From: Candidatus Omnitrophota bacterium | GTDB taxonomy: Bacteria; Omnitrophota; Gorgyraeia; Gygaellales; Profunditerraquicolaceae | Reading direction: 5' to 3' | DNA length: 34,867 nucleotides | NCBI GenBank assembly: GCA_026387555.1 | Contig: JAPLLM010000003.1 | Coordinates: forward strand, 1,935 to 36,801 | Shown: piece by piece, positions 1 through 34,867 of the stretch | Position numbering within the stretch: the first letter of the stretch is position 1 | Layout: each line of letters starts with the position of its first letter | Program-made: the position numbers and the translations under genes | Notes under the pieces: model-generated | Databases searched by the model: none | The model's input: only the letters and a program-made list of their open reading frames with translations | Told to the model about the DNA's origin: nothing

Positions 1-3000
1 AATTTTCCATCCTTCAGCAGTAAGCCCCTCTACATTCAAACCCTGGCCGATGTATAAACTTACGCTTTGCGGGGTGCCTGCCTTTATTTTGTCATAGAAC
101 TGCCCGGATGCATTCTTGCGGATATACTGCGCCAGAAATTCTCCCCATGCACCTTCATTCTTACAAACTCTTAATCCTTCCCAGAATCCTTGCAAACCTT
201 TCTGTGATAGGGTCGTCACCACCATCCCCAACCCGATTGCTAATGTAAACACAGGCTCAAATCCCGGCAGTATCAAGAAGGCATGCGTGGAAGTAGAATT
301 GGGCTGTGCGGGAGCGGGTTGTACTTGAGTTGCTTTTTCGGCGGCTAGCCTGTCAGCGAACTGCTTGGCGCCATAAAAATCCCCATTCGCGCAACAGCAA
401 TATGCGGTATACGGGAGAATATTTAACTCGTTTTTGCTTACTTTGCCGGCAAATGCTTGGCGGATGGTAGTCGCAGCTACTTCAAAAGGCATCCCGATGA
501 TAAAATTGGCATCCAGGGTGGTCTCTATAGTCTCTCCCACTACTTCCCGTTCAAAGAATATCGCGGAAACCTTATGCAATACGTCACTGTAAGGAACTAT
601 CTTCTTTTCTTTGACCTCTACGCCCGTCTTTGGATCAAGATGGGAAACCTCATAAGAAATCTCTATGGAAACATTATCTTCTAATTTCTGGATAGTATCT
701 AGCTTAGGCGCTTCTCCTGCCTTTTTGACCACCTGGCCCTCATACTCCACCTGTCTGGCTACCCATGCCTCATATTCAGGCCTACCCCTTTCCATTGAGT
801 TTGGCGGCTGCAACTCATCAGGGAGAAATAAATCCGCTCCGTCTCTATCTTTAACTTTCAGGCGGGCCCAACGGTTGTAGTGGTCTCTTCCCACCATGTA
901 AAAGGCTTCGATCTTCTGGTGGCTATTCATATTCAAGATACGAAAGATATTTGTTTCACCATCCAACGGGGTACCTGAAGCAATGGGGCAATAAGCAAAG
1001 AGCGGGTCGAACATTTTCAATACCTTTTGAGCCATGATGTGGCGTGGATGATCTGCAAGCAAAGAACTGGCTTTTCTCGGGTCGCTGCCGGCGATGACAT
1101 AAATAATCTTATCCAGCTTGTATTCGGCAATAGCAGCCAGCCCGGCGATCAGATGCATCCAGGTAAAAGGATTAGCGGCAACAGGATAGACGCCTATTCT
1201 GAATGGCCTGGGGTTTATATCGCATACCTCGCCGCGGTGAAGAGCGGGCTTAATGTTTGGATTGATCAAGCCTAATTTTAAATGATCGGCTATCTGGGCC
1301 AAATAGCGTTCGCTAAAACTCTTGATGATTGCGAAATGGCCCTCATTATCTTTCATCCCTAACTCCAGGGCCATATTTTTCAATTCGTTCTCAATCTTCC
1401 GGCTGATGATATTCGTAATCGGATTGGATTGACTGGTGGAGAAAGTCGGCAGGGGCATGGGCCTGCCGGGATGGCCAAAACGCACCTTGCCTGCTAACTG
1501 CCTGGAGATTGCATTAAAACTTTCCTCCATCCCTCTTATTTTCTTGCTTAATACCCCGTACTCTTCGGTAAACATATACTTCAGGATCCTTCTTTTTAGG
1601 TTTACGATATTTTCTTTTTGCGGTATATGCCTAGTGCCTTCTTCTCCTCCTGCTGGCACGCGCACAAAGAAAACTTCTTTCAAACAGGTGATCTGGCCGA
1701 TAACCCTTATCAACCCTCCGGAGCCTGACCGGCTATCGATTAACCACGGAACCTTAGCCGCGATCTTATGGTTCATTTGCGCCTTAAGCCTTTCTATATC
1801 CGCTGTTGTATTCCTGGTATAGGCTTCATCCAACTGCCGGAGCTCATCCTCGGTGATCCCGAACATACCGGCTAAATCAGGAAGGTATATATGCTCATTT
1901 GCAGTATGGAAGAGCCTGAAATATTTACTAAAGGTCGCGAAATCGGTTTTTGCCAGCTTCTTGATCCCTTCACTCAAACAGGAGCGTTCTACGATCTGCT
2001 GGCGGCTCTCGTTTTTGGGCTGGCATCCTTCTTTGAGATTAACCAGGTAGCCGCCGATATCTTGAGGAGTGGTTACAGAGACTTCGCTCATTACTGTTTT
2101 ACCGGATAGATAAAACATTGCCATTAGCACCGGTTCAGGAAAAGCCACCAGATTATCTATATTGGAAGTCGCGTAGATATGTTTTTTAGTTTTAGCATGT
2201 AACAATCGATAAAGCTGACCGCTGGTGATAAGCGATTGAATAAGGCCAAAATGCCCGGCAGGAGTAAAGTCTGATTTTACTCCGCTTGCGTGTATGTGCG
2301 AAAAATCTTTCATCGAGAAACGGCGGTTCTTATCCGTCTGCAGATAAAACTCGGTTGCCGGATCCAAACCATAGTTCCCTTGACGGACGAAATCATCCCG
2401 TACTTCTCCATCAGTCGAAAAGCTGGTTAAGGTCAGAAAAGGAAAATCTATTCCGAACTTATCCCTGAAATATTGCACCACTCGGGCAGTGATTTCATTA
2501 AAGGAGCGCCCGCCGTAAACCGGGACTATTCCGGTACCCTTGGCAATATCTTCACTTCCCAATACCGCCCAGCGCGAACCAAGCCCGGCATTAGGCTTGG
2601 CGTACACATACATGGGAAATAGCGCCGCACCTAATTGGTATAACTGCATATATTCTGCAGTCAAAAGATGTTTATCGCCTGCCTGCCTAATATCCGTCTC
2701 CAGAGAATTGGCTATGACCATCAGCCTATTAACATTCTGTAGGCCGCATCTTTTGCAGATAGCATCGATCTCTTTCCGGTTTGCGATTAAATAATCGGTC
2801 AATTCTTTGAATCTTCCCGGAGAGACTTCGAAACTTACTGTTTCGCCGGCTTTTAGAGGCATTACAGGTACCTGCGGGGAAGGCCACACATCATTCAGGC
2901 TATGCACCTTTATCTGTGTTTCGGCAGAAAACGTGCCGATCCTCATCATCGCCTGAATCTTGAGCTGCTCTTCGCCGTTATCAACGGAAAATGCGGTATC

Positions 3001-6000
3001 CGGGCACTTGGATAATATAGCTCGCGCCTCTCTTATCTCCTTGTCATTGCCTTGCGCAAAAATATAACCTAACAAAGAGCGCGCGCTCCTCTTATTGAAC
3101 TCAACTACACACGCAGGAGCCTCTCGGCTAACGTTATCGAGCAGCTTTCTTGCCAGTAATAAATGTGTTTTTGAACTAAAGGCCTGCAGATGGGTGGGGT
3201 ATTTTTTGGTTTCCGGATTAGTCTGCGCTTTTCGGATATAGGTGGTTATTTCTTTTAAAATCCCACCGTCGGATTCCAGCGAAACGCGGCATTTCCTAAG
3301 AAGGTCGACTAATCTGAAAACCTTTTCTCCTATGCCAAAATATTCTCCAGCCGGAATCCTTTCTTCTTCTTCGAATAAATCAAGCTTGTGTTGCCTTGCT
3401 ATTGCCACATGCTGATACTGATGCCTAAGGCAATCTGCGATAATCGCAAACAATAACTCCCTGGCATCGCTAGGCAGCAACCTGTAAAGGTCAGCTAACA
3501 TCATTAAATCATCTAAATCCAAATAGCCCTGTAAACGCTTACGGCTTACTATGTGCAGATACATATCTCCGGGGAATCTGCCCGGCCTCAAACCGGAACA
3601 GACCACAATATCAAAGTCTCTCTCCTGTTCTATGGCCTTATTCTTTAAACGGTCAATAATAGAGGGTAACCAGGATTTCTTAGCAGGAGGAACAAAGGTC
3701 AATTCTTTCCCCAAATCCATCAGCTTGGTATAAAATTCCGACTTAAACTGGCCGGGGCTATTCTTTGCCACATACTGCTCAAATGGAAACATCGCCCGGT
3801 ATCCTTGTTCAGTAAGGATTTTGCGTCGGCCAAAGAGAGAATAGAGGCTTTCGTCATTGCTGGCCTTAGTCAAGCTGTTCCTAATGTCATCGCAAAAGAT
3901 TATATAATCCGCTGCGGAGATAGGTAAAAGAGGGGTAAGGTTAGGGCCGGTCTCCTTTTCCAGGGAACTCTTGAACTCGTCTTCTACTGTGATCCCGATT
4001 TCAGAATTATCCAAATATATGCGTGGATAGATAATGCTGAAGGCTGCCTTTAGCAATTCGGGGCGGGAACGCACATATTCCACTATCACCTGCCGCCGGT
4101 CTTCATCGCTCGGTTCATGGGCCGTAGCGTCTTGCTGCGCGCGGCGCAAGAACATAAGATGCAGAAACCCTTCAAAGACCACTATCTGCACGATTTCTTT
4201 GACAAATGCCGGTTCAAGATTAGTAATGCCGGAGCTAAAAACCAGCTTTTCTTCATTAACCATTGCTAACTTGTGAAGCTCATCGCTAAACTCGATTTCT
4301 ACTTCGCTGCCCAGGATAAAATTACTGAAATAACCCTGGAAGTTTCCCTTTAAATCCCTTACACCCTGCTCAAATGATCTTCTCAATACGGGATTAAACG
4401 GAAAATCATCCGGGAAAACCACCTTTATATCAGCGGCCTTGCCTGCTTCTATTTTTACCTTGTAAGCTTGGGCATCGAGCTTATTTTCATTCTTTAATCT
4501 GGTCAATGAGAACTCGGAATATTTAACAAGGGCTAAGCCTACTGCCAGCGGCAGGAGCATCAGCTCAAGGCCGGGTATAAACAGTGCAGCGAATGTAGAA
4601 GATTCCGCGCAGCCTACCTGCTGTTTAGCCCATATAAATTCTTCCGCTTTTATGGCGTCGGAAGAATCCACGGGCCGGGCCTCGATAAGAGTTTCCCTGA
4701 TTTTCGAGTCCCCTTCCACCAGAAGGCGGATCATCGCTGCCCTGAGGCCTGCTTTGTCCGCAACTCTTTCTCCATAAAATTCGTCGAACTTTTCAAATGT
4801 CGTGGCAAAAGACTGATATGGAATACGACGTAATGCCATGAGTCTTTCGGCATTATTACCGTTCTCCCATACATCGCAAAAGATTAATATATCCAGCATC
4901 AATCTAATTTCTTTTGCGGTTATGCCGGATGTCTTGGCTACGTGCTCAAACTCCGTGGGATCTTCAGGATAACAAAAATGGTTTGTAATCAGAAACTCTT
5001 CCGCTACAGCAAGTTTAATCCCGAAACGCTCGCGCAAAACCCGCACTCCGTTATATTCATGGCTATAGTGAGCATAATACCTTTCTATTTGATCAAGAGT
5101 AAGATGGTTGCCATCCTGCGCACAGATAGCAGCTAGCACCCTGGCCATGCTCATGTACCAAAGAGATTCATCAGTAAGAACCTGTGCGGCTAAATCCGGC
5201 CTCTTCTTAAGAAATACCTCTAATGCAACAAGCGACGCCTTCTTAGAGCCATTAGCCGGAAGACCATAATTCCTGGCAAGTTCCCTTTCTGCTTTAAAAG
5301 ACCCTCCCTCTGTCAGAGGTATATGTATACCGCCTATGTCATGCACTTTGGCTACACGAGTAACCATATCTATCAGCTCTTCTTTGAGTCTCATCTCTCT
5401 TCCTAACAAAGATACGTATTCTGAGACCCTACGGTTATGCGCCTTATTCAGGCCTTCAGGAAAAATCCTATCTAATTCGTCCATCTCAACTTCCCTTAAA
5501 GCCCTGCAGACAGTAGATGAAACTATCCCCACTGCCAGCATAATGGCTGAACTTATTGGATCAAACATCTGCCCTACAAGTAAGGCAGTCGTAAAGTCAA
5601 AAGCATGGGCAACCGGAGAGTGTGTTTTCCTAAAGTTGATGGTGTTGGAATAATGGAACCAATGCTCAATATTTTCTTCACCTAAAAGATATCTTTCAAA
5701 ATCCTGCTCATTAACATCAGCGTGTATAAAGATCCCGGTTACGGGTACTGGCTGCCTGGCTATCTTTATCTGTTCTACTTTTTCATCTAATAATCTTCTT
5801 AGGCGCGGATTGGACATGACAGCCCGGAAGATATTCTCCGTATTACAGCTGCCGTCCTTATCCTTATAGGGCGTTAAGGCGCTTAACCTGCCGCAGATAA
5901 GCGTTTCCTCTTGCGTAAGAGAAGAAAGCTTACCCTGGAGCCTTTGGATAACCTCGCGTGTAAGCGCCTTTCCGCTCATGCCGTCTTTTAATTCCATTAC

Positions 6001-9000
6001 TCCGAATGGTCCGATAGGATGAAGGACGCCGTCCATAATCGCCGTTATCGGTATCTCTAAGTTGACGGTTCTTTCATACTTTGTTTCTATTACCAGGTGT
6101 AACTCATTCCTTATTAGATAGTCGATAAAAGCGGCGTAACCACAGTCAGGGCATAAATAATAAAACTCTGTATGGTCTATCAAGGAATGCGCCCGGCGTT
6201 CAAAAAGCGGAAGTTCGCCGATATAGAAATACAACTGTTTTATCGGTTTCTTGTTTACCTTGTCATATATGAACTCCAGGAATACGCTATAGGCCCTGGC
6301 TGCCTGCTGGATCAAGCGGCAACGGGAAACATACGGGCTGAACCGGTGGCCGCGCGGCAGGAAGTCATCTACAAAATAATAGCTAAAAGGTTTCTGGCTT
6401 TGCATGTACTCTCCGAACGGCATCAACTGCCTGCCCACGAGCACAGCTAAATTATCGAAACTACCTATATCCGGCCGCCTATTCAAAACAAGATGCACCG
6501 CTTCTCTGAATAGCTCGGGATTTTCTTCAAGCGTCCTTAGGGTAGCCTGGATTTTATCGGCAGGGTGATAACGCAAAACCTCTTCCAGCGCTGCCGGAGG
6601 AGTATCTACTGTAGATGTGGCAGCCGTATCCAATTTGCCATAGAGCCAAGAGAGATTTTGATTCAAGGTAGCGACATCAATGCGCTCTTTGCGCCAGGCA
6701 GCAAAGTCAGCTCCAGTGGGAGCGGTTAATCCATCCTTAGAAATAATATGCTCGATTGGTTTCTTAAGTAAAGGCCGGGCATCCTGCGCCAGAGGCCAAG
6801 CAACCAGATACTGGGCACCGGACTTATCTACCAATAAGGTATTGGCAGAGGCTGATTGAATGCTATAGGCCAGTAAGGATTTACCGTCCTTCGGAATAAA
6901 CCCGTAGAGCATCGCCCAACAATTACCCTTTGCATCCGGACTTGGCTCAAGGACAAGGTCTTCACCGGCAAGTTTCAAATGCGACTCTTCCATATACCAG
7001 TTAGGAGAGCCTTCCAGGCCAAGAGCAGTAGCAGGAAGCCCCCTTCTATCTTCTATGGATCTGGAGAGGTACTCCCTTGCCTGTTCAGGGGTAATGCCCC
7101 AACCAATGATAAGTATAGTATTATCGGGAAGCTCAATGTTGACATTGGAAAGTTTTACTCTTCGGCCGATAAAAACGTGTGAGTTTTCCCCTGCCTTTAT
7201 GGCGACACGGTTAAGGAAAACATCATCGGTATTTTCGAGAATGACCTTGCTCGGCTGGAAGTTAGAAGCAATGATCCTCTCGTTTAAATCAGGAAGGCCA
7301 AAATATCTCCTGCCGCGGTGATGGGTGGCTACAAAGTCCGCAGTCAAGATGTATGACTTAGGATTACCTACGTCAAACCAGAAACCACCCCTTATCTCCT
7401 CCTTGGACTCCTTGGCCTCTTCGGCGATGTCTAAGTCTGCGACGTAGAAATTAAGGTTCTTATGTAAGGCCTGGACTATTTCCAAGAGCTGCAGACGGTC
7501 TTCTTCCTCGGTAATGGTATCCCAGCTTGCGGGTAAAAATACCTGTTGCTTGGTTACTATGGCATCTATTTCGCTCTTTTTACACTTTATCTGCTCGGCT
7601 AATGCTGCCTTACCTTCGGCACCTGCATGTAATGCTTCAGCTTTAAGGGCTTCTAACTCCTGTTTAAGTCTTTTATACTCCGGTAGGAAGGCATTTGCCT
7701 TTCTTATGCTATCGCAATCAATAAATGCAGCTTCGCCGAGAGTAGCAAACAAACCAAAGGGATATTTTTCACGCAGCTTCTTAGTATCATGCGTACTGGC
7801 GTTACTTGCGCAAGGGACATCAAGGACATCAAACAAGCGCTTTAACGCGCTATTCCTAAAAGCAATGAGGAAGGCGTTACGGATGACCTTTCCCTGTCCG
7901 GCCATTGCCAACTCCACAACTCTATTAAAATTTCCCTTTTCTTTAAACCCTGCAAGGCGCCCGGTTTGGGCATTACCGGCAATCAGGCCCAGGTCACAAA
8001 GAGCCTCTTTTTGAATCTTTCTCCTTAATAGTTCGTAGTTACTGTCTACGGTTGCGCCTCTTGCTGCAGCAAGATGGGCGGCAGTATTTACGAATTCATC
8101 GGCAAGGCTTGCGTCGATTGCATCCTTGCTCTTGCCTTCCCTTAATAAAGCTAACCGAATTGATTCAAGGCCTTTGGTTATACTGCTTAATTCTTCGGTG
8201 TTTTTCGGCATGGGTAAGACCGTACCTGCTCCAAAGAAGACAACATCTGCATCCTCGGGAAGTTCAGCTAATGGCCTACCGCCGTCCCAGGTTATGGCTC
8301 CCGGGCAAATGACATTATCGCTTCCGCCGATAAGAGTGAAACCCCTGCCCATTCTAGGCATCTGAGAGAGGATCAGCTGTTGGGAAAGATAGCTGATACC
8401 TAAGAATATTTCATTGAACATCCGGTAGAGGCCCTGATAAACGCGCTGGATAGTAAAGGCGAACATCCTAGTCTTTAGTCCACCATCGGCAAGAAAGTTA
8501 TGCGAGGTATCGGGAGAAGTAAAGCCGGGTGAGTTTATCTGGCTCTTAAAACCTTCGAGGATACCTACTAAATCATGGCCAAAATCTGCGGGATCTTCGG
8601 GAAGATAACAGCCATCAATGGTAACATTTTCAGAGATCCGGGCATAACAACCTAACGCCTCTCTTACGCGCGCCTTGTAATAAGCCTTTGCAGCTTCAGG
8701 TTGGCCCTCGGTTGGCCGGGTAACTACATACATATGGCGGTTAGCCCGGAAACACTCGGCATTTATGTCTTCGGACAATTCGTGGCTGTTCAGATAACGC
8801 ATCACCTCTCTAAGGATATTCTGTTCACGGGAATTCTTCGGGGTGACCGGTTGATTGTTCAAAACTAAGTTACGCATGTACACAAAGATCAACAGGTCAT
8901 CTTTAAAGCTGTGGATATGTTTCCTGGGAAGACTGCCTTCGCGCGGCTCAACGTGATGGCCTACGCGGATATCCTGATTTTCATGCTCCAGCACCGAGAT

Positions 9001-12000
9001 GATGCCGGGTTTGTGGAAAGGCGATGTGCGGGCAAACTCCAGTGAATTGATACCAAGATATATGCTGCCTTGAGGCACCTTATTTTTGGCGGTGCCTGCG
9101 TGGCTTAAAAGAAGCGCGTATTTAAAGTCGGCGCCGCTTCCTTCCTGCCGGTAACAAATAGTGGGCAGGGCTGCGGCAGTATTGTAGCCCTCTTCCAGTA
9201 TGATGACGAATCTGCGGCCCGCGGCCTGGTCATTGCCTATCTCCCGGACTAAATCCTGCAGATAGATGAATGATTCCTTAAGCCGCGTCCTGGCAGGAGG
9301 GGAGCGCAGGGTGCGCGCCAAGGCATCCCGCATTTCAAACTGTGCGTCAAATATACTCCTGAAGAACAGCTCTGCGGTTTGCTGTATCCTCCTGTCATCG
9401 GCATTGTCAGCAAAGAGAAGATTAAAATCGAGCCTACTTATATTGTTGACGGCGAAGAACCTACCTTCGGCAATGGCTTTTTGCAACGCGGGCTTAGTAT
9501 GCTGCTCATGGTCAATGGCCATGCCGCTTTGGAATTTAAGGTCTTTGACCTGCTCTGCTTGAGCCTGGCCACTGGCAGCCTCAAGAGTATCCTGTAGAGA
9601 CATAAAAGATACCCTGCTTCCAAGGATTGTTTTAAGTAACTCTTGCAGTTCCGGAGTTTTATCTGAAACCTGCTTGACCGGGTGGAAACGGACAGTACGG
9701 TCCATAGTAACAAATAACGCATCCAGCGCCGCGGTAATATCGCCTAAAAGGTAGCTGTCCGGCTGGTAAATTGTAGTAACGAGGAAGGTCTTGTTACCTG
9801 TCTCCTGGATCTTTAATTCTCTTCCCTCAAACCTCACGGTCCGCTCGACTAAATTATTCTCCTTAATATCCCGGCTGATTAGTTCGGCGGTAGAAAGCTG
9901 CTTCACTAAAACCTTATTCCAGCTGATATCTTCGGTGACTTCTTTCTTCGAAATATACGGACAATGAAGCTGGGATTTTATGCGGGCGATCCTGGCTACC
10001 ACTTCATTAACCGGGGTTTGTTCCATTCTGGTGAATACTTCCTGCCTGAATGCGGCATCTGTTTCATAGCGGCGCTGTTCTTCCGGGGTAATGTAATTGA
10101 AAAGTTTAAGTAATCCTGAAACGCGCAGGATATAAGTCGCGGTATTGAACTCCGGTATGGCATTCTGATTGAATGATTTGTCAAAACAGAACCCTTCAAC
10201 GAGTTGATTGCGGCCCCGCACCTCGCAGACTGTTCCACCTGTCTCGGGCTTGCAGGTAATAACATATTCATCAGTGACATCCGCTCCTGCCTGGCGGATC
10301 TTGATATGTTTAGCAAGTTTAAACTTAGGATCTTGCGCAAATGCCTCTGCTATCGTAAAGCTACCGGTTCCCTCCATGCCGGTAACCTCATCCGGAATGC
10401 AAACTTCAAGGCCAAGGTTAGGGCTTATCGTATTCTTGACGATTTTCCCCACTGAAATCGGCTGACCAGTTTTCCTCCTGATGATCGTCTTCCACACCTC
10501 CCCCACCTTCACACTGTCGGATTTTCTAACCACGCTGACCATGATGGCCTTATCCACAACTTCGACTAACACATCTTTTCCTGAACGGCGTAAGATCCCG
10601 ATAAGCCCCGGATCAATAGTTGCGCCCAGGTTATCGATATTTGAAACTGAAACGTAGAGCGTGCCGTCTTTGACCATCTGTCCAAGTTTACCTTCCAAAA
10701 CTAACCACGGTATAGCCTCAAAGTGTCCTCCGGGGCAGAAATCCTCTTCCCCGGTTACCAGCCTGAATATTTCTCCTTCTTTGGTCAGCCGTTTAGTGAT
10801 GCCTACCCGGTATGGCCGGATATCCAGGCCAAAGTTATTGCGCTCTTCCAAATACTCCATTACCCGGTCATGGGTAGAGTAACTATTGGCGATATACACC
10901 GGTATACGTTTCCCGATGGCGAAAATATGCCCGAGTTTCACATCGATAAAAGTACGCGCAGCATTAAGCCAGTTATCAATAATGACAAAAAGCGCTTTGA
11001 CTGTGCCGCCGAAACGGGAAGCAAGGCCGCCATTTAAAAGTAACGAAGCAAACGCGCCTCGCCTGCGTAAAATCTCTTCGCCGGCCTTCTTGTCTTCTTT
11101 GGTAATATCCGACCAGGAGGTAAGTTCATTGCTTATTGGCTGCTTGGCATCCGGCTCGTGGTTATTCTGCTCTACGTCCTGTTTCGTGACGGCGCGGCAT
11201 ACATAGGTCATTTGGATAGCGTCGAACTCTGCGGCATTACCCAACTCTTCAAACTTACGCTCTTCCAGCATATGCTGGTTCATCTGCTCTGACGTAGAAA
11301 GCTCTATCTTTTGGCTTTCGGCATCGTAACGATAGACAAAATGCATATGCTGTAAACGGAAATAGAAATAGGAAGATTCGCGATAATGAGCAGTAGCGTT
11401 AATATTTATGGTGGATATTGGGAGGTGCCAGACAAACGGAAACTCCGCGAACTCTCTTTCAATTCCGTCGCGTATGGTAGTGTTATTGTTCCCGTTTTCC
11501 TTGCGGCTGCGGATACGGCTGCTAATGGCGTGCGCCACATAGCGGAACTCTGCTTCTTCGGCGCGCTGATGATTCCTAAAAGCCGCTTCCCCTGCCTCGT
11601 GGACGAAGGTAGCGACGGATTCGAGCTCGCCTAATTCTTCAAGGACGTCCGGGGCAATGATTATCCATTCGCCGGCAGCGCTGGTAAAGAGAACGCCGGT
11701 GGAACGGTTGAAGATATTGCGGATTATCTGCGCACGGTGGTCTCTTGATTGTAAAAACTTGGCCGGCGGAGCGCGTATATGCTGTGTGTTACGCAACGCC
11801 TCAAGCCGGCGCGCGGCCTGATGCAAACCAATAGTATCCAGGCCTTCGATTGCCTTATCTATCCTTGCCCGGGCGCTGGTATTTGCCACATCGGTAAATA
11901 AGCGTAAGTCTAACCCTGCAAACGCTTGTTCTACTTCTTCTCTGGCCGGGGTCTCCTTGCTTAAACGGGTGCGGAAGCCGACGTGGAAAAGGCTCTCTAA

Positions 12001-15000
12001 CTCCAGAAGAGCAATTATCCGGGCCCAGAGCGCCTGTAACATTTTGTAATGCAGGGTCTCTCCTATTTCAGTAAATAAAGCGTAGGACCCGGTTGGATGA
12101 TCAAGCTCTTTTCCGTCTTGGTCCATCAGGACGACAAAGTTAGGATGAGAACTTACATAACCTCTACCTTTTAACCCTGGAACAGTTACCCTGATACTTG
12201 TCATTGCCCTATGAAAGCGGGCAATCGCTTTTGCGTATTCCAGCTCCGGACGGAAAGTGATGTTGATATTGCCAATTGAACAAGAATCTGTATCAGATTT
12301 TTTGTGTCCGGAACACAACGAATTTACGCTCTGCACAAACGGAATAGCCATTAGCTTCTCGGCAATCCCAAGCTGCCTTAGTGCCGGGTCAACTATTTTC
12401 GGAGAATAAGGAAGTCTCGGCCCTTTTGCCACTCTCTTTTCTAACAATTTAGGGTTAAAAAGCCATTCTGCCGGAATCTTGCTCAAATCGATTACTTTAA
12501 ATCCTTCCGCCACCATCCCCAGCGCAACCAACGCCACGCCCGCTGCCAGCTCCGGCGAAACCGCCGCAACTGCGCCCAGGCTAAGGCAAGAGAGAACTGC
12601 AGCGCCTTCTGGCTTATGCTCAGCCGTGGTGGCCTCGGCCAGCTGACGGAAATGCGCGGCATATTTAAGCCACCTTTCGGCCTTACTAGGATTTTTCCCG
12701 GCAAGCTTCTGAGCTCCCTGCTCTAATGTTTGTGCGTGTTTGATTATTACTTCCTTCGTTAATATAATACCGGTGAATTTTTCATTAAAATATTCCTCGC
12801 CATACACAGGAATAGTGGTCAATTTCAATTCCTGCATTTCAGCTAAATTTCTCTCAGGAGAAAGCTGATCGTCGCTACTGAATCTAACATCGAGATCGTA
12901 GTCTCCGTATTGGTAAATCCATTTAAGGCCATCTGCGTCCACTCTCGAACCGTAGAGATCTTCAGCGGAGTTCAAAATAATTACGAAATCTATGTCTGAA
13001 GCATTCTCAACGGTTAAGAAAGAACCTTTGAATAAAATAGCTTTAGGAGGAGGCACTCCGGAATACTTCAACCGCCTTAAAATATAACCCACGCATTTCG
13101 AAAGCACCTGCCGTCTCCCTGGAATCTCCTTAATGGCAGCCTGTATTTCCGGCCAAATAAATCCGAGATTAAACAATAGTTCCCTGGCATCCGTAGGCAT
13201 ATTTTTCAGCACATATGCATAGGCATCCTTATATTCGTTAGCAGCTTTCGCAGCCCTTAGCGGTAAAGCAAAAAACACGGAGATAAATTGATGTAAAGCC
13301 TTGCCGACTACCGCGCAGTCCTCCCTAAGATACTCCTCATCTGTTTCTGATAACTTTGAAAAGGCGCGTAAAAACTTTTCGTCCTGTAATAAAATATTGT
13401 ATATGCGTTCCGATAAAGCCTGATAAATATTAGGTTTAGCCTGTGAAGAAAGCTTTGTCACGTCATGCAGTATTTCATGGCAGACGACTTCTGTTGAGGC
13501 ATCGCTCGCTACAAGGACAAGCCTATCAATTTTCTGATCAAACTGACGGGATAGGCGCGCTAAGAAATCTCCCGTGCCTGCGTTCATAGTACTAAATATA
13601 TACGTACCGGGGCTACTTAAAAGATTAAGCAATGGAGCGTCTGAATCGTATTCAGATGCGACACATTGCACATAAAAGTTCCTGACAGATTTTCTGGAAT
13701 CATCAACAATAATCCGCAGGCCCGGCCGGACAAACCCATCCCTAACTATCCATCTTGTTAATTCCAACTCCCGGTCATGATCTTCCTCCGCGCTGTTTAA
13801 AGCCACCATCCCCAGCGCCAGACACCCGAGGCCAAGCAGCGGGTCGGCGCTAAACAAGATCGGCGCGGCGCATAGGGTGACGGGCGAGCCGGAAACAGAG
13901 GAAGACAAAACTCTCGGCAAAGACCTTTTGCCTTTGCAGATAAGGGAAATATCGGTTATGCCTATCGAGGCAAAATATTCTATTAGCTTAGGCGACTCTT
14001 GTATCCTATCGCAAACTTTCCTGCATGCCATTAAAGGCCAAGAAGTACTATTAAGACCTCTCTCCATGGCGATTTCTTTAAACCCAAACCCTCTTAATCT
14101 TTGGCTGAAAATCTCAAGCGGGATTTCTCCTACTCCATTATTCTGCTTTACCAGGTTGACAAGCATCTTAACTACTTCTTCGGTTAATGGCTGTGTAGAT
14201 GCCTCTCCCTGTTTCCATCTGGAATAAGCCACCGCATCTTCAAATTCACCATCCGCTCTGCTCAATTCATCCCTATCTCCGTCAACACTAGAAAGCATCT
14301 GCTTAGTCTCTTTCTCCATGCGACGCTCTTTAACATAGGAACGAATAACAGCAAAACGAAGATATTTGTACCAGTAGCTCCGGAATGGCCTTATTCCGTC
14401 ATAATTGCGAAGCGAGCTATCTACTTCCTTTTCAATCTTAGCCAAAAGCAGTTGGTGTAAAAGACAGGTGGGCTCATTGAACCAATAATAATGCCTTCTA
14501 ATTCTCGGGTCATTAGTAATGGCGAACACCCTGCGTAAAGCTAATCCCAATAATATGACACGGCTGGCACTATTCCCCTGCTTAGCATCTTTGGCTAACT
14601 CCGTTAGAGTTTCAGAACCAATTTTAGCCCTATTGATACCGTCAATGAAACTGTCCAAACGAGCAGGTAGAATTTCCGCATTTGGATAGTCGCGAAGAAT
14701 ACATTTTGTCGCATCCCAATCTTCGTACTGCTTAGTTATTTTTATCCTATCCCGGATCCCCAAATGCTTTTTTAAAGCCAATACTGCATCTGCTTCGCTT
14801 TTACATAAGAACTGGTTACTGGCCCAATTAATCAGGCTATAAAGCGTACGGCCGTTAAATTCCGGTATCGGGTTATCAAAATGCATCAATCTTAGGCATT
14901 CCCGGGAATCCGGAAAATTCTTAAAGATGAACCCGATCATAAAAAGCTTAGCCTGCTTAGTCGCTACTCCCCAAGGGAATTTTGCAATATTAGGATTATT

Positions 15001-18000
15001 GTATAAATCTAAAACATTGTTTTCGTTAATTATAACCCGCGGCATCTTTATTTTAAGATAACGGAGCAGCTCTTTAATAACAACCTGCACCGGTGCATGA
15101 TGGTACCTTTTTACTGCCCAGGTATACAGGCCGCTGAAACCGTGGCCATTCAATTCTTGCCATTTGCATACATTAAAATGTGTTTGATTTAAACCAAAGA
15201 AAGCCGGGCCGAATTTATCCCTACAATGGCTGATAAGCCACCGGACCGCCTCGGCCTTTCCAAGCCGGGTAGTCATGCCCCACGGGAAACGCTCCGACTC
15301 TTTCAAGAGACTGATAACCTGCGACGCCCCTATCTCTCTTATCGGCTGCGTACTGGTGGAGCTTTTTATTATTCTCCCCAGTACGCATGTGCCAGCAACC
15401 AGCGCATCCGCTACCGGCTCGCCAGTAAAGACTGATAAACTTGAGAGTGCTGCAGCATTATTTACGGCCGCAACTCCTCCAAACAACTTCTCTTTTAATA
15501 TAGGGAGTGCCGCGCCCACCATTGCTATCGTTTTCATGGCCCCTATCTCTTCATCGGCTTGATTCAGAAGTCTGCCAAAGTTTCTAGGGTTATGTTCATA
15601 GAGGAGTTCCGCAGATAATTCCTGCGCCCTCATATATGTTTTTACCGCATTGATATTTCTTTCCTGCAGCTCCCCGGTTTTTCTTTCCAACTCTTTCAGA
15701 TTCAAGATAAAATTAGCCACGCTTCCCTTTGCCCATTCCGCAGCCAGAGGAACTCCCTTAAAGACTGTCGAACATGGATGCACATCAATCGAAGACATTC
15801 TTCTTGCCGATTCCAACGTTGCCAATCTCGCCGCCTGCTGATCCTTTACTGCAAATTGCTCTTTGACCGCCGCAAAAGCCGTAGGTATGCAGGTATCTGC
15901 CATAAATACCAGCGGCATGCCGTGTATCTTCATCGAAGCAAATAATCTGATTTTCTGCCACCCGATTTGCAGCATACCAAACACGGTAATCGCAAACAAC
16001 AACACATCAGGGACCCCAAAAACAGCCATCCCCATCACCGCATTGTTGGGCTTAGCGTCATCCTGCTGCATCCTCGCCCACCTATACAATGCCAGACGCA
16101 CATAGAGGGCCCTGAACAAAGAGTTGCTATATTTATTTACATTAATCCCGCTTTTGAAGTGATACAGCTGTTCATCAACATCATCGCAGGTAAAAAGAGA
16201 ATCTTTAGGTAGATAATCTAGCTTATTAATGACGAGGGTTCCTACAACTTCTCCCGTTGCTACTGCTTGTTTATCAAATTCAAGCTCACTGGCGATTACA
16301 TCTTCGGGCTTTGCCTTGATTCCTATCCTGCCTAACCGATCTATAATCTCCGGTCGCTTAAAAAACTCCTGGAAAGGTTGCCTGAACCCGCGGCCTACGG
16401 TCACTAACTTTATCCCGTCAACGCCGAGCACTCGCCTGATAAGCTGTAACGTTTTAAGATCATTATCGTTTAATTCCCAGGAATCCGCCAAGGCCCTGCA
16501 GTGCTCCGGTTTCAGCAACCCTCTGAAAAGTCGATAAAACTCTCTATATGCTTCCCCATCGCGCTGGGCCTTGATCTTTTCCCTTCCCATTTTAATCTTC
16601 CCTAAGAACGCAGCCTCATCGAACCCTTTGGCTGGAGGGTTGCTGCAAATCACCCTGTCCATCTGTAATGCCTGTCTGGCATAAGGACGAGTGACTGTTT
16701 CTTCGAAATCGGTATAAACGGTTAAAATCCTCGCTCTCTCCCCCGTCTTCTCGATAAAACGCGAATTACTTACAGCCCAACGTAGTGCATGCATGTAGCA
16801 TAATAACGCCCATACCGCCATTAACCCGACAGCGGAGAACGCAATAATCAGCTCCCCAGTCAGGCATAGCGCAAACGTAGTATTCGGCCTAGCTTCATTC
16901 GTTGTCCTGGTCGCCACCGCCGCGCCAGCCTGGGCCTGCAGGATTACTTCTTCGTTGCAAGCAGGAAATTCGGCGTGGAGGTTTTCGTGTTCGTAGATAA
17001 AGCTGATTACTTCTTTGGCTTGTGCGGCAGAGAAATGGTGGGAGAGTAGGATTTCTTTTACTTTTCGCTCATCTAAGTTGCTTCCTTCTCTTAGTCGATC
17101 AGCAAAGACAATTTCTTGAGTCTTAAGGTCATAGTAGGCGATACGGCTGGGAGGCCCGAGTATCCTGCCGGATTTGGCAAAATACTCTTGCAGGTATTTC
17201 TCTAAATAGGATAAGCCTGCTGCCACACGGAAAAACCGTCCTTTTGCTTCCGGAGCCATGACGCGCTCATACTCACGGATAAAACGGTATACATCGTCCG
17301 AACTTATATTGCGGCGAGTGGGTTCACTGGAAGCGGATTTTTCCTGAGTTCCCTGGCCCTTGCCAGGCTCATCTGCGGCAGGTGTCGCCGCCGCCGACAC
17401 AAACAACGCCTTATTATCTGGCTCATTCGTTATCCTAGCTGTAAACGCGCCCCCATGTCCTATAGTTCTTCCATCTGATGAATTATAAACTCTAGTTCCT
17501 ATAATGTTTTGAGTGGCAGGCCGCCTTGCGATAATATCAAATAAATCATGATGCCTAGTTGCTTTAAACATGGCATCGATAAGTCTAATATTTGTTTCGG
17601 CAGACTGACAATGTAACCGACATAATGGAATAACATTGCGATAAAATTTAGACTGTCTTAAGGCTAGCCATTCAGGACTATCGTTTATGACATTGCCAAA
17701 ATGCGGACCATTCATAATGGCGAATATACAACATGGATAGATATTCCCTTCCGAAGTAATAAACGGCATAAGTAAACTATAAGGACAGGAGTGAACTTCC
17801 CCTGCTGGCTGGGTTCTGTAATCATGCAATAATACCTGGTAATTGGTATGCTGCTCAAGGAATCCAGGCATCTCTTTTTGTAAGTCGTTTATTTGGACAA
17901 AAAGCATATCCCTCTGTTTATCACTAATTGCGACATCATCAAATTCATTTTTATGATCAAGCTCAATACCTGGCCAACAGGTTGGATAATTTCTTACCGG

Positions 18001-19419
18001 CCTAAATTGAATTGTCAATTGTTCTAGCTTTTCGGCAGGTACTCGCTCTCGCAGTTCATCTAGGATATTCTTTACTCGCCGAATAAATAAAGCAGTTTCG
18101 TGAATATTCTTTTGACCAAATACATATGCCACATGAACACTCGGAATTGGACCCAATAGATAATAACGCAAGTTCGCAAACACATAGTCTAAGTGCTGGC
18201 TACCTTTTAATGCGTAAAATGTCTCAACAGTGGCAGCATCTACAGAAAGACGAATCCAATTAATTGTCTTCTGCCAACTTCCTCCCGGGATCACCAGCCC
18301 ATTAGTGAAAAGTTTCAACTTTACAGAAGGCATGAGTTTTCGCAACCTCCAAACTAAATCATTAAAACGGTGAGAACCATCGCGGTAGATTGTTGGTTCA
18401 CCGCCACCAATCAAATCAATTGTTCGCGGTGATAAAGCTGCGAGACGGGGTAAGGCAGTAAAAGGAAAGTTGGAATGCTTATGTTGATATGGACAGTAAG
18501 AACAGGCTAAGTTACAATTATAGGTTGGACAAAAAGATAATTGGCTGAATCGGTTCCAAACAACAGGTTCGGTAGATAATAACTTAGCTCTAATCAATGG
18601 CAAGTGCCCTAAGAGGTAATTCGAGTTGCGTTCATGCTGAATAGCCGGCACTGCTTGGTCTGGATTTATTACAGCTTGCAATGCGCATGTGCTAACCCGA
18701 AATGCTGCAATACTATCGATTTCTTGAATTAAATTTGCCAATTCTTCTTTTGCTTGCTTCGAATCCAGAATTGTTTTCTCAAAAAGATGACTAAACGTTG
18801 TACCTTCCAACCCATCAACAGGCAAATCCAAATTATCCTTAACATTTAGATTCAAAGGAACAAATGCCAATTTCTTCTGGTTATTCTTGAGGAAAAGGGT
18901 TATTTGGAATGTATTATTCCTGAACTTTATACCTTGATTACTGATGATTTGATATGCGAATCCTCCTTTACCGTCACCATCTAAATGACCATAAATGCGG
19001 CTATTAGATATTAGGTTTCCATCTGGAATAGAAACAATACTACCTGGCTCAGCAACGATATCTAAAATCGTATTATCGATAATAACGTCATCGCCCAATA
19101 CCAACTCCACTCCTTCAGGCACCCGTATTATCGAGTGGTGAATCAAATATTGACTTTTTGCTTTAACTCGTCCTCGTATATCTGAAGCTATACATGCTTG
19201 GTCAGCAATGCCAAAAATATGGCGTAGCCGGCTAGACAAAAACCTTAACTGCGCATCTTGTTGTGGCAATAAATTTCGATAGAAATCATAGATATCTTTT
19301 GGTGAATTGAAGTGTGTAACAGGAGCGGCTGTTGTGATAAGCTGTGGGGCGACTTGTTGGCGAAATTCCTGTGAGATCTCCCACGTACGCTGCCACTTTT
19401 CTAACGAAGAATCCCTGCA
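1..19419 (-). CDS. Giant ORF C (>=6,423 codons in window, 3' end outside window; not in the supplied ORF track): membrane-tethered multi-enzyme protein
   Basis: The phase with codon first bases at coordinates divisible by 3 corresponds to + strand triplets read from each 60-nt line start. I codon-checked about 90 of the 324 lines explicitly: 1-1260 contiguous plus lines spread over 2101-19440. A continuous read-through translation of the rest met no tta/cta/tca in phase below the TAG at 19420-19422. None of the four minus-strand track ORFs in 1..19477 lies in this phase, as expected if the phase has no stop, since the track lists only stop-bounded ORFs. The translation is protein-like throughout, with many enzyme motifs. 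The first standard start in phase is TTG at 19269 and has no SD. The window ends mid-codon-string (...GQGLNVEGLTAEGWKI at 1-60). Confidence 0.85.
208..300 (-). repeat. Junction element copy 13 (ORF C)
   Basis: NSTSTHAFLILPGFEPVFTLAIGLGMVVTTL, translated from 181-300. The LGMV codons (caccaccatcccca, 217-230) resemble those of copies 9 and 10. Confidence 0.6.
360..1230 (-). other. NadD-like (cytidylyltransferase-fold) nucleotidyl/adenylyltransferase module with an insertion
   Basis: FRIGVYPVAANPFTWMHLIAGLAAIAEYKLDKIIYVIAGSDPRKASSLLADHPRHIMAQKV (1021-1210; cf. NadD iG.fGG.F.P.H.GH...a..a.....d.v..vp...pP.K...a....R..M). ETNIFRILN...IEAFYMVGRDHYNRW follows. After about 130 aa comes IIGMPFEVAATTIRQAFAGK...ILPYTAYCCCANGDFYG (370-500; cf. 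iSST.IR..l..g....lp..V..YI...glY). Confidence 0.5.
1650..2700 (-). other. UDPGP-family uridylyltransferase-like module 2 (more divergent)
   Basis: YVYAKPNAGLGSRWAVLGSEDIAKGTGIVP (2521-2640), DFPFLTLTSFSTDGEV, VKSDFTPAGHFGLIQSLITS (2221-2280) and KKHIYATSNIDNLVAFPEPVLMAMF (2101-2190). The motif order and spacing match module 1. Confidence 0.55.
4519..4602 (-). repeat. Junction element copy 12 (ORF C)
   Basis: SSTFAALFIPGLELMLLPLAVGLALVKY, translated from 4501-4620. Confidence 0.5.
4800..5520 (-). other. HD-superfamily phosphohydrolase module, HD-GYP-like but with degenerate GYP region
   Basis: NKAHNRRVSEYVSLLGREMRLKEELIDMVTRVAKVHDIGGIHIPLTEGGSFKAERE (5281-5460; HD codons at 5338-5343; cf. 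H..RV..y...la...AA.LHDIGKI.IP). Later comes ITNHFCYPEDPTEF (4921-4980), where HD-GYP proteins have HHE..DG.GYP, and LIFCDVWENGNNAERLMALRRIPY. Confidence 0.5.
5518..5637 (-). repeat. Junction element copy 11 (ORF C)
   Basis: NFRKTHSPVAHAFDFTTALLVGQMFDPISSAIMLAVGIV, translated from 5521-5640. Confidence 0.5.
7090..8420 (-). other. Second NTP-transferase-like module with coiled-coil insertion and C-terminal beta-helix
   Basis: GGFWFDVGNPKSYILTADFVATH (7321-7380 verified; cf. G.W.DvGt...Y). Then FQPSKVILENTDDVFLNRVAIKAGENSHVFIGRRVKLSNVNIELPDNTILI (7100-7260), which is beta-helix-like. A heptad-rich stretch EYKRLKQELEALKAEALHAGAEGKAALAEQIK lies upstream (about 7600-7700). The N-terminal limit is uncertain. 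Confidence 0.4.
10000..11130 (-). other. UDPGP-family (eukaryotic-type UTP-glucose-1-phosphate uridylyltransferase-like) module 1
   Basis: LLNGGLASRFGGTVKALFVIIDNWLNAARTFIDVKLGHIFAIGKRIPVYIANSYSTHDRV (10861-11040), FCPGGHFEAIPWLVLEGKLG (10681-10740) and QMVKDGTLYVSVSNIDNLGATIDPGLIGIL (10600-10680). Compare the UGPase motifs LNGGLGTSMG, PPGHGD and FVSNIDNLGATVD (from memory). Confidence 0.7.
12502..12606 (-). repeat. Junction element copy 10 (ORF C)
   Basis: GAAVLSCLSLGAVAAVSPELAAGVALVALGMVAEG, translated from 12481-12660. Confidence 0.6.
12700..13090 (-). other. Pol-beta-superfamily (minimal) nucleotidyltransferase module
   Basis: LRRLKYSGVPPPKAILFKGSFLTVENASDIDFVIILNSAE translated from 12961-13080. 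This is the hG[GS]-x9-13-D-h-D-h signature (GS...SDID). Confidence 0.55.
13200..13740 (-). other. Module containing an HExxH motif (HEILH); zinc-metallopeptidase-like?
   Basis: ...DRLVLVASDASTEVVCHEILHDVTKLSSQ translated from 13441-13500. HEILH = 13465-13479. No third ligand recognised. Confidence 0.25.
13795..13890 (-). repeat. Junction element copy 9 (ORF C)
   Basis: GSPVTLCAAPILFSADPLLGLGCLALGMVALN, translated from 13741-13920. The 17-nt string gccaccatccccagcgc (13802-13818) is identical to 12509-12525. Confidence 0.6.
13975..14520 (-). other. Sigma-70 region 2 / region 4-like (ECF-like) helix-turn-helix segment embedded in ORF C
   Basis: Translated codon by codon from 13981-14520. The r2-like segment is RRHYYWFNEPTCLLHQLLLAKIEKEVDSSLRNYDGIRPFRSYWYKYLRFAVIRSYVKERR (cf. 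ECF r2 ..f....F..Wl..Ia.N...d..R). The r4-like segment is LTEEVVKMLVNLVKQNNGVGEIPLEIFSQRLRGFGFKEIAMERGLNSTSWPLMACRKVCDRIQE (cf. r4 LP...r.vf.L....G.s..EIA...g.s..tVk.rl.RA...L). Confidence 0.35.
15961..16062 (-). repeat. Junction element copy 8 (ORF C)
   Basis: DDAKPNNAVMGMAVFGVPDVLLFAITVFGMLQIG, translated from 15961-16080. The NAVMGM codons share a 15-nt identity with copy 4. Confidence 0.7.
16792..16929 (-). repeat. Junction element copy 7 (ORF C), full form
   Basis: AGAAVATRTTNEARPNTTFALCLTGELIIAFSAVGLMAVWALLCYM, translated from 16741-16940. Confidence 0.7.
16945..17330 (-). other. Small (~130 aa) module ending in an HExxH motif (HENLH)
   Basis: ...LLSHHFSAAQAKEVISFIYEHENLHAEFPACNEE translated from 16921-17040. 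HENLH = 16975-16989. It sits between two junction elements. Confidence 0.25.
17362..17454 (-). repeat. Junction element copy 6 (ORF C), N-terminal half only; the hydrophobic hairpin is replaced by an Ala/Pro/Gly linker
   Basis: GGAFTARITNEPDNKALFVSAAATPAADEPG, translated from 17341-17460. Confidence 0.5.
17560..18560 (-). other. Radical SAM module with SPASM/twitch-like Cys-rich C-terminal extension
   Basis: LSFCPTYNCNLACSYCPYQH translated from 18481-18540. The CX3CX2C cysteines lie at 18514-18516, 18502-18504 and 18493-18495. IDLIGGGEPTIY (18361-18420). Distal segment: HSCPYSLLMPFITSEGNIYPCCIFAIMNGPHFGNVINDSPEWLALRQSKFYRNVIPLCRLHCQ (17581-17800). Confidence 0.75.
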
Positions 19420-19979
19420 CTAACTGAAACTCCTCCTTGTCGTCCAACGTTCCAGTTATGGACATTGCCAGTTTCACTTAGGATTTGGCCCAACCGAGTA
19501 CCGATTACATTTAAGGTCTCTGTTTTTGCAGCATAAAAACCACTTAAAGGCGGATCACGTTGCCTTTCCTGTTGTTCCATACCCAATACAACCAGCTTAT
19601 TATTACCTTCTATTTGCTGCTGCAGAAGCGGTATATCATCAGGCGTAAGCCAGCAAGCCGCATCTGCCGGTAACCAAACGAACCAATGACCACTTGGTAG
19701 AACTCGAGAGAAAATCTCTGCTTGACGAGTAGTAATTTCTGTTAAACGTTTACCCAATACAACAATATCTCCTTTGGTTTCAGACGCTAATCCAAGGAGC
19801 CCCTGACGTAAAGCCCTACCCCCGGTACTTGAACAAAGCAAAATATGATGATCTTGAGAAACTATATTAGCCTGAGCGAAATGATCTTTTACTTCTCTAA
19901 GAGTAACTATACTTTCTTTGCGGTCTTCTACTGCTGCCATCACAGAATTAACAGCCTTATCGCCAGGCCCTGGTGAAAT
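18960..19979 (-). other. NTP-transferase (sugar-1-P nucleotidyltransferase / fucokinase-N-like) module plus beta-helix, split across the ORF B / ORF C boundary
   Basis: ORF B C-terminus: HILLCSSTGGRALRQ (cf. GG.G.RL), HWFVWLPADAACWLTPDDIP, KLVVLGMEQ...PLSGFYAAKTETL. ORF C N-terminus: VTHFNSPKDIYDFYRNLL (19269-19322; cf. f.H.GT..EYL / W.D.G....Y), then IHHSIIRVPEGVELVLGDDVIIDNTILDIVAEPGSIVSIPDGNLISNSRIYG (about 18985-19145, left-handed beta-helix-like). Confidence 0.4.
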
Positions 19980-22900
19980 CATCGCATATTTCCAATGCTT
20001 TTGTAGATTTTCTGTTGTAAATGTTTTCTCAAACTTAGTTCGATAATATTGTGCCAATTCCAGAGAGAATTCTTCAATTGTCAATAAGGTAAAAAGGTAA
20101 AATGGACTGTTATGTGCATTTAATAATCTTTGAGATGCCAAGTTAATATCTTCTGTCATATCTGAAAAATCAACTAAAATCCAGCATCCCGCAGATGTCA
20201 TCATTGTATCAATCAGGATATTATCCGTATCCCAGTTAAAATACCCATGTTGCCAAATTTGCTCCTGTACTCCAAATGCCTCGTCTATCAGAATCCTTCC
20301 CAGAGCCGTGTTGCCGTGCGCCACAGCCAACCGCAAAGCGCCCTCTAGGGAAATTACGCCGTATTGCTGACTAAAAGCTGGTCCGCAATATAACTTTGCC
20401 CCCCTAACTCCGCGGAATCCTGGATAAAAATGTACATCTCCTATAAGACCTTTTAATTTCTGAGCCATGGTTACAACTTCCTGCATACTAAGCGCTGGTC
20501 GGGATAGAATACGAGTAACTATATTTTCAAACGCGGTCCGGAGCGTTTTTCTTTGTTGAATCATCTTTAATATCCGGAATATCATATTGATAGAAATAAC
20601 TTTTCTTACCAAGCTCTCAATAACCTTCTTAAATAAAGAGCTGCGTATCTGAACATTGGTGTGAATAGGCGTATTTACATTTTTATTCTGAACAGTGTTA
20701 AGGTAATGACGCTTAGGAATTTTAACCACCCTACTGGGATCTCTCCAATCTAGATAGGAACCCATGTTTTTACCGTCGCGGATAAATACAAGAGGAGATG
20801 TTCCTTGCTTAATTAAATTTTGCTGTTGGCGGAATTGCCACAGAAAATTTCGTTGACGAACCAATCCCCAAACCATTCGCAAGGCCTCCCCGCAACGACT
20901 GCCTTCTCTTTGACTAATCTTAAAAATCACTGGCGCCTCTATCAATCTAGCACCAATAACATCCGCCCGACCGAGTAGATTTGTATCAAATGAGGTCCAG
21001 TAATCAAAAGCATTATCCCAAATTCCATCTATAGTAACCGGGAGGATTTTGTCAAGAATGTCACGCGAAAACGCCTTAAAAGGACACTGGGTATCTGTTA
21101 ATGCTGAAAGCCTGGGCAAACAACTACGCACAATCCAATTATAGCTATATGAACCAATATTCCGCTTTAGCCCCCGTTGTAATATCGAACCTGGGGCAAA
21201 CTTTGAAGCAACCCCAACATTATTTGATGATTCCATGGTAGGACGTAAAATAATACCCTCTAATGCCAAATCTATGGCTGGCCGAATATGACCATAAATC
21301 ACGTAGTCTGCGCCACCCTTGATAGCATGGGCCATCCCATATGTGGCACCCGGCCCAAACCTGCCTCCTAGGCGATTGCAAGTCTCCCATGGTATTTCCA
21401 AGAATTTCAACTGCCCTTTGACTGCGTACGATAAACATTCCTGCTTAATTTTATCCTGCCATAATTCTGCAGGGGTATTTCTATAACTTTCTTCATGGAC
21501 AACAATCAATTCCCATTTTACATTCGGATTAAATCCATAAAGATCCTCCAGTTGTTCAAGACGCGTTCTGAGATATTCACTGCGCGCGTGATCCTCGGGG
21601 CGAGAAAGGACCATAACTGTGCTGATTTTGGTTAACACTGCTATACGACTAACCTGACGGTATGATTCAAACAATAGTTTGGCTTCCGGTTGCTGAGAAA
21701 ATACTGTTCCTAGCATACTCAAAATGGCAACGCCGCTTTCTTTTAATGATAAAGCTAACGCCATACGTAATAAAATAAACCTTTCCCTTACGGCAAGGTT
21801 ATTACTTCTGTCTGTGCTCAAAACCGCCCGACAGAAATCAAGCAATTTATCTGATTGTTTTGTTTTAACAATCTGCTGAAGAAGGCGTTCTTGGTACTCA
21901 AAACTGTCTTTAGCAATAACCCTAACCTTATTCTCTTCACATATTTCAACAGTGGCTATTTGGAGTAGCAGCACTTGTGAACGCGTTGCCGCTTTCCATT
22001 CATCAAGCAACTTACGCTGCCGCCAAATTCGGATGAAAAACTTGAGTGATAGCCAAGGGCTGACCACAGATAATCGCGGAGAATGATGCATACAGCTGGG
22101 CACTTCCCCAACGCGATAACCGCGCACTTTAGCTCGAGAAATCCATAAGTCGCTAGATGTGTAAAAATAATCGAAACCTTTTTCAAAATCGCCCTGAGCA
22201 GATACAGGAAGAATGGTATCAATCATTTCAGGCTTTACGCCTTTAAGCGCATTATGGGTATCCAGGATATGTCCGACAGGCAGGACGGTACGGATAAAAC
22301 GGTTCAGCACTATGCTGTACCAATAATACAGCCTGCCCATATGTAATACGCGTCCCTTTACACGGTTAGAACCAATGACAAGGTCTAGAGAACCTTCCAT
22401 AAGTGGTTTTATAATATTCCCCTCCAAGCCGACATGAGTATCTAAGTCAACGTTGGTGTAAATAACAATACCTGCGCCCAACTGCACAGCTTTGCGCATA
22501 CCGTATAAAACTCCAGACCCCTGGCAACCCTGAATTTGTTCTTTTAAGCTTTGATCGACTTCAAAAACGCATATCCGGCCAGATTTTAGTTCCGCTGTGA
22601 ATTCTTTCCGCAAAATCCCGAGCATTAAATCTGTAGTTTTAAAACTATTTAATGATGATGTGTATTTGCGGTCATCGCCATCTTGTACATAAATTAGTTG
22701 CCAATCTAAAAGCGGATTAACGCTAAAAAGTTCCTGCAACTGAAGAATCTTATTACGCATGGCATCTTCAGCTCCCTCAAACTCAGATTTCTTTTGAATC
22801 GACAGTTGATGTCCATAAACCGATATAACCGTAGCGACTTTAACCGGAGTGCGTATACGATAAAAACTAAGATAAGAATTAACCATGAGCTTAGCCTCAG

Positions 22901-25900
22901 CTATCATCTGAGGCTCCATACGGCAATCCTTAATAAGTCGTTCTAAGAAATCAGCTACAGTAGCAGCGTCTTTCCGTTTCAGAACGGCTGAACAGACTGT
23001 GGCGATTAATTGCAATCTTTCATTAGCAGGTAGAATAACGTTGATACTTTTATCGCGGTATAGAGGTAGCCCCAGAATGTCTCTCAACAAGACAAATACA
23101 TCTTCTTGCTTGGCGTCCTGAAAGATATTTCGCAATTTTTCTTGGCGTAGTAATTCATCTCGGATAGTCAATATTGTTACCAGCGGACTAGTTAAGGGTA
23201 CTGAAGACCTGACGCATGTTATGCCAACTGCAACTAATACCAATACACTGGAAATAAAGTAGGGGTCAACAAAGGGTAATATCGATAAAACATTGTTGCT
23301 ACTTCTATTCTCTGTATTCGCTCGTACCGCCGCGCCGACAGCTTTCTGAAATTTAAGAAGAACACCATTAATTGACAATTTTAACTTTTCAGTTGAACCG
23401 TTATTGTCGATTACTTGATTCGACATGCTCAAAAATTTTCGCTCAGAAGGAAATCCGGGGTTCTTGGCAAATCTCTTCTCTGCTAACTGTTTAGTCATGC
23501 CAAATTTACTAAATCTTGCTAACACGGTTTCCTTGCGTGCCGTTTCATTTCTACGTATATACCAAACCTCATCCCACAACGAGCTCAAGCCAAGTATATG
23601 GTTAAAAGCACAATCGACAATAATTAATCGGTTCCCCTGAACAAGTGCGCCTCGAATCTCCTCTAATACAATCTTTGCTATCGCAGGAATAAATATGCGT
23701 CTGAACTTTCTGTCTATGCGCATCACCAATATTTGCTTACCACCGATACCGCTTACTACTTCAGAGCACTGCTTAAAGGCAGAGCGCATTATTTCACGAT
23801 ATCTTGGGTTTTTGGGGAATTCGTGTTCGGTGTCAATTACGCGATAATTTAACGAAACCAGATAACTTGCTACTGTGGACTTTCCGCTTGCCGGATATCC
23901 CATCAATGCGATAATTTTTGCGCCTTTTTTATTTTTTAAAGCCAATAATTCTTTCATTTCACTAGACTGGGAATTACTGGTTACAAATGTCTTTATCCAT
24001 AATGCCACCGCGCCAACAGCTATACCTACAATCATTACTGCAGTCATAAGAAAATCGCCCAACACCATTCCCATCACCGCATTGCCTGACTTACCGTCAT
24101 TCTTCACCACGGTCGCCGCCGCGCCGGTATTCTTAAGCATAAATGGCTGCTCTCCCAACGCAATACCAAGCTCCCTATCTTCCTTAAGTTTCTCTAAGAT
24201 TGTGTTTACGATTTGTTCATGAATCAAGCACTTTATCCCGCAAGTTTTACAGATTTCCGGATCGTGCTTAATTTCTTTGCTTCTTTCTAATACTGCTTCT
24301 ACCGAGGCTTGCGAAAAATCTCCGACCTCAAAGTCTCCACGCCATGCATTCAAGGGATGCTCAAGGTAATCGCATAAAAATCCTACCCCAAAAGGATTGA
24401 CCACCATTTTGGACATCCGGATTTGGCAGGTCTTTGCCCTCGGCATACCGGTCAGGAATTTCTCATCGCCTCTTAAATCGTTCTCGGTCATTCCTCTCAA
24501 ATCTAAGCCCATCTTCATTTGTTTATTATAATTATATTTACCGCTCCGGGCATTCTCCTGCATAATAACAATCTGTCGCAAAATCTCTGCAATCTCCACT
24601 GGATTAAATGACCTGACAATCGCGCCCATATCAACTCTCACGGCAAGAAAATCGACGCCTAAATTATATGCCCAATCCGCGGCTTTCAGGATATCCCGAT
24701 AATTAGATGGTTCGGGGATCACTAAGTAAGTCAGACCGATTTCGACTTTAAAACCCGTTTCCCTCTTCCTCGTTACCAGTTCTCTGATATTGTTTTCTAC
24801 CCTCTTAAAGTTAAATTCTGGTTTAATTGGCCGGTGGACACTGCGGAACATTTCTTCGCCAATTGCAGATATACTAAATCTTACCCATCCGCTTTCTAAA
24901 GCAACTTCACGTGCCCGGCCAGCCAGAAGCTGACCGTTGGTGTATAATTTAGTACGCAGGCCCAGCCTGTTTGCTTCATCTAATATATGCCAGGCAATAT
25001 CTGTAGTAAGCGGCTCCAATCCCCCGGAAACCCAAATTTGTTCTGTCCCGCCCTTAGCAAATTCCCTGACCAGCTCTCTGGCTTTTTCGGCGGTCAAAGG
25101 TTTTCTGCCATTCCTGCTATCTTGATAACGGAAAGGACAATCTTTGTTGTGGTTGGTATAACAATATACGCATTTATAGGGACACCATGTGCCCGGATGA
25201 AACTCTGCAAGAAGTGGATAGACAACGGTTTTCTCATCAAAAATCCCCTCTAAACTCTTGCAGTGCTGCAACTGGAATTCGATCTCCCCTGCCACGCCGG
25301 CAAATTCGCTGTTATTGATCAACATCTGATGCAGCCCAGACACAGAGCGCAACATTCTATACGCCCGCAATAACTCACTGACTGAAAGATTGTTTCTTCT
25401 GCAGATCTCTTCGCTCTTGGCAACCGGAACCAATAATAAGGAACTAAGAACAGCGGCGGTATTCTTCAAATCTGGGGCTGAAATCTCATTACCTGATTTC
25501 GTAATCAGGCCTTCCAGGATCGGCGCAGCTTTTTCCGGGTCATTTTTCAGGAGTCCGGCGAGGTCACTGAGCGCCTGCGGCCCTTCAAATAAGAACTTTC
25601 TCTTGGTTGGATTAAACGGTCCTTCCGCAATAACTAGGACACGATTAGGGGAGGTATTCAGGAAGCGAAAACGATGTGCGGAAAAATTAATGGCCTTATC
25701 CCCTGCTTTCAATGAAACCGTGTACCGTTCCTTGGCGTGCTTATCCGCGAATACTGCCTCGCACTCGCCTTCTAAAAGCATGACCATATCCAACAACGGA
25801 CGCTCATCAGACCCTGCTTTATCCCAACTTAAGGAATTAACGGGTGGCTCTAAATGCAGGTACTCACCTTCACCGGATCTATCCTGCGGAGTCTTTAAGC

Positions 25901-28900
25901 CTGCGCCTAATGGGTTAGAAGGAACAAGGATGGGTTTCATCGCCTTATACTTCGGGTCATTCTGCCATAAATTGCTAGGGATAGCCGCAATTAACTCGCC
26001 GCCTTCTCTTATTACGTTAATATCATTAAGTAAGTCGAGTTTTTCTGCCAAGGTTTGCGCTTTTTTATCGATTATTCTATTTTTGCTGGCAAAAATCGTA
26101 AAGACAGCACCCACGCTTGACGCTTGCAGGGTATACGGAACGTACAAAGCCGCAATTCTTCCTTTCTCCAACGAAACCTTCTTGCCGGCAAACGTCAGCT
26201 CAACATCCCCATTTTCAATAACTATAATATTTTCAATACTATCTTCTTTCTGTTGATAGCATTCTCCTTGCCTGCTGAACGCTCTCGTTGAAATTGTGAT
26301 TGTCTGGCCGACTTCGTCGAATGATGCGACACTGCCTGACCTCATAATGATAGCAAGACGATCCCCTCTGCTATTCCGTACTTCCTCCATTATTCCCAGT
26401 GCAAAAATTCCTAACCCAGCTAAAAGTATATCTGCAGCCGGTTCGCCGGTAGAAATGAAAGGAATAACGAGGCCCATTGTCGCATTGCTTGACTTAGCTT
26501 TATTTGTTGCCCTGGCCGTCACCGCTACGCCGAACTTCTTCGCAATAACCGTAACCAGTTCCCCTCTTCCTCCAGCCTCTATTTGTTTTTTATTTTGGAT
26601 TACGCGTTGGAAATCTGCATCCGAAATCAGGCCATGTTCATGCTCTACGGCAACCCAGCGTTCATTAAATTTAGTTTCCAAATGCACTATCTCAAATCCG
26701 CTTTTCTCAAAAAGCATTCTTAATGTTTTCGGAGAGAAGTAATAGAAGTGGCCTATTTTAATATCGGAAAATTCCCTACCCTGGATTCTTCCTACTTCGC
26801 TATCCAAATTAGGCAATCTGGTTATGTACAACAGTCCACCATCCTTTAAAACCCGGCGCGACTCAGCTAATTCTGCGCTTGGGGCCAAAAGATGCTCTAA
26901 TGTTGCAAAATAACCCAATAAATCCAGCGAATTGCTTTCAAAGTTACGTTGGTGCAATGTTCCGTGAAAGGCCTTAAGGCCGTCCCGTGTTAACAATCCT
27001 ACCGCTTCCCTTGAAGTATCAATGCCTTCAACATCGAAGCCAAGTTTAGCTGCAGCTTTAAGATGATGTCCAGGGAAACCGCAACCGACATCCGCCATTT
27101 TCACTTTTTTGACATCGCCTAAATAGCGAGAAATAAATTCTATCTCCTGTGCTGCAGCGGCTTCCCTTTCAGGGCTAAGTTGATAGAAACCAGGCTCCCA
27201 TTCTATAACCCTAGGATTACGCACATAAACCAAGCCACAATTCCCGCACCTTACGATTATATCCTTTCTATCCGCCCGATAGCCATGTCCCGGAATCTTT
27301 ATTTTTCCGAGAGGAATATTCTCATCCTTTGCCAGAATTATCGGACCTACCCTAAATAATTCTATCTGCCTACCAGACCCACAAAGATTACAACATGTAA
27401 TTTCCGCTTCCGCCGAAACCTGCGGTTGCCCTACTTCTCTGAGCCCGTTAGCGATTAAATCCGGAGTTATGTTTTTGAATTCTTCGTTTTTGATTAAAAC
27501 AGTGTACCCGCTCATTTCCGGCACTCCCCAGCCATTAGTATAGAAACTATCAGGTGCCCTTTTCACGCGCGGATAGATAAATACAACAAACTCTCCGGAC
27601 GGCATTTTCTTCAATAAGATATCCAGCATATCCGGCTTAAAGCCCATCCGGATAAACTCTTCTACTTTATTTCTGGTAAGCGCCTTTACCTCTTGGCTCA
27701 CTTTGCCTCTAAGTAGTGTGTTATCCACCGGCCAGGATGGCACTCTACCTATACTCACCGCTCCCCTTTGCTCTTTAACTTCTACGGGTTGAGCTTCAAT
27801 GCTAAACCTATTCAGGCAACCTTGGAAATGGAAATGTTCTGGGATACTTCTGGCGGGACCGTTAAGGAACAGGCTTACTCCCGGAGCTTCAGCCACGAAA
27901 TCAAAAGCAACATTTAATACCTCTTCATCCCCCACAGTCTTGGTTTCTTCCCCGGTATGCCTTTTTGCCGCTAAGACAAAGCCGTGTTCCCTTGTCCAAG
28001 TAAAAGGATTTATAAGAATCCTATAATCACGCCAAGAGAATCCTCTCTGAGCCAGCGGCATAAATTGCGGGCACAGGTTACACCTCGTCCCACTCTCCCC
28101 GCCTATCTCTTTTATATCCAAAGCCAGACGCTTGATTAATAGTGGGAGGATATATATCCCATATTTTCTGGTGTATGTTAATGGGTGTAAGAGCATATCG
28201 GCGGCATTCTTTGGCTCTGCTGATAAACTTACTCCTTGTTGATAATGTTTGGGGTCGCGGTGGGCACAATAAGCCGCCTCAAACGGATCTACCTTCTTTG
28301 TCTCTATCCCCTTTATTCTGGCATCGACAAATCCCACTTTGCGCTGCTGCCAAGAAATGGCCTTGATTATATCCGTCATAGTGTATACTCTCAACCAGCG
28401 CAAGGATAATAACAGTAATCCTGCTGTAAAAGGATCAAAAGCACCAGAAATTTTATGATGCCACGCTACCTGTTCGGGTGCATATTTTAGATAGTTTTTC
28501 AGCACTAAGATTGTTGCTAATACTATAACTACTGCTAGTATCGCTGTACCAGGGAAGGAAATTAATGAATTGCAATTTACATCTGTGGATGGTTTATTTT
28601 CTGATGCAGGTTTTGTTGCGGGACTAGACTGTACATTCGGCGGCGCCTGCGACTGCTGCTGACTGGCTAACTCCCTAATTTTCTGTTGAGCGTTTTCGGG
28701 GGTAAAAGAAGAGACAAAAAGTATGGAATTAGTAAGATCCAAAGAATGGAAATAATAATTTATTGTTCGACCGGTAGTTAGAGGTTCGAATGCCGTATAA
28801 GAATCAGGACAAATTTCACTTTCGCTTTTTTCTAAACCATCTTCTTTTTCTCTGGCAAGATCTAAGCTTAAACTTATCACAATACTAGCCAATATGGGAT

Positions 28901-30071
28901 CTTCTATTGTTCTTATTATTGGAGGTACTACTCTTCTAATAAACTCGCGGTGAATATGATGTCTACTATAAATATCTCTCCAGTTGATAGATGCAGTTTT
29001 GCTGACCCATAAATTTTCGCTTGCTTCTAATATTTGGATGTGGGAGGCGAATCTGGCTAGATTTCCTCCCGCTAACTCTGATGCCAAAGGAACACCTACC
29101 TCAATGATGTCGCAAGGGGGCATGTTATTACGCGCCAATCTTATTCCCATTTCCATGGCGAGATTAAATTCTTCGGCGCTTTGAATTCCCCTTACCATGC
29201 GAGGGATGGAGTTTAAAAGAGCGTAATAAATAGGCTTATTTTCTGATTCTAGTACTGATAATAAAACCTTAGTGCTAGCGAAATTAATATCATATCTCTG
29301 TGTACTCCTTAAGGCGATTATATGCTTTGGAATTACCGAGATTAGACAAACGACATTAGGTAACCTGTATCGTAAGAACTCTACTATTGTCTTATAAATA
29401 GGTAACCCACTGCTTTTTGCATCTATAAACTTATAAATAACATAACCAACTATCATCGCTATCGCGAGAGAAACAAACCATGTGAAAACATGAATAGATG
29501 ATACCTCGATCGGTAACAAAACTGCTAAGTTGGGAGATTTAGCCGCAGGCTGCGCTGACTCAGGCTTCTTGGGTTCTTCCAGCTTGGCCGCAACAACTTC
29601 TGCTGGCTTTACAGTTACCGGAGTTTTCAGCGCTTTGCGGCGCGAGGCTTTATATCCAAACCAACCAGCACCAGTCAAAAATAGCGCCCCTATTCCTGCT
29701 AATATCCCGTACTTTAGCTTTTTGTTAATGCTTGTCTGTCCTGCTTGCGGCTGTTGGCTTGCCTTGAGGGCCACTGTTTGGGAAGCAGAAGAAGGCGCAA
29801 CCGGTGGCCCTACGGTTGGCTTGGCCGCAGGAACCTGCGCTTGCTTTTTCTCTTTTTTCTCTACTTCTTTAGGCAACCTTACATTAGCCATTCCTGCATC
29901 GGCTTCCATAGCACCCAACTCATTGTGCATAGAAGCTAGGTCATTTACCGCATCAGCGAGTTTTCTCGTAGAAGTTTCAAACTCATAATTAAGAGTGCCT
30001 ATTTTCTGATGGGTAAATTCTTCGACTTGAACACGCGCTGCTGCACGGTCCCTACCCACATAGATAGACAA
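19401..30071 (-). CDS. Giant ORF B (3,556 aa): membrane-tethered multi-enzyme protein (HIT-type nucleotidyltransferase, methyltransferase, radical SAM, kinase, 2x GT2 and others)
   Basis: Track ORF. TTG start at 30069-30071. An in-phase TGA at 30078-30080 excludes a longer N-terminus. Stop TAG at 19401-19403 (mRNA ...GCA GGG ATT CTT CGT TAG). It overlaps the end of ORF A by 20 nt. My residue count (3,556) agrees with the track, so aa-to-nt conversions below use codon high coordinate = 30071-3(i-1). Confidence 0.9.
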   Translation of the reverse strand: MSIYVGRDRAAARVQVEEFTHQKIGTLNYEFETSTRKLADAVNDLASMHNELGAMEADAGMANVRLPKEVEKKEKKQAQVPAAKPTVGPPVAPSSASQTVALKASQQPQAGQTSINKKLKYGILAGIGALFLTGAGWFGYKASRRKALKTPVTVKPAEVVAAKLEEPKKPESAQPAAKSPNLAVLLPIEVSSIHVFTWFVSLAIAMIVGYVIYKFIDAKSSGLPIYKTIVEFLRYRLPNVVCLISVIPKHIIALRSTQRYDINFASTKVLLSVLESENKPIYYALLNSIPRMVRGIQSAEEFNLAMEMGIRLARNNMPPCDIIEVGVPLASELAGGNLARFASHIQILEASENLWVSKTASINWRDIYSRHHIHREFIRRVVPPIIRTIEDPILASIVISLSLDLAREKEDGLEKSESEICPDSYTAFEPLTTGRTINYYFHSLDLTNSILFVSSFTPENAQQKIRELASQQQSQAPPNVQSSPATKPASENKPSTDVNCNSLISFPGTAILAVVIVLATILVLKNYLKYAPEQVAWHHKISGAFDPFTAGLLLLSLRWLRVYTMTDIIKAISWQQRKVGFVDARIKGIETKKVDPFEAAYCAHRDPKHYQQGVSLSAEPKNAADMLLHPLTYTRKYGIYILPLLIKRLALDIKEIGGESGTRCNLCPQFMPLAQRGFSWRDYRILINPFTWTREHGFVLAAKRHTGEETKTVGDEEVLNVAFDFVAEAPGVSLFLNGPARSIPEHFHFQGCLNRFSIEAQPVEVKEQRGAVSIGRVPSWPVDNTLLRGKVSQEVKALTRNKVEEFIRMGFKPDMLDILLKKMPSGEFVVFIYPRVKRAPDSFYTNGWGVPEMSGYTVLIKNEEFKNITPDLIANGLREVGQPQVSAEAEITCCNLCGSGRQIELFRVGPIILAKDENIPLGKIKIPGHGYRADRKDIIVRCGNCGLVYVRNPRVIEWEPGFYQLSPEREAAAAQEIEFISRYLGDVKKVKMADVGCGFPGHHLKAAAKLGFDVEGIDTSREAVGLLTRDGLKAFHGTLHQRNFESNSLDLLGYFATLEHLLAPSAELAESRRVLKDGGLLYITRLPNLDSEVGRIQGREFSDIKIGHFYYFSPKTLRMLFEKSGFEIVHLETKFNERWVAVEHEHGLISDADFQRVIQNKKQIEAGGRGELVTVIAKKFGVAVTARATNKAKSSNATMGLVIPFISTGEPAADILLAGLGIFALGIMEEVRNSRGDRLAIIMRSGSVASFDEVGQTITISTRAFSRQGECYQQKEDSIENIIVIENGDVELTFAGKKVSLEKGRIAALYVPYTLQASSVGAVFTIFASKNRIIDKKAQTLAEKLDLLNDINVIREGGELIAAIPSNLWQNDPKYKAMKPILVPSNPLGAGLKTPQDRSGEGEYLHLEPPVNSLSWDKAGSDERPLLDMVMLLEGECEAVFADKHAKERYTVSLKAGDKAINFSAHRFRFLNTSPNRVLVIAEGPFNPTKRKFLFEGPQALSDLAGLLKNDPEKAAPILEGLITKSGNEISAPDLKNTAAVLSSLLLVPVAKSEEICRRNNLSVSELLRAYRMLRSVSGLHQMLINNSEFAGVAGEIEFQLQHCKSLEGIFDEKTVVYPLLAEFHPGTWCPYKCVYCYTNHNKDCPFRYQDSRNGRKPLTAEKARELVREFAKGGTEQIWVSGGLEPLTTDIAWHILDEANRLGLRTKLYTNGQLLAGRAREVALESGWVRFSISAIGEEMFRSVHRPIKPEFNFKRVENNIRELVTRKRETGFKVEIGLTYLVIPEPSNYRDILKAADWAYNLGVDFLAVRVDMGAIVRSFNPVEIAEILRQIVIMQENARSGKYNYNKQMKMGLDLRGMTENDLRGDEKFLTGMPRAKTCQIRMSKMVVNPFGVGFLCDYLEHPLNAWRGDFEVGDFSQASVEAVLERSKEIKHDPEICKTCGIKCLIHEQIVNTILEKLKEDRELGIALGEQPFMLKNTGAAATVVKNDGKSGNAVMGMVLGDFLMTAVMIVGIAVGAVALWIKTFVTSNSQSSEMKELLALKNKKGAKIIALMGYPASGKSTVASYLVSLNYRVIDTEHEFPKNPRYREIMRSAFKQCSEVVSGIGGKQILVMRIDRKFRRIFIPAIAKIVLEEIRGALVQGNRLIIVDCAFNHILGLSSLWDEVWYIRRNETARKETVLARFSKFGMTKQLAEKRFAKNPGFPSERKFLSMSNQVIDNNGSTEKLKLSINGVLLKFQKAVGAAVRANTENRSSNNVLSILPFVDPYFISSVLVLVAVGITCVRSSVPLTSPLVTILTIRDELLRQEKLRNIFQDAKQEDVFVLLRDILGLPLYRDKSINVILPANERLQLIATVCSAVLKRKDAATVADFLERLIKDCRMEPQMIAEAKLMVNSYLSFYRIRTPVKVATVISVYGHQLSIQKKSEFEGAEDAMRNKILQLQELFSVNPLLDWQLIYVQDGDDRKYTSSLNSFKTTDLMLGILRKEFTAELKSGRICVFEVDQSLKEQIQGCQGSGVLYGMRKAVQLGAGIVIYTNVDLDTHVGLEGNIIKPLMEGSLDLVIGSNRVKGRVLHMGRLYYWYSIVLNRFIRTVLPVGHILDTHNALKGVKPEMIDTILPVSAQGDFEKGFDYFYTSSDLWISRAKVRGYRVGEVPSCMHHSPRLSVVSPWLSLKFFIRIWRQRKLLDEWKAATRSQVLLLQIATVEICEENKVRVIAKDSFEYQERLLQQIVKTKQSDKLLDFCRAVLSTDRSNNLAVRERFILLRMALALSLKESGVAILSMLGTVFSQQPEAKLLFESYRQVSRIAVLTKISTVMVLSRPEDHARSEYLRTRLEQLEDLYGFNPNVKWELIVVHEESYRNTPAELWQDKIKQECLSYAVKGQLKFLEIPWETCNRLGGRFGPGATYGMAHAIKGGADYVIYGHIRPAIDLALEGIILRPTMESSNNVGVASKFAPGSILQRGLKRNIGSYSYNWIVRSCLPRLSALTDTQCPFKAFSRDILDKILPVTIDGIWDNAFDYWTSFDTNLLGRADVIGARLIEAPVIFKISQREGSRCGEALRMVWGLVRQRNFLWQFRQQQNLIKQGTSPLVFIRDGKNMGSYLDWRDPSRVVKIPKRHYLNTVQNKNVNTPIHTNVQIRSSLFKKVIESLVRKVISINMIFRILKMIQQRKTLRTAFENIVTRILSRPALSMQEVVTMAQKLKGLIGDVHFYPGFRGVRGAKLYCGPAFSQQYGVISLEGALRLAVAHGNTALGRILIDEAFGVQEQIWQHGYFNWDTDNILIDTMMTSAGCWILVDFSDMTEDINLASQRLLNAHNSPFYLFTLLTIEEFSLELAQYYRTKFEKTFTTENLQKHWKYAMISPGPGDKAVNSVMAAVEDRKESIVTLREVKDHFAQANIVSQDHHILLCSSTGGRALRQGLLGLASETKGDIVVLGKRLTEITTRQAEIFSRVLPSGHWFVWLPADAACWLTPDDIPLLQQQIEGNNKLVVLGMEQQERQRDPPLSGFYAAKTETLNVIGTRLGQILSETGNVHNWNVGRQGGVSVSAGILR
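19430..19438 (-). promoter_or_regulatory. Strong internal Shine-Dalgarno-like AAGGAGGAG just upstream of the B stop / C frame opening
   Basis: The + strand ctcctcctt at 19430-19438 gives mRNA CAAGGAGGAGTTTCAGTTAGTGCAGGGATTCTTCGTTAGAAAAGTGG. No ATG/GTG/TTG in the ORF C phase follows within 150 nt, so its role (start site, frameshift stimulator, or chance Gly-Gly codons) is unresolved. Confidence 0.3.
20037..20804 (-). other. Protein-kinase-like / small-molecule kinase-like fold (tentative)
   Basis: aa ~3090-3345: SPLVFIRDGKNMGSYLDWRDPSRVVKIPKR near the start. WQHGYFNWDTDNILID...GCWILVDFSDM resembles the H.D....NIL ... iDF catalytic/activation segments of APH/choline/Kdo kinases, but the spacing is not canonical. 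Confidence 0.25.
20832..21638 (-). other. GT2 glycosyltransferase module 2 (dolichyl/polyprenyl-phosphate hexose synthase-like)
   Basis: aa ~2812-3080: ISTVMVLSR..., LIVVHEESYRNTP, GPGATYGMAHAIKGGADYVIYGHIRPAIDL (DxD position degenerate), LTDTQCPFKAFSRDIL (DTQCPFKAF = 21069-21095, canonical), FDYWTSFDTNLLGRADVIGARLIEAPV. Confidence 0.65.
22017..22850 (-). other. GT2 glycosyltransferase module 1 (dolichyl/polyprenyl-phosphate hexose synthase-like)
   Basis: aa ~2408-2685: VATVISVYG..., LIYVQDGDDRKYT, GSGVLYGMRKAVQLGAGIVIYTNVDLDT (DxD present), ILDTHNALKGV (22239-22262, degenerate form of DTQCGFK), FDYFYTSSDLWISRAKVRGYRVGEVP. Confidence 0.6.
23211..23342 (-). repeat. Junction element copy 5 (ORF B aa 2244-2287), full form
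   Basis: AVGAAVRANTENRSSNNVLSILPFVDPYFISSVLVLVAVGITCV. Confidence 0.7.
23352..23939 (-). other. P-loop NTPase kinase module (dephospho-CoA kinase / nucleoside-kinase-like)
   Basis: Walker A IIALMGYPASGKSTVASYL (GYPASGKST verified at 23874-23900). Walker-B-like LIIVDCAF. Lid-like RRNETARKETVLAR. Confidence 0.6.
23982..24131 (-). repeat. Junction element copy 4 (ORF B aa 1981-2030), full form
   Basis: NTGAAATVVKNDGKSGNAVMGMVLGDFLMTAVMIVGIAVGAVALWIKTFV. The 15-nt string cccatcaccgcattg (24070-24084) is identical to 16031-16045. Confidence 0.7.
24177..25238 (-). other. Radical SAM module (CX3CX2C) with C-terminal Cys-rich tail
   Basis: HPGTWCPYKCVYCYTNH. The three Cys codons were verified on the DNA at 25182-25184, 25170-25172 and 25161-25163. 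GGE-type SAM motif IWVSGGLEPL. Distal cysteines: C1882, C1900 and CKTCGIKC (aa 1941-1948). Confidence 0.75.
25572..26366 (-). other. Two cupin-like beta-barrel segments (tentative bicupin; sugar isomerase/epimerase-like?)
   Basis: aa ~1236-1500: IVIENGDVELTFAGKKVSLEKGRIAALYVPYTLQASSVGAVFTIF and MVMLLEGECEAVFADKHAKERYTVSLKAGDKAINFSAHRFRFLNTSPNRVLVI. Both follow the cupin G-x-hydrophobic...l.aGD...ip pattern. No metal-ligand motif recognised. Confidence 0.3.
26382..26531 (-). repeat. Junction element copy 3 (ORF B aa 1181-1230), full form
   Basis: GVAVTARATNKAKSSNATMGLVIPFISTGEPAADILLAGLGIFALGIMEE. Confidence 0.7.
26667..27149 (-). other. Class I SAM-dependent methyltransferase module
   Basis: Motif I KMADVGCGFPGHH (VGCGFPG = 27069-27089). 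An acidic residue ends beta-2 (FDVEGIDTS). Motif III-like region RVLKDGGLLYI. Confidence 0.65.
27234..27401 (-). other. Four-Cys zinc-ribbon-like segment preceding the methyltransferase
   Basis: aa 891-946: ITCCNLCGSG ...(about 40 aa)... RCGNCGLVY. Two CxxC pairs. Confidence 0.4.
27492..28106 (-). other. HIT-superfamily nucleotidyltransferase/phosphorylase module, GalT / GDP-hexose-phosphorylase branch (HxHxQ)
   Basis: aa ~656-860: TRCNLCPQF (CxxC), then FSWRDYRILINPFTWTREHGFVLAAKRH...GVSLFLNGPARSIPEHFHFQG. HFHFQ verified on the DNA at 27822-27836. This pattern (N.P...H..l, then N..gA..S..H.H.Q) is the GalT/Apa2/GDP-L-galactose-phosphorylase signature as I recall it. Confidence 0.5.
28491..28589 (-). 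repeat. Junction element copy 2 (ORF B aa 495-527)
   Basis: STDVNCNSLISFPGTAILAVVIVLATILVLKNY. Confidence 0.45.
29430..29540 (-). repeat. Junction element copy 1 (ORF B aa 178-214)
   Basis: KSPNLAVLLPIEVSSIHVFTWFVSLAIAMIVGYVIY. Fits N-x-x-[VM]-L-[LI]-P-x-[DE] plus hydrophobic helix. Confidence 0.45.
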
Positions 30072-33000
30072 ACGGCCTCATCGCAGACTCAAGAAATCTT
30101 TGCACTTTTGTATGCAGTGAGCTAAATAAGATACAGTACCCAGCTAAGATGACAGCAGAAAGAAATATAATACTAACGGCAAAAGACAAGGTAACCACAG
30201 AAGTTGTGGTGCCGGATATAAGCATAGCTACGGAAAGCGGCAAGAATAATCCCAGCCCTCCGCCGATGATAAATGTTACTACCTTAATTAAGAAGCGTGA
30301 ATCCGAGTGTCCGTGAAGGGCATTATATAACCAAGGGGCAAGAATCATAGAAAGTGCCATAGAACAAGCAAAAATATAGCTTGAGAATGAGATAATATCT
30401 AAACCACAGAATATCGCAGAGAGGTTGATGACTACGAGATAGATAGCACCGGATATTATTGTCGGCCTGAAAATCGGACCCAGCTCAGGGCTTTTCAAGA
30501 AATCGCGGAAAGGAACAGGATTCAATCCCATGCCTTTTAAACTGGTCACCCAAATCGCTGCGCCCTCAATACCTTTCTTGTTACCGTGGAAAAGAATCGG
30601 TATCTGAATACCGGCGAAGAAAGGTATAGCCATAGGCAGCCAACGGAAGATAAACCAAAGTATTCCCAAGAAGAATCCGTGCTGTTTAATCTTATTAGCA
30701 ACCAGATAACTGGATATTGATTGGCTAAGCACCCAATACATCACCAACATAAGGGGCATAAAAGGCATACTACCAAAAGGATTGCAATTAAACATCTGGA
30801 TAAAGGGTAGAAGAAGAGTACAAACAATCGCCAAGAAGCCGTTGGAAAGATAAAACATCAGCTGGTTATTCCTGCGTACCTTCTTATACCACGGGATATC
30901 AAAATTATTAACAAGGCCGGGAACTTTTATCTTTTGTCCGTAATTAATATTCGCTCCGCGTATGGAATCAGGAAGGACAAAGTCGCTTCCTGAGAAACCG
31001 CGGCTACCGGCAAGTTTAGCTGCGCCTGCTGTCCATTTGTCTAATGGCGTGGGGAATTGACCGACACTATTCTCAAATCCTTCCGTGGTTTCCGCGTAAA
31101 AGGCCACCCTGCCCAACATTTCGGGGAAGGCATCATTCATATCATTACTCATCGCGGTGTCTTCTGAAGGCTGGTCAGTCTCAAATGCCCCAGAAGCGTA
31201 ACATTTATCCAGACGGAAATATTTGTTATGGCCATAGAAACCCGACTGCTGCACTACTTCATCTTCCATAGGCACAACATCATTCCACCAGACATCCTGC
31301 GCCGTTCCGCCTAAGAAGGTAAACGGAGAATAACTTAAGGTGGTGATACGGTTACGCGTATTCAGGAACAATAATTTATCGTTCTTATTAAATTCGTCAA
31401 GGCAGGCGGGAACGCTCTCTATATCCTCCACTACCGTATCGGCATCGAGGAAGAAGGAGATTACGGGATGCTCTGGGTCATCCGGTATAAATTGCCTGCC
31501 GCCTCTAGTAACTGCTCCTATCTTACCTTTGTTGCAGTTCGGGCCACCGGGAGTAGTAACCCCGGCACGGCAGATTACCAATGGATTAGCTCTTACTGTA
31601 GTTATTCTGTATCCTGCCTTACGCGCTGCTTGTACTGAATCCACATATCCGCCCCATTCGCTGTAATAGTGGAGGCGCTCTGCGATATAGTTAAGGTCTG
31701 CCTGAGTGATCCCCGGGATAGCTTGAGCTCTTGCCTGAATACCTTGCAGATTTATCACCATTAATTCACCTAAGGAAACCGTACCCGGCCTGTTTGGTAT
31801 TTGTCTATTAGAGTTGTCTATATGCAAAGTATAAATTTCATCTGCTCTACCGAGCCGCTCAAACTCCCGATGCACTTCGACCATAGTACGGCAAGCGCCC
31901 CAGACGGTCTGGATATGTTGATTTGCCCATTCGCAGATTCTATAGCCAGCAACAGGGTTAGGTTGAACTCCTTGCCTCGTAATAGGCGAATTCTTCCTGA
32001 AGCCCAATGCCTGTTGAATAACCGGATAATCTTCAAGATGAAGATGGCCTTTTGAACCGCCGTAAAGACCACCCATTTCTGTCTCAAAGCTATTTCTGGA
32101 AATAGATTTGGTAAACAAATGGTTCAAAATACTCTGCTGGGATAATAACCAATGAATGGGGAATGTATTATTCAATATATTTAATAAAACTGCGTCTGTC
32201 CTGACCACTGCCACTCTAATTGCCTCTAAGAGTTCCGCAGGTAACCTATCTACGTGCTTAATTATGCTTTTGCTTTTTGAATCTATCGAATGGTTTAAAT
32301 TAAGCGCGGTCCGTATTGGTTGAGGGACATTGTTGTAATTGGTATTGTTCGTGTTCGTATAAACATTATGCCTAGTAATAATATCAATGAAGTGCCTAGC
32401 ACCTTCTTCTCTCTGTTGTGCGTCTTGGATATTCATTAATCCTTGTAGTATGCTACTTGGCAATACGGGACAAATCAACTCTTCAAAAGTATAGAAATCC
32501 GGCTCTACCACAGAACAGAGGAAATAAAGCAACCTGCACCTTCGTTCTCCTTCAACTGCCTGCGGCCGGATTAAGAGGGCATTATTTAGTAGGATCTGGC
32601 TGATAAATAAGGCAAGACTGCCGATTTCGGCAACGGTATAATACGACATTGCGGCTAAAGCAACTTGCGGGGCAACGGAATAAAGATACGCGGCAAGCAC
32701 GCCAAAGATGACTGCATTAACCAAATGTTTCCAGAGTGGCTTGGCGTACCTGGCTTTTATTTCCGGTGCGATAAATGAGTATCCGATTAATTCGGCGAGA
32801 GCAGAAACCAACCCGGCAACGATACCGAATGCCAATCCGAATATCAGCGCATGCGTGGTTATTGCCGAAACCCAACCACCCAATATCTTCCCTACATACA
32901 ATAAGACATGTTGGTCAACTAAACCAAAATAAGTTACTAAGCCGAAGAGAATAAAGTGCGCGGCTTTCTGGAACCAGTCAGACCTTTTCTCTATCGCCCC

Positions 33001-34867
33001 CATTAAAAATATGGCGTGGACGAAGATATTAATACCTAATAGATAAGCCGCCGCGCCGCTTGTAACCAGCCCGAAATACTGCAAGATGTGCGTAACCGCA
33101 GCCACCAAGGTGGTGCCGATAAATATCCTGTAAATGGCGTTCGGGCCACGGTATAAAGCTGTGGCTCCTTCAGGAAGATGGAAACACGGCAACCAGGTCA
33201 TGGTAGTTATCAGAATAAGGTATATTCCGGCTAAAAGCACTGCCGGGATACTGCCTAAGCCAAGAGCACTTACCTGAGCGATAAACCAAGGCAAAGTGGT
33301 AACCACAAGATACCCTGCGAAACCTAGGTACAGTGGTATAATTCCCATCTGATGCAGAATTTTGCCGAACGGTGCGCTATCCGCACCCTTAAATATAAAT
33401 CTTTGGACTAAATGAATAGTTAAGTAAATGCCAACGCCAATTCCAACAGCAATTGGCATACTGAGAATACCCTTAATTACAGCAATAGCTAATCCTGCGC
33501 CTGCAATTAAAGGCATGGCATCCAGAGTAAATCCGTTCCAGAAAGAATTGGTCCTCTGGCTTATCTTGGGGCAAAGCAGGAATAAAGCTACTCTTAACGC
33601 ATACAAACCAACAAATAATCCTAAGCCTCCGGTAAAACCGTTTATCATATAATAAGCTGTTGCCAACAAATATACGCTAAGTGAAAGCGGAATAAGCTGC
33701 GGCAGCCAATAAGTGAAGTTAATCCTTCCTCCCTGCGGCTTGCCTTCTGTAACTGCTTTCAAGAAAATGATGAAGCTGTTAATATTAATCCTGCGGGTAT
33801 TAGCGTCTGCAACATTAGTTACTGTTCCTTCCAAAGCCAACTGGAAGTAAGGATGTACTGCCTCGTGCGGGAAGAAACTAACCAAATTGCCGCGCTTGCC
33901 AAACCATAATCCATTTTTAAAGAGCCACTGTAAAGCCGCTTCTGCTTCGGGGTTAAGATTAGCGAAATCTGGGACACCTCTGTTTCCTAGATTCTCCCTC
34001 GTCACGTTAAGCGGAGGACCAGCAATGAGAAGTTGCTTGACTTGGGCATAAGTTACTGCGGGATTAATAACCAAAGCAATCCTTGCCGTGACATAAAGGG
34101 AATCAATGATATTCTGTAAATCTGAAAGGAATGTCCTTACATCTCCATCTGTCCAGCCATCGCGCACTACCCTCTCCTGTAGCCAGAAGAATAAAGAATT
34201 CACCGGCTTCTGGTCTGTATTCAGGGAGCTATTCATCACCCCGGTGATTACGGGATTATTGAGCTGCCTGTTGGCTGCTTGTTCGCTAGGTCGAACGACA
34301 AAACCCTTATTAAATACTCTATACATCAAGAAGCTGGCGATACGTAGTGCCACTTCGACAACAGCCACCGAAACTAACAGTTTCACGACAAAAGTTTCGG
34401 GCAACACGTATCCAAACAACTTAGCAATAAAATGTACGGGCACATATATCGGGAATCCTCCGTTTACAAACGGCATGCCGAATAGAACATAGGCTATAGC
34501 GCCTAAGAAAGTTATTCTTACTATCCAAATTATGGTATCATTGACCAAATAATTTGTGCGGCTTGTGTTTTCCTGTGCCTGTTGGACAACATTGGCATTT
34601 GCAGGCTGTACGGGGTTAAGTTGAACTTGAGGTTGTCCTTGCTGCTGAGCGTTTGCAACCCGCTGTCTACGAGTAGCAAATATTAACCTTACTGCTAGAA
34701 TTGCTTTCGCAATTAAAGCTATCCCTAAAGCCAACAGCGCTATGCCGGCAAGAATCTTTCCGGTGCTAATAAGATTAACTTGCGCTTTATGTGTAGTGAA
34801 CTGTTTTTGCGGATTAGCCAGATCCGCGCTATTCGTCTTAGCCTTAATAATAGAAACCTGATCCTTA
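30052..34867 (-). CDS. Giant ORF A (>=1,604 aa, 5' end outside window): polytopic membrane glycosyltransferase with a beta-1,3-glucan/callose-synthase-like (GT48-like) core
   Basis: Track ORF 30052..34734 (1560 aa, called from TTG at 34734). My translation of 34735..34866 in the same phase gives KDQVSIIKAKTNSADLANPQKQFTTHKAQVNLISTGKILAGIAL with no stop. The hydrophobic helix ILAGIALLALGIALIAKAILAV runs straight through the called start, so the true start is upstream of the window. Stop TAG at 30052-30054. Confidence 0.85.
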   Translation of the reverse strand, partial: KDQVSIIKAKTNSADLANPQKQFTTHKAQVNLISTGKILAGIALLALGIALIAKAILAVRLIFATRRQRVANAQQQGQPQVQLNPVQPANANVVQQAQENTSRTNYLVNDTIIWIVRITFLGAIAYVLFGMPFVNGGFPIYVPVHFIAKLFGYVLPETFVVKLLVSVAVVEVALRIASFLMYRVFNKGFVVRPSEQAANRQLNNPVITGVMNSSLNTDQKPVNSLFFWLQERVVRDGWTDGDVRTFLSDLQNIIDSLYVTARIALVINPAVTYAQVKQLLIAGPPLNVTRENLGNRGVPDFANLNPEAEAALQWLFKNGLWFGKRGNLVSFFPHEAVHPYFQLALEGTVTNVADANTRRININSFIIFLKAVTEGKPQGGRINFTYWLPQLIPLSLSVYLLATAYYMINGFTGGLGLFVGLYALRVALFLLCPKISQRTNSFWNGFTLDAMPLIAGAGLAIAVIKGILSMPIAVGIGVGIYLTIHLVQRFIFKGADSAPFGKILHQMGIIPLYLGFAGYLVVTTLPWFIAQVSALGLGSIPAVLLAGIYLILITTMTWLPCFHLPEGATALYRGPNAIYRIFIGTTLVAAVTHILQYFGLVTSGAAAYLLGINIFVHAIFLMGAIEKRSDWFQKAAHFILFGLVTYFGLVDQHVLLYVGKILGGWVSAITTHALIFGLAFGIVAGLVSALAELIGYSFIAPEIKARYAKPLWKHLVNAVIFGVLAAYLYSVAPQVALAAMSYYTVAEIGSLALFISQILLNNALLIRPQAVEGERRCRLLYFLCSVVEPDFYTFEELICPVLPSSILQGLMNIQDAQQREEGARHFIDIITRHNVYTNTNNTNYNNVPQPIRTALNLNHSIDSKSKSIIKHVDRLPAELLEAIRVAVVRTDAVLLNILNNTFPIHWLLSQQSILNHLFTKSISRNSFETEMGGLYGGSKGHLHLEDYPVIQQALGFRKNSPITRQGVQPNPVAGYRICEWANQHIQTVWGACRTMVEVHREFERLGRADEIYTLHIDNSNRQIPNRPGTVSLGELMVINLQGIQARAQAIPGITQADLNYIAERLHYYSEWGGYVDSVQAARKAGYRITTVRANPLVICRAGVTTPGGPNCNKGKIGAVTRGGRQFIPDDPEHPVISFFLDADTVVEDIESVPACLDEFNKNDKLLFLNTRNRITTLSYSPFTFLGGTAQDVWWNDVVPMEDEVVQQSGFYGHNKYFRLDKCYASGAFETDQPSEDTAMSNDMNDAFPEMLGRVAFYAETTEGFENSVGQFPTPLDKWTAGAAKLAGSRGFSGSDFVLPDSIRGANINYGQKIKVPGLVNNFDIPWYKKVRRNNQLMFYLSNGFLAIVCTLLLPFIQMFNCNPFGSMPFMPLMLVMYWVLSQSISSYLVANKIKQHGFFLGILWFIFRWLPMAIPFFAGIQIPILFHGNKKGIEGAAIWVTSLKGMGLNPVPFRDFLKSPELGPIFRPTIISGAIYLVVINLSAIFCGLDIISFSSYIFACSMALSMILAPWLYNALHGHSDSRFLIKVVTFIIGGGLGLFLPLSVAMLISGTTTSVVTLSFAVSIIFLSAVILAGYCILFSSLHTKVQRFLESAMRPFVYLCG
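30076..30079 (-). promoter_or_regulatory. Shine-Dalgarno-like GAGG 4 nt upstream of the TTG start of ORF B, inside the end of ORF A
   Basis: The mRNA reads GCGATGAGGCCGTTTGTCT. GAGG is at 30076-30079 and TTG at 30069-30071. The spacer is short (4 nt), so this is only a weak call. Confidence 0.3.
30115..30867 (-). other. ORF A C-terminal membrane block (about 8 helices, aa ~1290-1540)
   Basis: Hydrophobic runs: FLAIVCTLLLPFIQMF, FMPLMLVMYWVLSQSISSYLV, FFLGILWFIFRWLPMAIPFFAGI, IISGAIYLVVINLSAIFCGL, YIFACSMALSMILAPWLY, VVTFIIGGGLGLFLPLSVAMLI, LSFAVSIIFLSAVILAGYCILF. Confidence 0.7.
30955..32097 (-). other. ORF A cytoplasmic GT-A glycosyltransferase core, GT48 (FKS/callose synthase)-like motif set
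   Basis: Motifs read from the protein and checked on the DNA. RICEWANQHIQTVWGACRTM (W at 31927-31929; cf. GT48 R.WAS.R.QTL.RT). FLDADT (DAD 31438-31446). FYGHNKYF (31216-31236; cf. YGHPD[FV]F). PSEDTAMSNDM (31147-31167; cf. NEDI[YF]AG). DKWTAGAAKLAGSR (31000-31041; cf. K.A.G.GEQ.LSR). FYLSNGF...FIQMF then leads into the C-terminal helices. GT48 consensus strings are from memory. A cellulose-synthase-like GT2 is the fallback call. Confidence 0.5.
32575..33717 (-). other. ORF A N-terminal polytopic membrane block (about 12 hydrophobic helices, aa ~340-720)
   Basis: Consecutive 18-25 residue hydrophobic runs in the track protein, e.g. LPQLIPLSLSVYLLATAYYMI, GLGLFVGLYALRVALFLL, MPLIAGAGLAIAVIKGIL, IAVGIGVGIYLTIHLV, IIPLYLGFAGYLVVTTLPWFIA, IPAVLLAGIYLILITTM, ALIFGLAFGIVAGLVSALAELI. 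Confidence 0.7.

Follow-up and report, generated by a model that had tools for sequence, protein, structure and literature searches.

An internal fragment of a giant Omnitrophota gene locus that probably encodes a membrane-associated multi-enzyme protein

Organization of the locus

The DNA analysed here, a stretch of 34,867 nucleotides referred to below as the window, is coding on its minus strand only, where three long stop-free frames of 1604, 3558 and 6473 codons (A, B and C) abut one another (Table 1). Together they comprise 11,635 codons with no in-frame stop, and adjacent frames overlap by some 20 nt at each junction, which leaves no intergenic DNA. Frame A runs off the right edge and frame C off the left, in agreement with the sequence-only reading, which had described some 11,600 codons on one strand with no intergenic DNA and with both edges inside ORFs. 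At the composition of the window, the chance of 6473 stop-free codons is about 1e-170, and the codon log-odds per codon is 0.16-0.19 for A, B and C (0.156 in B, 0.186 in C), as compared to about 0, and hence no coding signal, for the three plus-strand ORFs of at least 150 aa. No tRNAs, Rfam matches or tandem repeats were found in the window. Internal similarity was nearly nil by self-BLAST, which excludes a repeat protein, and Pfam scans of the window gave no match to NRPS/PKS, Ig or RTX families. As such, the earlier description of a huge, non-repetitive, one-strand chain of normally free-standing enzymes that shows no NRPS/PKS signature and no Ig-like or RTX repeats is borne out by the frames, the self-BLAST and the module matches given below.

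ORF B corresponds to a GenBank protein from a Candidatus Omnitrophota MAG (Table 1), and database entry P0002 is identical to it apart from M/L at residue 1. All named relatives are likewise Omnitrophota MAG proteins (0.9-7.4 kaa, many of them 4-8 kaa), which confirms the phylum that had been proposed. A chimeric assembly was considered and rejected, as GC drops to 41% over 17-24 kb, yet this drop matches neither junction (there is no GC shift at B/C), and the closest relative, P0003, has modules in common with both B and C.

Table 1. Frames, junctions, modules and hydrophobic elements of the window.
Feature	Position	Strand	Size or residues	Basis or remark
Frame A	34866..30055	-	1604 codons	runs past right edge
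ORF A	30052..34866	-	1604 codons	N-terminus beyond window; polytopic membrane protein by hydropathy
A/B junction	30052..30077	-		20-nt frame overlap, +1 change, GGG run inside overlap
Frame B	30077..19404	-	3558 codons	3556 aa from TTG 30071
ORF B	19401..30071	-	3556 aa	GenBank MCX5710362.1, "DUF4922 domain-containing protein", Candidatus Omnitrophota MAG, 41,122-bp contig
HIT-like nucleotide-hexose phosphorylase/transferase module (DUF4922)	27816..28085	-		PF16269 E 3.8e-9, over gathering score
Class I SAM-dependent methyltransferase module	26679..27164	-	B 972-1133	Methyltransf_23 E 3e-16, Methyltransf_11 E 6e-12
Radical SAM module 1	24108..25250	-	B 1610-1990	CPYKCVYC; PF04055 E 2e-14
P-loop nucleoside/nucleotide-kinase-like module	23349..23927	-	B 2051-2243	GYPASGKS; hydrophobic element on each side
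Tandem pair of diverged, putative GT2 modules resembling polyprenyl-phosphate sugar synthases (DPMS/GtrB/ArnC)	20778..23210	-	B 2290-2720, 2740-3100
Putative protein-kinase-like module	19908..20780	-	B about 3100-3390	VIKIP, FNWDTDNILID, LVDFSD motifs in alignment consensus
B/C junction	19401..19422	-		-1 frame change; GGG run 19413-19415
Junction-straddling conserved module	18640..19880	-	B 3400-3558 + C 1-260
Frame C	19419..1	-	6473 codons	runs past left edge
ORF C	1..19419	-	6473-codon stop-free frame	C-terminus beyond window
Radical SAM module 2 + SPASM-like domain	17587..18645	-	C 259-611	CNLACSYC
UDP-sugar pyrophosphorylase module 1 (eukaryote-type UDPGP)	10546..11184	-	C 2746-2958	PF01704 E 1.3e-22
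UDP-sugar pyrophosphorylase module 2 (eukaryote-type UDPGP)	1861..2628	-	C 5598-5853	PF01704 E 1.5e-14
Putative NadD-like (HIGH-type) nucleotidyltransferase module	874..1200	-	C 6074-6182
Twelve short hydrophobic elements between modules	175..29528	-		hydropathy and sequence inspection
Hydrophobic elements, upper set	29418-29528, 28479-28580, 26367-26504, 23949-24101, 23205-23312, 16771-16899	-
Hydrophobic elements, lower set	15922-16062, 13762-13896, 12484-12606, 5476-5607, 4495-4614, 175-306	-

Recognizable modules of ORFs B and C

The window had been read as a string of about 25 enzyme modules, about 12 of which are supported here, about half not surviving HMM, profile or structure tests. 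The recognised modules account for roughly 30% of the residues and represent about ten enzyme families in at most two copies each, without internal repeats; the other 70% or so is dark, with no assignable fold. Searches of the translations against Pfam and NCBIfam gave significant matches for part of the motif-based assignments, and relaxing Pfam to E<=10 gave no extra families. Since most HMM scores fall far under family-specific cut-offs, no substrate can be named.

The two UDPGP modules of ORF C, which had been recognised as such, score 80.6 and 53.9 bits against a PF01704 cut-off of 22. Both carry G-loop, PxGH and NIDNL motifs (NGGLASRFGG, PGGH and SNIDNLGA in module 1; AGLGSRWAV, PAGH and SNIDNLVA in module 2) and both match UGPases in the PDB (5weg and 2icx at E about 1e-12 for module 1; E 2e-7 for module 2), and on these scores and motifs both are assigned to the PF01704 family. 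Module 2 is part of a 1.4-kaa supermodule with 42% identity to P0003 5274-6660. The HxHxQ HIT module also stands, with an HFHFQ motif at B 748-752 in addition to the PF16269 match; DUF4922 is the domain found in GDP-D-glucose phosphorylase (GDPGP1) and in the GDP-L-galactose phosphorylase of plants (PMC7041677). The methyltransferase, which is also matched in NCBIfam, was correctly called as well.

Both radical SAM modules that had been proposed are recovered, the second one weakly and with SPASM. The first is DesII/viperin-like with a weak SPASM-like tail; its best PDB match is DesII (8hzv, E 2e-9), and its NCBIfam matches (TIGR04426, E 5e-15; viperin family, E 5.5e-12) are both far under the family cut-offs. 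The second reaches PF04055 at E 0.005 and SPASM at E 0.003, both under gathering score, and HxsC (E 1e-5) and MoaA (E 4e-5) in NCBIfam, and is 41% identical to P0097 2801-3157 (E 1e-86).

Two kinase-like modules had been suggested. The P-loop module is kinase-like by PDB (2f6r dephospho-CoA kinase domain, E 1e-6) and by NCBIfam (PRK09270, E 7e-10; TIGR00152, E 1e-6), with weak Pfam matches. For B about 3100-3390, AlphaFold2 run on a five-sequence alignment gave a model with pLDDT 63 (80-95 in the C-lobe), whose top Foldseek matches in the PDB were nearly all of kinase fold (PRPK, RNase L, Rio2, WbdD) with none significant (E >= 0.1), which weakly suggests a protein-kinase-like fold.

Neither GT2 module of ORF B matches PF00535 or any other Pfam family unaided. 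A profile built from both and 17 relatives, of which 5/19 members match PF00535, finds the Pyrococcus Dol-P-Man synthase 5mlz at E 5e-9, and only through this profile is the earlier assignment to polyprenyl-phosphate-hexose-synthase-like enzymes upheld. The alignment consensus reads DGDDR...KGGA...YTDxDLS...DTQxxFK, a YTNVDLD / DxD-like motif is present, and both copies align to each relative. The two modules thus resemble non-processive polyprenyl-phosphate sugar synthases in sequence, and there is no evidence for the notion that the system polymerises sugars.

The NadD-like module, which had also been proposed, is weakly indicated. It carries TWMH where relatives have HWMH or HLDH and matches NCBIfam NadD at E 1e-4, under the cut-off; a profile with three related segments gave seven top PDB matches that are all NadD (best E 0.002), which suggests that C 6074-6182 may be NadD-like. 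A Pol-beta NTase and cupin-like barrels, in turn, found no support in motif scans or in Pfam at E<=10.

ORF A and the A/B junction

ORF A contains about 20 TM-like segments (Kyte-Doolittle) in three clusters (aa 38-181, 414-766 and 1338-1575) with two soluble regions (aa 182-413 and 767-1337). Together with the hydrophobic elements of B and C, these segments are consistent with the membrane association that had been proposed. Searches of ORF A in Pfam, NCBIfam and the PDB gave no match. A word-indexed protein search returned no homologues for A 400-1300 and the A/B junction region and nothing useful for B 600-1500, and in both cases missed the window's own protein too. By sequence comparison, ORF A is an orphan. 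A single-sequence AlphaFold2 model of A 880-1604 was unusable (pLDDT 40).

ORF A had been taken for a processive, glucan-synthase-like polytopic glycosyltransferase. This identification is not supported, as no GT2, glucan synthase or cellulose synthase match was obtained in Pfam, NCBIfam or the PDB even at E<=10, homologue support is lacking, and a motif scan found no QxxRW in ORF A. By eye, only the loose look-alikes FLDAD, SED and LDKW can be picked out. At the A/B junction, the codon-usage signal changes frame. This junction may be a second frame break or a true overlapping gene boundary.

ORFs B and C as one ancestral reading frame

The B/C junction falls inside a conserved module, which has an NTP-transferase-like G-loop (GGRALRQGLL...KGDIVVLG) on its B side and an invariant N-x-P-x-x-I-x-x-x-Y motif with a short beta-helix-like segment on its C side. 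The latter matches the dynactin p27 beta-helix at E about 0.3, and we tentatively regard the module as NTP-transferase-like with a short beta-helix-like segment. One of the two NTP-transferase plus beta-helix modules that had been proposed is thereby weakly retained and the second is not, since a periodicity scan found no left-handed beta-helix hexapeptide periodicity anywhere in the window.

In five relatives (P0005, P0013, P0016, P0017 and P0073), the C-terminal part of B and the beginning of C are colinear inside one polypeptide, and the P0016 copy is encoded as one unbroken tblastn segment (100% identity, query residues 1-468) on contig JAQTOI010000058.1. At the junction, the stretch in which neither frame has a stop is confined to 19404-19419 (TGCAGGGATTCTTCGT) and includes the GGG run; the codon-usage signal moves to the C frame exactly there, and the tblastn match to P0005 shifts from frame -3 to frame -2. 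Two invariant Trp residues, B W3542 and C W9, flank the break; they are separated by 14-16 residues in four relatives and by 17-20 in the repaired reading, which places the break inside a conserved segment. The first canonical start of the C frame is codon 51 (TTG 19269), and invariant residues of the module lie at C codons 38-47, upstream of any C start codon. Judged by these alignments, B and C derive from a single ancestral frame with no gene boundary between them, and the frame change would come down to one base in or beside the GGG run, either through a local assembly error or through a very recent mutation. There is precedent, as two neighbouring giant genes became one 74,983-aa gene after a local assembly error was fixed. 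The three giant ORFs that had been described hence exist as frames in the assembly, and as genes they are probably one or two. As assembled, the largest ORF exceeds 6,473 aa and is truncated by the window edge; a repaired B and C would measure at least 10,030 aa, and all three frames joined would measure at least 11,635 aa. More generally, what looks like a row of giant ORFs in a MAG contig can be a single gene split by one base, which affects gene counts and gene lengths in databases.

It is rather unlikely that A, B and C are instead three genuine operon genes with 20-nt overlaps and translational coupling, left by the fission of an ancestral giant gene. GenBank does list B as a protein of its own, with GAGG 4 nt upstream of its TTG start; GTG 19420 is preceded at 11 nt by AAGGAGG and overlaps the B stop by 20 nt as at A/B; and short free-standing single-module homologues exist, for example P0012 (404 aa) for GT2. 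However, GTG 19420 is in the third frame (44 codons) and not in the C frame, so that even here the GGG run must be corrected by one base, which would lengthen B by about 41 aa and the overlap to about 140 nt. In addition, the C frame is conserved from codon 3 on although it lacks a canonical start before codon 51, the split falls between the two invariant Trp of one conserved segment and not at a linker, and SD-like motifs inside the ORFs show no pattern in their distribution. As a separate observation, AAGGAGG is a strong Shine-Dalgarno-like motif with three copies in the whole window, and its presence just upstream of B/C is a hint of a real internal start that counts against the fusion of B and C.

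Programmed frameshifting (+1 at A/B, -1 at B/C) that sets the ratio of A, A-B and A-B-C products would explain why both overlaps are short (16-23 nt) with GGG beside the stop codon of the upstream frame, why A/B reads GGG-TAG-G and permits a +1 slip onto GGT, and why an SD-like AAGGAGG precedes B/C. It is nevertheless highly improbable, as B/C has no X XXY YYZ slippery heptamer, the SD is about 17 nt from the GGG run, unlike the textbook spacing of the dnaX and prfB models, and the junction module is in a single frame in the relatives. Recent pseudogenisation, with real frameshifts and a downstream part that is no longer made, is very unlikely too. Two frame changes within 35 kb would fit, giant genes being large mutational targets, but the absence of stops, a codon bias that is undiminished in C and the intact catalytic motifs of the C modules imply that any decay would be extremely recent.

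Taken as one frame in B and C, the window is probably an internal fragment of a giant Omnitrophota gene locus that encodes a membrane-associated multi-enzyme protein of at least 11.6 kaa.

Relatives and the hydrophobic elements

With the three modules of B 1550-2749 as query, a set of 1.84 billion representatives yielded 1,454 homologues at E<1e-3, and multi-kaa proteins are frequent among the best matches listed; radical SAM module 1 accounts for about 100 of the 150 matches listed (best 150 of 1,454, E <= 0.001). No close relative of the locus was found in GTDB genomes or JGI metagenomes, where the only matches were an unrelated radical SAM locus (L001) and the P0016 contig (L002). In P0016 and P0013, the conserved modules shared with the window are surrounded by APH, LpxC, GT2-like modules and an NAD-dependent sugar epimerase/dehydratase, and with the module matches this favours the nucleotide-sugar / polyprenyl-phosphate-sugar theme that had been put forward. 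Other Omnitrophota giants carry unrelated enzymes, for example racemase, GNAT and HPr, which counts against a coherent theme, and this theme concerns a minority of the protein since about 70% of the residues have no fold.

The hydrophobic elements share a pattern in which a polar S/N/T run is followed by 8-10 hydrophobic residues, an acidic residue (often D/E-P) and 16-20 G/A/L/V-rich hydrophobic residues. A model built from ten of them recovered no additional copy in the three ORFs, where it otherwise gave just two weak matches (about 0 bits, both in A), and nothing among 150 relatives. PEP-CTERM/exosortase sorting signals were considered and dismissed, since no NCBIfam family matches the ten elements at E<=10 and the elements are internal rather than C-terminal and mostly without a basic cluster. 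Homology breakpoints against the relatives coincide with the elements, and P0003 has S/P-rich soluble linkers at the same positions. Both observations support the idea, which we put forward as a doubtful but possible one, that the elements are monotopic or re-entrant anchors and not membrane spans, and that the modules between them are cassettes shuffled by Omnitrophota lineages so as to assemble new pathways. If the elements were single spans, neighbouring SAM-, ATP- and UTP-dependent modules would lie on opposite sides of the membrane. The succession of methyltransferase, radical SAM, P-loop kinase and GT2 modules is one example of such alternation, which contradicts a purely cytoplasmic pathway.

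Proposed pathway

The locus is laid out as a polytopic membrane block (A) followed by divergent enzyme modules (B and C) parted by short hydrophobic elements. Here we speculate that the kinase-like modules could provide sugar-1-phosphates or nucleotides, from which the two UDPGP, the NTP-transferase-like, the NadD-like and the HIT/DUF4922 modules might make or interconvert NDP-sugars. These would then be tailored by the radical SAM and methyltransferase modules, and the two Dol-P-Man-synthase-like GT2 modules may load sugars on polyprenyl phosphate for use at the membrane's outer face, possibly with channeling between modules. The recognisable modules point to cytoplasmic nucleotide- and lipid-linked-sugar chemistry and not to the extracellular wall degradation or adhesion that is usually proposed. 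This sharpens the question of whether such proteins are metabolons tethered to the membrane, and which side of it their modules occupy.

On the usual proposal, the protein would form an "Archaeovorin"-type coat outside the cell that serves predation or adhesion and whose modules work on the walls of prey cells. The literature suggests this function for Omnitrophota giants, peptides of the Velamenicoccus archaeovorus giant were found to be up in attached cells, and the many hydrophobic segments would accommodate it by placing alternate modules outside. We consider this quite unlikely, as the recognised module families depend on SAM, reduced Fe-S clusters, ATP or UTP, none of them available outside the cell, and the window shows no glycoside hydrolase, peptidase, dockerin, lectin, HEAT, SecA_DEAD or NUDIX domain. 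West-Roberts et al. themselves deem some predicted outside locations unlikely (10.1101/2023.11.21.568195).

Comparison with known systems

In organisation only, the window resembles NRPS/PKS, which are likewise multi-kaa modular enzymes with modules as cassettes. It differs in having no carrier-protein, condensation, adenylation or KS domains and no sign of covalent substrate hand-off. Free-standing enzymes of nucleotide- and lipid-linked-sugar metabolism (GtrB/ArnC/DPMS, DesII) belong to the same superfamilies, and the order that such a pathway needs can be drawn from the modules: kinase-like and NTP-transferase-like, UDPGP, radical SAM and methyltransferase, and DPMS-like GT2. AmgK-MurU, an anomeric kinase with a uridylyltransferase, may be likened to the kinase-like and NTP-transferase-like modules. 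In contrast to these enzymes, the modules of the window are fused and membrane-tethered and at most 20-30% identical to characterised enzymes, and since all stay below the family-specific HMM cut-offs, orthology is not claimed.

The giant genes of Omnitrophota rank with the largest known, and the window is one of the more readable fragments. The sequence-only reading had known of no described system with this architecture, but such an architecture has been described in Omnitrophota by West-Roberts et al. in 2023 (bioRxiv 10.1101/2023.11.21.568195) and in a 2026 preprint (10.64898/2026.06.07.730766), and the window probably adds to this known class without establishing a new kind of system. The closest likeness is to the "multi-enzyme metabolic clusters" of the latter (10.64898/2026.06.07.730766), a class that combines sugar metabolism, kinase, methyltransferase, HIT and radical SAM families with TM helices. 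Shared with the window are the phylum, many enzyme families per polypeptide with none dominant, these same five kinds of module, scattered TM helices, and unique sequences in recurring architectures. The exemplars measure 80-147 kaa and the catalogue starts from 10 kaa, as compared to at least 11.6 kaa for the incomplete window. None of the signature Pfams of the class (starch synthase, GT1, phosphoglucomutase, ROK, receiver) turned up in the window, which instead has two UDPGP, DUF4922, two DPMS-like GT2 and NadD-like modules and is annotated as several ORFs.

The Archaeovorin type, represented by the 39,678-aa protein of Velamenicoccus archaeovorus (10.1101/2023.11.21.568195), also comes from Omnitrophota and shares many TM segments, strongly diverged glycosyltransferase and methyltransferase domains, an N-terminal part in which no domain can be identified and adjacent giant ORFs that can be merged on curation. 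It exceeds 30,000 aa, whereas the window is only a 35-kb fragment, and it differs in the HEAT/TPR repeats, GT5/GT1, glycoside hydrolase, peptidase, NUDIX and SecA_DEAD domains that the window lacks. As the window covers only part of the gene, the absence of glycoside hydrolase, peptidase and NUDIX at E<=10, and of the SecA_DEAD / preprotein-binding domain found in most full-length Archaeovorin giants, applies to that part.

Three overlapping giant frames

All long open frames of the window lie on the minus strand, where ORFs A, B and C add up to 11,635 codons. At an expected stop spacing of about 17 codons for the window composition, a run of 6473 codons without a stop has a probability of about 1e-170, and codon log-odds per codon are 0.16-0.19 for A, B and C versus about 0 for the three plus-strand ORFs of at least 150 aa, which are most likely spurious. 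Since neighbouring frames share about 20 nt at both junctions, intergenic DNA is absent, and the giant abutting ORFs on one strand described by the sequence-only reading are borne out. Searches of the window for tRNAs, Rfam families and tandem repeats found none, and self-BLAST revealed almost no internal similarity.

Searched exhaustively with HMMER, B 1550-2749 gave 1,454 homologues at E<1e-3. The best match, P0002 (GenBank MCX5710362.1, on a 41,122-bp MAG contig), is ORF B, identical except for M/L at the start; all other named relatives are likewise Omnitrophota MAG proteins, and the contig of one relative was recovered (L002, JAQTOI010000058.1). No close relative of the whole locus was found in the GTDB representatives or JGI metagenomes searched. 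The homologues include short proteins that amount to barely more than a single GT2-like or radical SAM module (P0012, 404 aa; P0015, 535 aa; P0061, P0113 and others), indicating that the same modules occur outside giant ORFs too; some of these short proteins may be fragments from short contigs.

Features of the window and selected homologous proteins
Feature	Window position	Strand	Size	Remark
ORF A	34866..30055	minus	1604 codons	open at right edge
ORF B	30077..19404	minus	3556 aa	from TTG 30071
ORF C	19419..1	minus	6473 codons	open at left edge
A/B junction				+1 frame change; TTG 30071 with GAGG upstream; GGG in overlap
UDP-sugar pyrophosphorylase modules	1861-2628 and 10546-11184			both eukaryote-type UDPGP family
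Hydrophobic elements of B and C (twelve)	175-29528		about 40 aa each	isolated
Antisense ORFs (three)	7514-8014, 25390-26256, 29530-29988	plus	152-288 aa	within giant frames
P0003 (MDD5194553.1)			6706 aa	Omnitrophota MAG protein
P0016			4658 aa	Omnitrophota MAG protein
P0020			5491 aa	Omnitrophota MAG protein
P0033			6442 aa	Omnitrophota MAG protein
P0045			7381 aa	Omnitrophota MAG protein, 209-kb contig

Frame junctions

Several observations bear on the boundary between B and C. The C frame contains no ATG, GTG or TTG before codon 51, and the coding signal shifts to this frame precisely at 19411. In five relatives (P0005, P0013, P0016, P0017 and P0073), one polypeptide carries homology to the end of B and then homology to C from residue 3. 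Alignment with relatives also identified an invariant N-x-P-x-x-I-x-x-x-Y motif at C codons 38-47 and an invariant Trp pair (B W3542 and C W9), whose spacing is 14-16 residues in four relatives and 17-20 in the repaired reading, in which a one-base correction joins B and C. Together, the single-polypeptide relatives, the motif and the Trp pair place the break within a conserved part of a single module. The only stretch open in both frames is 19404-19419, where the GGG run at 19413-19415 lies; one additional G would join B and C. The same kind of case was reported by West-Roberts et al. (bioRxiv 10.1101/2023.11.21.568195), in which fixing a local assembly error merged two adjacent giant genes into one of 74,983 aa.

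A possible separate start of C at GTG 19420 calls for caution over this reading. It is favoured by a perfect Shine-Dalgarno-like AAGGAGG 11 nt upstream (minus strand, 19418-19438), a sequence with only 3 copies on the coding strand of the window, but this GTG lies in the third frame, where it opens a 44-codon ORF overlapping the B stop by 20 nt, so that a one-base change would be needed here too, and B and a separately started C would then overlap by about 140 nt. The AAGGAGG, which encodes Q-G-G, may be due to chance, or may signal internal initiation or be a remnant of it. The overlap of GTG 19420 with the B stop mirrors the geometry of TTG 30071 of B and the A stop. At the A/B junction, no homologues of ORF A were found; in P0033, a polytopic TM block resides within the same giant ORF as a homologous radical SAM module.

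Enzyme modules and proposed function

The string of enzyme modules proposed from the sequence alone was retained in part. Direct HMM support was obtained for a class I SAM methyltransferase and for a DUF4922 module with the HIT motif HFHFQ, DUF4922 being the domain that characterises GDPGP1 and GGP, both GDP-hexose phosphorylases (PMC7041677), while HMM and PDB matches directly support a DesII/viperin-like radical SAM module and a dephospho-CoA-kinase-like P-loop module. The other radical SAM module carries SPASM; its HMM score is weak alone, but it is 41% identical to P0097. The two eukaryote-type UDPGP modules, identified by HMM and PDB matches, have intact G-loop, PxGH and NIDNL motifs. Their closest PDB entries come from plants, yeast and protists, and neither module belongs to the bacterial GalU type; the copies are too diverged for BLAST to match them with each other. 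For the two tandem candidate GT2 modules, a profile built with relatives matches the Dol-P-Man synthase 5mlz (E 5e-9), and PF00535 was matched by 5 of the 19 members of the profile set. With a profile including relatives, the top seven PDB matches of a NadD-like module are all NadD (best E 0.002). The predicted structure of a further module (pLDDT 63) weakly suggests a protein-kinase-like fold, its top Foldseek matches being kinase folds, all with E of at least 0.1, and an NTP-transferase-like G-loop with a short beta-helix-like segment is a similarly weak assignment. The proposed cupins, Pol-beta NTase and second NTase with beta-helix found no support, and searches gave no support for a glycosyltransferase in ORF A. 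As module scores are far below family-specific cut-offs, we do not claim orthology. About 30% of residues are assigned; the remaining 70% or so have no homologue even among the best 150 of the 1,454 relatives.

Most likely, the locus encodes a set of nucleotide-sugar enzymes, tethered to the membrane, that would have polyprenyl-phosphate sugar synthases as its last members. The nucleotide-sugar theme finds support in relatives, where the same GT2 and junction modules are surrounded by APH, LpxC and an NAD-dependent sugar epimerase/dehydratase. Within such a set, any substrates, sequence of reactions and channeling are putative.

Hydrophobic punctuation

About 20 TM-like segments, grouped in three clusters, occur in ORF A. 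The hydrophobic elements of B and C are located at module boundaries and share one form, namely a polar S/N/T run, 8-10 hydrophobic residues, D/E (often then P) and 16-20 G/A/L/V-rich residues; N-A-[VT]-M-G-[ML] opens three of the twelve. The homology of relatives begins or ends within a few residues of the elements (B 1992/1993, B 2289/2291, C 4970/4975 and C 6374/6372). Their flanking charges lack an inside/outside bias, and a single span per element would place SAM-, ATP- and UDP-sugar-dependent neighbours on alternating sides, which is enzymatically implausible; we infer that the elements may be monotopic or re-entrant tethers. The element type is specific to this lineage, as it is absent from the best 150 of the 1,454 relatives and has no NCBIfam match. 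PEP-CTERM signals were tested as an identity for the elements and were not supported.

In P0003, the closest among the relatives listed, module boundaries (residues 2835, 3560, 5260 and 6660) carry soluble S/P-rich linkers in which an SSP motif recurs, and the window has hydrophobic elements at C 4936-4975 and 6372-6415 where P0003 has such linkers. The module order also differs, C 6403-6473 corresponding to P0003 3571-3642 and C 4970-6374 to P0003 5274-6660, and the modules thus behave as shuffled cassettes.

Relation to described giant proteins

Earlier work on the phylum Omnitrophota had already noted giant ORFs that have many TM helices but in which few domains are annotated. Whereas the sequence-only reading knew of no described system, the architecture matches the published "multi-enzyme metabolic cluster" class of Omnitrophota long proteins (10.64898/2026.06.07.730766). 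It also overlaps the description of Archaeovorin (bioRxiv 10.1101/2023.11.21.568195). Of the Archaeovorin hallmarks, SecA_DEAD, glycoside hydrolases, peptidases, NUDIX and HEAT repeats were not found in the window, but as this is only a gene fragment, they may lie outside it. The sequence is present in GenBank with automatic annotation; our analysis adds a set of nucleotide-sugar modules that can be read, evidence that a frame is broken, and the punctuation elements.

Base composition

GC content is 41% over 17000-24000 (end of B, start of C) versus 47-49% over 8000-13000, deeper in C, and GC3 is 0.40 in B and 0.475 in C. The change coincides with neither the A/B nor the B/C junction, and the differences could mean that the modules are of mosaic origin. 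Plus-strand GC skew is negative across the whole window (cumulative -3.2), so that the coding strand is G-rich, consistent with the strong gene strand bias reported for complete Omnitrophota genomes.

Follow-up and report, generated by a model that had tools for sequence, protein, structure and literature searches.

An open phase of 6,473 codons in an Omnitrophota contig is probably the downstream part of one frame-broken giant gene

The window analysed here is a 34.9-kb stretch of DNA that forms the end of a 41,122-bp contig of a Candidatus Omnitrophica MAG, and it contains three tandem giant open reading frames (ORFs) on the minus strand, called C, B and A in the order in which they would be transcribed (Table 1). 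ORF C corresponds to NCBI record MCX5710363.1 ('hypothetical protein NT060_00085, partial') and ORF B to MCX5710362.1 ('DUF4922 domain-containing protein'), which is annotated as complete. That the host belongs to the Omnitrophota is indicated by the identity of B and C to proteins of the MAG, and the best homologs are likewise from Omnitrophica. The open phase of A extends past the left edge of the window, beyond which there are ~6.2 kb more of the contig, where up to ~2,085 further codons could fit.

Table 1. Positions of the ORFs, modules and junction features in the window; residue numbers refer to the conceptual translations of A and B.
Feature	Position	Strand	Remarks
ORF A	1..19419	-	6,473 codons, open to the left edge; no protein record
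ORF B	19401..30071	-	3,556 aa; TTG start at 30071; TAG stop at 19403-19401
ORF C	30052..34866	-	1,604 codons, open to the right window edge, which is the contig end
B/A open-phase overlap	19404..19419	-	16 nt, TGCAGGGATTCTTCGT; necessarily contains the -1 frame break
Shine-Dalgarno-like string AAGGAGGAG	19430..19438	-	16 nt upstream of the GGG run
Conserved nucleotidylyltransferase-like domain, ~435 aa	18721..19934	-	Rossmann-like half and beta-helix half, split by the break
N-half of this domain	19934-19464	-	B residues 3382-3538 (within the last ~175 aa of B)
C-half of this domain	19416-18721	-	A residues 2-233
Radical SAM / SPASM-like module	17635..18528	-	A residues 298-595; weak Pfam match; CNLACSYC, GGGEP; P0005 aligns here with its radical SAM region
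UDPGP (UTP-glucose-1-phosphate uridylyltransferase-like) module 1	10546..11184	-	A residues 2746-2958; Pfam E 2e-20
Conserved region without Pfam match	5902..8016	-	A residues 3802-4506; 42% identity to P0031, E 1e-144
HD-domain-like region	4651..5445	-	A residues 4659-4923; VHDIGG; the three HD repeats of P0005 align here
UDPGP module 2	1861..2535	-	A residues ~5629-5853; Pfam E 3e-14
Motifs in A			CNLACSYC at residue 302; GGGEP at 338; NIDNLGA at 2927; VHDIGG at 4692
Pfam domains of B			DUF4922, residues 665-754; methyltransferase, 973-1133; radical SAM, 1628-1788
Tandem duplicate of a ~390-aa module in B			Residues 2310-2702 and 2731-3087; module common to other giant Omnitrophota proteins

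An earlier reading of this DNA, made without database searches (hereafter the sequence-only reading), had claimed an ORF of at least 6,400 codons running from 19419 to 1 without an in-phase stop. Translation of the reverse complement of positions 1 to 19419 bears this out, yielding 6,473 codons and zero stops, while the remaining minus frames contain 410 and 507 stops in the same span and the plus frames 261, 199 and 433. At 7.1% stops per codon, the density of the other minus frames, a stop-free run of this length has a probability of ~1e-206, and the longest open stretch in 50 shuffles of the window was at most 230 codons. The same reading had attributed the absence of A from the ORF track, where B and C are listed, to the lack of a stop inside the window. 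This holds, since the stop of A lies outside the window and the ORF tool skips ORFs that run off their source. The longest ORF listed in the left 19.4 kb is indeed one of 166 aa (7514..8014, plus strand), and the four minus-strand ORFs listed below 19,477 are out of phase with A, as had been stated (top coordinates 9722, 10340, 12704 and 19477, i.e. 2, 2, 2 and 1 mod 3, against 0 mod 3 for A).

The view that the phase is protein-like, and neither non-coding nor recoded DNA, finds support in the open frame and in Pfam and homolog matches. Among the motifs that had been named in A, CNLACSYC, GGGEP, NIDNLGA and VHDIGG are literally present; 'GS..SDID' is not, the actual sequence being GS followed by nine residues and SDID (GSFLTVENASDID), at residue 2132. 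An alternative genetic code was rejected, since every open phase closes with a standard stop codon and the stops concerned are isolated ones.

Approximately 85% of A belongs to no recognisable family. Both UDPGP modules match UDP-glucose pyrophosphorylases in the PDB, and the second is enclosed in a block (A residues 5192-6004) that shares 33% identity with P0032, likewise an Omnitrophota giant (E 2e-103). P0031, to which the conserved region without a Pfam match aligns, is a partial giant Omnitrophica protein. As a separate observation, the ORF of P0004 extends at least 3,333 codons beyond its annotation. Using a Kyte-Doolittle scan, a crude predictor, we counted five hydrophobic segments in A and four in B, which together make up ~1.7% of ~10,026 residues; ORF C, in which no Pfam match was found, has ~15. 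No Pfam family was found for the duplicated ~390-aa module of B, and comparison of A, B and C with themselves and with one another revealed no internal protein repeats at E < 1e-5.

C and B overlap by 20 nt, from the stop of the one to the start of the other. A single gene comprising C and B was considered but gained no support, as no homolog spans the junction and the TTG start of B is preceded by GAGG at a distance of 5 nt; the C/B boundary is here treated as real as a working assumption. Pfam and PDB sequence searches with the fused B/A and C/B junctions returned nothing useful.

Going beyond the sequence-only reading, position 19419 is not a gene start, and A is ORF B continued past a one-base frame break. 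The first ATG, GTG or TTG in the phase of A is codon 50 (TTG at 19269), which has no Shine-Dalgarno sequence upstream, yet homologs match A from codon 2-3 on; A is thus not a self-contained gene. The missing start codon is probably also the reason why A is lacking from public protein sets, as database searches with A residues 3-3500 and 3501-6473 gave no 100% protein match.

What the B/A boundary divides is a conserved nucleotidylyltransferase-like domain, both halves of which occur in one chain and in the same order in at least 15 other proteins. A fusion of B and A gives a single HMM match over positions 7-421 (300.8 bits, E = 2e-92), and with the same HMM B alone is matched at 7-160 (113.8 bits) and A alone at 195-421 (188.1 bits), so that the sum of the parts equals the fusion. 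Stand-alone homologs of 419-466 aa (P0007, P0008, P0009 and P0013) each align with the fused junction in one end-to-end HSP (E 3e-56 to 3e-41), the internal domain copy of P0006 aligns with the fusion at E 1e-70, and the N-halves of stand-alone homologs, taken by themselves, find their counterpart in the ~175 C-terminal aa of B (E 1e-21 to 1e-17). All ten family-invariant residues are kept, four of them contributed by B and six by A.

The alignment-based AlphaFold model of the fusion reaches a pLDDT of 83.3 and a pTM of 0.83, with residues 169-185, at the break, as its only weak internal stretch; a single-sequence prediction of the junction (pLDDT 36.8) was unusable. Foldseek searches with the fusion model yielded full-length matches to single-chain Rossmann plus beta-helix pyrophosphorylases, namely GMPPA/B, FKP, VTC1, GlmU and AGPase, with probabilities of 0.9-1.0. 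This two-domain, one-chain fold holds for the fused sequence only; as assembled, the halves lie in different frames.

These data bear directly on the possibility that A constitutes an intact giant gene of its own, starting at TTG 19269 or later, with B and A as translationally unlinked proteins. In line with such an arrangement, B has its own in-frame TAG and is complete in NCBI, and at the syntenic boundary in the relative L001 two separate genes have been called, of which g3 starts with ATG. We nevertheless consider it very improbable: homology begins 47 codons ahead of the first possible start, in a stretch that holds the tryptophans W192 (invariant in the family) and W196 (conserved), the candidate TTG lacks a Shine-Dalgarno sequence, the databases contain no protein record for A, and the domain halves are found in one chain not only in the homologs mentioned above but also in all solved structural relatives.

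The split domain resembles sugar-1-phosphate nucleotidylyltransferases in that a Rossmann-like N-domain is followed by a beta-helix (best TMq 0.41, for FKP) and in keeping a G-x-G-x-R...K motif near the N-terminus. It differs from the known members in its low sequence identity (7-14%) and TM-scores (0.2-0.4). No significant Pfam, NCBIfam or PDB sequence match was obtained for the domain or its stand-alone members, PF00483 and PF07959 included, and a faint PF07959 signal is seen in the homolog P0008 (E 0.17). The domain appears to be an undescribed branch of FKP/GMPP-like nucleotidylyltransferases that resides mostly inside giant proteins. It occurs as stand-alone proteins of ~430 aa as well as within giants, and some homologs carry linker insertions of up to ~280 aa at the region of the break.

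Within the 16-nt overlap of the two open phases lies a GGG run at 19415-19413. Adding one G to this run results in the in-frame sequence ...VSVSAG-DSSLEKWQRTW..., which fits the family consensus ASG..D..E.W..W; the predicted junction peptide of the repaired B+A is ...GGVSVSAGDSSLEK..., and B as it stands terminates in ...SAGILR. GC content is continuous over the junction. Just upstream of the break a conserved 'WW.LIRP..L' block is missing, and an 8-residue insertion with the rare AAGGAGGAG is present. The 'WW.LIRP' block is absent from the other frames near the break, which argues for a real deletion and against a second indel, and this local oddity could hint at something non-random.

Taken together, we favour the interpretation, with a probability of about 0.8, that B and A together form one giant gene, at least 10,026 codons long and frame-broken within 19419-19404 by an assembly or sequencing indel or by a very recent mutation. 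Hereby, B (3,556 aa) would represent the upstream part and A (at least 6,473 codons) the downstream two-thirds, and the -1 break, presumably located around the GGG run in the linker of the nucleotidylyltransferase-like domain, would not be a designed feature. As to its cause, a one-base assembly or sequencing indel and the loss of one base by a very recent mutation that may still be segregating are almost equally plausible, with a slight lean towards the former. Searches of genome and metagenome contigs found no reads, close relatives or independent assembly for the start of A, and the family alignment of 13 sequences was too diverse to yield search patterns. The giant homolog loci L002 and L005 have ordinary intergenic gaps, so that tight junctions between giant ORFs are not systematic.

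The relative L001 (ERZ1758449 NODE_291, coverage 4.9x) is interrupted as well. An in-frame TGA (locus positions 9914-9916) breaks the same domain ~100 residues earlier than the break described here, and a frame change between g1 and g2 (about 1650-1727) is found in another conserved module; its 32.8-kb frame nevertheless contains only two stops. That the in-frame TAG at L001 g3/g4 (24836-24838) also splits a conserved domain received no support from Pfam or BLAST. For two independent lesions to fall within one and the same 435-aa domain out of ~10,000 codons would be a modest coincidence, at ~4%.

Interruptions of this kind raise the question of programmed -1 ribosomal frameshifting or recoding, by which a short B and a long B+A would be made in a set ratio and AAGGAGGAG would act as a dnaX-like stimulator. 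The locus shares with dnaX-type sites an intragenic -1 change of frame preceded by a Shine-Dalgarno-like element, here 16 nt from the GGG run; AGGAGG is rare on this strand, with only 7 occurrences on the minus strand of the whole window. Furthermore, the 6,473 downstream codons are intact with every invariant residue kept, and L001 retains its long frame despite being interrupted inside conserved modules. On the other hand, a scan of the B frame from 19600 to 19396, together with direct reading of the overlap, revealed no slippery heptamer of the type X_XXY_YYZ, and neither a hairpin nor a pseudoknot is present as in dnaX-type sites: the region downstream (19425-19320) has an MFE of -21 kcal/mol compared to a shuffle mean of -24.2 (z = +1.04), and thus no stimulatory RNA structure. 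Re-pairing from GGG to AGG is poor for -1 slippage, and the 16-nt spacing falls outside the 10-14 nt that are optimal for dnaX-type stimulation by a Shine-Dalgarno sequence. Moreover, the site is not conserved in relatives, the lesion of L001 being located elsewhere and consisting of a TGA, the domain is uninterrupted in at least 15 homologs, and other giant homologs show no interruption. Programmed frameshifting at this site is therefore highly unlikely.

An old, fixed fission or inactivation would turn B and A into two non-covalently associated chains, or A into an untranslated pseudogene remnant. The break is situated in a variable linker between sub-domains, where the insertions seen in homologs imply that a split could be structurally tolerable; the sequence at the break is degenerate with low pLDDT, and in L001, too, it is this domain that is interrupted. 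Stops would, however, accumulate at ~7% per codon in 19.4 kb of untranslated remnant, and none is present. The C-half with its invariant tryptophans has no start codon from which it could be translated. The open phases, finally, overlap by 16 nt only, as is expected of a fresh single-base lesion, and we regard an old event as very doubtful.

A broader possibility, to which we likewise assign a low probability, is that the interruptions in this locus and in L001 are genuine and tolerated or used, i.e. that such giants are expressed by recoding (a -1 shift in this locus; in L001, read-through of TGA and a change of frame) or have undergone deliberate fission. One locus would then give rise to shorter and longer products, with the nucleotidylyltransferase-like domain complete only when fused, and the signal would include AAGGAGGAG upstream of the break.

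Read as one gene, B+A matches an already described kind of protein, the Omnitrophota 'multi-enzyme' giants. Class 1 of the giants of this phylum, termed 'multi-enzyme metabolic cluster', comprises proteins of at least 10 kAA in which many enzyme Pfams are scattered and none is dominant, in which transmembrane helices account for ~2% of residues, and whose ORFs are truncated at MAG contig boundaries (bioRxiv 10.64898/2026.06.07.730766). B+A shares with them the phylum, the radical SAM, methyltransferase, HD and sugar-metabolism content, the lack of an obvious signal peptide, a mostly unique sequence and sparse transmembrane helices; its enzyme domains, including a weak SPASM match and the duplicated module without a family, are diverse, with none dominant by copy number. 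It differs in that it exceeds 10,000 aa only with the break repaired or bypassed, A alone having at least 6,473 codons, and in that only patchy relatives exist for its sequence and for its module set (FKP-like nucleotidylyltransferase, two UDPGP modules, DUF4922).

A second group, the Archaeovorin / Dockerin-type giants of ultra-small Omnitrophota (West-Roberts et al. 2023, bioRxiv 10.1101/2023.11.21.568195), likewise consists of sequence that is mostly unannotatable without structure prediction. These giants have many transmembrane regions (bioRxiv 10.1101/2023.11.21.568195), and their content is adhesive or degradative, whereas that of B+A is biosynthetic and related to nucleotide sugars; no dockerin, SecA DEAD-helicase or carbohydrate-degrading domains were found by Pfam in A, B or C. 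Frame-broken giants are not mentioned in these papers on Omnitrophota giant proteins.

The product of the repaired gene would string together separate enzyme modules, with long unannotatable stretches and a few transmembrane helices between them. The predicted modules are two radical SAM modules, a methyltransferase, DUF4922, the FKP/GMPP-like nucleotidylyltransferase, two UDP-glucose-pyrophosphorylase-like modules and an HD-like region. Judged by this module content, the protein may act in nucleotide-sugar and glycan-related chemistry as an assembly line tethered to the membrane.

The finding alone opens no new question, and its significance is chiefly one of annotation: a seemingly empty 19.4-kb stretch without a protein record in the public databases searched would constitute two-thirds of a gene for more than 10,000 residues, and a single-base frame error suffices to hide such a giant gene. 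By their length, giant genes offer a large target to rare assembly errors and mutations, and surveys based on called proteins will hence under-count or fragment giants. For the Omnitrophota, B+A adds one mostly unannotatable multi-enzyme giant to the catalogue, and the modelled fold of its split domain points to an as yet undescribed family of putative FKP/GMPP-like nucleotidylyltransferase domains.

Three giant open phases, in tandem and all on the minus strand, take up the entire window; they are here named C, B and A from right to left. The sequence-only reading had claimed that A was a giant ORF missing from the supplied ORF track, and reverse-complement translation of 1-19419 indeed contains no stop. 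The remaining five frames of this region carry 199 to 507 stops, and 50 shuffles of the window gave no stop-free stretch above 230 codons. With stops as dense as in the other two minus frames, a run of 6,473 codons would have a chance of about 1e-206. Nothing in the track lies in the A phase: the longest ORF listed for the left 19.4 kb has 166 aa, and all four minus-strand track ORFs below 19,477 fall outside this phase. Since the ORF tool by its description omits ORFs running off the source, both the observation and its proposed cause, the want of a stop inside the window, are correct. The quoted protein motifs held for the most part, four of five occurring literally in A; GS..SDID does not, the actual string being GS, nine residues and SDID.

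Giant open phases of the window and their modules
Feature	Window positions	Strand	Extent	Content
C open phase	34866-30055	minus	1,604 codons	
B open phase	30077-19404	minus	3,558 codons	DUF4922; methyltransferase; radical SAM module
Duplicated module of B, tandem	20817-23150		~390 aa	B residues 2310-2702 and 2731-3087
A open phase	19419-1	minus	6,473 codons	nucleotidylyltransferase-like domain; radical SAM/SPASM-like; two UDP-glucose-pyrophosphorylase-like; HD-like region

At A residues 2132-2146 (window 12982-13026) lies GSFLTVENASDIDF. We take it to resemble the G[GS]-x9-13-D-x-D signature of Pol-beta-type nucleotidyltransferases; Pfam gives no support for such a reading of these residues.

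Two database proteins are identical to these phases, MCX5710362.1 to B (3,556 aa from TTG 30071; [quoted passage not shown]) and MCX5710363.1 to C (1,604 aa; "hypothetical protein NT060_00085, partial"); they come from a single contig of 41,122 bp. C is recorded as partial and is exactly as long as its open phase, so the contig ends at the window's right edge, and about 6.2 kb of it lie past window position 1. For A, searches spanning residues 3-6473 found no identical record in the protein collection. At the C/B junction (window 30052-30077) the stop of C (TAG 30054-30052) gives a 20-nt overlap with the annotated TTG start of B, which has GAGG 5 nt upstream; the B phase opens just 2 codons before this TTG, and the step from C to B is +1. 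No homolog across this junction was found.

The A phase opens at 19419 right behind a TAG, and its first ATG, GTG or TTG is codon 50 (TTG 19269), which has no Shine-Dalgarno sequence. Homology starts well before: the alignment with P0002, the first homolog found, begins at codon 3. When A residues 1-275 served as the query of an exhaustive HMMER search, 24 relatives came back. A matches only the C-terminal half of four stand-alone proteins of 419-466 aa; the N-terminal halves of these four, taken by themselves, match B over its last ~175 residues. On a fusion of the B end and the A start, the same four proteins align end-to-end in one HSP (E 3e-56 to 3e-41), and an internal copy in P0006, a homolog of 2,137 aa, reaches E 1e-70. 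A family HMM of 435 positions gives a single match on the fusion (positions 7-421, 300.8 bits, E 2e-92), corresponding to the sum of the scores on B alone (positions 7-160, 113.8 bits) and A alone (195-421, 188.1 bits). All ten family-invariant residues are kept, four in B and six in A, and in at least 15 further proteins the two halves follow each other in this order within a single chain. AlphaFold2, run with a 13-sequence alignment, folds the fusion into a single compact unit (pLDDT 83.3, pTM 0.83) whose sole weak internal stretch, residues 169-185, sits right at the break. Foldseek matches this model to sugar-1-phosphate nucleotidylyltransferases with a Rossmann-like domain and a left-handed beta-helix (GMPPA/B, FKP GDP-fucose pyrophosphorylase, VTC1, ST0452, GlmU, AGPase), all single chains. 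Homology ahead of the first A start codon, one-chain homologs, HMM and fold thus show that B and A are parts of a single gene, at least 10,026 codons long; A is not self-contained.

B and A share 16 nt of open phase (19419-19404; TGCAGGGATTCTTCGT on the minus strand), with A in frame -1 relative to B. One added G in the GGG run at 19415-19413 would restore an in-frame ...VSVSAG-DSSLEKWQRTW..., which fits the family consensus ASG..D..E.W..W. Just upstream, this protein lacks the conserved WW.LIRP block; no other frame there encodes it, so the lesion is a single one. Across the junction, GC content shows no step. No reads were found, nor a second assembly among genome and metagenome contigs. The break is most probably an assembly indel or a very recent real deletion, the two being about equally likely; an old inactivation is unlikely, given 6,473 codons beyond it without a stop.

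Some Omnitrophota giant genes might instead be expressed via recoding at such breaks. In favor of this, a strong Shine-Dalgarno-like string, AAGGAGGAG (window 19430-19438, minus strand), precedes the GGG run by 16 nt, and AGGAGG is rare on the window's coding strand, with only 7 occurrences. AAGGAGGAG falls inside an 8-residue insertion, GRQGGVSV, unique to this protein, and no A-phase start codon follows it; the break shows no X_XXY_YYZ heptamer, and the RNA downstream shows no excess of structure over shuffled sequence (z = +1.04). A relative's locus, L001 (ENA ERZ1758449 NODE_291, coverage 4.9x), also speaks for recoding: its frame is open over 1652-34441 with just two stops, the syntenic boundary of gene calls g2 and g3 is a lone in-frame TGA in the same 435-aa domain, ~100 residues earlier, and the g1/g2 boundary is a frame change in another conserved module, of which P0002 has two intact copies. 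Between g3 and g4 stands a lone in-frame TAG, with no evidence for or against domain splitting; taken together, g1-g4 resemble a single giant gene that has suffered lesions. However, the lesions in the window and in L001 are unlike in kind and position, and the giant homologs of loci L002 and L005 show ordinary intergenic gaps. Recoding is therefore very improbable, and the best explanation is that very large targets are hit by lesions sporadically, with low-coverage assembly the source of some.

Annotation also shortens another giant Omnitrophota protein, P0004 (6,573 aa), found in GCA_035352955.1 DAOPYQ010000005.1 and GCA_035403665.1 DAONFQ010000020.1 (each 1-29722). Its start is placed at locus position 10001, its phase is open from position 2 (at least 9,906 codons) and the 10 kb upstream hold no recorded gene; the annotated start is thus internal, and the ORF extends at least 3,333 codons beyond the annotation.

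Third-position GC is 0.475 in A, 0.397 in B and 0.445 in C, and GC climbs at ~17 kb, inside A and not at the B/A junction, which suggests a mosaic composition within the giant gene. The duplicated B module has no Pfam match, occurs in five other giant proteins and is the segment most widely common to other giant Omnitrophota proteins (P0002-P0005, up to 33% identity). Pfam and PDB sequence searches leave about 85% of A unassigned, and parts of this dark sequence are still conserved in other Omnitrophica giants (42% and 33% identity). A hydrophobicity scan finds 5, 4 and 15 transmembrane-like segments in A, B and C, respectively. The split domain belongs to an apparently undescribed FKP/GMPP-like family of Rossmann plus beta-helix, nucleotidylyltransferase-like proteins, for which no Pfam or NCBIfam model matched. 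Its consensus includes N.G.G.RQGLL.L..GSKGDI..LG, QW.vASG and VVID.S...IP.GTVI; P0007, P0008, P0009 and P0013 are its stand-alone members, and P0006, P0010-P0017, P0019 and others carry internal copies, sometimes two per giant protein.

Giant genes have been described as a hallmark of Omnitrophota (bioRxiv 10.1101/2023.11.21.568195). A 2026 preprint defines a class of multi-enzyme metabolic clusters with many different Pfams, transmembrane segments in ~2% of residues, mostly unique sequence, and radical SAM, methyltransferase and sugar-metabolism modules, whose ORFs are truncated by MAG contigs (10.64898/2026.06.07.730766). Neither work mentions frame-broken giants. The B+A gene fits this class and, as no dockerin or SecA domain was found in it, lies outside the Dockerin/Archaeovorin type. 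Judging from its content, the product may be a membrane-tethered enzyme chain for nucleotide-sugar and related chemistry. In conclusion, the B+A gene is an ordinary member of a known gene kind; new here are the placement of its split domain in an apparently undescribed family and the recognition that A continues B past a one-base frame break, which probably accounts for the absence of an A protein from the public databases searched.

Follow-up and report, generated by a model that had tools for sequence, protein, structure and literature searches.

A recurrent hydrophobic cassette at the module junctions of a giant multi-enzyme gene from Candidatus Omnitrophota

Results

A giant gene divided over three abutting ORFs

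The stretch of DNA analysed, here called the window (34,867 nt), corresponds to one giant gene on the minus strand that is divided over three abutting ORFs and encodes at least 11,635 aa in total. The gene extends past both window ends, and its reading is interrupted by one stop/start overlap and by one frameshift. ORF A (30055..34866, minus strand; 1604 aa), which is open at the right end of the window, forms the upstream part of the giant gene. It contains a multi-pass membrane domain and an unannotated soluble region of ~560 aa, and gave no sequence match in Pfam, NCBIfam or the PDB. ORF B (19401..30071, minus strand; 3556 aa) is identical to MCX5710362.1 from a Candidatus Omnitrophota MAG, and encodes DUF4922, SAM methyltransferase, cupin-like, radical SAM and P-loop kinase modules as well as two GT2-like modules. 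ORF C (1..19419, minus strand; at least 6473 aa), which continues beyond the left end and lacks a start codon in the first 50 codons past the ORF B stop, encodes a radical SAM/SPASM module, two UDPGP modules, an HD-like module, an NMNAT-like nucleotidyltransferase and many unannotated modules. The GT2-like, HD-like and cupin-like modules were assigned from homology blocks. A sigma-factor-like stretch at C1600-1830 (residue numbers are preceded by the letter of the ORF) was dropped because it is without Pfam support, and neither a lipobox nor a Tat motif was found in the window.

These features agree with those of the Omnitrophota giant multi-enzyme (class 1) proteins. The ORF is very long (at least 10 kaa) and resides in an Omnitrophota genome, its module content is of this type (DUF4922, methyltransferase, two radical SAM, kinase, two UDPGP and NMNAT-like), and hydrophobic or TM segments are present along its length in the form of 15 junction elements, one plain TM segment and the multi-pass domain.

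Inventory of the junction elements

The initial annotation had reported a recurrent junction element present in at least 13 copies within positions 208-29540. The recurrence was borne out, and all 11 peptides quoted there are present in the minus-strand translation. We counted 15 junction elements in the minus-strand translation of ORFs A-C, one of which (34681-34860, ORF A) lies beyond the range given. The element, which we call the cassette, begins, in part of the copies, with a lead-in that is basic or polar (G-A-A-V-x-A-R-x-T-N-E-x-[KR]-[SP]-S-N), followed by a Pro/Gly-rich first arm of ~10 hydrophobic residues, a break formed by an acidic residue, mostly with Pro directly after it, that opens a helix, and a second arm consisting of a hydrophobic helix of 13-26 residues with the small-residue motif L-A-[VL]-G-[LIM].

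Full copies, all on the minus strand as are the other elements, are found at B1183-1231 (26385..26531; lead-in GVAVTARATNKAKSSN, first arm ATMGLVIPFISTG, break EP, second arm AADILLAGLGIFALGIM), which stands between the methyltransferase and the cupin plus radical-SAM modules; at B1985-2028 (23994..24125; GAAATVVKNDGKSGN, AVMGMVLG, DF, helix), between the radical-SAM module and the kinase; at B2248-2289 (23211..23336; GAAVRANTENRSSNN, VLSILPFV, DP, helix), between the kinase and GT2-like modules; and at C832-879 (16783..16926; GAAVATRTTNEARPN, TTFALCLTG, EL, 23-aa helix). The element A3-62 (34681..34860) has the lead-in ..KAKTNSADLAN.., then ISTGK and the helix ILAGIALLALGIAL. Element B179-216 (29430..29543) is composed of AKSPN, LAVLLPI, E and a long helix, and C1117-1154 (15958..16071) of ..DDAKPNN, AVMGMAVFGVP, DV and a helix. 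The acidic residue is missing from B498-527 (28497..28586; DVNCN, SLISFPG, helix), which comes after a module end, 'TPENAxxKIxEL..SSP', that is common to relatives. Hydrophobicity is weak in C1314-1349 (15373..15480; GGVAAVNN, AAALSSLSVFTG, EP, VADALVAGTCVLGR). A decayed element, C656-690 (17350..17454), retains the lead-in GGAFTARITNEPDN, the first arm ALFVSAAATPAA and DEP, and has polar sequence in place of the second hydrophobic arm. A short type without lead-in is represented by C1849-1874 (13798..13875; LCAAPILFSA, DP, LLGLGCLALGMVAL), and the other elements of the short type are C2273-2304 (12508..12603; ..AVAAVSP, EL, AAGVALVALGMVA), C4609-4635 (5515..5595; FTTALLVGQMF, DP, ISSAIMLAVGIVSS), which lies directly upstream of the HD-like module, C4941-4965 (4525..4599; STFAALFIPGL, EL, MLLPLAVGLALV) and C6373-6401 (217..303; PNSTSTH, AFLILPGF, EP, VFTLAIGLGMVV). 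The plain hydrophobic segment B123-143 (29649..29711, minus strand; YGILAGIGALFLTGAGWFGYK, then a basic cluster) falls outside the cassette family.

The copies constitute one sequence family

The copies are a genuine sequence family and go beyond generic hydrophobic stretches. When residues were shuffled within each element, A[VLI]G was present in 10 of the 15 elements versus 2.4 expected, [DE]P in 6 versus 0.7, and the two patterns combined in 9 versus 0.33, and an Asn lies at most 3 aa upstream in 8 of the 15 (P = 2e-4), all four patterns having been picked post hoc from data already viewed. The likeness between the copies is thus greater than chance. When polar motifs were used as seeds, the other copies were the best ungapped matches for each seed, at about the 95th percentile of the shuffle maxima, and a leave-one-out HMM supported five core copies.

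The first description of the element was nevertheless overstated and is only partly confirmed. It had given the motif as T-N..N-A-V-M-G-M; the family likeness holds, but in the alignment the polar lead-in (G-A-A-V..T-N-E..S-N) occurs in only 7 of the 15 copies and "AVMGM" in two, so that neither part is universal. Nor is the Asn invariant, being present in just over half of the elements. Two further functions of these residues were rejected: an N-glycosylation sequon, because N-x-[ST] fits just 3 of the 8 Asn sites, and an internal translation start at the Met of AVMGM, because a Met is there in just 3 copies.

The family likeness extends to the DNA. The two nucleotide identities noted initially are exact (12509-12525 equals 13802-13818, and 16031-16045 equals 24070-24084), and both pairs are within the top three families of an unbiased search of the window for direct DNA repeats. 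Repeat families D1 (32 nt, 78% identity) and D3 (53 nt, 75%) both correspond to junction copies. At identical residues, codon identity is 57 versus 36.5 expected in the lead-in and 55 versus 37.2 in the helix motif, and three lead-ins have GGC-GCG-GCG-G in common, GCG accounting for only 22% of Ala codons. Codons vary, on the other hand, where the A[VLI]G helix motif is retained, and copies without any DNA identity still have their features in the same order, which indicates selection at the protein level.

The cassette is positioned at module boundaries

In agreement with the initial annotation, which placed the copies at module ends, blocks homologous to other proteins end no more than ~7 aa away from the elements. 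Homology blocks shared with P0002, P0017, P0021 and P0124 start or stop at most 7 aa from elements, and stand-alone radical-SAM homologues stop 0-8 aa past 'QPF', which is the start of the lead-in. The strongly hydrophobic segments in ORFs B and C (~10,000 aa) are junction elements, except for the ordinary TM segment B123-143; one element, C1314-1349, is under the threshold for strong hydrophobicity. Three consecutive junctions part the SAM methyltransferase, the cupin plus radical-SAM modules (CxxxCxxC intact), the P-loop kinase and GT2-like modules. No cassette is present at the module boundaries of one long stretch, C2305-4608. Where it is present, the cassette probably marks precisely the end of one module and the start of the next.

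Hydrophobicity, topology and structure models

In most copies, hydrophobicity is too low for a standard TM helix. A 19-mer with a summed Hessa dG ≤ 0 is present in only 5 of the 15 elements, and in 9 the sum is +3 to +9 kcal/mol, too short or too polar for a 19-residue TM helix, the sum being a crude, position-independent one. In 13 of the 15 elements, a Kyte-Doolittle window of 19 residues scores above 1.6. In nine elements the second arm has just 13-19 residues and includes a Pro and an acidic residue. The flanks are net basic on both sides, without alternation, and the 15 residues downstream contain 1-4 K/R interspersed with acidic residues. These data, together with the cytoplasmic-type modules found on both sides, uphold the earlier view that a membrane crossing at every junction is implausible. 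The five most hydrophobic elements would suffice for ordinary TM helices, so that the family may be topologically non-uniform.

AlphaFold2 models based on paralogue alignments, both of low confidence, were obtained for two junctions. In the model of C1103-1170 a helix at residues 24-32 is followed by a break and a helix at residues 35-61 (pLDDT 71), whereas in that of B1172-1245 a coil precedes a helix at residues 42-72 (pLDDT 63). In both, the long helix opens at E-P or P-D, and a first helix, of 9 residues, is present in one. The helix-[D/E]-P-helix layout proposed initially does not extend to C656-690, which is without a second arm, and the two models differ as to the first. A re-entrant or monotopic anchor is a plausible geometry for the cassette that would fit the charge, hydrophobicity and module data. 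As a separate observation, which speaks against a tether, an acidic residue within a membrane-embedded hairpin is energetically awkward.

Relatives carry other motifs at the same junctions

P0002 (MDD5194553.1, also L001), a protein from an Omnitrophota MAG, has a matching module order, and its equivalent junctions bear an SSP motif that is not hydrophobic. A soluble G-A-S-S-P is present at positions of the cassette; at the positions of C4941-4965 and C6373-6401, P0002 has 'KSSP' and 'GASSP', respectively. The SSP motif is found at most module boundaries of this protein (25 SSP in 6706 aa), and its sites prefer the codon pair AGC-TCN (11/16). As the same junctions are soluble in this relative, the modules would be of cytoplasmic type on both sides; and as relatives work without a hydrophobic junction, tethering is not essential to the modules.

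Junction motifs differ by lineage: GASSP in P0002/L001, SSSS or SSSP in P0063, PVEA.AVPG in P0021, and S-S-N plus a hydrophobic arm here. To our knowledge, the GASSP and SSSS junction motifs of the related giants (P0002/L001, P0063) have not been described previously. A search with the cassette HMM and a regular expression over 160 kaa of related giant proteins gave no enrichment versus reversed sequences; individual look-alikes were seen in L004, L005, L002, P0021, P0004 and P0017. Absence from homologues, which the initial annotation had named as an argument against the element, is thus in part what was found. Among the matches listed, a metagenome scan with a radical-SAM alignment gave only distant stand-alone radical-SAM genes and no nearer relative that carries the cassette. 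The cassette is lineage-specific.

Discussion

The giant proteins of Omnitrophota, with lengths of up to 147,000 aa, pose a known problem, and their predicted topologies often put cytoplasmic enzymes outside the cell. The reading that we prefer, with a rough probability of 0.45 and hence tentatively, is that the cassette separates the modules and tethers them to the membrane, so that SAM- and NTP-dependent modules stay at the cytoplasmic face. A cassette would fasten each finished module to the inner membrane on its cytoplasmic side, either through a monotopic or re-entrant anchor or through packing of the cassette helix, by its AxG face, on other membrane helices, for which the multi-pass domain of ORF A is a possible partner. 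The flanking module would stay untranslocated in either mode of attachment, and nucleotide-sugar, SAM-dependent and glycosyltransferase modules would be held at the membrane as one assembly line. Membrane association, a same-side topology and the assembly-line function are what we infer for the cassette. The conserved polar lead-in of 22 residues exceeds the needs of a simple anchor and hints at recognition by another factor.

This conservation also fits the main alternative, which we consider doubtful, that the junction motif (the cassette here, GASSP in relatives) is a putative protease site at which the giant would be cut into module-sized enzymes. If the chain were cut near the boundary between S-S-N and the hydrophobic segment, the downstream module would start with an anchor helix and have basic residues behind it, and by the positive-inside rule the enzyme would stay cytoplasmic. 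Processing would be in keeping with the presence of a short conserved linear motif at nearly all module boundaries, with its divergence between lineages and with the basic residues that follow most second arms. Moreover, the homologous module of P0124 also has an acidic residue and a hydrophobic helix ahead of it, a weak hint that the second arm could be the module's own N-terminal anchor. West-Roberts et al. 2023 (bioRxiv 10.1101/2023.11.21.568195) leave open whether Omnitrophota giants are cleaved, and at which points. Processing is argued against by the lack of any peptidase family match in ORFs A-C (11.6 kaa), by a lead-in at fewer than half of the junctions and by a putative scissile bond without any invariant residue. 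HExxH mini-modules upstream of some junctions were rejected as zincin autoproteases, having no Pfam match at E ≤ 1 and no consistent adjacency to junctions. Autoproteolysis by Asn cyclisation, as suggested in the initial annotation, is not supported either, given the incomplete presence of the Asn (8/15) and the lack of an NPTH or HN motif and of an intein/Hint family match. A broader version, in our estimate rather improbable, is that Omnitrophota giant ORFs are true bacterial polyproteins whose lineage-specific junction motif would be read by a co-evolving processing system, cleavage here freeing N-terminally anchored cytoplasmic enzymes, with the multi-pass domain of ORF A at the centre of the assembly that they would form. 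If so, the cassette would represent the cleavage points that West-Roberts et al. called unknown.

That the elements are ordinary single-pass TM helices is unlikely. The chain would then thread to and fro with modules alternating between cytoplasm and periplasm, and some modules would be non-functional or have unexpected extracytoplasmic roles. The five elements with a favourable summed dG and the high Kyte-Doolittle values of most copies would allow this, and DeepTMHMM-type predictors routinely label such segments as TM in the published Omnitrophota giants. Both radical-SAM modules, with intact CxxxCxxC, would however probably become extracellular, the flanking charge does not alternate, most second arms are short and contain Pro and an acidic residue, and P0002 joins the same modules through soluble motifs. 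West-Roberts et al. themselves note that some predicted localisations look highly unlikely (bioRxiv 10.1101/2023.11.21.568195). The excess codon identity between copies, the junction copies among the top DNA repeats of the window, the GCG-rich stretch common to three lead-ins, the codon preference at the SSP sites of L001 and the shuffled module order between giant proteins would fit a recombination scar or a joint for shuffling. In this reading the cassette was carried along when modules were copied, or was the homology patch through which they were shuffled, and would itself be little more than a tolerated hydrophobic linker. We regard this as quite unlikely, since the helix motif persists while its codons vary, copies lacking DNA identity keep the same sequence of features, and functionless exposed hydrophobic linkers would be costly. 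Least probable by far is an internal sorting signal for an exosortase, archaeosortase, rhombosortase or prepilin peptidase. The likeness (x-[DE]-P followed by an LL.GLG-type helix, P-G-F in one copy, and Gly with an acidic residue at +5 in one copy) is superficial, and exosortase-type systems process exported proteins whereas the modules here are of cytoplasmic type. With ten junction peptides searched against Pfam and NCBIfam at E ≤ 10, neither the PEP-CTERM HMM (PF07589 / TIGR02595) nor other sorting-signal models matched, except PGF-CTERM (PF18204), which matched only C6373-6401 and below threshold (11.8 bits versus a cut-off of 18.8, E = 0.25). The PEP-CTERM-type signal envisaged initially is further disfavoured by the internal location of the elements and the lack of an Arg cluster downstream. 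As to a class III (prepilin-type) signal, only B2000 (MG/MVLGD) fits; elsewhere the acidic residue is ~6-11 residues past the small residue, giving a spacing of ~5 to 11 versus the fixed +5 of prepilins.

The cassette offers objective cut points to divide giants into modules for structure prediction and supplies concrete sites where cleavage could be sought. It is also a defined peptide with measurable membrane behaviour, and the relatives with soluble GASSP at the same positions provide a natural experiment on what tethering contributes.

Monotopic phosphoglycosyl transferases of the PglC type have a basic lead-in, a short helix, a Pro break and a second helix, and this re-entrant helix holds a cytoplasmic enzyme domain at a single leaflet and does not cross the membrane. 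The predicted geometry of the cassette is alike in layout; the sequences are unrelated, and the break is [DE]-P in the cassette and S-P in PglC. The cassette differs also in its unequal arms (~10 and 13-26 residues), its internal location and its ~15 repeats in one polypeptide. PEP-CTERM and PGF-CTERM signals share with it a short Pro/acid motif followed by a Gly-rich hydrophobic helix, whereas the cassette is internal, without Arg cluster, unmatched by their HMMs and flanked by cytoplasmic-type enzymes. Viral polyprotein cleavage sites are likewise short conserved motifs at functional-unit boundaries of one long product, but for the cassette no cognate protease was found in ORFs A-C and no invariant scissile dipeptide is present.

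The gene described here belongs with the known TM-rich Omnitrophota giants, and the recurrent junction cassette appears to be the new part. It shares with the published 'multi-enzyme metabolic cluster' giants the phylum, radical SAM, methyltransferase, sugar-nucleotide and glycosyltransferase modules tiled along more than 10 kaa, a hydrophobic segment every few hundred residues and a cytoplasmic-face reading. Nielsen & Lui 2026 (bioRxiv 10.64898/2026.06.07.730766) read the metabolic content of the 'TM-only' Omnitrophota giants as lying on the cytoplasmic face, the densest giant that they report having ~1 TM per 370 aa. In the published giants the segments are handled as generic predicted TM helices, whereas here they form one sequence family, are mostly sub-threshold for spanning and have a soluble motif as counterpart in a relative. 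The terms 'junction' and 'linker', a recurrent cassette or a coincidence with module boundaries were not found in the accessible parts of bioRxiv 10.64898/2026.06.07.730766 or 10.1101/2023.11.21.568195. Counterparts in position are the GASSP and SSSS motifs of P0002/L001 and P0063, which like the cassette are recurrent, lineage-specific and located between homologous modules, and which unlike it are short, Ser-rich and soluble, lack hydrophobic arms and bear the AGC-TCN nucleotide signature.

Organization of the giant gene

All long reading frames of the window lie on the minus strand, in three abutting ORFs: ORF A (30055-34866; 1604 aa, open at the window's right end), ORF B (19401-30071; 3556 aa) and ORF C (1-19419; at least 6473 aa, running off the left end). 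The reading frame of ORF B is shifted with respect to that common to ORFs A and C. The stop codon of ORF A overlaps a possible start of ORF B in the sequence GTGGGTAG (minus strand, 30052-30077); the candidate start is GTG at 30059, and the start called by NCBI is TTG at 30071. This overlap indicates that the giant gene consists here of at least two translationally coupled ORFs, whereas in related giant proteins such as P0022 membrane domain and enzyme modules are present within one ORF. ORF B ends at TAG 19401-19403, and the opening of ORF C, in the -1 frame, lies 16 nt upstream of it (minus strand, 19340-19480). No ATG, GTG or TTG is present in the first 50 codons of ORF C after this stop (the first TTG is codon 51, the first ATG codon 363), and hence the boundary resembles a -1 frameshift within a continuous gene. 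No slippery heptamer was found in the 16-nt overlap. The boundary is due to an indel of the assembly, to a frameshift that pseudogenises the gene or to an unconventional start. ORF B was recovered by an exhaustive HMMER search, and exact look-up identified it as MCX5710362.1 ("DUF4922 domain-containing protein", Candidatus Omnitrophota MAG), encoded on a 41,122-bp contig. Plus-strand antisense ORFs of 152-288 aa (25390-26256, 7514-8014 and 29530-29988) are most likely spurious and have no bearing on the junctions.

No family match was found for ORF A, a multi-pass membrane protein. The modules recognized in the window are DUF4922, a SAM methyltransferase, a dephospho-CoA-kinase-like P-loop kinase, an NMNAT-like nucleotidyltransferase, two radical-SAM domains (one DesII/viperin-like, the other with SPASM) and two UDP-glucose pyrophosphorylase-like domains; cupin-like, HD-like and two GT2-like modules are known from homology blocks only. 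The GT2-like modules are in tandem (20870-22840, B2414-3067), both match residues 5895-6177 of P0021, another giant protein, with ∼29% identity; Pfam at E <= 0.01 failed to recognize either of them. Among repeats within the protein, the best one (B308-351, 29060-29150, versus C1202-1245, 15680-15815; 36% identity over 44 aa, E = 0.002) lies in unannotated modules following two junction elements, which indicates that these two modules are paralogous. Small recurring modules in which a "hydrophobic strand" motif precedes HExxH or HExxE look like minimal zincins; they are found at ORF C residues ∼810, 1975, 2607 and 3475 (∼16990, 13495, 11600 and 8995) and also in the giant proteins P0021, P0124, P0128 and P0003, sometimes near junctions, and match no Pfam family even at E <= 1.

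The junction elements constitute one sequence family

A Kyte-Doolittle scan of ORFs B and C showed that strongly hydrophobic segments are confined to the junction sites and one plain transmembrane helix (B123-143); junction element C1314-1349 fell below the threshold. A complete element, or cassette, consists of an optional polar lead-in, a first hydrophobic arm, an acidic residue usually followed by Pro, and a second hydrophobic helix. The initial annotation had listed at least 13 copies; all its peptides are present in the translation and both nucleotide identities it quoted are exact, but we count 15 sites, one of them in ORF A beyond its range. Two subtypes can be distinguished: full cassettes with the lead-in, from A3 to C1154, and short ones without it, from C1314 to C6401. 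C656-690 retains the lead-in and first arm but has lost the second arm. The T-N..N lead-in and "AVMGM", proposed as general features, are limited to seven and two copies, respectively.

In an ungapped BLOSUM62 search of 11.6 kaa, any of four lead-in seeds retrieved other copies as best non-self matches, with scores at about the 95th percentile of shuffle maxima, and with leave-one-out HMMs each of five core copies ranked first among the matches outside the training set. When residues were shuffled within each element, A[VLI]G was expected in 2.4 of the 15 elements and observed in 10; the corresponding numbers are 0.7 and six for [DE]P, and 0.33 and nine for the ordered motif combination. The three residues preceding the hydrophobic start include an Asn in 8/15 elements (13% expected); it is not invariant, as had been claimed. 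The patterns were set after inspection and the P-values are therefore optimistic; nevertheless, the effects are large. At the DNA level, an unbiased repeat search placed the two junction pairs with these nucleotide identities within the top three direct-repeat families, and codon agreement at identical residues was 57 versus 36.5 and 55 versus 37.2 expected from codon usage. The kinship of the copies exceeds shared hydrophobicity.

The elements coincide with module boundaries

In agreement with the proposed location at module ends, in 9/10 cases a block of homology to other giant proteins begins or ends no more than seven residues from an element. Block B1229-1489 follows an element ending at 1231, B1455-1980 precedes one starting at 1985, and B2027-2240 is flanked by elements ending at 2028 and starting at 2248. 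Likewise, C4638-4934 has elements ending at 4635 and starting at 4941, C4970-6374 has elements ending at 4965 and starting at 6373, and C6403-6473 follows an element ending at 6401. This coincidence strongly indicates that the elements genuinely separate modules. The ends of stand-alone radical-SAM homologues, 0-8 residues beyond a conserved "QPF", fall where the lead-in of B1985 begins. The ∼2,300-aa region C2305-4608 (5600-12500) contains several modules, including UDPGP, without a hydrophobic cassette or obvious recurrent linker motif; not all module boundaries of the protein are marked.

Proposed membrane behaviour of the cassette

Three consecutive junctions divide methyltransferase, radical-SAM, kinase and GT2-like modules, all with intact catalytic motifs. 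Such enzymes need SAM, a reductant or NTPs, and crossing at every element would probably place both radical-SAM modules in the periplasm. Basic charges flank the elements on either side and show no alternation. According to a Hessa sum, which is crude and position-independent, a 19-mer reaches dG <= 0 in only five elements. Nine have values of +3 to +9 kcal/mol, as their second arm has 13-19 residues and a 19-mer must take in the Pro and acidic residue. In low-confidence AlphaFold2 models of two copies, based on an alignment of 14 paralogous copies, the long helix begins exactly at E-P or P-D (pLDDT 63 and 71), and the first arm is coil in one and a 9-residue helix in the other. Varied codons underlie the preserved A-[VL]-G motif, which suggests selection on a small-residue packing face.

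We infer that the cassette is membrane-associated with same-side topology. The best, still tentative, explanation (probability about 45%) is a membrane-tethering separator, either a monotopic/re-entrant anchor or a helix packing against further membrane helices, for instance the ones in ORF A; cytoplasmic modules would then be held at the membrane's inner face. The first idea of the initial annotation and a published cytoplasmic-face reading (bioRxiv 10.64898/2026.06.07.730766) accord with this explanation. Ordinary alternating transmembrane helices are quite unlikely in view of the enzyme chemistry, charge pattern, short arms and soluble junctions of relatives, and crossing at each junction had rightly been considered implausible.

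A role as polyprotein processing site is doubtful, even though lineage-specific conserved motifs at boundaries look like cleavage sites, the 22-residue lead-in exceeds the needs of an anchor, and a cut before the first arm would yield N-terminally anchored cytoplasmic enzymes: no peptidase family was detectable in the window, eight copies miss the lead-in and no residue is invariant. Asn-cyclisation autoproteolysis is unsupported, as only 8/15 copies have the Asn, with no known motif around it. A recombination scar would fit the excess codon identity and the shuffling of modules; protein-level conservation despite varied codons makes this improbable. The suggested PEP-CTERM-type signal, and exosortase, PGF or prepilin-type signals generally, are very improbable, since no HMM matched apart from PGF-CTERM, below its cut-off, for one copy, the elements are internal and lack an Arg cluster, and acidic-residue spacing varies. 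The main value of the cassette is that it provides concrete sites to test cleavage and membrane placement of giant proteins.

Junction motifs of related giant proteins

Other giant proteins (1.5-7.8 kaa) also contain the modules, with their order shuffled. When genomes were scanned with the NMNAT-like module, giant-ORF versions were found in Omnitrophota MAGs and MAGs labelled "Planctomycetales", and an ordinary gene in Elusimicrobia. To our knowledge, the G-A-S-S-P junction motif is undescribed; this soluble, Ser-rich motif occupies the equivalent junctions of the closest relative, P0002 (MDD5194553.1, Omnitrophota; 25 SSP in 6706 aa), which has a block of 1,400 aa in common with the window, its modules arranged in the same order. 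On its contig (JAQTOI010000013.1, Omnitrophota STA_84), the two Ser codons are AGC-TCN at 11/16 sites, often making GAGCTC, a preference that suggests a nucleotide-level component of the motif. Other lineages have SSSS or SSSP (P0063) or PVEA.AVPG (P0021).

In 160 kaa of relatives the window cassette shows no enrichment: top HMM scores are no different from those with the reversed-sequence control, and a cassette regex gives 8 forward and 8 reversed matches, versus 7 and 1 in the window. Isolated look-alikes are present, for example "SN-LMMGLVFLPF" (locus L004), "ALIPGVELVFVLF" (locus L005), "CMIDPLGAIVAF" (P0021) and "LPELLVGLGGLGL" (giant protein P0004). This indicates that the cassette is lineage-specific and that the conserved feature is the junction position. 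Omnitrophota giants rich in transmembrane helices are already known: two preprints describe "multi-enzyme metabolic cluster" giants with many predicted transmembrane helices (bioRxiv 10.64898/2026.06.07.730766, 10.1101/2023.11.21.568195), a class that the window protein fits. It appears undescribed that the hydrophobic segments of one giant form a single sequence family exactly at module boundaries, and that in relatives these positions are occupied by different motifs, which can even be soluble.

The module-end helix F[IV]SS[LF]TPENAxxKIxEL..QQ..SSP is common to window B466-495 (28590-28680) and the SSP-type proteins P0002 and P0017; a hydrophobic junction comes after the helix in the window, which makes this site a meeting point of both junction styles. 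At residues ∼4815-4850 of P0002, deep within the 6706-aa ORF and preceding a HELLH-containing module, the internal stretch ..ASSKLFRFLLMASLLITGCAGKE.. resembles, by eye, a lipoprotein signal peptide with lipobox, which hints that some modules of such giants may be processed by signal peptidase II.

Follow-up and report, generated by a model that had tools for sequence, protein, structure and literature searches.

Two preprints have described giant multi-enzyme, membrane-anchored proteins of the Omnitrophota (bioRxiv 10.1101/2023.11.21.568195; bioRxiv 10.64898/2026.06.07.730766). The locus considered here resembles these proteins in its Omnitrophota source, its very long ORFs and its scattered hydrophobic segments, and it carries methyltransferase, radical SAM and sugar-nucleotide enzyme domains, kinds that are listed for their multi-enzyme class. 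Unlike those giants, the gene here is deposited in two pieces, one of 3556 codons and the other of at least 6473, and keyword searches of both preprints found no mention of giants split by a frameshift. A second point of reference is the frameshift-split ORF of draft genomes and MAGs (assembly indels, young pseudogenes), which the locus matches in having neighbouring ORFs of different phase that overlap by a short stretch, a startless downstream ORF, continuous homologues and a single domain divided between the ORFs. It differs from such cases in scale only, with ~30 kb of coding sequence hanging on one position.

The window, that is, the whole stretch of 34,867 nucleotides that was analysed, carries its entire gene set on the minus strand. 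ORF B (19401-30071, minus strand) encodes 3556 aa from a TTG start, as called by NCBI, to a TAG stop, within a reading frame that is open over 19404-30077; its C-terminal end reads ...GRQGGVSVSAGILR and is followed by the stop at 19401-19403. The protein is 100% identical to MCX5710362.1 (P0001 in our collection), titled 'MAG: DUF4922 domain-containing protein [Candidatus Omnitrophota bacterium]', an accession for which a literature search found no mention. DUF4922, methyltransferase and radical SAM domains are present in ORF B together with an internal duplication, and two UDPGP domains accompany these Pfam-type domains across ORFs B and C. ORF C (1-19419, minus strand) comprises 6473 codons with no stop codon across 19.4 kb and runs off the window; a search of the protein collection gave no entry for these 6473 downstream codons. 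Hydropathy peaks are scattered through ORFs A, B and C. No Rfam match was found in the window, and long antisense ORFs had no Pfam match. The summed length of B and C is at least 10,029 aa; as deposited, no single ORF reaches 10,000 codons, and one of that size results only after repair of the frame.

The geometry of the junction given in the preliminary description was borne out: ORF C lies in the -1 phase relative to B, opens immediately after a C-frame TAG at 19420-19422, and overlaps B by 19 nt when B's stop is counted. Any frame change must therefore fall between the two TAG codons, in an interval of 16 nt (19404-19419, minus strand; TGCAGGGATTCTTCGT). The GGG run at 19413-19415 is the longest homopolymer in the overlap, and both stop codons are borne by a direct repeat, TTC(A)GTTAG (19420-19428 and 19401-19408). 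The frame is likewise restored if the 20 nt at 19406-19425 are taken out. This variant and the other repairs tried all score 312-314 bits against the family profile described below, so that the position of an indel is resolved only to the interval.

The boundary had been proposed to cut through one nucleotidyltransferase-like module, and the evidence for this is far beyond chance. A family profile was built from 13 homologues only, with the window sequence left out, and was scored in the separate reading frames. The B frame matched nodes 9-164 (E 6.6e-35) and the C frame nodes 192-418 (E 8e-65). The N-terminal half of the module occupies 19461-19940 (minus strand; B residues 3380-3539; nodes 8-164, with E from ~1e-33 to 1e-35 across comparisons) and contains the G-rich loop STGGRALRQG. 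The C-terminal half occupies 18754-19413 (minus strand; C residues 3-222; E ~1e-62 to 1e-65) and runs from a helix through the strand THFNSPKDIY (family consensus W.N.NTP.DI) into a left-handed beta-helix, which also gave a weak match to dynactin p27. Every family-invariant residue is kept: G43, R47, K58 and D95 in B, and W185, N214 and S272 in C. G43 and R47, which belong to a GxGxR-type loop after the first strand, do not vary among 14 sequences. No frame beside the break contains profile nodes 165-191 (WW..LIRP..L...QW). Upstream of its TAG, the C frame reads LERW, like the lost L..QW motif, and a 16-nt insertion carrying the Shine-Dalgarno (SD)-like element described below was considered on that basis; the idea was dropped, as it would need two in-frame stops. 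A paralogous module had also been reported at 7090-8420. Its GGFWFDVGNPKSYIL motif is present, but an intact copy of the same family there is weakly supported, with borderline similarity (iE 0.01-0.5).

An AF2 model of the fused module formed one fold (pLDDT 80.5, pTM 0.82) in which disorder is restricted to the junction loop, residues 162-178, and the B/C border falls at residue 178 of the 421-aa module. The top 50 Foldseek matches were all nucleotidyltransferases, most with a left-handed beta-helix, with E-values from 2.4e-6 and alignments of 290-540 columns. With fewer than 180 residues of the query lying before the junction, alignments of this length necessarily extend across it, and the predicted fold gave no sign of the halves folding apart. 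The closest described enzymes are sugar-1-phosphate nucleotidyltransferases with a left-handed beta-helix, among them the FKP GDP-fucose pyrophosphorylase domain of Bacteroides (PDB 9iit/9iis; PF07959), GMPP (VTC1, GMPPA/B), ST0452, GlmU and ADP-glucose pyrophosphorylase. All of the top matches come from this group (E 2e-6 to 1e-3, probability ~1.0), and the module shares with it a predicted Rossmann-like nucleotidyltransferase domain followed by the beta-helix, a G.G.R loop near the first strand, conserved Lys and Asp residues and, ahead of the helix, a W.(D/N).(G/N)(T/S)P strand. It departs from known members in its identity of ~8-12% and TM-scores of 0.3-0.43, and from the GGxGTRL nucleotidyltransferases in its family motif, G.G.RQG...GSKGDI. 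It has no Pfam NTP_transferase or PF07959 match; the fused module had no Pfam match at E <= 10, and the sole Pfam match among its homologues was a sub-threshold one to PF07959 in P0009 (E 0.17). By fold and motifs, the module is predicted to resemble the FKP, GMPP and GlmU enzymes, as a sugar-1-phosphate pyrophosphorylase-like domain.

Queries of 995 aa and 281 aa covering the fused junction gave no match in word-index protein searches, not even ORF B itself; an index-free search yielded 304 relatives. At least 14 homologues hold both halves of the module in one chain, either as stand-alone proteins of 420-466 aa or as giants colinear with B and then C, and none of them shares the frame break. 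In four (P0002, P0006, P0012 and P0089) one HMMER domain spans the junction; in eight others (P0009, P0010, P0030, P0065, P0121, P0127, P0038 and P0106) both halves follow in order in one chain, and a further locus encodes a continuous 464-aa version of the module (L005). The giants P0002, P0038, P0086, P0106 and P0131 are single polypeptides colinear with B 2300-3080, B 3210-3540 and C 3-237. An apparent second split in P0150, with a start inside the module, was rejected, as that position is the end of the contig, up to which the frame stays open. Protein-pattern scans of GTDB genomes and JGI metagenomes gave no close orthologue, nor did an alignment-based genome scan, and an alignment-based metagenome scan gave one distant homologue, which is continuous. 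The comparison of orthologous loci called for by the preliminary description was therefore made with distant relatives only; across these the frame is continuous, and no two-ORF state is kept.

It could be supposed that B and C are truly separate genes, through gene fission or as a split enzyme, with translation of C beginning, through reinitiation or coupling, at a non-canonical start, or at the TTG at 19269. NCBI annotation does treat B as a stand-alone protein, and related cassettes exist as separate overlapping genes: one locus (L002) is a three-gene cassette with overlaps of 38 and 11 nt. A 1002-aa gene of this cassette is colinear with the unit upstream of the module (19992-23006, minus strand; B residues 2358-3362; 32% identity over 1034 aa, E 8e-152), and the third gene corresponds to the radical SAM-like unit that follows the module (17593-18528, minus strand; C residues ~298-609), which carries a CNLACSYC motif and has many homologue matches, including P0003, named as a radical SAM protein. 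An assignment of the upstream unit as an APH-like kinase was dropped, there being no Pfam support and only sub-threshold GT2 similarity in homologues. The cassette's gene borders, however, map to B ~3362/3383 and to somewhere between C residues 190 and ~320, at the edges of the module and not in its interior, and no homologue is split at the site of the B/C break.

The claim that C has no usable start was likewise confirmed, and it weighs against separate genes. The first 50 codons of C (19270-19419, minus strand) contain no ATG, GTG or TTG and are conserved: alone, they match nodes 198-244 of the homologue-only profile with E 1e-13. The first TTG (19267-19269, minus strand) is codon 51, the first GTG codon 100 and the first ATG codon 363; there is no well-placed SD for any early candidate, the TTG included. 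That TTG encodes the final L of ...KDIYDFYRNLL, inside a conserved motif, and starting there would remove the conserved W.N.NTP strand. Two separate genes are accordingly a highly improbable account of the locus. The continuity of homologues across the junction and the folding of the fused module as one unit indicate that the boundary is no natural gene border: B and C derive from a single ancestral ORF, at least 10,029 aa long, of a Candidatus Omnitrophota MAG, and one domain is divided between them.

That the two pieces might be joined by the ribosome had been raised in the preliminary description, which offered programmed -1 frameshifting stimulated by an internal SD element as one alternative. 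In dnaX-type terms the locus offers the -1 phase relation and the SD-like AAGGAGGAG (19430-19438, minus strand), a strong element that stands 11 nt upstream of the 16-nt shift interval, and C is intact and without a start codon. With AGGAGG occurring seven times in 34.9 kb, the chance of one falling within ~40 nt of the junction is ~1%. A programmed shift or other recoding event, stimulated by AAGGAGGAG, would set the ratio of a 3556-aa to a >10,000-aa product. The other elements of dnaX-type frameshifting, namely the slippery heptamer, the downstream stem-loop and the conservation of the shift among homologues, are absent here. The preliminary description had seen no canonical heptamer, which we confirm, and T GCA GGG ATT CTT CGT TAG holds neither an X XXY YYZ heptamer nor any other re-pairing site. 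Downstream RNA (19300-19425) folds no better than shuffled sequence (MFE -24.6 kcal/mol, mean of the shuffles -25.8, z +0.35). Over the window, SD-like motifs are about as frequent as chance predicts, and they are not depleted in these ORFs (coding-strand counts of 29 for GGAGG, ~36 expected; 7 for AGGAGG, ~10 expected; 2 for AAGGAGGAG), and the element near the junction, which encodes QGG in the B frame, is probably incidental. None of the at least 14 homologues is broken at this position, which lies in the middle of a catalytic domain, so that the shorter product would terminate halfway through that domain. The proposal of an SD-stimulated programmed shift thus finds no backing, and recoding of either kind appears quite improbable. 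It is very improbable that the deposited sequence is correct and that ribosomes shift -1 or recode at a non-canonical site just downstream of AAGGAGGAG to give both products. If the sequence proved correct and the fusion were still made, the recoding site would be an unusual one, and nothing here points to that; such recoding would set how much of the distal two thirds of the giant multi-enzyme protein is made.

A plain one-nucleotide indel, which the preliminary description had offered as an equal alternative, is favoured over a programmed shift. Somewhere within 19404-19419, inside a ~400-aa sugar-1-phosphate-nucleotidyltransferase-like module with a left-handed beta-helix, the deposited sequence would show a net loss of one base (or gain of two); the frame would then drop to -1 and B run into its TAG. 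We infer that the indel is an artefact of consensus or assembly and that the gene is continuous in the cell, and put the probability of this reading at roughly 0.47. In that case the organism would produce a single polypeptide, with the half that has the G-loop, Lys and Asp (B) and the half that has the W.N.NTP strand and beta-helix (C) joined in one catalytic domain. With C open for 6473 codons and all invariant residues kept, there has been no decay after the break, and the intact frame over 19.4 kb together with the invariant residues in both halves points to an artefact or to a very recent event.

The latter, a real and very recent frameshift in the sampled population by loss of one base or, in the junction loop, by a small deletion or duplication that is out of frame, is a possible but doubtful explanation, and artefact and real mutation can be separated only by reads. 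B would in that case be a truncated 3556-aa protein ending in half a nucleotidyltransferase domain, with the 19.4 kb of C silent and not yet decayed. At more than 30 kb, the gene offers a very large target for mutation, and the conserved WW..LIRP..QW segment is missing right by the break, suggesting a real indel event; the TTC(A)GTTAG repeat and the frame-restoring 20-nt removal would fit a small duplication or insertion. The overlap also lacks the long homopolymer of the usual indel-error kind. The loss of nodes 165-191 suggests genuine local remodelling, which fits a real mutation somewhat better than a base-calling slip, and with at most one other frame change (A/B) in the window, the assembly is not generally indel-ridden. 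Against a real mutation stands, above all, the state of C, which would require the event to be extremely young; the loss of two thirds of a giant gene would, moreover, probably be harmful, and the consensus of a MAG represents the majority allele.

As a by-product, the comparison defines an uncharacterised family of nucleotidyltransferase and left-handed beta-helix modules without a Pfam model, and a conserved cassette of a ~1000-aa protein, such a module and a radical SAM enzyme, encoded as separate genes or fused in giants. The break itself is recognisable without reads, from a homologue-only profile scored in all three frames and from colinearity with giant and stand-alone relatives. At this locus a single position splits a ~30-kb gene, and its upstream piece passes in NCBI as an ordinary 'DUF4922 protein', so that a protein exceeding 10,000 aa escapes surveys of Omnitrophota giants by length, and catalogues of that kind would miss or undercount the gene.

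The minus strand codes across nearly the whole window, as three very long open frames. ORF A (30055-34866) leaves the window at its right end, ORF B is open over 19404-30077 (called ORF 19401-30071, 3556 aa), and ORF C (1-19419, 6473 codons) leaves the window at its left end. ORFs A and C share one phase and ORF B lies in another, and continuous reading therefore requires a shift of +1 between A and B and of -1 between B and C. At the B/C junction the B frame reads ...GGA CGA CAA GGA GGA GTT TCA GTT AGT GCA GGG ATT CTT CGT TAG, and the C frame reads ...AGT TAG TGC AGG GAT TCT TCG TTA GAA AAG TGG... All coordinates in the preliminary description were correct on re-reading of the sequence.

ORF B shows 100% identity to MCX5710362.1 (P0001), a protein encoded on a 41,122-nt contig and entered as 'MAG: DUF4922 domain-containing protein [Candidatus Omnitrophota bacterium]'; ORF C as a protein was absent from the searched protein collection. 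A word-index protein search was blank even for queries with 497 and 119 residues identical to P0001. An index-free HMMER search, in which the query was a fusion of the last 497 aa of B with C residues 3-500, recovered 304 relatives (P0001 and 303 others). Four of these (P0002, P0006, P0012 and P0089) are aligned across the junction in a single alignment, and in at least eight others the two halves follow each other, in order, on one chain. Continuous versions of the module include stand-alone proteins of 419-466 aa (P0006, P0009, P0010, P0030) and an unbroken 464-aa ORF in a JGI metagenome contig (L005). A family profile built from 13 homologues, with the window sequence left out, finds the B frame over nodes 9-164 at E 6.6e-35; its C-frame match covers nodes 192-418 (E 8e-65) and begins exactly where the C frame opens. 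The split profile match and the continuous homologues bear out the proposal that the boundary cuts a single module. Because the scanned collections yielded no close orthologue, the comparison at the junction rests on relatives of 21-35% identity.

ORF C was also said to have no usable start, and this holds. The 50 C codons before the first TTG match the homologue-only profile by themselves (E 1e-13), and GTG does not appear until codon 100, nor ATG until codon 363, within the next domain. Those 50 codons are coding sequence without a means of translation start. That B and C are true separate genes is very improbable, and the arrangement of the neighboring units bears on the same point. Five giant relatives (P0002, P0038, P0086, P0106 and P0131) are single polypeptides with the equivalents of B 2300-3080, B 3210-3540 and C 3-237 in order. 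In a Logan metagenome contig (L002; SRR20819497, 138-5674) the same units are three separate genes with slight overlaps: a 1002-aa protein corresponding to B 2358-3362 (32% identity, E 8e-152) with sub-threshold GT2 similarity, a 466-aa nucleotidyltransferase and left-handed beta-helix module that matches B 3383-3522 together with C 3-190, and a radical SAM protein of 391 aa. The cassette, which corresponds to window 17593-23006, is thus known in two states, as overlapping genes and as part of larger polypeptides, namely the window's giant gene and those five relatives. Together, the L002 gene limits and the colinearity of the giants place the natural cassette borders at module edges; the border in the window falls in the middle of a module.

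A Pfam search did not recognize the module; the sole Pfam hint was that a single homologue scored E 0.17 against PF07959. AlphaFold2, run on a 14-sequence alignment, gave a confident model of the fused module (421 aa; pLDDT 80.5, pTM 0.82). Foldseek against the PDB matched exclusively sugar-1-phosphate nucleotidyltransferases, most with a C-terminal left-handed beta-helix (FKP GDP-fucose pyrophosphorylase, VTC1/GMPP, ST0452, GlmU and ADP-glucose pyrophosphorylase), with E down to 2.4e-6, probability ~1.0 and TM-scores of 0.3-0.43. These alignments span 290-540 columns, but the query has under 180 residues ahead of the junction; the matches must therefore cross it. B encodes the G-rich loop, Lys and Asp (G43, R47, K58, D95), C encodes the W.N.NTP strand (THFNSP in the window) and the beta-helix, and the family-invariant residues of both halves are all kept. 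The module is therefore predicted by the model and its structural matches to be a sugar-1-phosphate nucleotidyltransferase-like fold with a left-handed beta-helix; its earlier identification as a nucleotidyltransferase stands at the level of fold, and membership in a curated family, when tested, was not found.

A paralogous module had been proposed at 7090-8420 (minus strand, C residues 3667-4110). The GGFWFDVGNPKSYIL motif and beta-helix-like repeats are present there and the region resembles the P0127/P0102 subtype of relatives (GSFWFDTG), but to the junction module family it is similar only at a borderline level (iE 0.01-0.5). The only other AAGGAGGAG in the window lies within this region, at 7396-7404, and codes for KEE.

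Three origins are left for the break: a consensus indel, a real mutation of very recent date, or non-canonical recoding. An old pseudogene is excluded, since ORF C is stop-free for 6473 codons and stop-free off-frame stretches in the window reach at most ~310 codons. An antisense (+ strand) ORF inside ORF B (25390-26256, 288 aa, 308 codons open) is of unusual length for 45% GC; it had no Pfam match and probably results from codon bias.

We put the probability of an artefact, an indel in the consensus sequence, at a little under one half (about 0.47) and regard a real, recent mutation as the next most probable origin. Both stops lie in a short direct repeat, TTC(A)GTTAG, on the minus strand, with TTCAGTTAG at 19420-19428 (C-frame stop) and TTCGTTAG at 19401-19408 (B-frame stop); the repeat may have been left by a small duplication or have arisen by chance. 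Removal of 20 nt (19406-19425) yields a continuous ...GGVSLEKWQRTW..., and one added base restores the frame equally; family profile scoring gave no location for the repair. A segment that is otherwise universal between the two halves, WW..L(I)RP..L...(Q)W (profile nodes 165-191; window 19455-19475 and the alignment of module homologues), is missing from the module in the window. It is absent beside the break in all three frames, and its place coincides exactly with the only internal disordered stretch of the model, the junction loop (residues 162-178). This loss leans towards a real event.

Recoding is improbable as the means of joining B to C, and the programmed frameshifting suggested earlier is without support. 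The 16-nt interval contains neither an X XXY YYZ heptamer nor a plausible re-pairing site, downstream RNA folding is at the shuffled level (z +0.35), and none of the homologues has a frame break at the junction. On the coding strand the counts of SD-like motifs are close to expectation (GGAGG 29 versus ~36 expected, AGGAGG 7 versus ~10), although an AGGAGG within ~40 nt of a given point has a chance of only ~1%, and the SD-like element is thus not wholly dismissed.

The A/B junction (30055-30077, minus strand) is a mirror image of the B/C layout. ORF A ends ...RPFVYLCG-TAG and the B frame, in the +1 phase, is already open 23 nt earlier; NCBI places the start of B at TTG 30071, which has just a weak GAGG 4 nt ahead of it, and a GTG at 30059 overlaps the stop of ORF A. 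No homologue covering this junction was present among the relatives found, and it could be either a true gene border or a second frameshift within a single, still larger gene.

ORF B carries DUF4922, methyltransferase and radical SAM domains. A tandem internal duplication of a ~370-aa unit lies at 20901-23162 on the minus strand (B residues 2306-2670 and 2723-3059; phmmer E down to 1e-25), and this unit is also repeated in homologous giant proteins. ORF C carries two UDPGP-type (UTP-glucose-1-phosphate uridylyltransferase) domains at 1860-2532 and 10545-11181 (minus strand), mutual paralogues at E 1e-9, which with the junction module give the giant protein at least three nucleotidyltransferase-type units. 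Hydrophobic segments are numerous in ORF A (~21) and scattered in ORFs B and C, a pattern that, with the domain content, agrees with the multi-enzyme, membrane-anchored class of giant Omnitrophota proteins (bioRxiv 10.1101/2023.11.21.568195 and 10.64898/2026.06.07.730766). The B/C observation is real and its reading as one split module is right; the break itself is ordinary biology, a frameshift-split ORF in a MAG, and the case is notable solely through the size of the gene behind it, more than 10,000 codons.

Follow-up and report, generated by a model that had tools for sequence, protein, structure and literature searches.

Results

The window, the whole stretch of 34,867 nucleotides that was analysed (contig JAPLLM010000003.1 of a Candidatus Omnitrophota bacterium), contains ORF B (19401..30071 (-)), which encodes a multi-module membrane-anchored protein of 3556 aa and is flanked on the same strand by frames of >6423 aa and >1604 aa. 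Six hydrophobic segments were detected in ORF B by the KD scan, and its enzyme domains comprise a DUF4922 domain, a methyltransferase, a radical SAM module and a kinase-like module; two UDPGP domains are encoded in the next frame, ORF C. With a very long reading frame that carries numerous hydrophobic segments and a variety of enzyme domains, ORF B fits the pattern of giant multi-enzyme proteins, and open frames of 12,000-33,000 aa are present in genomes of the same phylum. The genome to which the window belongs comprises 1.04 Mb and is 74% complete. In ORF B, three of the junctions, at aa ~1195, ~1997 and ~2261, are preceded by a polar linker whose last residues are S-(S/G)-N.

The radical SAM module forms a complete unit at 24117..25469 (-) (aa ~1535-1985), delimited by homologues. 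Representatives of the family align over positions 2-445 of the query, and ORF B and its giant homologues share only aa ~1535-1985 in blastp comparisons. The Pfam profile Radical_SAM (PF04055) matched aa 1626-1786, and its score was 50.9 bits when the whole ORF was searched and 56.3 bits for the piece taken alone, above the gathering score of 29.5. The CX3CX2C motif CPYKCVYC (25161..25184 (-), aa 1630-1637), is found a single time in ORF B, against ~0.008 occurrences expected from the Cys content; its C1630, C1634 and C1637, by which the SAM-binding [4Fe-4S] cluster is ligated, are invariant in every homologue covering the site. The GGLEP sequence (25011..25025 (-), aa 1683-1687) represents the 'GGE' SAM-binding motif (G1683, G1684 and E1686); it aligns with G187-E190 of DesII, and GGE is invariant across the family. 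The original prediction, which had placed CPYKCVYC and GGLEP inside ORF B and identified a radical SAM module by them, is borne out by these data, with both motifs located at aa 1630-1687. Neither of the two conditions that it named for its refutation applies, since the region matches a radical SAM HMM above the threshold and the three cysteines are conserved in the homologues. The module is real, but the span assigned to it earlier (24177-25238, aa 1612-1965) is too short and omits an N-terminal helical domain of ~75 aa and ~20 conserved C-terminal residues. The query keeps all 12 invariant and 16 of the 17 nearly invariant positions of the family, with Y1742F as the exception, and all seven cluster cysteines are intact. 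Invariant residues specific to the family are E1623, H1625 and N1790.

The AF2 model of the unit, which was built from the alignment, reached a pLDDT of 90.2 and a pTM of 0.90; a single-sequence run gave a pLDDT of 43 and was not used. Three domains can be distinguished in the unit. The N-terminal, DesII-like domain (25239..25454 (-), aa 1540-1611) is composed of six helices, at positions 2-8, 14-20, 25-37, 39-48, 52-62 and 65-72 of the modelled sequence (P0002), and the family profile aligns with the N-terminal domain of DesII from residue 58. It is followed by the radical SAM core (24447..25238 (-), aa 1612-1875), recognised by PF04055 and Foldseek, in which the strands and helices alternate in the AF2 model; the partial TIM barrel for which an AlphaFold check had been proposed is thus present in the model, and every fold match is a radical SAM enzyme. 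The C-terminal Twitch-like domain (24117..24446 (-), aa 1876-1985) contains a beta-hairpin (aa 1888-1898), helices and a conserved tail (K1961, D1965, G1969 and Q1975-P1976). The top Foldseek match of the unit was DesII (E 2e-18, TM 0.69, 462 columns), followed by SuiB (TM 0.50). DesII was also the best match among PDB sequences (8HZV), with E values of 1.5e-10 in the single-sequence search and 7.7e-40 in the profile search, the latter over profile positions 22-402. The best NCBIfam match, TIGR04426, scored 52-56 bits against an equivalog cut-off of 450 bits, and none of the 34 family members compared with this model came near that cut-off, the best E value being 7e-26. An assignment to viperin was rejected, as NF038283 scored 42-46 bits against a cut-off of 180 bits and covered the core only, and the TM of the fold was 0.41 vs 0.69 for DesII. 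On the same grounds of profile scores and fold, readings as MoaA, NirJ or PqqE were ruled out.

Cysteines additional to those of CX3CX2C are located in the C-terminal domain. Four of them are predicted ligands of an auxiliary cluster: C1882 (24426..24428 (-)), which precedes the hairpin, C1900 (24372..24374 (-)), which follows it, C1941 (24249..24251 (-)), the first Cys of the family CX2C, which reads CKTCGIKC here, and C1948 (24228..24230 (-)), the last Cys of CKTCGIKC. All four are kept in 62 of the 67 rows of the homologue alignment, and they are lost together in P0030, L011, P0081 and DesII. The first pair belongs to a CX9-15GX4C motif (C1882-x12-G1895-x4-C1900, Cys 96% and G1895 96% conserved), in which the hairpin strands of the AF2 model (aa 1888-1891 and 1896-1898) are followed by helices. 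The whole pattern, C-x12-G-x4-C ... C-x2(6)-C with its last two Cys after a helix, matches the published description of Twitch and BtrN, Twitch being defined by a C-terminal beta-hairpin and a subsequent helix (PMC6231123). The middle Cys of CKTCGIKC, C1944 (24240..24242 (-)), is not conserved; it lies in a 4-residue insert common to few relatives, and its column is a gap in 85% of the rows and Cys in 4%. The earlier proposal that CKTCGIKC and other cysteines bind an auxiliary cluster is therefore supported for C1882, C1900, C1941 and C1948, but not for C1944. No further conserved cysteines, which would form an Aux II set, were found in the family alignment. The query gave no match to PF13186 (SPASM) at E<=0.1, and among its relatives this profile reached 20.0 (L004), 27.7 (L015), 33.6 (L016) and 17.1 bits (L012) at a cut-off of 21.5.

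Downstream of the module and outside the radical SAM unit, a hydrophobic junction was located by the KD scan at 23976..24083 (-) (aa 1997-2032); a junction after the radical SAM module is missing in L005, L007, L008, L009, L011 and L013. The next neighbour (23379..23957 (-), aa ~2039-2231) is a P-loop nucleoside/nucleotide-kinase-like module, matched by NF006743 (E 1.5e-8) and weakly by TIGR00152 and PF01121 (CoaE), each under its curated cut-off. The region upstream of the unit (aa 1232-1535) has no Pfam match at E<=0.05 and no meaningful PDB match. Among the flanks described in the original prediction, the junction is thus confirmed by the KD scan and the P-loop kinase-like module is confirmed as well, although by sub-cut-off matches only, but the bicupin-like upstream region found no support in Pfam or PDB. 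At both borders of the module, identical sequence with no joints or indels was present in contigs of four freshwater/lake metagenome runs from two studies; because the border-spanning sequence is the same in all of them, the embedding of the radical SAM module is not an assembly chimera. In RNA runs from the same lake samples none of the stretch was found, so no transcript was seen.

In the representative library, 247 proteins match the family at E<=1e-10, and no curated model for the family was found. The family occurs free-standing, fused and embedded in giant ORFs. The nearest free-standing relatives, from Chloroflexota, constitute a sister clade to that of the window (support 100). Their O-antigen-like cluster is ordered GFO/IDH/MocA, hexapeptide acetyltransferase, DegT, NDP-sugar 4,6-dehydratase, GT4, GT4, radical SAM, DegT and Wzy_C, and the radical SAM gene adjoined DegT in 5/5 loci of free-standing relatives. 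Five members of the sister clade are direct fusions of radical SAM with Gfo/Idh/MocA, L011 likewise carries a radical SAM-oxidoreductase (Gfo/Idh/MocA) fusion, and a DegT-radical SAM-SPASM fusion is present in a shorter related subfamily. The modules adjoining radical SAM in other giants include CTP_transf_like, GFO_IDH_MocA, APH, PNP_UDP and PGI. No recognisable DegT or Gfo/Idh/MocA module adjoins the unit in the window's own clade (P0005, P0007-P0010 and P0014), ORFs A, B and C have no Pfam match to either, and the DegT-like matches in the window's genome (74% complete) are weak and lie on other contigs. The window's module is ~30% identical to the Chloroflexota enzymes that bear this context; therefore, its function may have diverged. 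The module shares 65% identity with that of the nearest giant homologue, and outside it the two proteins cannot be aligned, which points to selection on the radical SAM unit. By these alignments, in which giants share only the ~450-aa unit, the radical SAM domain behaves as a movable cassette.

Discussion

The presented results confirm that a real and intact radical SAM enzyme unit is contained in the 3,556-residue protein. From its sequence and fold, the segment of aa ~1535-1985 is a complete enzyme unit that is probably active. It might also be regarded as a decayed, non-catalytic remnant that a fast-evolving giant gene has kept solely for spacing in the structure, and the reported high divergence of giant-protein domains, the scores of the adjoining modules under curated cut-offs and the lack of expression evidence in RNA runs from the same samples agree with such a decay. 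The retention of seven cluster cysteines, GGE, 12/12 invariant and 16/17 nearly invariant positions, the confident fold prediction and the 65% identity to the nearest giant homologue over the module alone, next to otherwise unalignable proteins, make a remnant highly improbable. The arrangement of the four conserved cysteines supports a predicted Twitch-type site for a second [4Fe-4S] cluster.

The most likely function of the module is a radical oxidation or elimination on a nucleotide-sugar, which would lead to a keto-sugar. In the proposed mechanism, the CX3CX2C cluster would cleave SAM reductively, and the resulting 5'-deoxyadenosyl radical would abstract a hydrogen at a carbinol carbon, the substrate being a nucleotide-activated or closely related sugar. 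The substrate radical may then be converted to the keto-sugar by a one-electron oxidation via the auxiliary cluster, which is the favoured route and corresponds to BtrN-type dehydrogenase logic, or by elimination of water or ammonia, according to AprD4/DesII logic. The keto-sugar would be handed to a partner, either an aminotransferase or an NAD(P)H reductase. In the membrane-anchored multi-enzyme polypeptide, the unit would be one of several catalytic stations, together with a HIT-like NDP-sugar phosphorylase/transferase (DUF4922), the SAM methyltransferase and the nucleotide-kinase-like domain, with UDPGP-type nucleotidyltransferases encoded in the next frame. Because of these neighbouring nucleotide-sugar stations, the product of the unit would be a modified sugar destined for a surface or storage glycan. 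The link to sugar tailoring is based on three independent lines, namely the DegT neighbourhood, the Gfo/Idh/MocA fusions and the co-residence with nucleotide-sugar enzymes in giants. Radical chemistry on a nucleotide-sugar or glycan had been suggested before, and this part of the suggestion is strengthened by DesII as the closest solved relative, by the DegT adjacency and by the Gfo/Idh/MocA fusions; the C-methylation that it offered as one option is unsupported, as both B12 and methyltransferase features are missing from the module. The topology of the protein may count against the sugar reading, as two flanking junctions that each crossed the membrane once would put the module or its neighbours on the wrong side of it. 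Taken as a whole, a unit with the DesII fold and a Twitch site that carries out chemistry leading to a sugar keto-product is the best explanation, and we consider it likely to be right.

The closest characterised relative by both sequence and fold is DesII, and the unit could therefore be a true DesII-type lyase, which would deaminate an NDP-4-amino-4,6-dideoxyhexose to the 3-keto sugar in a redox-neutral radical reaction, using the product of a DegT-type aminotransferase. In the free-standing relatives, DegT directly follows the radical SAM gene, and the cluster also includes another DegT and an NDP-sugar 4,6-dehydratase, in keeping with the DesI/DesII/DesV logic. Such a lyase is nevertheless unlikely. 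The proposed general base of DesII, E408 (PMC11434129), aligns with Y1902, two residues past C1900, in a column that is variable in the family, as judged from the alignment only. Moreover, a redox-neutral lyase needs no conserved, fully ligated auxiliary cluster, and DesII, a single-cluster enzyme, is devoid of the four auxiliary cysteines. With a score of 56 bits against the cut-off of 450, which 0/34 family members approach, with E408 not conserved and with four extra cysteines, the unit is, on sequence grounds, not a DesII orthologue.

The second-tier fold and profile matches, SuiB, SkfB and PqqE, are RiPP maturases, and they agree with a different role, that of a peptide-modifying SPASM/Twitch maturase, whose substrate would be a small peptide or, in cis and in an anSME-like manner, the giant protein itself, for instance its Ser/Gly/Asn-rich linkers ahead of each junction; the polar S-(S/G)-N-ending linkers before three junctions would be suitable for the latter. 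A maturase is very unlikely, since the N-terminal domain is all-helical as in DesII and not a beta-sheet-bearing RRE, and the TM to DesII is 0.69 vs 0.50 to SuiB. In addition, the glycan clusters in which free-standing orthologues reside contain neither a giant protein nor a peptide gene, and several giants carry the module without a nearby junction. The preferred reading remains a sugar oxidation or elimination by a DesII-fold enzyme with a Twitch-type cluster.

A more far-reaching version places the radical SAM step in cis inside a glycan megasynthase. The three adjoining giant frames would then form a covalently linked, membrane-tethered assembly line that could act on a lipid-linked or nascent polymer sugar, with sugar phosphorylase/nucleotidyltransferase, methyltransferase, radical SAM, kinase, glycosyltransferase and glucan synthase as its stations. 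If this were true, the module would radically oxidise or deoxygenate an intermediate passed from station to station and not a free NDP-sugar, and the cluster-bearing family would be ancestral, DesII having lost the second cluster. We regard such an assembly line as improbable. Apart from this proposal, the unit belongs to a radical SAM family, as yet uncharacterised, in which the DesII fold is combined with a predicted BtrN-like auxiliary cluster, and a testable function can be offered for a domain that, in giant proteins of ultra-small bacteria, is among the most common and yet unstudied. The free-standing Chloroflexota orthologues, together with the adjacent aminotransferase, represent a tractable system for studying the reaction.

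ORF B shares its very long reading frame, many hydrophobic segments and divergent metabolic domains with the giant 'multi-enzyme' proteins of Omnitrophota, or Archaeovorins, for which surveys are available (bioRxiv 10.1101/2023.11.21.568195; 10.64898/2026.06.07.730766). These surveys list PF04055 with the most frequent domains of giant Omnitrophota proteins and group it with domains of sugar metabolism, so that the rarity of embedded radical SAM domains implied by the original prediction does not extend to proteins of this kind. Because radical SAM domains in these giants have already been catalogued, the novelty of the present case is modest; the surveys give the Pfam domain only, with no subfamily, DesII fold, auxiliary site, free-standing relatives or gene context.

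The handover of a keto-sugar to an NAD(P)H oxidoreductase is known from AprD4/AprD3, the pair of diol dehydratase and NADPH reductase in aminoglycoside C3' deoxygenation, in which AprD3 serves as the reductase partner of the dehydratase AprD4 (PMC5461906). In function, this pairing parallels the fusions of radical SAM with Gfo/Idh/MocA in the sister clade and in L011; the window's module, in contrast, has no fused oxidoreductase. BtrN (2-deoxy-scyllo-inosamine dehydrogenase, PDB 4M7T) has the same four-Cys Twitch arrangement as the unit, with the hairpin flanked by one Cys on each side and a further pair downstream of a helix. In BtrN the four cysteines fully ligate one auxiliary cluster, which is likely the electron acceptor in a two-electron oxidation (PMC9012708), whereas the cluster of the unit is predicted from the Cys pattern. 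BtrN, whose two-electron oxidation to a ketone serves as the mechanistic model, acts on a sugar-like substrate and partners a DegT-family aminotransferase, in parallel to what is proposed for the unit. However, no sequence similarity between them was detected in the PDB profile search (E<=1e-5), BtrN is absent from the top 50 fold matches, and with ~250 aa it has no N-terminal helical domain; it is an analogue of the unit and not a member of its family.

The layout of DesII, the TDP-4-amino-4,6-dideoxy-D-glucose deaminase of Streptomyces venezuelae (PDB 8HZV/8HZY; TIGR04426), with six N-terminal helices, an RS core and a C-terminal hairpin with helices (PMC11434129), provides the three-domain architecture common to both enzymes. 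The two differ in several respects: their identity is 18-19%, with an equivalog score far under the cut-off, and the catalytic E408 is not conserved in the unit's family. DesII carries one cluster; in its sequence, M and Y occupy the first two auxiliary Cys columns and the last two have no counterpart, where the unit keeps all four cysteines. DesII also has G, Y and R in place of the invariant E1623, H1625 and N1790 of the family. Unlike DesII, the unit is embedded in a 3556-aa polypeptide. Nevertheless, the GGE, ribose and beta6 SAM-binding motifs of the two align, and both DesII and the unit's family are linked to DegT-type sugar aminotransferases.

Results

Three long open frames, all on the minus strand, occupy the window: an upstream frame open at its 5' end (30052-34866), ORF B (19401-30071, 3556 aa) and a further frame downstream (1-19269, >6423 aa). 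The radical SAM (rSAM) module predicted inside ORF B was confirmed by its motifs and by its Pfam score; neither of the two outcomes named beforehand as refuting it, a missing rSAM HMM match or loss of the three Cys in homologues, was observed. The CX3CX2C motif CPYKCVYC (25161-25184, aa 1630-1637) occurs once in ORF B, against about 0.008 occurrences expected from the Cys content, and its three Cys are invariant in 52 full-length homologues. PF04055 (Radical_SAM) matches aa 1626-1786 with 50.9 bits in ORF B and 56.3 bits on the excised piece, the gathering score being 29.5; GGLEP lies at 25011-25025 (aa 1683-1687). Both module borders were found as identical sequence, without joints or indels, in contigs from four freshwater/lake metagenome runs of two studies. 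Because the same sequence spans both borders in contigs of all four runs, assembly error does not account for the embedding of the module in ORF B.

A 451-aa query (ORF B aa 1540-1990) was run exhaustively with HMMER against 1.84 billion representative proteins. It matched 1511 of them at E<=1e-3 and 247 at the stricter E<=1e-10, and many dozens of residues were not the limit of alignment: dozens of matches covered query residues 2-445. When ORF B was compared by blastp with all long matches, only aa ~1535-1985 were held in common; this was true even of the closest giant, the 6706-aa P0005, whose module is 65% identical. Since the homologues align full-length and the shared sequence ends at aa ~1535-1985, the true unit comprises ~450 aa (24117-25469, minus strand). 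The originally proposed span, 24177-25238, is too short and leaves out an N-terminal domain of ~75 aa and a conserved C-terminal tail. Judging from these alignments, the rSAM unit acts as a cassette set into otherwise unrelated long proteins.

The top NCBIfam model was that of DesII, the TDP-4-amino-4,6-dideoxy-D-glucose deaminase of Streptomyces venezuelae (TIGR04426, 52-56 bits; cut-off 450), and the next ones, prokaryotic viperin, MoaA and NirJ-type, covered only the core. Curated NCBIfam cut-offs were reached by none of the 34 family members and, therefore, the family is without a curated model in NCBIfam. In the PDB, DesII (8HZV) was the best match of the single sequence (E 1.5e-10), and the family profile aligned to it over profile positions 22-402, N-terminal domain included (E 7.7e-40). 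The single-sequence AlphaFold2 run reached a pLDDT of 43, and a 34-sequence alignment was used instead (pLDDT 90.2, pTM 0.90). In the resulting model, six helices at the N-terminus lead into a core of alternating strands and helices, after which come a beta-hairpin and further helices. DesII chains were placed at the top by Foldseek against the PDB (E 2e-18, TM 0.67-0.71, ~460 aligned columns, 18-19% identity), with SuiB, SkfB, PqqE, viperins, BlsE and MoaA as runners-up (TM 0.41-0.51).

In the conservation alignment of the 52 homologues (24-65% identity), C1882, C1900, C1941 and C1948 are each 96% conserved and form the pattern C-x12-G-x4-C, ~40 residues, CX2C. The window's sequence, like that of a few relatives, has a four-residue insert that turns CX2C into CKTCGIKC. 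The idea that the extra cysteines, CKTCGIKC among them, may bind an auxiliary cluster is supported for four conserved Cys, including C1941 and C1948, but not for C1944, the middle Cys of CKTCGIKC, which is not conserved. All four are present in 62 rows of a 67-row alignment and are missing together in P0030, its sister locus L011, P0081 and DesII; such an all-or-none pattern would be expected if the four Cys work jointly. The Pfam SPASM model PF13186 (cut-off 21.5) did not match the query module, and scored 20.0, 27.7 and 33.6 bits in the related loci L004, L015 and L016, respectively.

The source genome (1.04 Mb, 135 contigs, 74% complete) encodes a single family member. Whole-profile matches occur in ~12 of 301 genomes from its phylum, always within open frames of 1233-12,493 aa; the many free-standing matches of ~355 aa have no N-terminal domain and represent a shorter relative family. 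Full-length free-standing members come from five Chloroflexota/Dehalococcoidia MAGs. The ML tree places the window module and P0005 in an eight-row clade of exclusively multi-domain proteins (support 98), which is sister (support 100) to a clade with the Chloroflexota genes and five direct fusions of rSAM to a Gfo/Idh/MocA oxidoreductase. Embedded and free-standing states switch many times along this tree.

The Chloroflexota gene sits in an O-antigen-like cluster, in the order Gfo/Idh/MocA, hexapeptide acetyltransferase, DegT, NDP-sugar 4,6-dehydratase (in L026), two GT4, rSAM, second DegT and Wzy_C. The rSAM and DegT genes are adjacent in 5/5 Chloroflexota loci; they overlap by four bases in L026 and remain paired in L023, where they are the only part of the cluster still recognisable. 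The flanking modules of the giants vary (cytidylyltransferase-like, B12-binding, Gfo/Idh/MocA, DUF218, APH-type kinase, PNP_UDP), and those of the shorter subfamily comprise DegT, amidohydrolase, NUDIX and phosphoglucose isomerase. In genome G107 of the same class, one frame (L015:655-4044, minus strand) fuses DegT/DnrJ/EryC1 (256 bits) to an rSAM + SPASM unit of the shorter subfamily, the covalent counterpart of the Chloroflexota aminotransferase/rSAM pairing. In G227, of the same family as the source genome, a cytidylyltransferase-like domain precedes the DesII-like unit (L008:2-3523, minus strand) and a B12-binding domain directly follows it, suggesting a second, class B rSAM module in tandem. 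The surroundings of the 1785-aa P0007 (L032; GCA_023818655.1, JAMWCI010000051.1, 1-4808) are unlike the Chloroflexota glycan clusters; upstream of it stand consecutive response-regulator receiver genes, together with a fragment of a histidine-kinase ATPase and genes for a PP-binding carrier protein and a cupin.

Within ORF B, the companions are a HIT-like DUF4922, a class I methyltransferase and a nucleotide-kinase-like P-loop domain, and the frame at 1-19269 carries two UDPGP-type nucleotidyltransferases; by their domain assignments, these would suit a line that activates and tailors sugars. Pfam scans detected no DegT or Gfo/Idh/MocA module in the three frames of the window, and elsewhere in the source genome DegT gave only weak matches. 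The UDPGP (UTP-glucose-1-phosphate uridylyltransferase) domains were the only Pfam matches in the >6400 aa of the downstream frame (E<=0.001), and the 1604-aa upstream frame had none; nearly all sequence of both frames is beyond the reach of Pfam. A second, much more divergent rSAM-like module lies at 17401-18699 (minus strand, frame 1-19269), with PF04055 at 19.3 and SPASM at 19.5 bits, both under cut-off. It gave no match to the ORF B family profile at E<=1e-5 and, on this comparison, is not a paralogue of the ORF B module. The region described as bicupin-like (25467-26378, aa 1232-1535) had no Pfam match at E<=0.05, the PDB sequence search gave nothing meaningful either, and the region is left unassigned. 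Its part next to the rSAM unit, aa ~1280-1535, is conserved by blastp in P0006 and P0005, both close relatives, and may be a functional partner.

Five hydrophobic junctions of 34-37 aa punctuate ORF B on the minus strand: 29418-29528 (aa 182-218), 28479-28580 (aa 498-531), 26379-26489 (aa 1195-1231), 23976-24083 (aa 1997-2032) and 23187-23291 (aa 2261-2295). They share one layout: each starts behind a polar linker, whose last residues are S-(S/G)-N in 3/5, with a short hydrophobic segment interrupted by P, G or D and then a helix of ~20 aa. As single passes, they would make the methyltransferase, rSAM, kinase and downstream modules alternate between membrane sides, which is paradoxical because all these modules need cytoplasmic cofactors. 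The paradox points to anchors of hairpin or re-entrant type, or to processing sites.

Discussion

One survey of Omnitrophota giant proteins places Radical_SAM in its top 20 domains by frequency (bioRxiv 10.1101/2023.11.21.568195), and another counts it 90 times within a co-occurrence module for sugar metabolism in such proteins (bioRxiv 10.64898/2026.06.07.730766). Therefore, it is not new to find an rSAM domain deep within a giant protein. The subfamily is described in neither survey, and a full-text literature search found no description of a cluster-bearing DesII-like family. The value of the present results lies in a defined family, a predicted second cluster and tractable free-standing orthologues with an aminotransferase partner.

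The expectation of sugar chemistry appears largely right, given the DesII fold, the aminotransferase and oxidoreductase company and the sugar-pathway setting. The CX3CX2C cluster would cleave SAM, and an activated sugar would lose a hydrogen from one of its carbinol carbons. The main alternative to a dehydrogenation is radical elimination followed by reduction, according to the logic of DesII or of AprD4/AprD3 (an rSAM diol dehydratase with its NADPH reductase). In DesII, E408 is the proposed general base; it aligns with Y1902, two residues past C1900, in a column that is not conserved in the family. With this base absent, a predicted, fully ligated auxiliary cluster conserved, and aminotransferase or NAD(P)-oxidoreductase partners recurring, a keto-sugar formed by radical dehydrogenation is the favoured product; the auxiliary cluster would accept the electron, as in BtrN (2-deoxy-scyllo-inosamine dehydrogenase; PMC9012708). 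In a rough apportionment, a dehydrogenase is put first, still tentatively, a dehydratase or deaminase is a possibility ranked just below it, some other activity is somewhat less likely, and an epimerase is improbable.

Compared with known systems, the module has the DesII fold but is not a DesII orthologue. DesII is its best match by both sequence and fold, with the N-terminal domain aligned too, whereas its TIGR04426 score is far under the cut-off. Moreover, DesII reportedly contains only one cluster, and Met and Tyr occupy its first two extra-Cys positions, whereas the module has four extra Cys and is probably a two-cluster enzyme, the second cluster being predicted from conservation and the model. 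The C-x12-G-x4-C stretch agrees with CX9-15GX4C, the opening element of the SPASM motif (PMC6231123). In the AlphaFold2 model, C1882 lies before the hairpin, C1900 after it, and C1941 and C1948 after a helix; this predicted placement is the same as in Twitch domains such as that of BtrN, where one [4Fe-4S] cluster is fully ligated (PMC6231123; PMC9012708). The module is, thus, predicted to be a Twitch-type, sugar-tailoring rSAM enzyme with a DesII fold, hosted by a multi-enzyme giant protein.

Follow-up and report, generated by a model that had tools for sequence, protein, structure and literature searches.

Residues ~720 to 1480 of a giant open reading frame, ORF A, encoded in a 34,867-nucleotide stretch of DNA from a Candidatus Omnitrophota bacterium (referred to here as the window), probably constitute a membrane-integrated processive synthase-plus-channel module, the representative of a new family bridging the GT2 and GT48 glycosyltransferases. 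The bridging position follows from remote homology to the GT48 core combined with retention of the DxD and (K/R)W motifs typical of GT2. Resembling both BcsA and the Fks1/callose synthases, the family may be a missing link between them. The sections below establish the homology, the conserved motifs, the topology and the gene neighbourhood.

Gene layout and topology of ORF A

ORF A lies on the minus strand (30052..34866) as an open frame of 1604 codons whose 5' end is missing at the window/contig end and whose stop codon occupies 30052-30054. The translation (P0001) begins with a Lys at the edge of the window. In frame, the earliest start codon is a TTG at 34734, with the frame open on to 34866, and this TTG falls within the transmembrane (TM) helix ILAGIALLALGIALIA; residue numbers given here for ORF A start from it (ORF 30052..34734, minus). 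In the closest relative, P0122, A-like and B-like parts are fused in one polypeptide, preceded by 2,600 aa. An earlier note on this DNA had placed ORF A at the head of a mega-ORF, a placement that has to be given up because the frame leaves the window, the TTG is inside a TM helix and P0122 has the fused upstream extension. ORF A probably represents a fragment of one giant gene.

Hydropathy analysis revealed TM-like segments at residues 367-722 and 1291-1542, separated by a soluble region at 723-1290, in agreement with the TM block / cytosolic glycosyltransferase / TM block arrangement proposed earlier. The N-terminal block (32569..33636, minus), with ~10 hydrophobic helices, precedes the cytosolic domain and is homologous to residues 2661-3369 of P0122. 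The cytosolic GT-A domain (30865..32568, minus), the catalytic module of ~568 aa, encloses the span 30955-32097 (aa 880-1260) in which the earlier note had recognized GT48-like strings, and these strings are indeed present in the translation at the places given. The C-terminal TM domain (30109..30864, minus), a putative glycan channel, contains 6-7 helices.

Two further giant frames occupy the minus strand. ORF B (19401..30071; 3556 aa), in a different frame, shares ~20 nt with the end of ORF A and probably belongs with it to one giant gene or operon. Its domains, all minus, are DUF4922 (27816-28085), a SAM methyltransferase (26679-27161) and a radical SAM domain (24714-25196). ORF C (1..19419; >6473 aa), which runs past the window, carries two UDP-sugar pyrophosphorylase domains (UDPGP, PF01704; 10546-11184 and 1861-2535, minus) as well as a weak SPASM match and, judging by these domains, is the likely supplier of a UDP-sugar donor. 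No internal paralogy was found among ORFs A, B and C.

A small family related to BcsA and to the GT48 core

Single-sequence searches with the whole of ORF A, with its core and with either half gave no relevant match in Pfam, NCBIfam or PDB; Pfam matches to GT2 families, PilZ, FKS1_dom1 (PF14288) and FKS1_dom2 (PF23605) were all lacking in ORF A, and the Glucan_synthase model PF02364 did not match it even at E 10. Aligned by hhalign to GT48 or GT2 profiles, ORF A alone or ORF A with P0122 gave Prob <0.5%. An exhaustive HMMER search was needed because a word-indexed search of 5.8 billion proteins retrieved ORF A only; the family alignment retrieved nothing there. Exhaustive phmmer against 1.8e9 representatives located seven relatives, P0122 (E 2e-135) and P0123-P0128 (E 5e-11 to 2e-4), with every match spanning either the DxD-to-KW core or the TM part. 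Two further loci joined them later, and the family counts 8-10 homologues: GTDB species representatives held two family loci, one of them already known, and JGI metagenomes held one, while tblastn of a central family member against plasmids gave marginal matches only. Nearly all of the relatives are modules within giant proteins of Omnitrophota-type MAGs (four of the seven are annotated as Omnitrophota MAG proteins); a free-standing relative is the 492-aa MDA7857965.1. This module family is thus small and previously undescribed, and has so far been found almost only in giant, multi-enzyme, many-TM proteins of such MAGs. ORF A and P0122 form its most divergent branch and align jointly to the central subgroup at 99.9% (hhalign, E 8.9e-32, 344 columns). 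The glycosyltransferase link of ORF A, read from sequence, is transitive, by way of 6-8 related sequences.

When the family HMMER profile was run against PDB, the BcsA structures 4HG6, 4P00 and 5EJ1 were matched at E 2.5e-8 and, besides BcsA, only FKS1 and GSC2 appeared (E 0.03-0.19), in collinear pieces. Against a profile of 10 BcsA-like sequences the family scored 98.0-98.2% in hhalign (E 1.5e-13 to 3e-14) over ~210 columns of the GT-A core only, with DxD, ED, RW and interface helix 2 (IF2) all aligned; the alignment extends through IF2 and the first TM helix after it. Single BcsA-like sequences scored 33-84 against the family over 70-210 columns. One member, P0125, exceeds the cut-off of the GT2 model PF13632 (40.4 bits vs 27); the others fall below Pfam GT2 cut-offs, and each Pfam GT2 family matches two to three of the eight members. 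In the shared-core region, profile comparison gave a score of 80-85 for BcsA and 70 for GT48, and by this measure BcsA-type GT2 is no less similar to the GT-A core than GT48 is.

The similarity to GT48 covers more ground. A 23-sequence GT48 core profile aligned with the family at 95.5-95.9% (hhalign, E 1.4e-8 to 5.6e-9), and one stitched Fks sequence at 98.1% (E 6.7e-14, score 111) in a single, collinear alignment of 482-504 columns from WASLRSQT to PFVFNP. The stitched sequence consists of the intact GSC2 N-part from a frameshifted assembly (L001), FKS1 stretches from HMMER printouts and X fillers, so composed that outside the core the GT48 side of the comparison is one yeast sequence, not a diverse profile. 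The yeast and fungal sources (L001-L003) are frameshift-ridden long-read assemblies, and the GT48 homologue search yielded fragments of <=210 aa. GT48 and BcsA showed no mutual similarity with the same profiles (hhalign Prob 0.2-0.4%). PF02364 matched two of eight family segments (best E 0.0043), neither reaching the gathering score of 37.2 bits. At the N-terminus the likeness ends: the first 900 aa of ORF A/P0122 gave Prob 0.1% against GSC2 1-720 (hhalign), that part of ORF A has no similarity to BcsA either, and GSC2 itself matches FKS1_dom1 and FKS1_dom2. At family level only, we regard the family as a significant, collinear, remote homologue, in sequence, of the GT48 core (about Fks1 830-1490).

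The blocks flanking the GT-A core were compared separately. Block N0 (32155..32574, minus; aa 721-860) is the family counterpart of Fks 'ISQIWNAIIISMYREHLL ... MPTFTVLTPHYAE', the start of Pfam Glucan_synthase, and takes in a TVLTPHY-like stretch (TVLTPHYAE in Fks, at the start of PF02364); it aligned with GSC2 641-951 at P 8.8e-6, as against 0.5 for the reversed control and 0.054 for the BcsA profile. Block N1 (WAxxRxQT) alone gave P 2.2e-4 with Fks and 0.4 with the BcsA profile. Block C, which holds the YISTGRGF...PFVFNP-like region, gave P 1.6e-3 to 3.6e-4 with Fks1 1275-1494 and 0.49-0.53 with the BcsA profile, where the top non-significant alignment pairs VTSxKG with FKVTAKG of the BcsA-type C-terminal half. 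Reversed-sequence controls of the flanking blocks gave P >=0.3, and P-values of 2-4e-4 are only modestly significant given ~60 comparisons. For the C-terminal TM part alone, HMMER found no match in PDB; the signal emerged with hhalign.

Motifs, predicted fold and proposed mechanism

The core of ORF A (minus strand throughout) includes RICEWANQHIQTVWGACRTM (31882-31941; aa 932-951), within which EWANQHIQTVW (31900..31932; aa 935-945) corresponds to the family pattern (E/D)W(A/V/I)NxRxQ(T/M) and to Fks1 R-I-W-A-S-L-R-S-Q-T-L-Y-R-T (from 942). The DxD metal/UDP-binding motif FFLDADT (31435..31455; aa 1094-1100, with DAD at aa 1097-1099, 31438-31446) aligns with BcsA FDAD (D246/D248) and with Fks 'LIDANQD'; D1097-A-D1099 is a DxD, not a DAN, and most relatives have D-(A/G)-D. 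In Fks1 the DAN motif accompanies metal-independent catalysis (PMC12715860). GFYGHNKYF (31216..31242; aa 1165-1173, with FYGHNKYF at aa 1166-1173, 31216-31239) matches family G(F/L)YGHN, GT48 HYGHPDF and BcsA FFCGS. The S-E-D of PSEDTAMS (31147..31170; aa 1189-1196, with SEDTAMS at aa 1190-1196, 31147-31167) corresponds to the finger-helix catalytic base TED of BcsA and to Fks1 E1221-D1222. In the interface-helix-2 motif DKWTAGAAKLAGSR (31000..31041; aa 1232-1245), which includes KWTAGAAKLAGSR (31000-31038; aa 1233-1245), K-W matches R-W of BcsA QxxRW and K..AG......SR matches Fks1 K1261-IGAGMGEQMLSR. E1191-D1192 and K1233 of ORF A thus align to the catalytic ED and the IF2 lysine of Fks1, for which residue roles have been described (PMC12715860, PMC10499315); Fks1 K1261L is non-functional (PMC10499315).

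Beyond the cytosolic domain follow FYLSNGF (aa 1294-1300) and FIQMF (aa 1311-1315), then the gating-loop-like motif IWVTSLKGMGL (30523..30555; aa 1394-1404), which resembles Fks1 R-Y-I-S-T-G-R-G-F at equal spacing and BcsA FxVTxK less closely. APWLYN (30322..30339; aa 1466-1471) corresponds to Fks1 A-P-F-V-F-N1490, where the cellulose-synthase-like core of Fks1 (Gly615-Asn1490; PMC10499315) ends. Measured against the GT2 signature D, DxD, (T)ED, Q(Q/R)xRW, ORF A has the DxD, the ED as S-E-D and the RW as K-W; the Q of Q(Q/R)xRW is absent and the first D was not located. Invariant in the family are G, Y and G of the FYGH motif, S-E-D, the E of GEGxE, W and G of KWxxG and the N of PFLFN; P0124 and P0127 have R-W, not K-W.

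Of the six motifs that the earlier note had equated one-for-one with GT48 strings, the profile alignments uphold WAxxxxQT, DAD/DAN, YGH, ED and K..AG....SR but not FYLSNGF with F[YF]...GF, a region where they disagree. The idea of a distant prokaryotic GT48 relative survives for the family, through collinear homology and flanking blocks matching Fks only, but ORF A alone carries no such signal. Identity with GT48 is a different matter: homology stands, but since the family remains below the PF02364 cut-off and has GT2-type DxD and (K/R)W, with a core at least as BcsA-like, it does not belong to GT48 by database criteria. A firm placement in GT2 with no GT48 signal, named beforehand as speaking against a GT48 reading, was not what the comparisons returned.

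AF2 models were built from 8-sequence alignments with ORF A and then P0128 as target (mean pLDDT 52-53). Foldseek, the comparison proposed in the earlier note, returned Chs, BcsA, HAS, CesA, Fks1/2 and Cgs as top matches for both models (E 1e-6 to 1e-2), all of them membrane processive GT-A synthases, with some soluble GT-A enzymes lower in the list for the P0128-target model. It was unable to rank Fks against BcsA because both models are of low confidence; what it confirms, for these predicted structures, is the fold class.

Catalysis, donor, product, metal dependence and export are proposed here by extension from homologous residues and neighbouring genes. The cytosolic GT-A domain between the two TM blocks would bind a UDP-sugar via D1097/D1099, probably with a divalent metal, and the Asp of the invariant S-E-D (D1192) would act as catalytic base. 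K1233-W1234 on the interface helix may grip the acceptor end of the growing chain, and the polymer would be exported through a channel formed by the flanking helices, with the VTSxKG loop as candidate gate. The UDP-sugar would probably come from the UDPGP domains encoded just downstream in ORF C, which are also the only hint at beta-1,3-glucan made from UDP-glucose as the product. Either the sugar or the polymer may be modified by ORF B, through its methyltransferase and radical-SAM domains.

An unlikely competitor of this proposal is a divergent GT2 processive synthase (of BcsA, OpgH or Glyco_trans_2_3 type) whose GT48-like strings are superficial or convergent, arising from the shared cellulose-synthase-like fold. 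The best profile-profile and HMMER scores of the GT-A core do go to BcsA, the DxD is canonical and (K/R)W-A-x-G is like QxxRW; Pfam GT2 families match two to three of eight members each, one above cut-off, while PF02364 matches two, both below; and BcsA, Chs and HAS top the Foldseek results. However, for the three extra-core blocks the P-values are 9e-6 to 4e-4 with Fks but 0.05-0.5 with BcsA, and a single Fks sequence scores 111, above any single BcsA-like sequence (<=84), over more than twice as many columns. The soluble domain of ~570 aa matches that of Fks1 (713-1281), whereas that of BcsA is ~260 aa, and YGH, GxGx(D/E), K..AG......SR, (I/V)(S/T)(T/S)x(K/R)G and PFxFN are GT48-like states.

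Rather improbable is that ORF A holds a non-catalytic relic, a structural or channel-only domain that has drifted from active members. Such drift would fit the divergence of the ORF A/P0122 branch and its lack of direct similarity to GT profiles, as well as certain degenerate sites: ORF A has T-R in place of the K of the relatives' GSPKA (a KAG-like UDP-binding motif), and in N0 it reads ITRHNVYTN..NVPQP (aa 786-806) where P0122 reads RENFFAQ..IPEP. With T-R for that K and RHNVYTN for RENFFAQ, activity of ORF A is not assured, and loss of catalysis does occur in the family, since P0124 and P0127 lack the DxD altogether (DKGC and EKGC). Yet ORF A retains DxD, S-E-D, K-W-x-x-G, the VTSxKG loop and the PxLYN end; the 41-45% identity between ORF A and P0122 across the whole module indicates purifying selection; and UDP-sugar pyrophosphorylase domains are encoded immediately downstream. 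That ORF A is an orphan membrane protein without glycosyltransferase ancestry, resembling these enzymes by chance, would accord with the empty Pfam, NCBIfam and PDB sequence searches and the word-indexed search that returned ORF A only, but it has a negligible probability. It is refuted by the exhaustive-search relatives (E down to 1e-135 and 5e-11), by family-profile matches at E 1e-8 to 1e-14 to both BcsA and Fks, for which reversed controls stay at P >0.3, and by the alignment of ORF A plus P0122 with the subgroup; the Foldseek lists headed by processive membrane synthases point the same way.

Comparison with known systems and significance

GT48 products are the beta-1,3-glucan of fungal walls and plant callose, and the synthesis of beta-1,3-glucan in fungi is the target of the echinocandin and ibrexafungerp drugs. 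To our knowledge, these synthases have been regarded as "eukaryote-only", and our literature search for a prokaryotic GT48 relative, a sequence intermediate or an origin of GT48 found nothing relevant. With GT48 (CAZy GT48; PF02364; PDB 7XE4, 8JZN, 9WZS) the family shares collinear profile similarity through the whole cellulose-synthase-like core, a ~570-aa cytosolic glycosyltransferase domain between TM blocks, and the sites TVLTPHYAE, WASLRSQT, the DAN/DxD position, YGH, ED, GKGRD/GEGxE, K1261..AG......SR, YISTGRGF and PFVFN1490; by homology it would also share an inverting GT-A mechanism with ED as catalytic base. Unlike Fks1, with its metal-independent DAN and K-I/L, the family has a DxD, and its IF2 Lys is followed by an invariant Trp that recalls the RW of GT2. 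It also lacks FKS1_dom1, FKS1_dom2 and the accessory domain, is bacterial, sits in proteins or in gene arrays that span 4,000 to >11,000 aa, and is not expected to have a Rho1-type regulator.

BcsA (CAZy GT2; 4HG6, 4P00, 5EJ1) is the best-scoring relative of the GT-A core and has K-A-(G), DxD, (T/S)ED and (R/K)W-A-x-G in common with the family, and the principle of coupled synthesis and translocation may, by analogy, be common to both. The family differs from it in N-terminal blocks and a C-terminal TM/gating region that do not match, in the absence of the Q of QxxRW, in a cytosolic domain about twice as long, and in lacking any detected PilZ domain or BcsB partner. Fks1 itself has a cellulose-synthase-like fold by cryo-EM (PMC10499315, PMC12715860).

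A third point of comparison is provided by the 'Archaeovorin' giant proteins of Omnitrophota. Like them, the relatives of ORF A are giant, many-TM proteins, nearly all from Omnitrophota-type MAGs, and the window, with ORFs of >3,500 and >6,400 aa, brings together glycosyltransferase, methyltransferase, radical SAM and sugar-nucleotide domains. In the two papers on these proteins (West-Roberts et al. 2023, bioRxiv 10.1101/2023.11.21.568195; 2026 preprint 10.64898/2026.06.07.730766, 'Module 2: sugar metabolism'), the same domain mix is reported, and TM regions were deliberately omitted from the structure predictions; searched by term, the papers yielded GT1, starch-synthase, GH, peptidase and similar soluble domains, but no cellulose and no membrane-embedded Fks/BcsA-like synthase module.

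More tentatively, we suggest as a possibility, somewhat doubtful at present, that the family is the closest living prokaryotic relative of GT48, sister or ancestor-like, and a true GT2-GT48 intermediate. The Fks and callose synthases would then derive from such a bacterial module, in which the extended N-terminal helices of the glycosyltransferase domain and the Fks-type channel half were already present, with the change of DxD to DAN and the loss of the RW Trp coming later. If true, a bridging bacterial family would offer a concrete handle on the origin of GT48, separating ancestral features of Fks (the N-terminal helices, IF2 Lys...SR, the YISTGRGF loop and the PFVFN end) from derived ones (DAN and the loss of Trp). 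It would also supply a bacterial, possibly more tractable model of Fks-type synthesis and translocation, one relative being a free-standing protein. For the Omnitrophota, part of the Pfam-dark TM stretches of their giant proteins, stretches left aside in earlier structure-prediction surveys, would gain a first function, namely the synthesis and export of polysaccharide.

Motifs and relatives of the ORF A module

ORF A, the minus-strand frame that carries the synthase module (residues numbered from the TTG at 34734), contains every string quoted for it in the earlier note at the position given there, and hydropathy bears out the layout of a cytosolic domain between two membrane blocks, with TM-like stretches at residues 367-722 and 1291-1542 on either side of a soluble segment at 723-1290 (~568 aa). 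Taken alone, the protein matched zero families in Pfam and NCBIfam, even at an E-value of 10, and no chain of interest in the PDB, though that library is rich in Fks1 and BcsA entries; among 5.8 billion proteins, word-indexed searching recovered nothing but the query itself. An exhaustive HMMER search of 1.84 billion representatives with residues 861-1560 gave P0122 as the best relative (45% identity, E 2e-135), followed by six remoter proteins (P0123-P0128, E 5e-11 to 2e-4), five of which are 2,276-7,809 aa long. Four of these seven relatives are labelled by NCBI as Candidatus Omnitrophota/Omnitrophica MAG proteins, one as 'Bacteroidales' and one as 'bacterium', the last (MDA7857965.1) being a free-standing protein of 492 aa. 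The family is rare, since pattern scans of the GTDB species representatives and JGI metagenomes added just two loci, L014 and L016. The former (JAJCYG010000058.1, from an 'Actinomycetes bacterium' MAG) is a single open frame of 4,939 codons across the whole 14.8-kb locus, and the family member L017 (JBAZNE010000038.1) lies on a 'Bacteroidales bacterium' MAG contig. The presence of L014 and L017 in non-Omnitrophota MAGs probably reflects mis-binning of Omnitrophota-type contigs; otherwise the distribution is wider.

Alignment of the family reveals the motifs (E/D)W(A/V/I)NxRxQ(T/M), GSPKA, FFD(A/G)DT, G(F/L)YGHN, an invariant S-E-D, LGEGxET, (K/R)W(A/S/T)xG....SR, NIPWxEK, KxxGxFxG, (F/W)VTSxKGxG and PF(L/V)(F/Y)N, whose Asn is also invariant. 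ORF A and P0122 form the most divergent branch, which links to the central subgroup at an hhalign probability of 99.9% (E 8.9e-32). With the Lys of GSPKA replaced and the FFAQ motif degenerate, ORF A may depart further from the canonical form than the other members do. Where P0122 has the GT48-like RENFFAQ, ORF A carries a low-complexity stretch rich in Asn and Thr, TNTNNTNYNN (32317-32379, ORF A residues 786-806). In P0124 (MFC1621359.1) and P0127 (MBN3039261.1) the DxD is lost, with DKGC and EKGC in place, and YGW stands instead of YGH, while S-E-D and R-W are retained; these two copies of the module may have lost catalysis or may work by another mechanism.

Similarity to GT2 and GT48 synthases

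Searched against the PDB, the family HMMER profile matched structures of the Rhodobacter cellulose synthase BcsA (GT2) through profile positions 192-427 (E 2.5e-8) and, besides BcsA, only the yeast beta-1,3-glucan synthases FKS1 and GSC2 (GT48) at E 0.03-0.19; sub-threshold pieces placed the family's w.n.r.qt on Fks WASLRSQT and its apFlfN on APFVFN. Comparison with an alignment of ten BcsA-like sequences from plasmid-borne genes gave hhalign probabilities of 98.0-98.2% (E 1.5e-13 to 3e-14) over ~210-230 columns, with correspondence at KA(G), of FDAD with FFDxD, of TED with SED and of QxxRWAxG with xxxKWAxG, the alignment extending past the RW pair across interface helix 2 (IF2) and the next TM helix. 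One member, P0125, scores above the Pfam cut-off for Glyco_trans_2_3, the GT2 matches of the remaining members being sub-threshold. Also GT2-like are the invariant Trp after the IF2 Lys/Arg and a true DxD, a position at which Fks1 has a metal-independent DAN (PMC12715860).

Similarity to GT48 was measured against a core profile of 23 diverse fragments aligned out of 120 retrieved, all annotated PF02364. The hhalign probability was 95.5-95.9% (E 1.4e-8 to 5.6e-9) over 181-183 columns, GT48 YGHP, NED, GKGRD and KIGxGxGEQxLSR pairing with family YGHN, SED, GEGxE and KWAxG....SR, respectively. With a composite Fks sequence stitched from GSC2 821-1098 (locus L001) and FKS1 1144-1494 (from HMMER printouts), the ten-sequence family profile matched collinearly through 482-504 columns in a single alignment (98.1%, E 6.7e-14, score 111), in which ffDadte pairs with LIDANQD; individual BcsA-like sequences treated in the same way scored 33-84 over 70-210 columns, and reversed-sequence controls gave P of at least 0.3 throughout. 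The GT48-like features comprise YGH, GxGx(D/E), K..AG......SR, PFxFN, the spacing of the (I/V)(S/T)(T/S)x(K/R)G loop, two N-terminal blocks and a cytosolic domain of ~570 aa. The yeast and fungal FKS loci (L001-L003) come from long-read assemblies with FKS genes broken by many frameshifts, for example GSC2 in GCA_030035895.1, and such fragments inflate the count of short PF02364 proteins in the protein database.

Three blocks outside the GT-A core (N0, N1 and C) were each tested separately, so that their matches do not depend on that of the core. N0, which precedes the WA motif, aligns family 'IrxeynxlI...' and 'RxKFWAnAxLRr..iPqp...llSLT' with Fks 'ISQIWNAIIISMYREHLL' and '...MPTFTVLTPHYAE' (P 8.8e-6, versus 0.054 for the BcsA profile, on which it is placed elsewhere, at an unrelated site). 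Its Fks counterpart is the very start of PF02364 and includes the strand with the UDP-binding Y849/E851; here P0122 reads RENFFAQ...IPEP and ORF A a degenerate RHNVYTN...VPQP. N1 aligns WAxxRxQT and the subsequent KFxxL with Fks WASLRSQTLYRT...KFKFL (P 2.2e-4, versus 0.4 for BcsA). The C block, in its TM half only, aligns KxxGxFxG, (F/W)VTSxKGxG and PFLFN with 'ERGLWKAT', 'RYISTGRGF' and 'APFVFNP' (P 1.6e-3 to 3.6e-4, versus 0.49-0.53). The family-invariant Asn (N1471 of ORF A) aligns with Fks1 N1490, and the cellulose-synthase-like core of Fks1, Gly615-Asn1490, ends exactly at that residue (Zhao et al., PMC10499315).

Neither the GT48 core profile (Prob 0.3%) nor the stitched Fks (0.2-0.4%) had detectable similarity to the BcsA profile, and the GT48 core profile found only Fks1 and Gsc2 in the PDB. 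Because GT48 and BcsA are mutually undetectable with the same profiles, the family constitutes a sequence bridge between GT2 and GT48. Over the stretch common to both profiles BcsA scores somewhat above GT48 (80-85 versus 70). The proposal that ORF A is a GT48 relative is partly supported, as a real remote relationship at the family level, on the hhalign and block evidence, but the module is equally a GT2 relative and is not a GT48 member at the database level. We regard these modules as a new family (variant) inside the cellulose-synthase-like/GT48 superfamily.

AF2 models built from shallow alignments were of low confidence (mean pLDDT 52-53, core 60-85). Their top Foldseek matches in the PDB were membrane-integrated processive GT-A synthases, namely Chs1/2, BcsA, HAS, CesA, Fks1/Fks2 and cyclic-glucan synthase (E 1e-6 to 1e-2, TM-scores 0.2-0.37), with Fks among the longest alignments (~575-632 columns); for the second model a few soluble GT-A enzymes also appeared further down the list. 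The structural comparison with Fks1 and BcsA called for in the earlier note thus supports the fold class but, with models of such low confidence, does not discriminate within it.

Gene structure and neighbouring domains

Nearly all of the 34.9-kb window consists of three very long minus-strand reading frames: ORF A (30052-34734 from the first TTG, the frame being open to 34866; 1604 codons), ORF B (19401-30071; 3556 aa) and ORF C (1-19419, running off the window; >6473 aa). The database copy of the ORF A protein, P0001, comes from a 41-kb contig and starts with Lys at the window edge. Since the frame is open across 34734-34866 to that edge and the first in-frame start, TTG 34734, sits within a hydrophobic/TM helix, the N-terminus of ORF A is missing. 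The frames differ across both the A/B junction (30052-30077, overlap ~23 nt) and the B/C junction (19401-19419, overlap ~16 nt), ORFs A and C share a frame, and the first 50 codons of ORF C hold no ATG, GTG or TTG; neither junction looks like an ordinary gene boundary. In P0122 (5306 aa), an ORF A-like region (2661-4168) and an ORF B-like N-terminus (4300-4627) occur in a single polypeptide, with ~2,600 aa preceding the former; P0122 also contains a Glyco_transf_5 (starch-synthase-type) domain. The overlapping junctions, the start gap of ORF C and the P0122 fusion indicate that ORF A most likely forms part of a single giant gene or of a tightly coupled array. Contrary to the earlier proposal, it is not the head of it, given the frame cut at its 5' end and the upstream residues and A/B fusion of P0122. 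The arrangement points to a single gene of >11,600 codons broken by frameshifts, either programmed or due to assembly errors, and not to three separate genes.

Pfam places DUF4922, class I SAM methyltransferase and radical SAM domains in ORF B (24714-28085, minus strand) and two UDP-sugar pyrophosphorylase domains (UDPGP, PF01704) in ORF C (10546-11184 and 1861-2535, minus strand), together with a weak SPASM match; >85% of ORFs B and C is unmatched. PF01704 is the kind of UDP-glucose/UDP-GlcNAc pyrophosphorylase characteristic of eukaryotes. Its two copies lie ~2,900 aa apart, and BLASTP detected no paralogy between them at E 1e-6. A plus-strand ORF of 288 aa (25390-26256), wholly antisense inside ORF B, is most probably a fortuitous reading frame on the strand facing a long coding region.

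Proposed function

The best-supported reading of the ORF A module is a putative processive synthase-plus-channel, every catalytic assignment being made by homology. The donor would be a UDP-sugar, which the neighbouring UDPGP domains could plausibly provide; the DxD would bind donor and metal, the Asp of SED would serve as the base and the KW on IF2 would lie at the acceptor, with the polymer extruded via the module's own TM channel. The giant-protein context fits the 'Archaeovorin'/sugar-metabolism class described for Omnitrophota (West-Roberts et al. 2023, 10.1101/2023.11.21.568195, and a 2026 preprint, 10.64898/2026.06.07.730766); a term search of these two papers found no mention of a synthase-channel module, and one of the two left TM regions out of structure prediction. 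Should full-length GT48 profiles of wide diversity and improved structures bear out a sister relation to GT48, the family would be of evolutionary interest.
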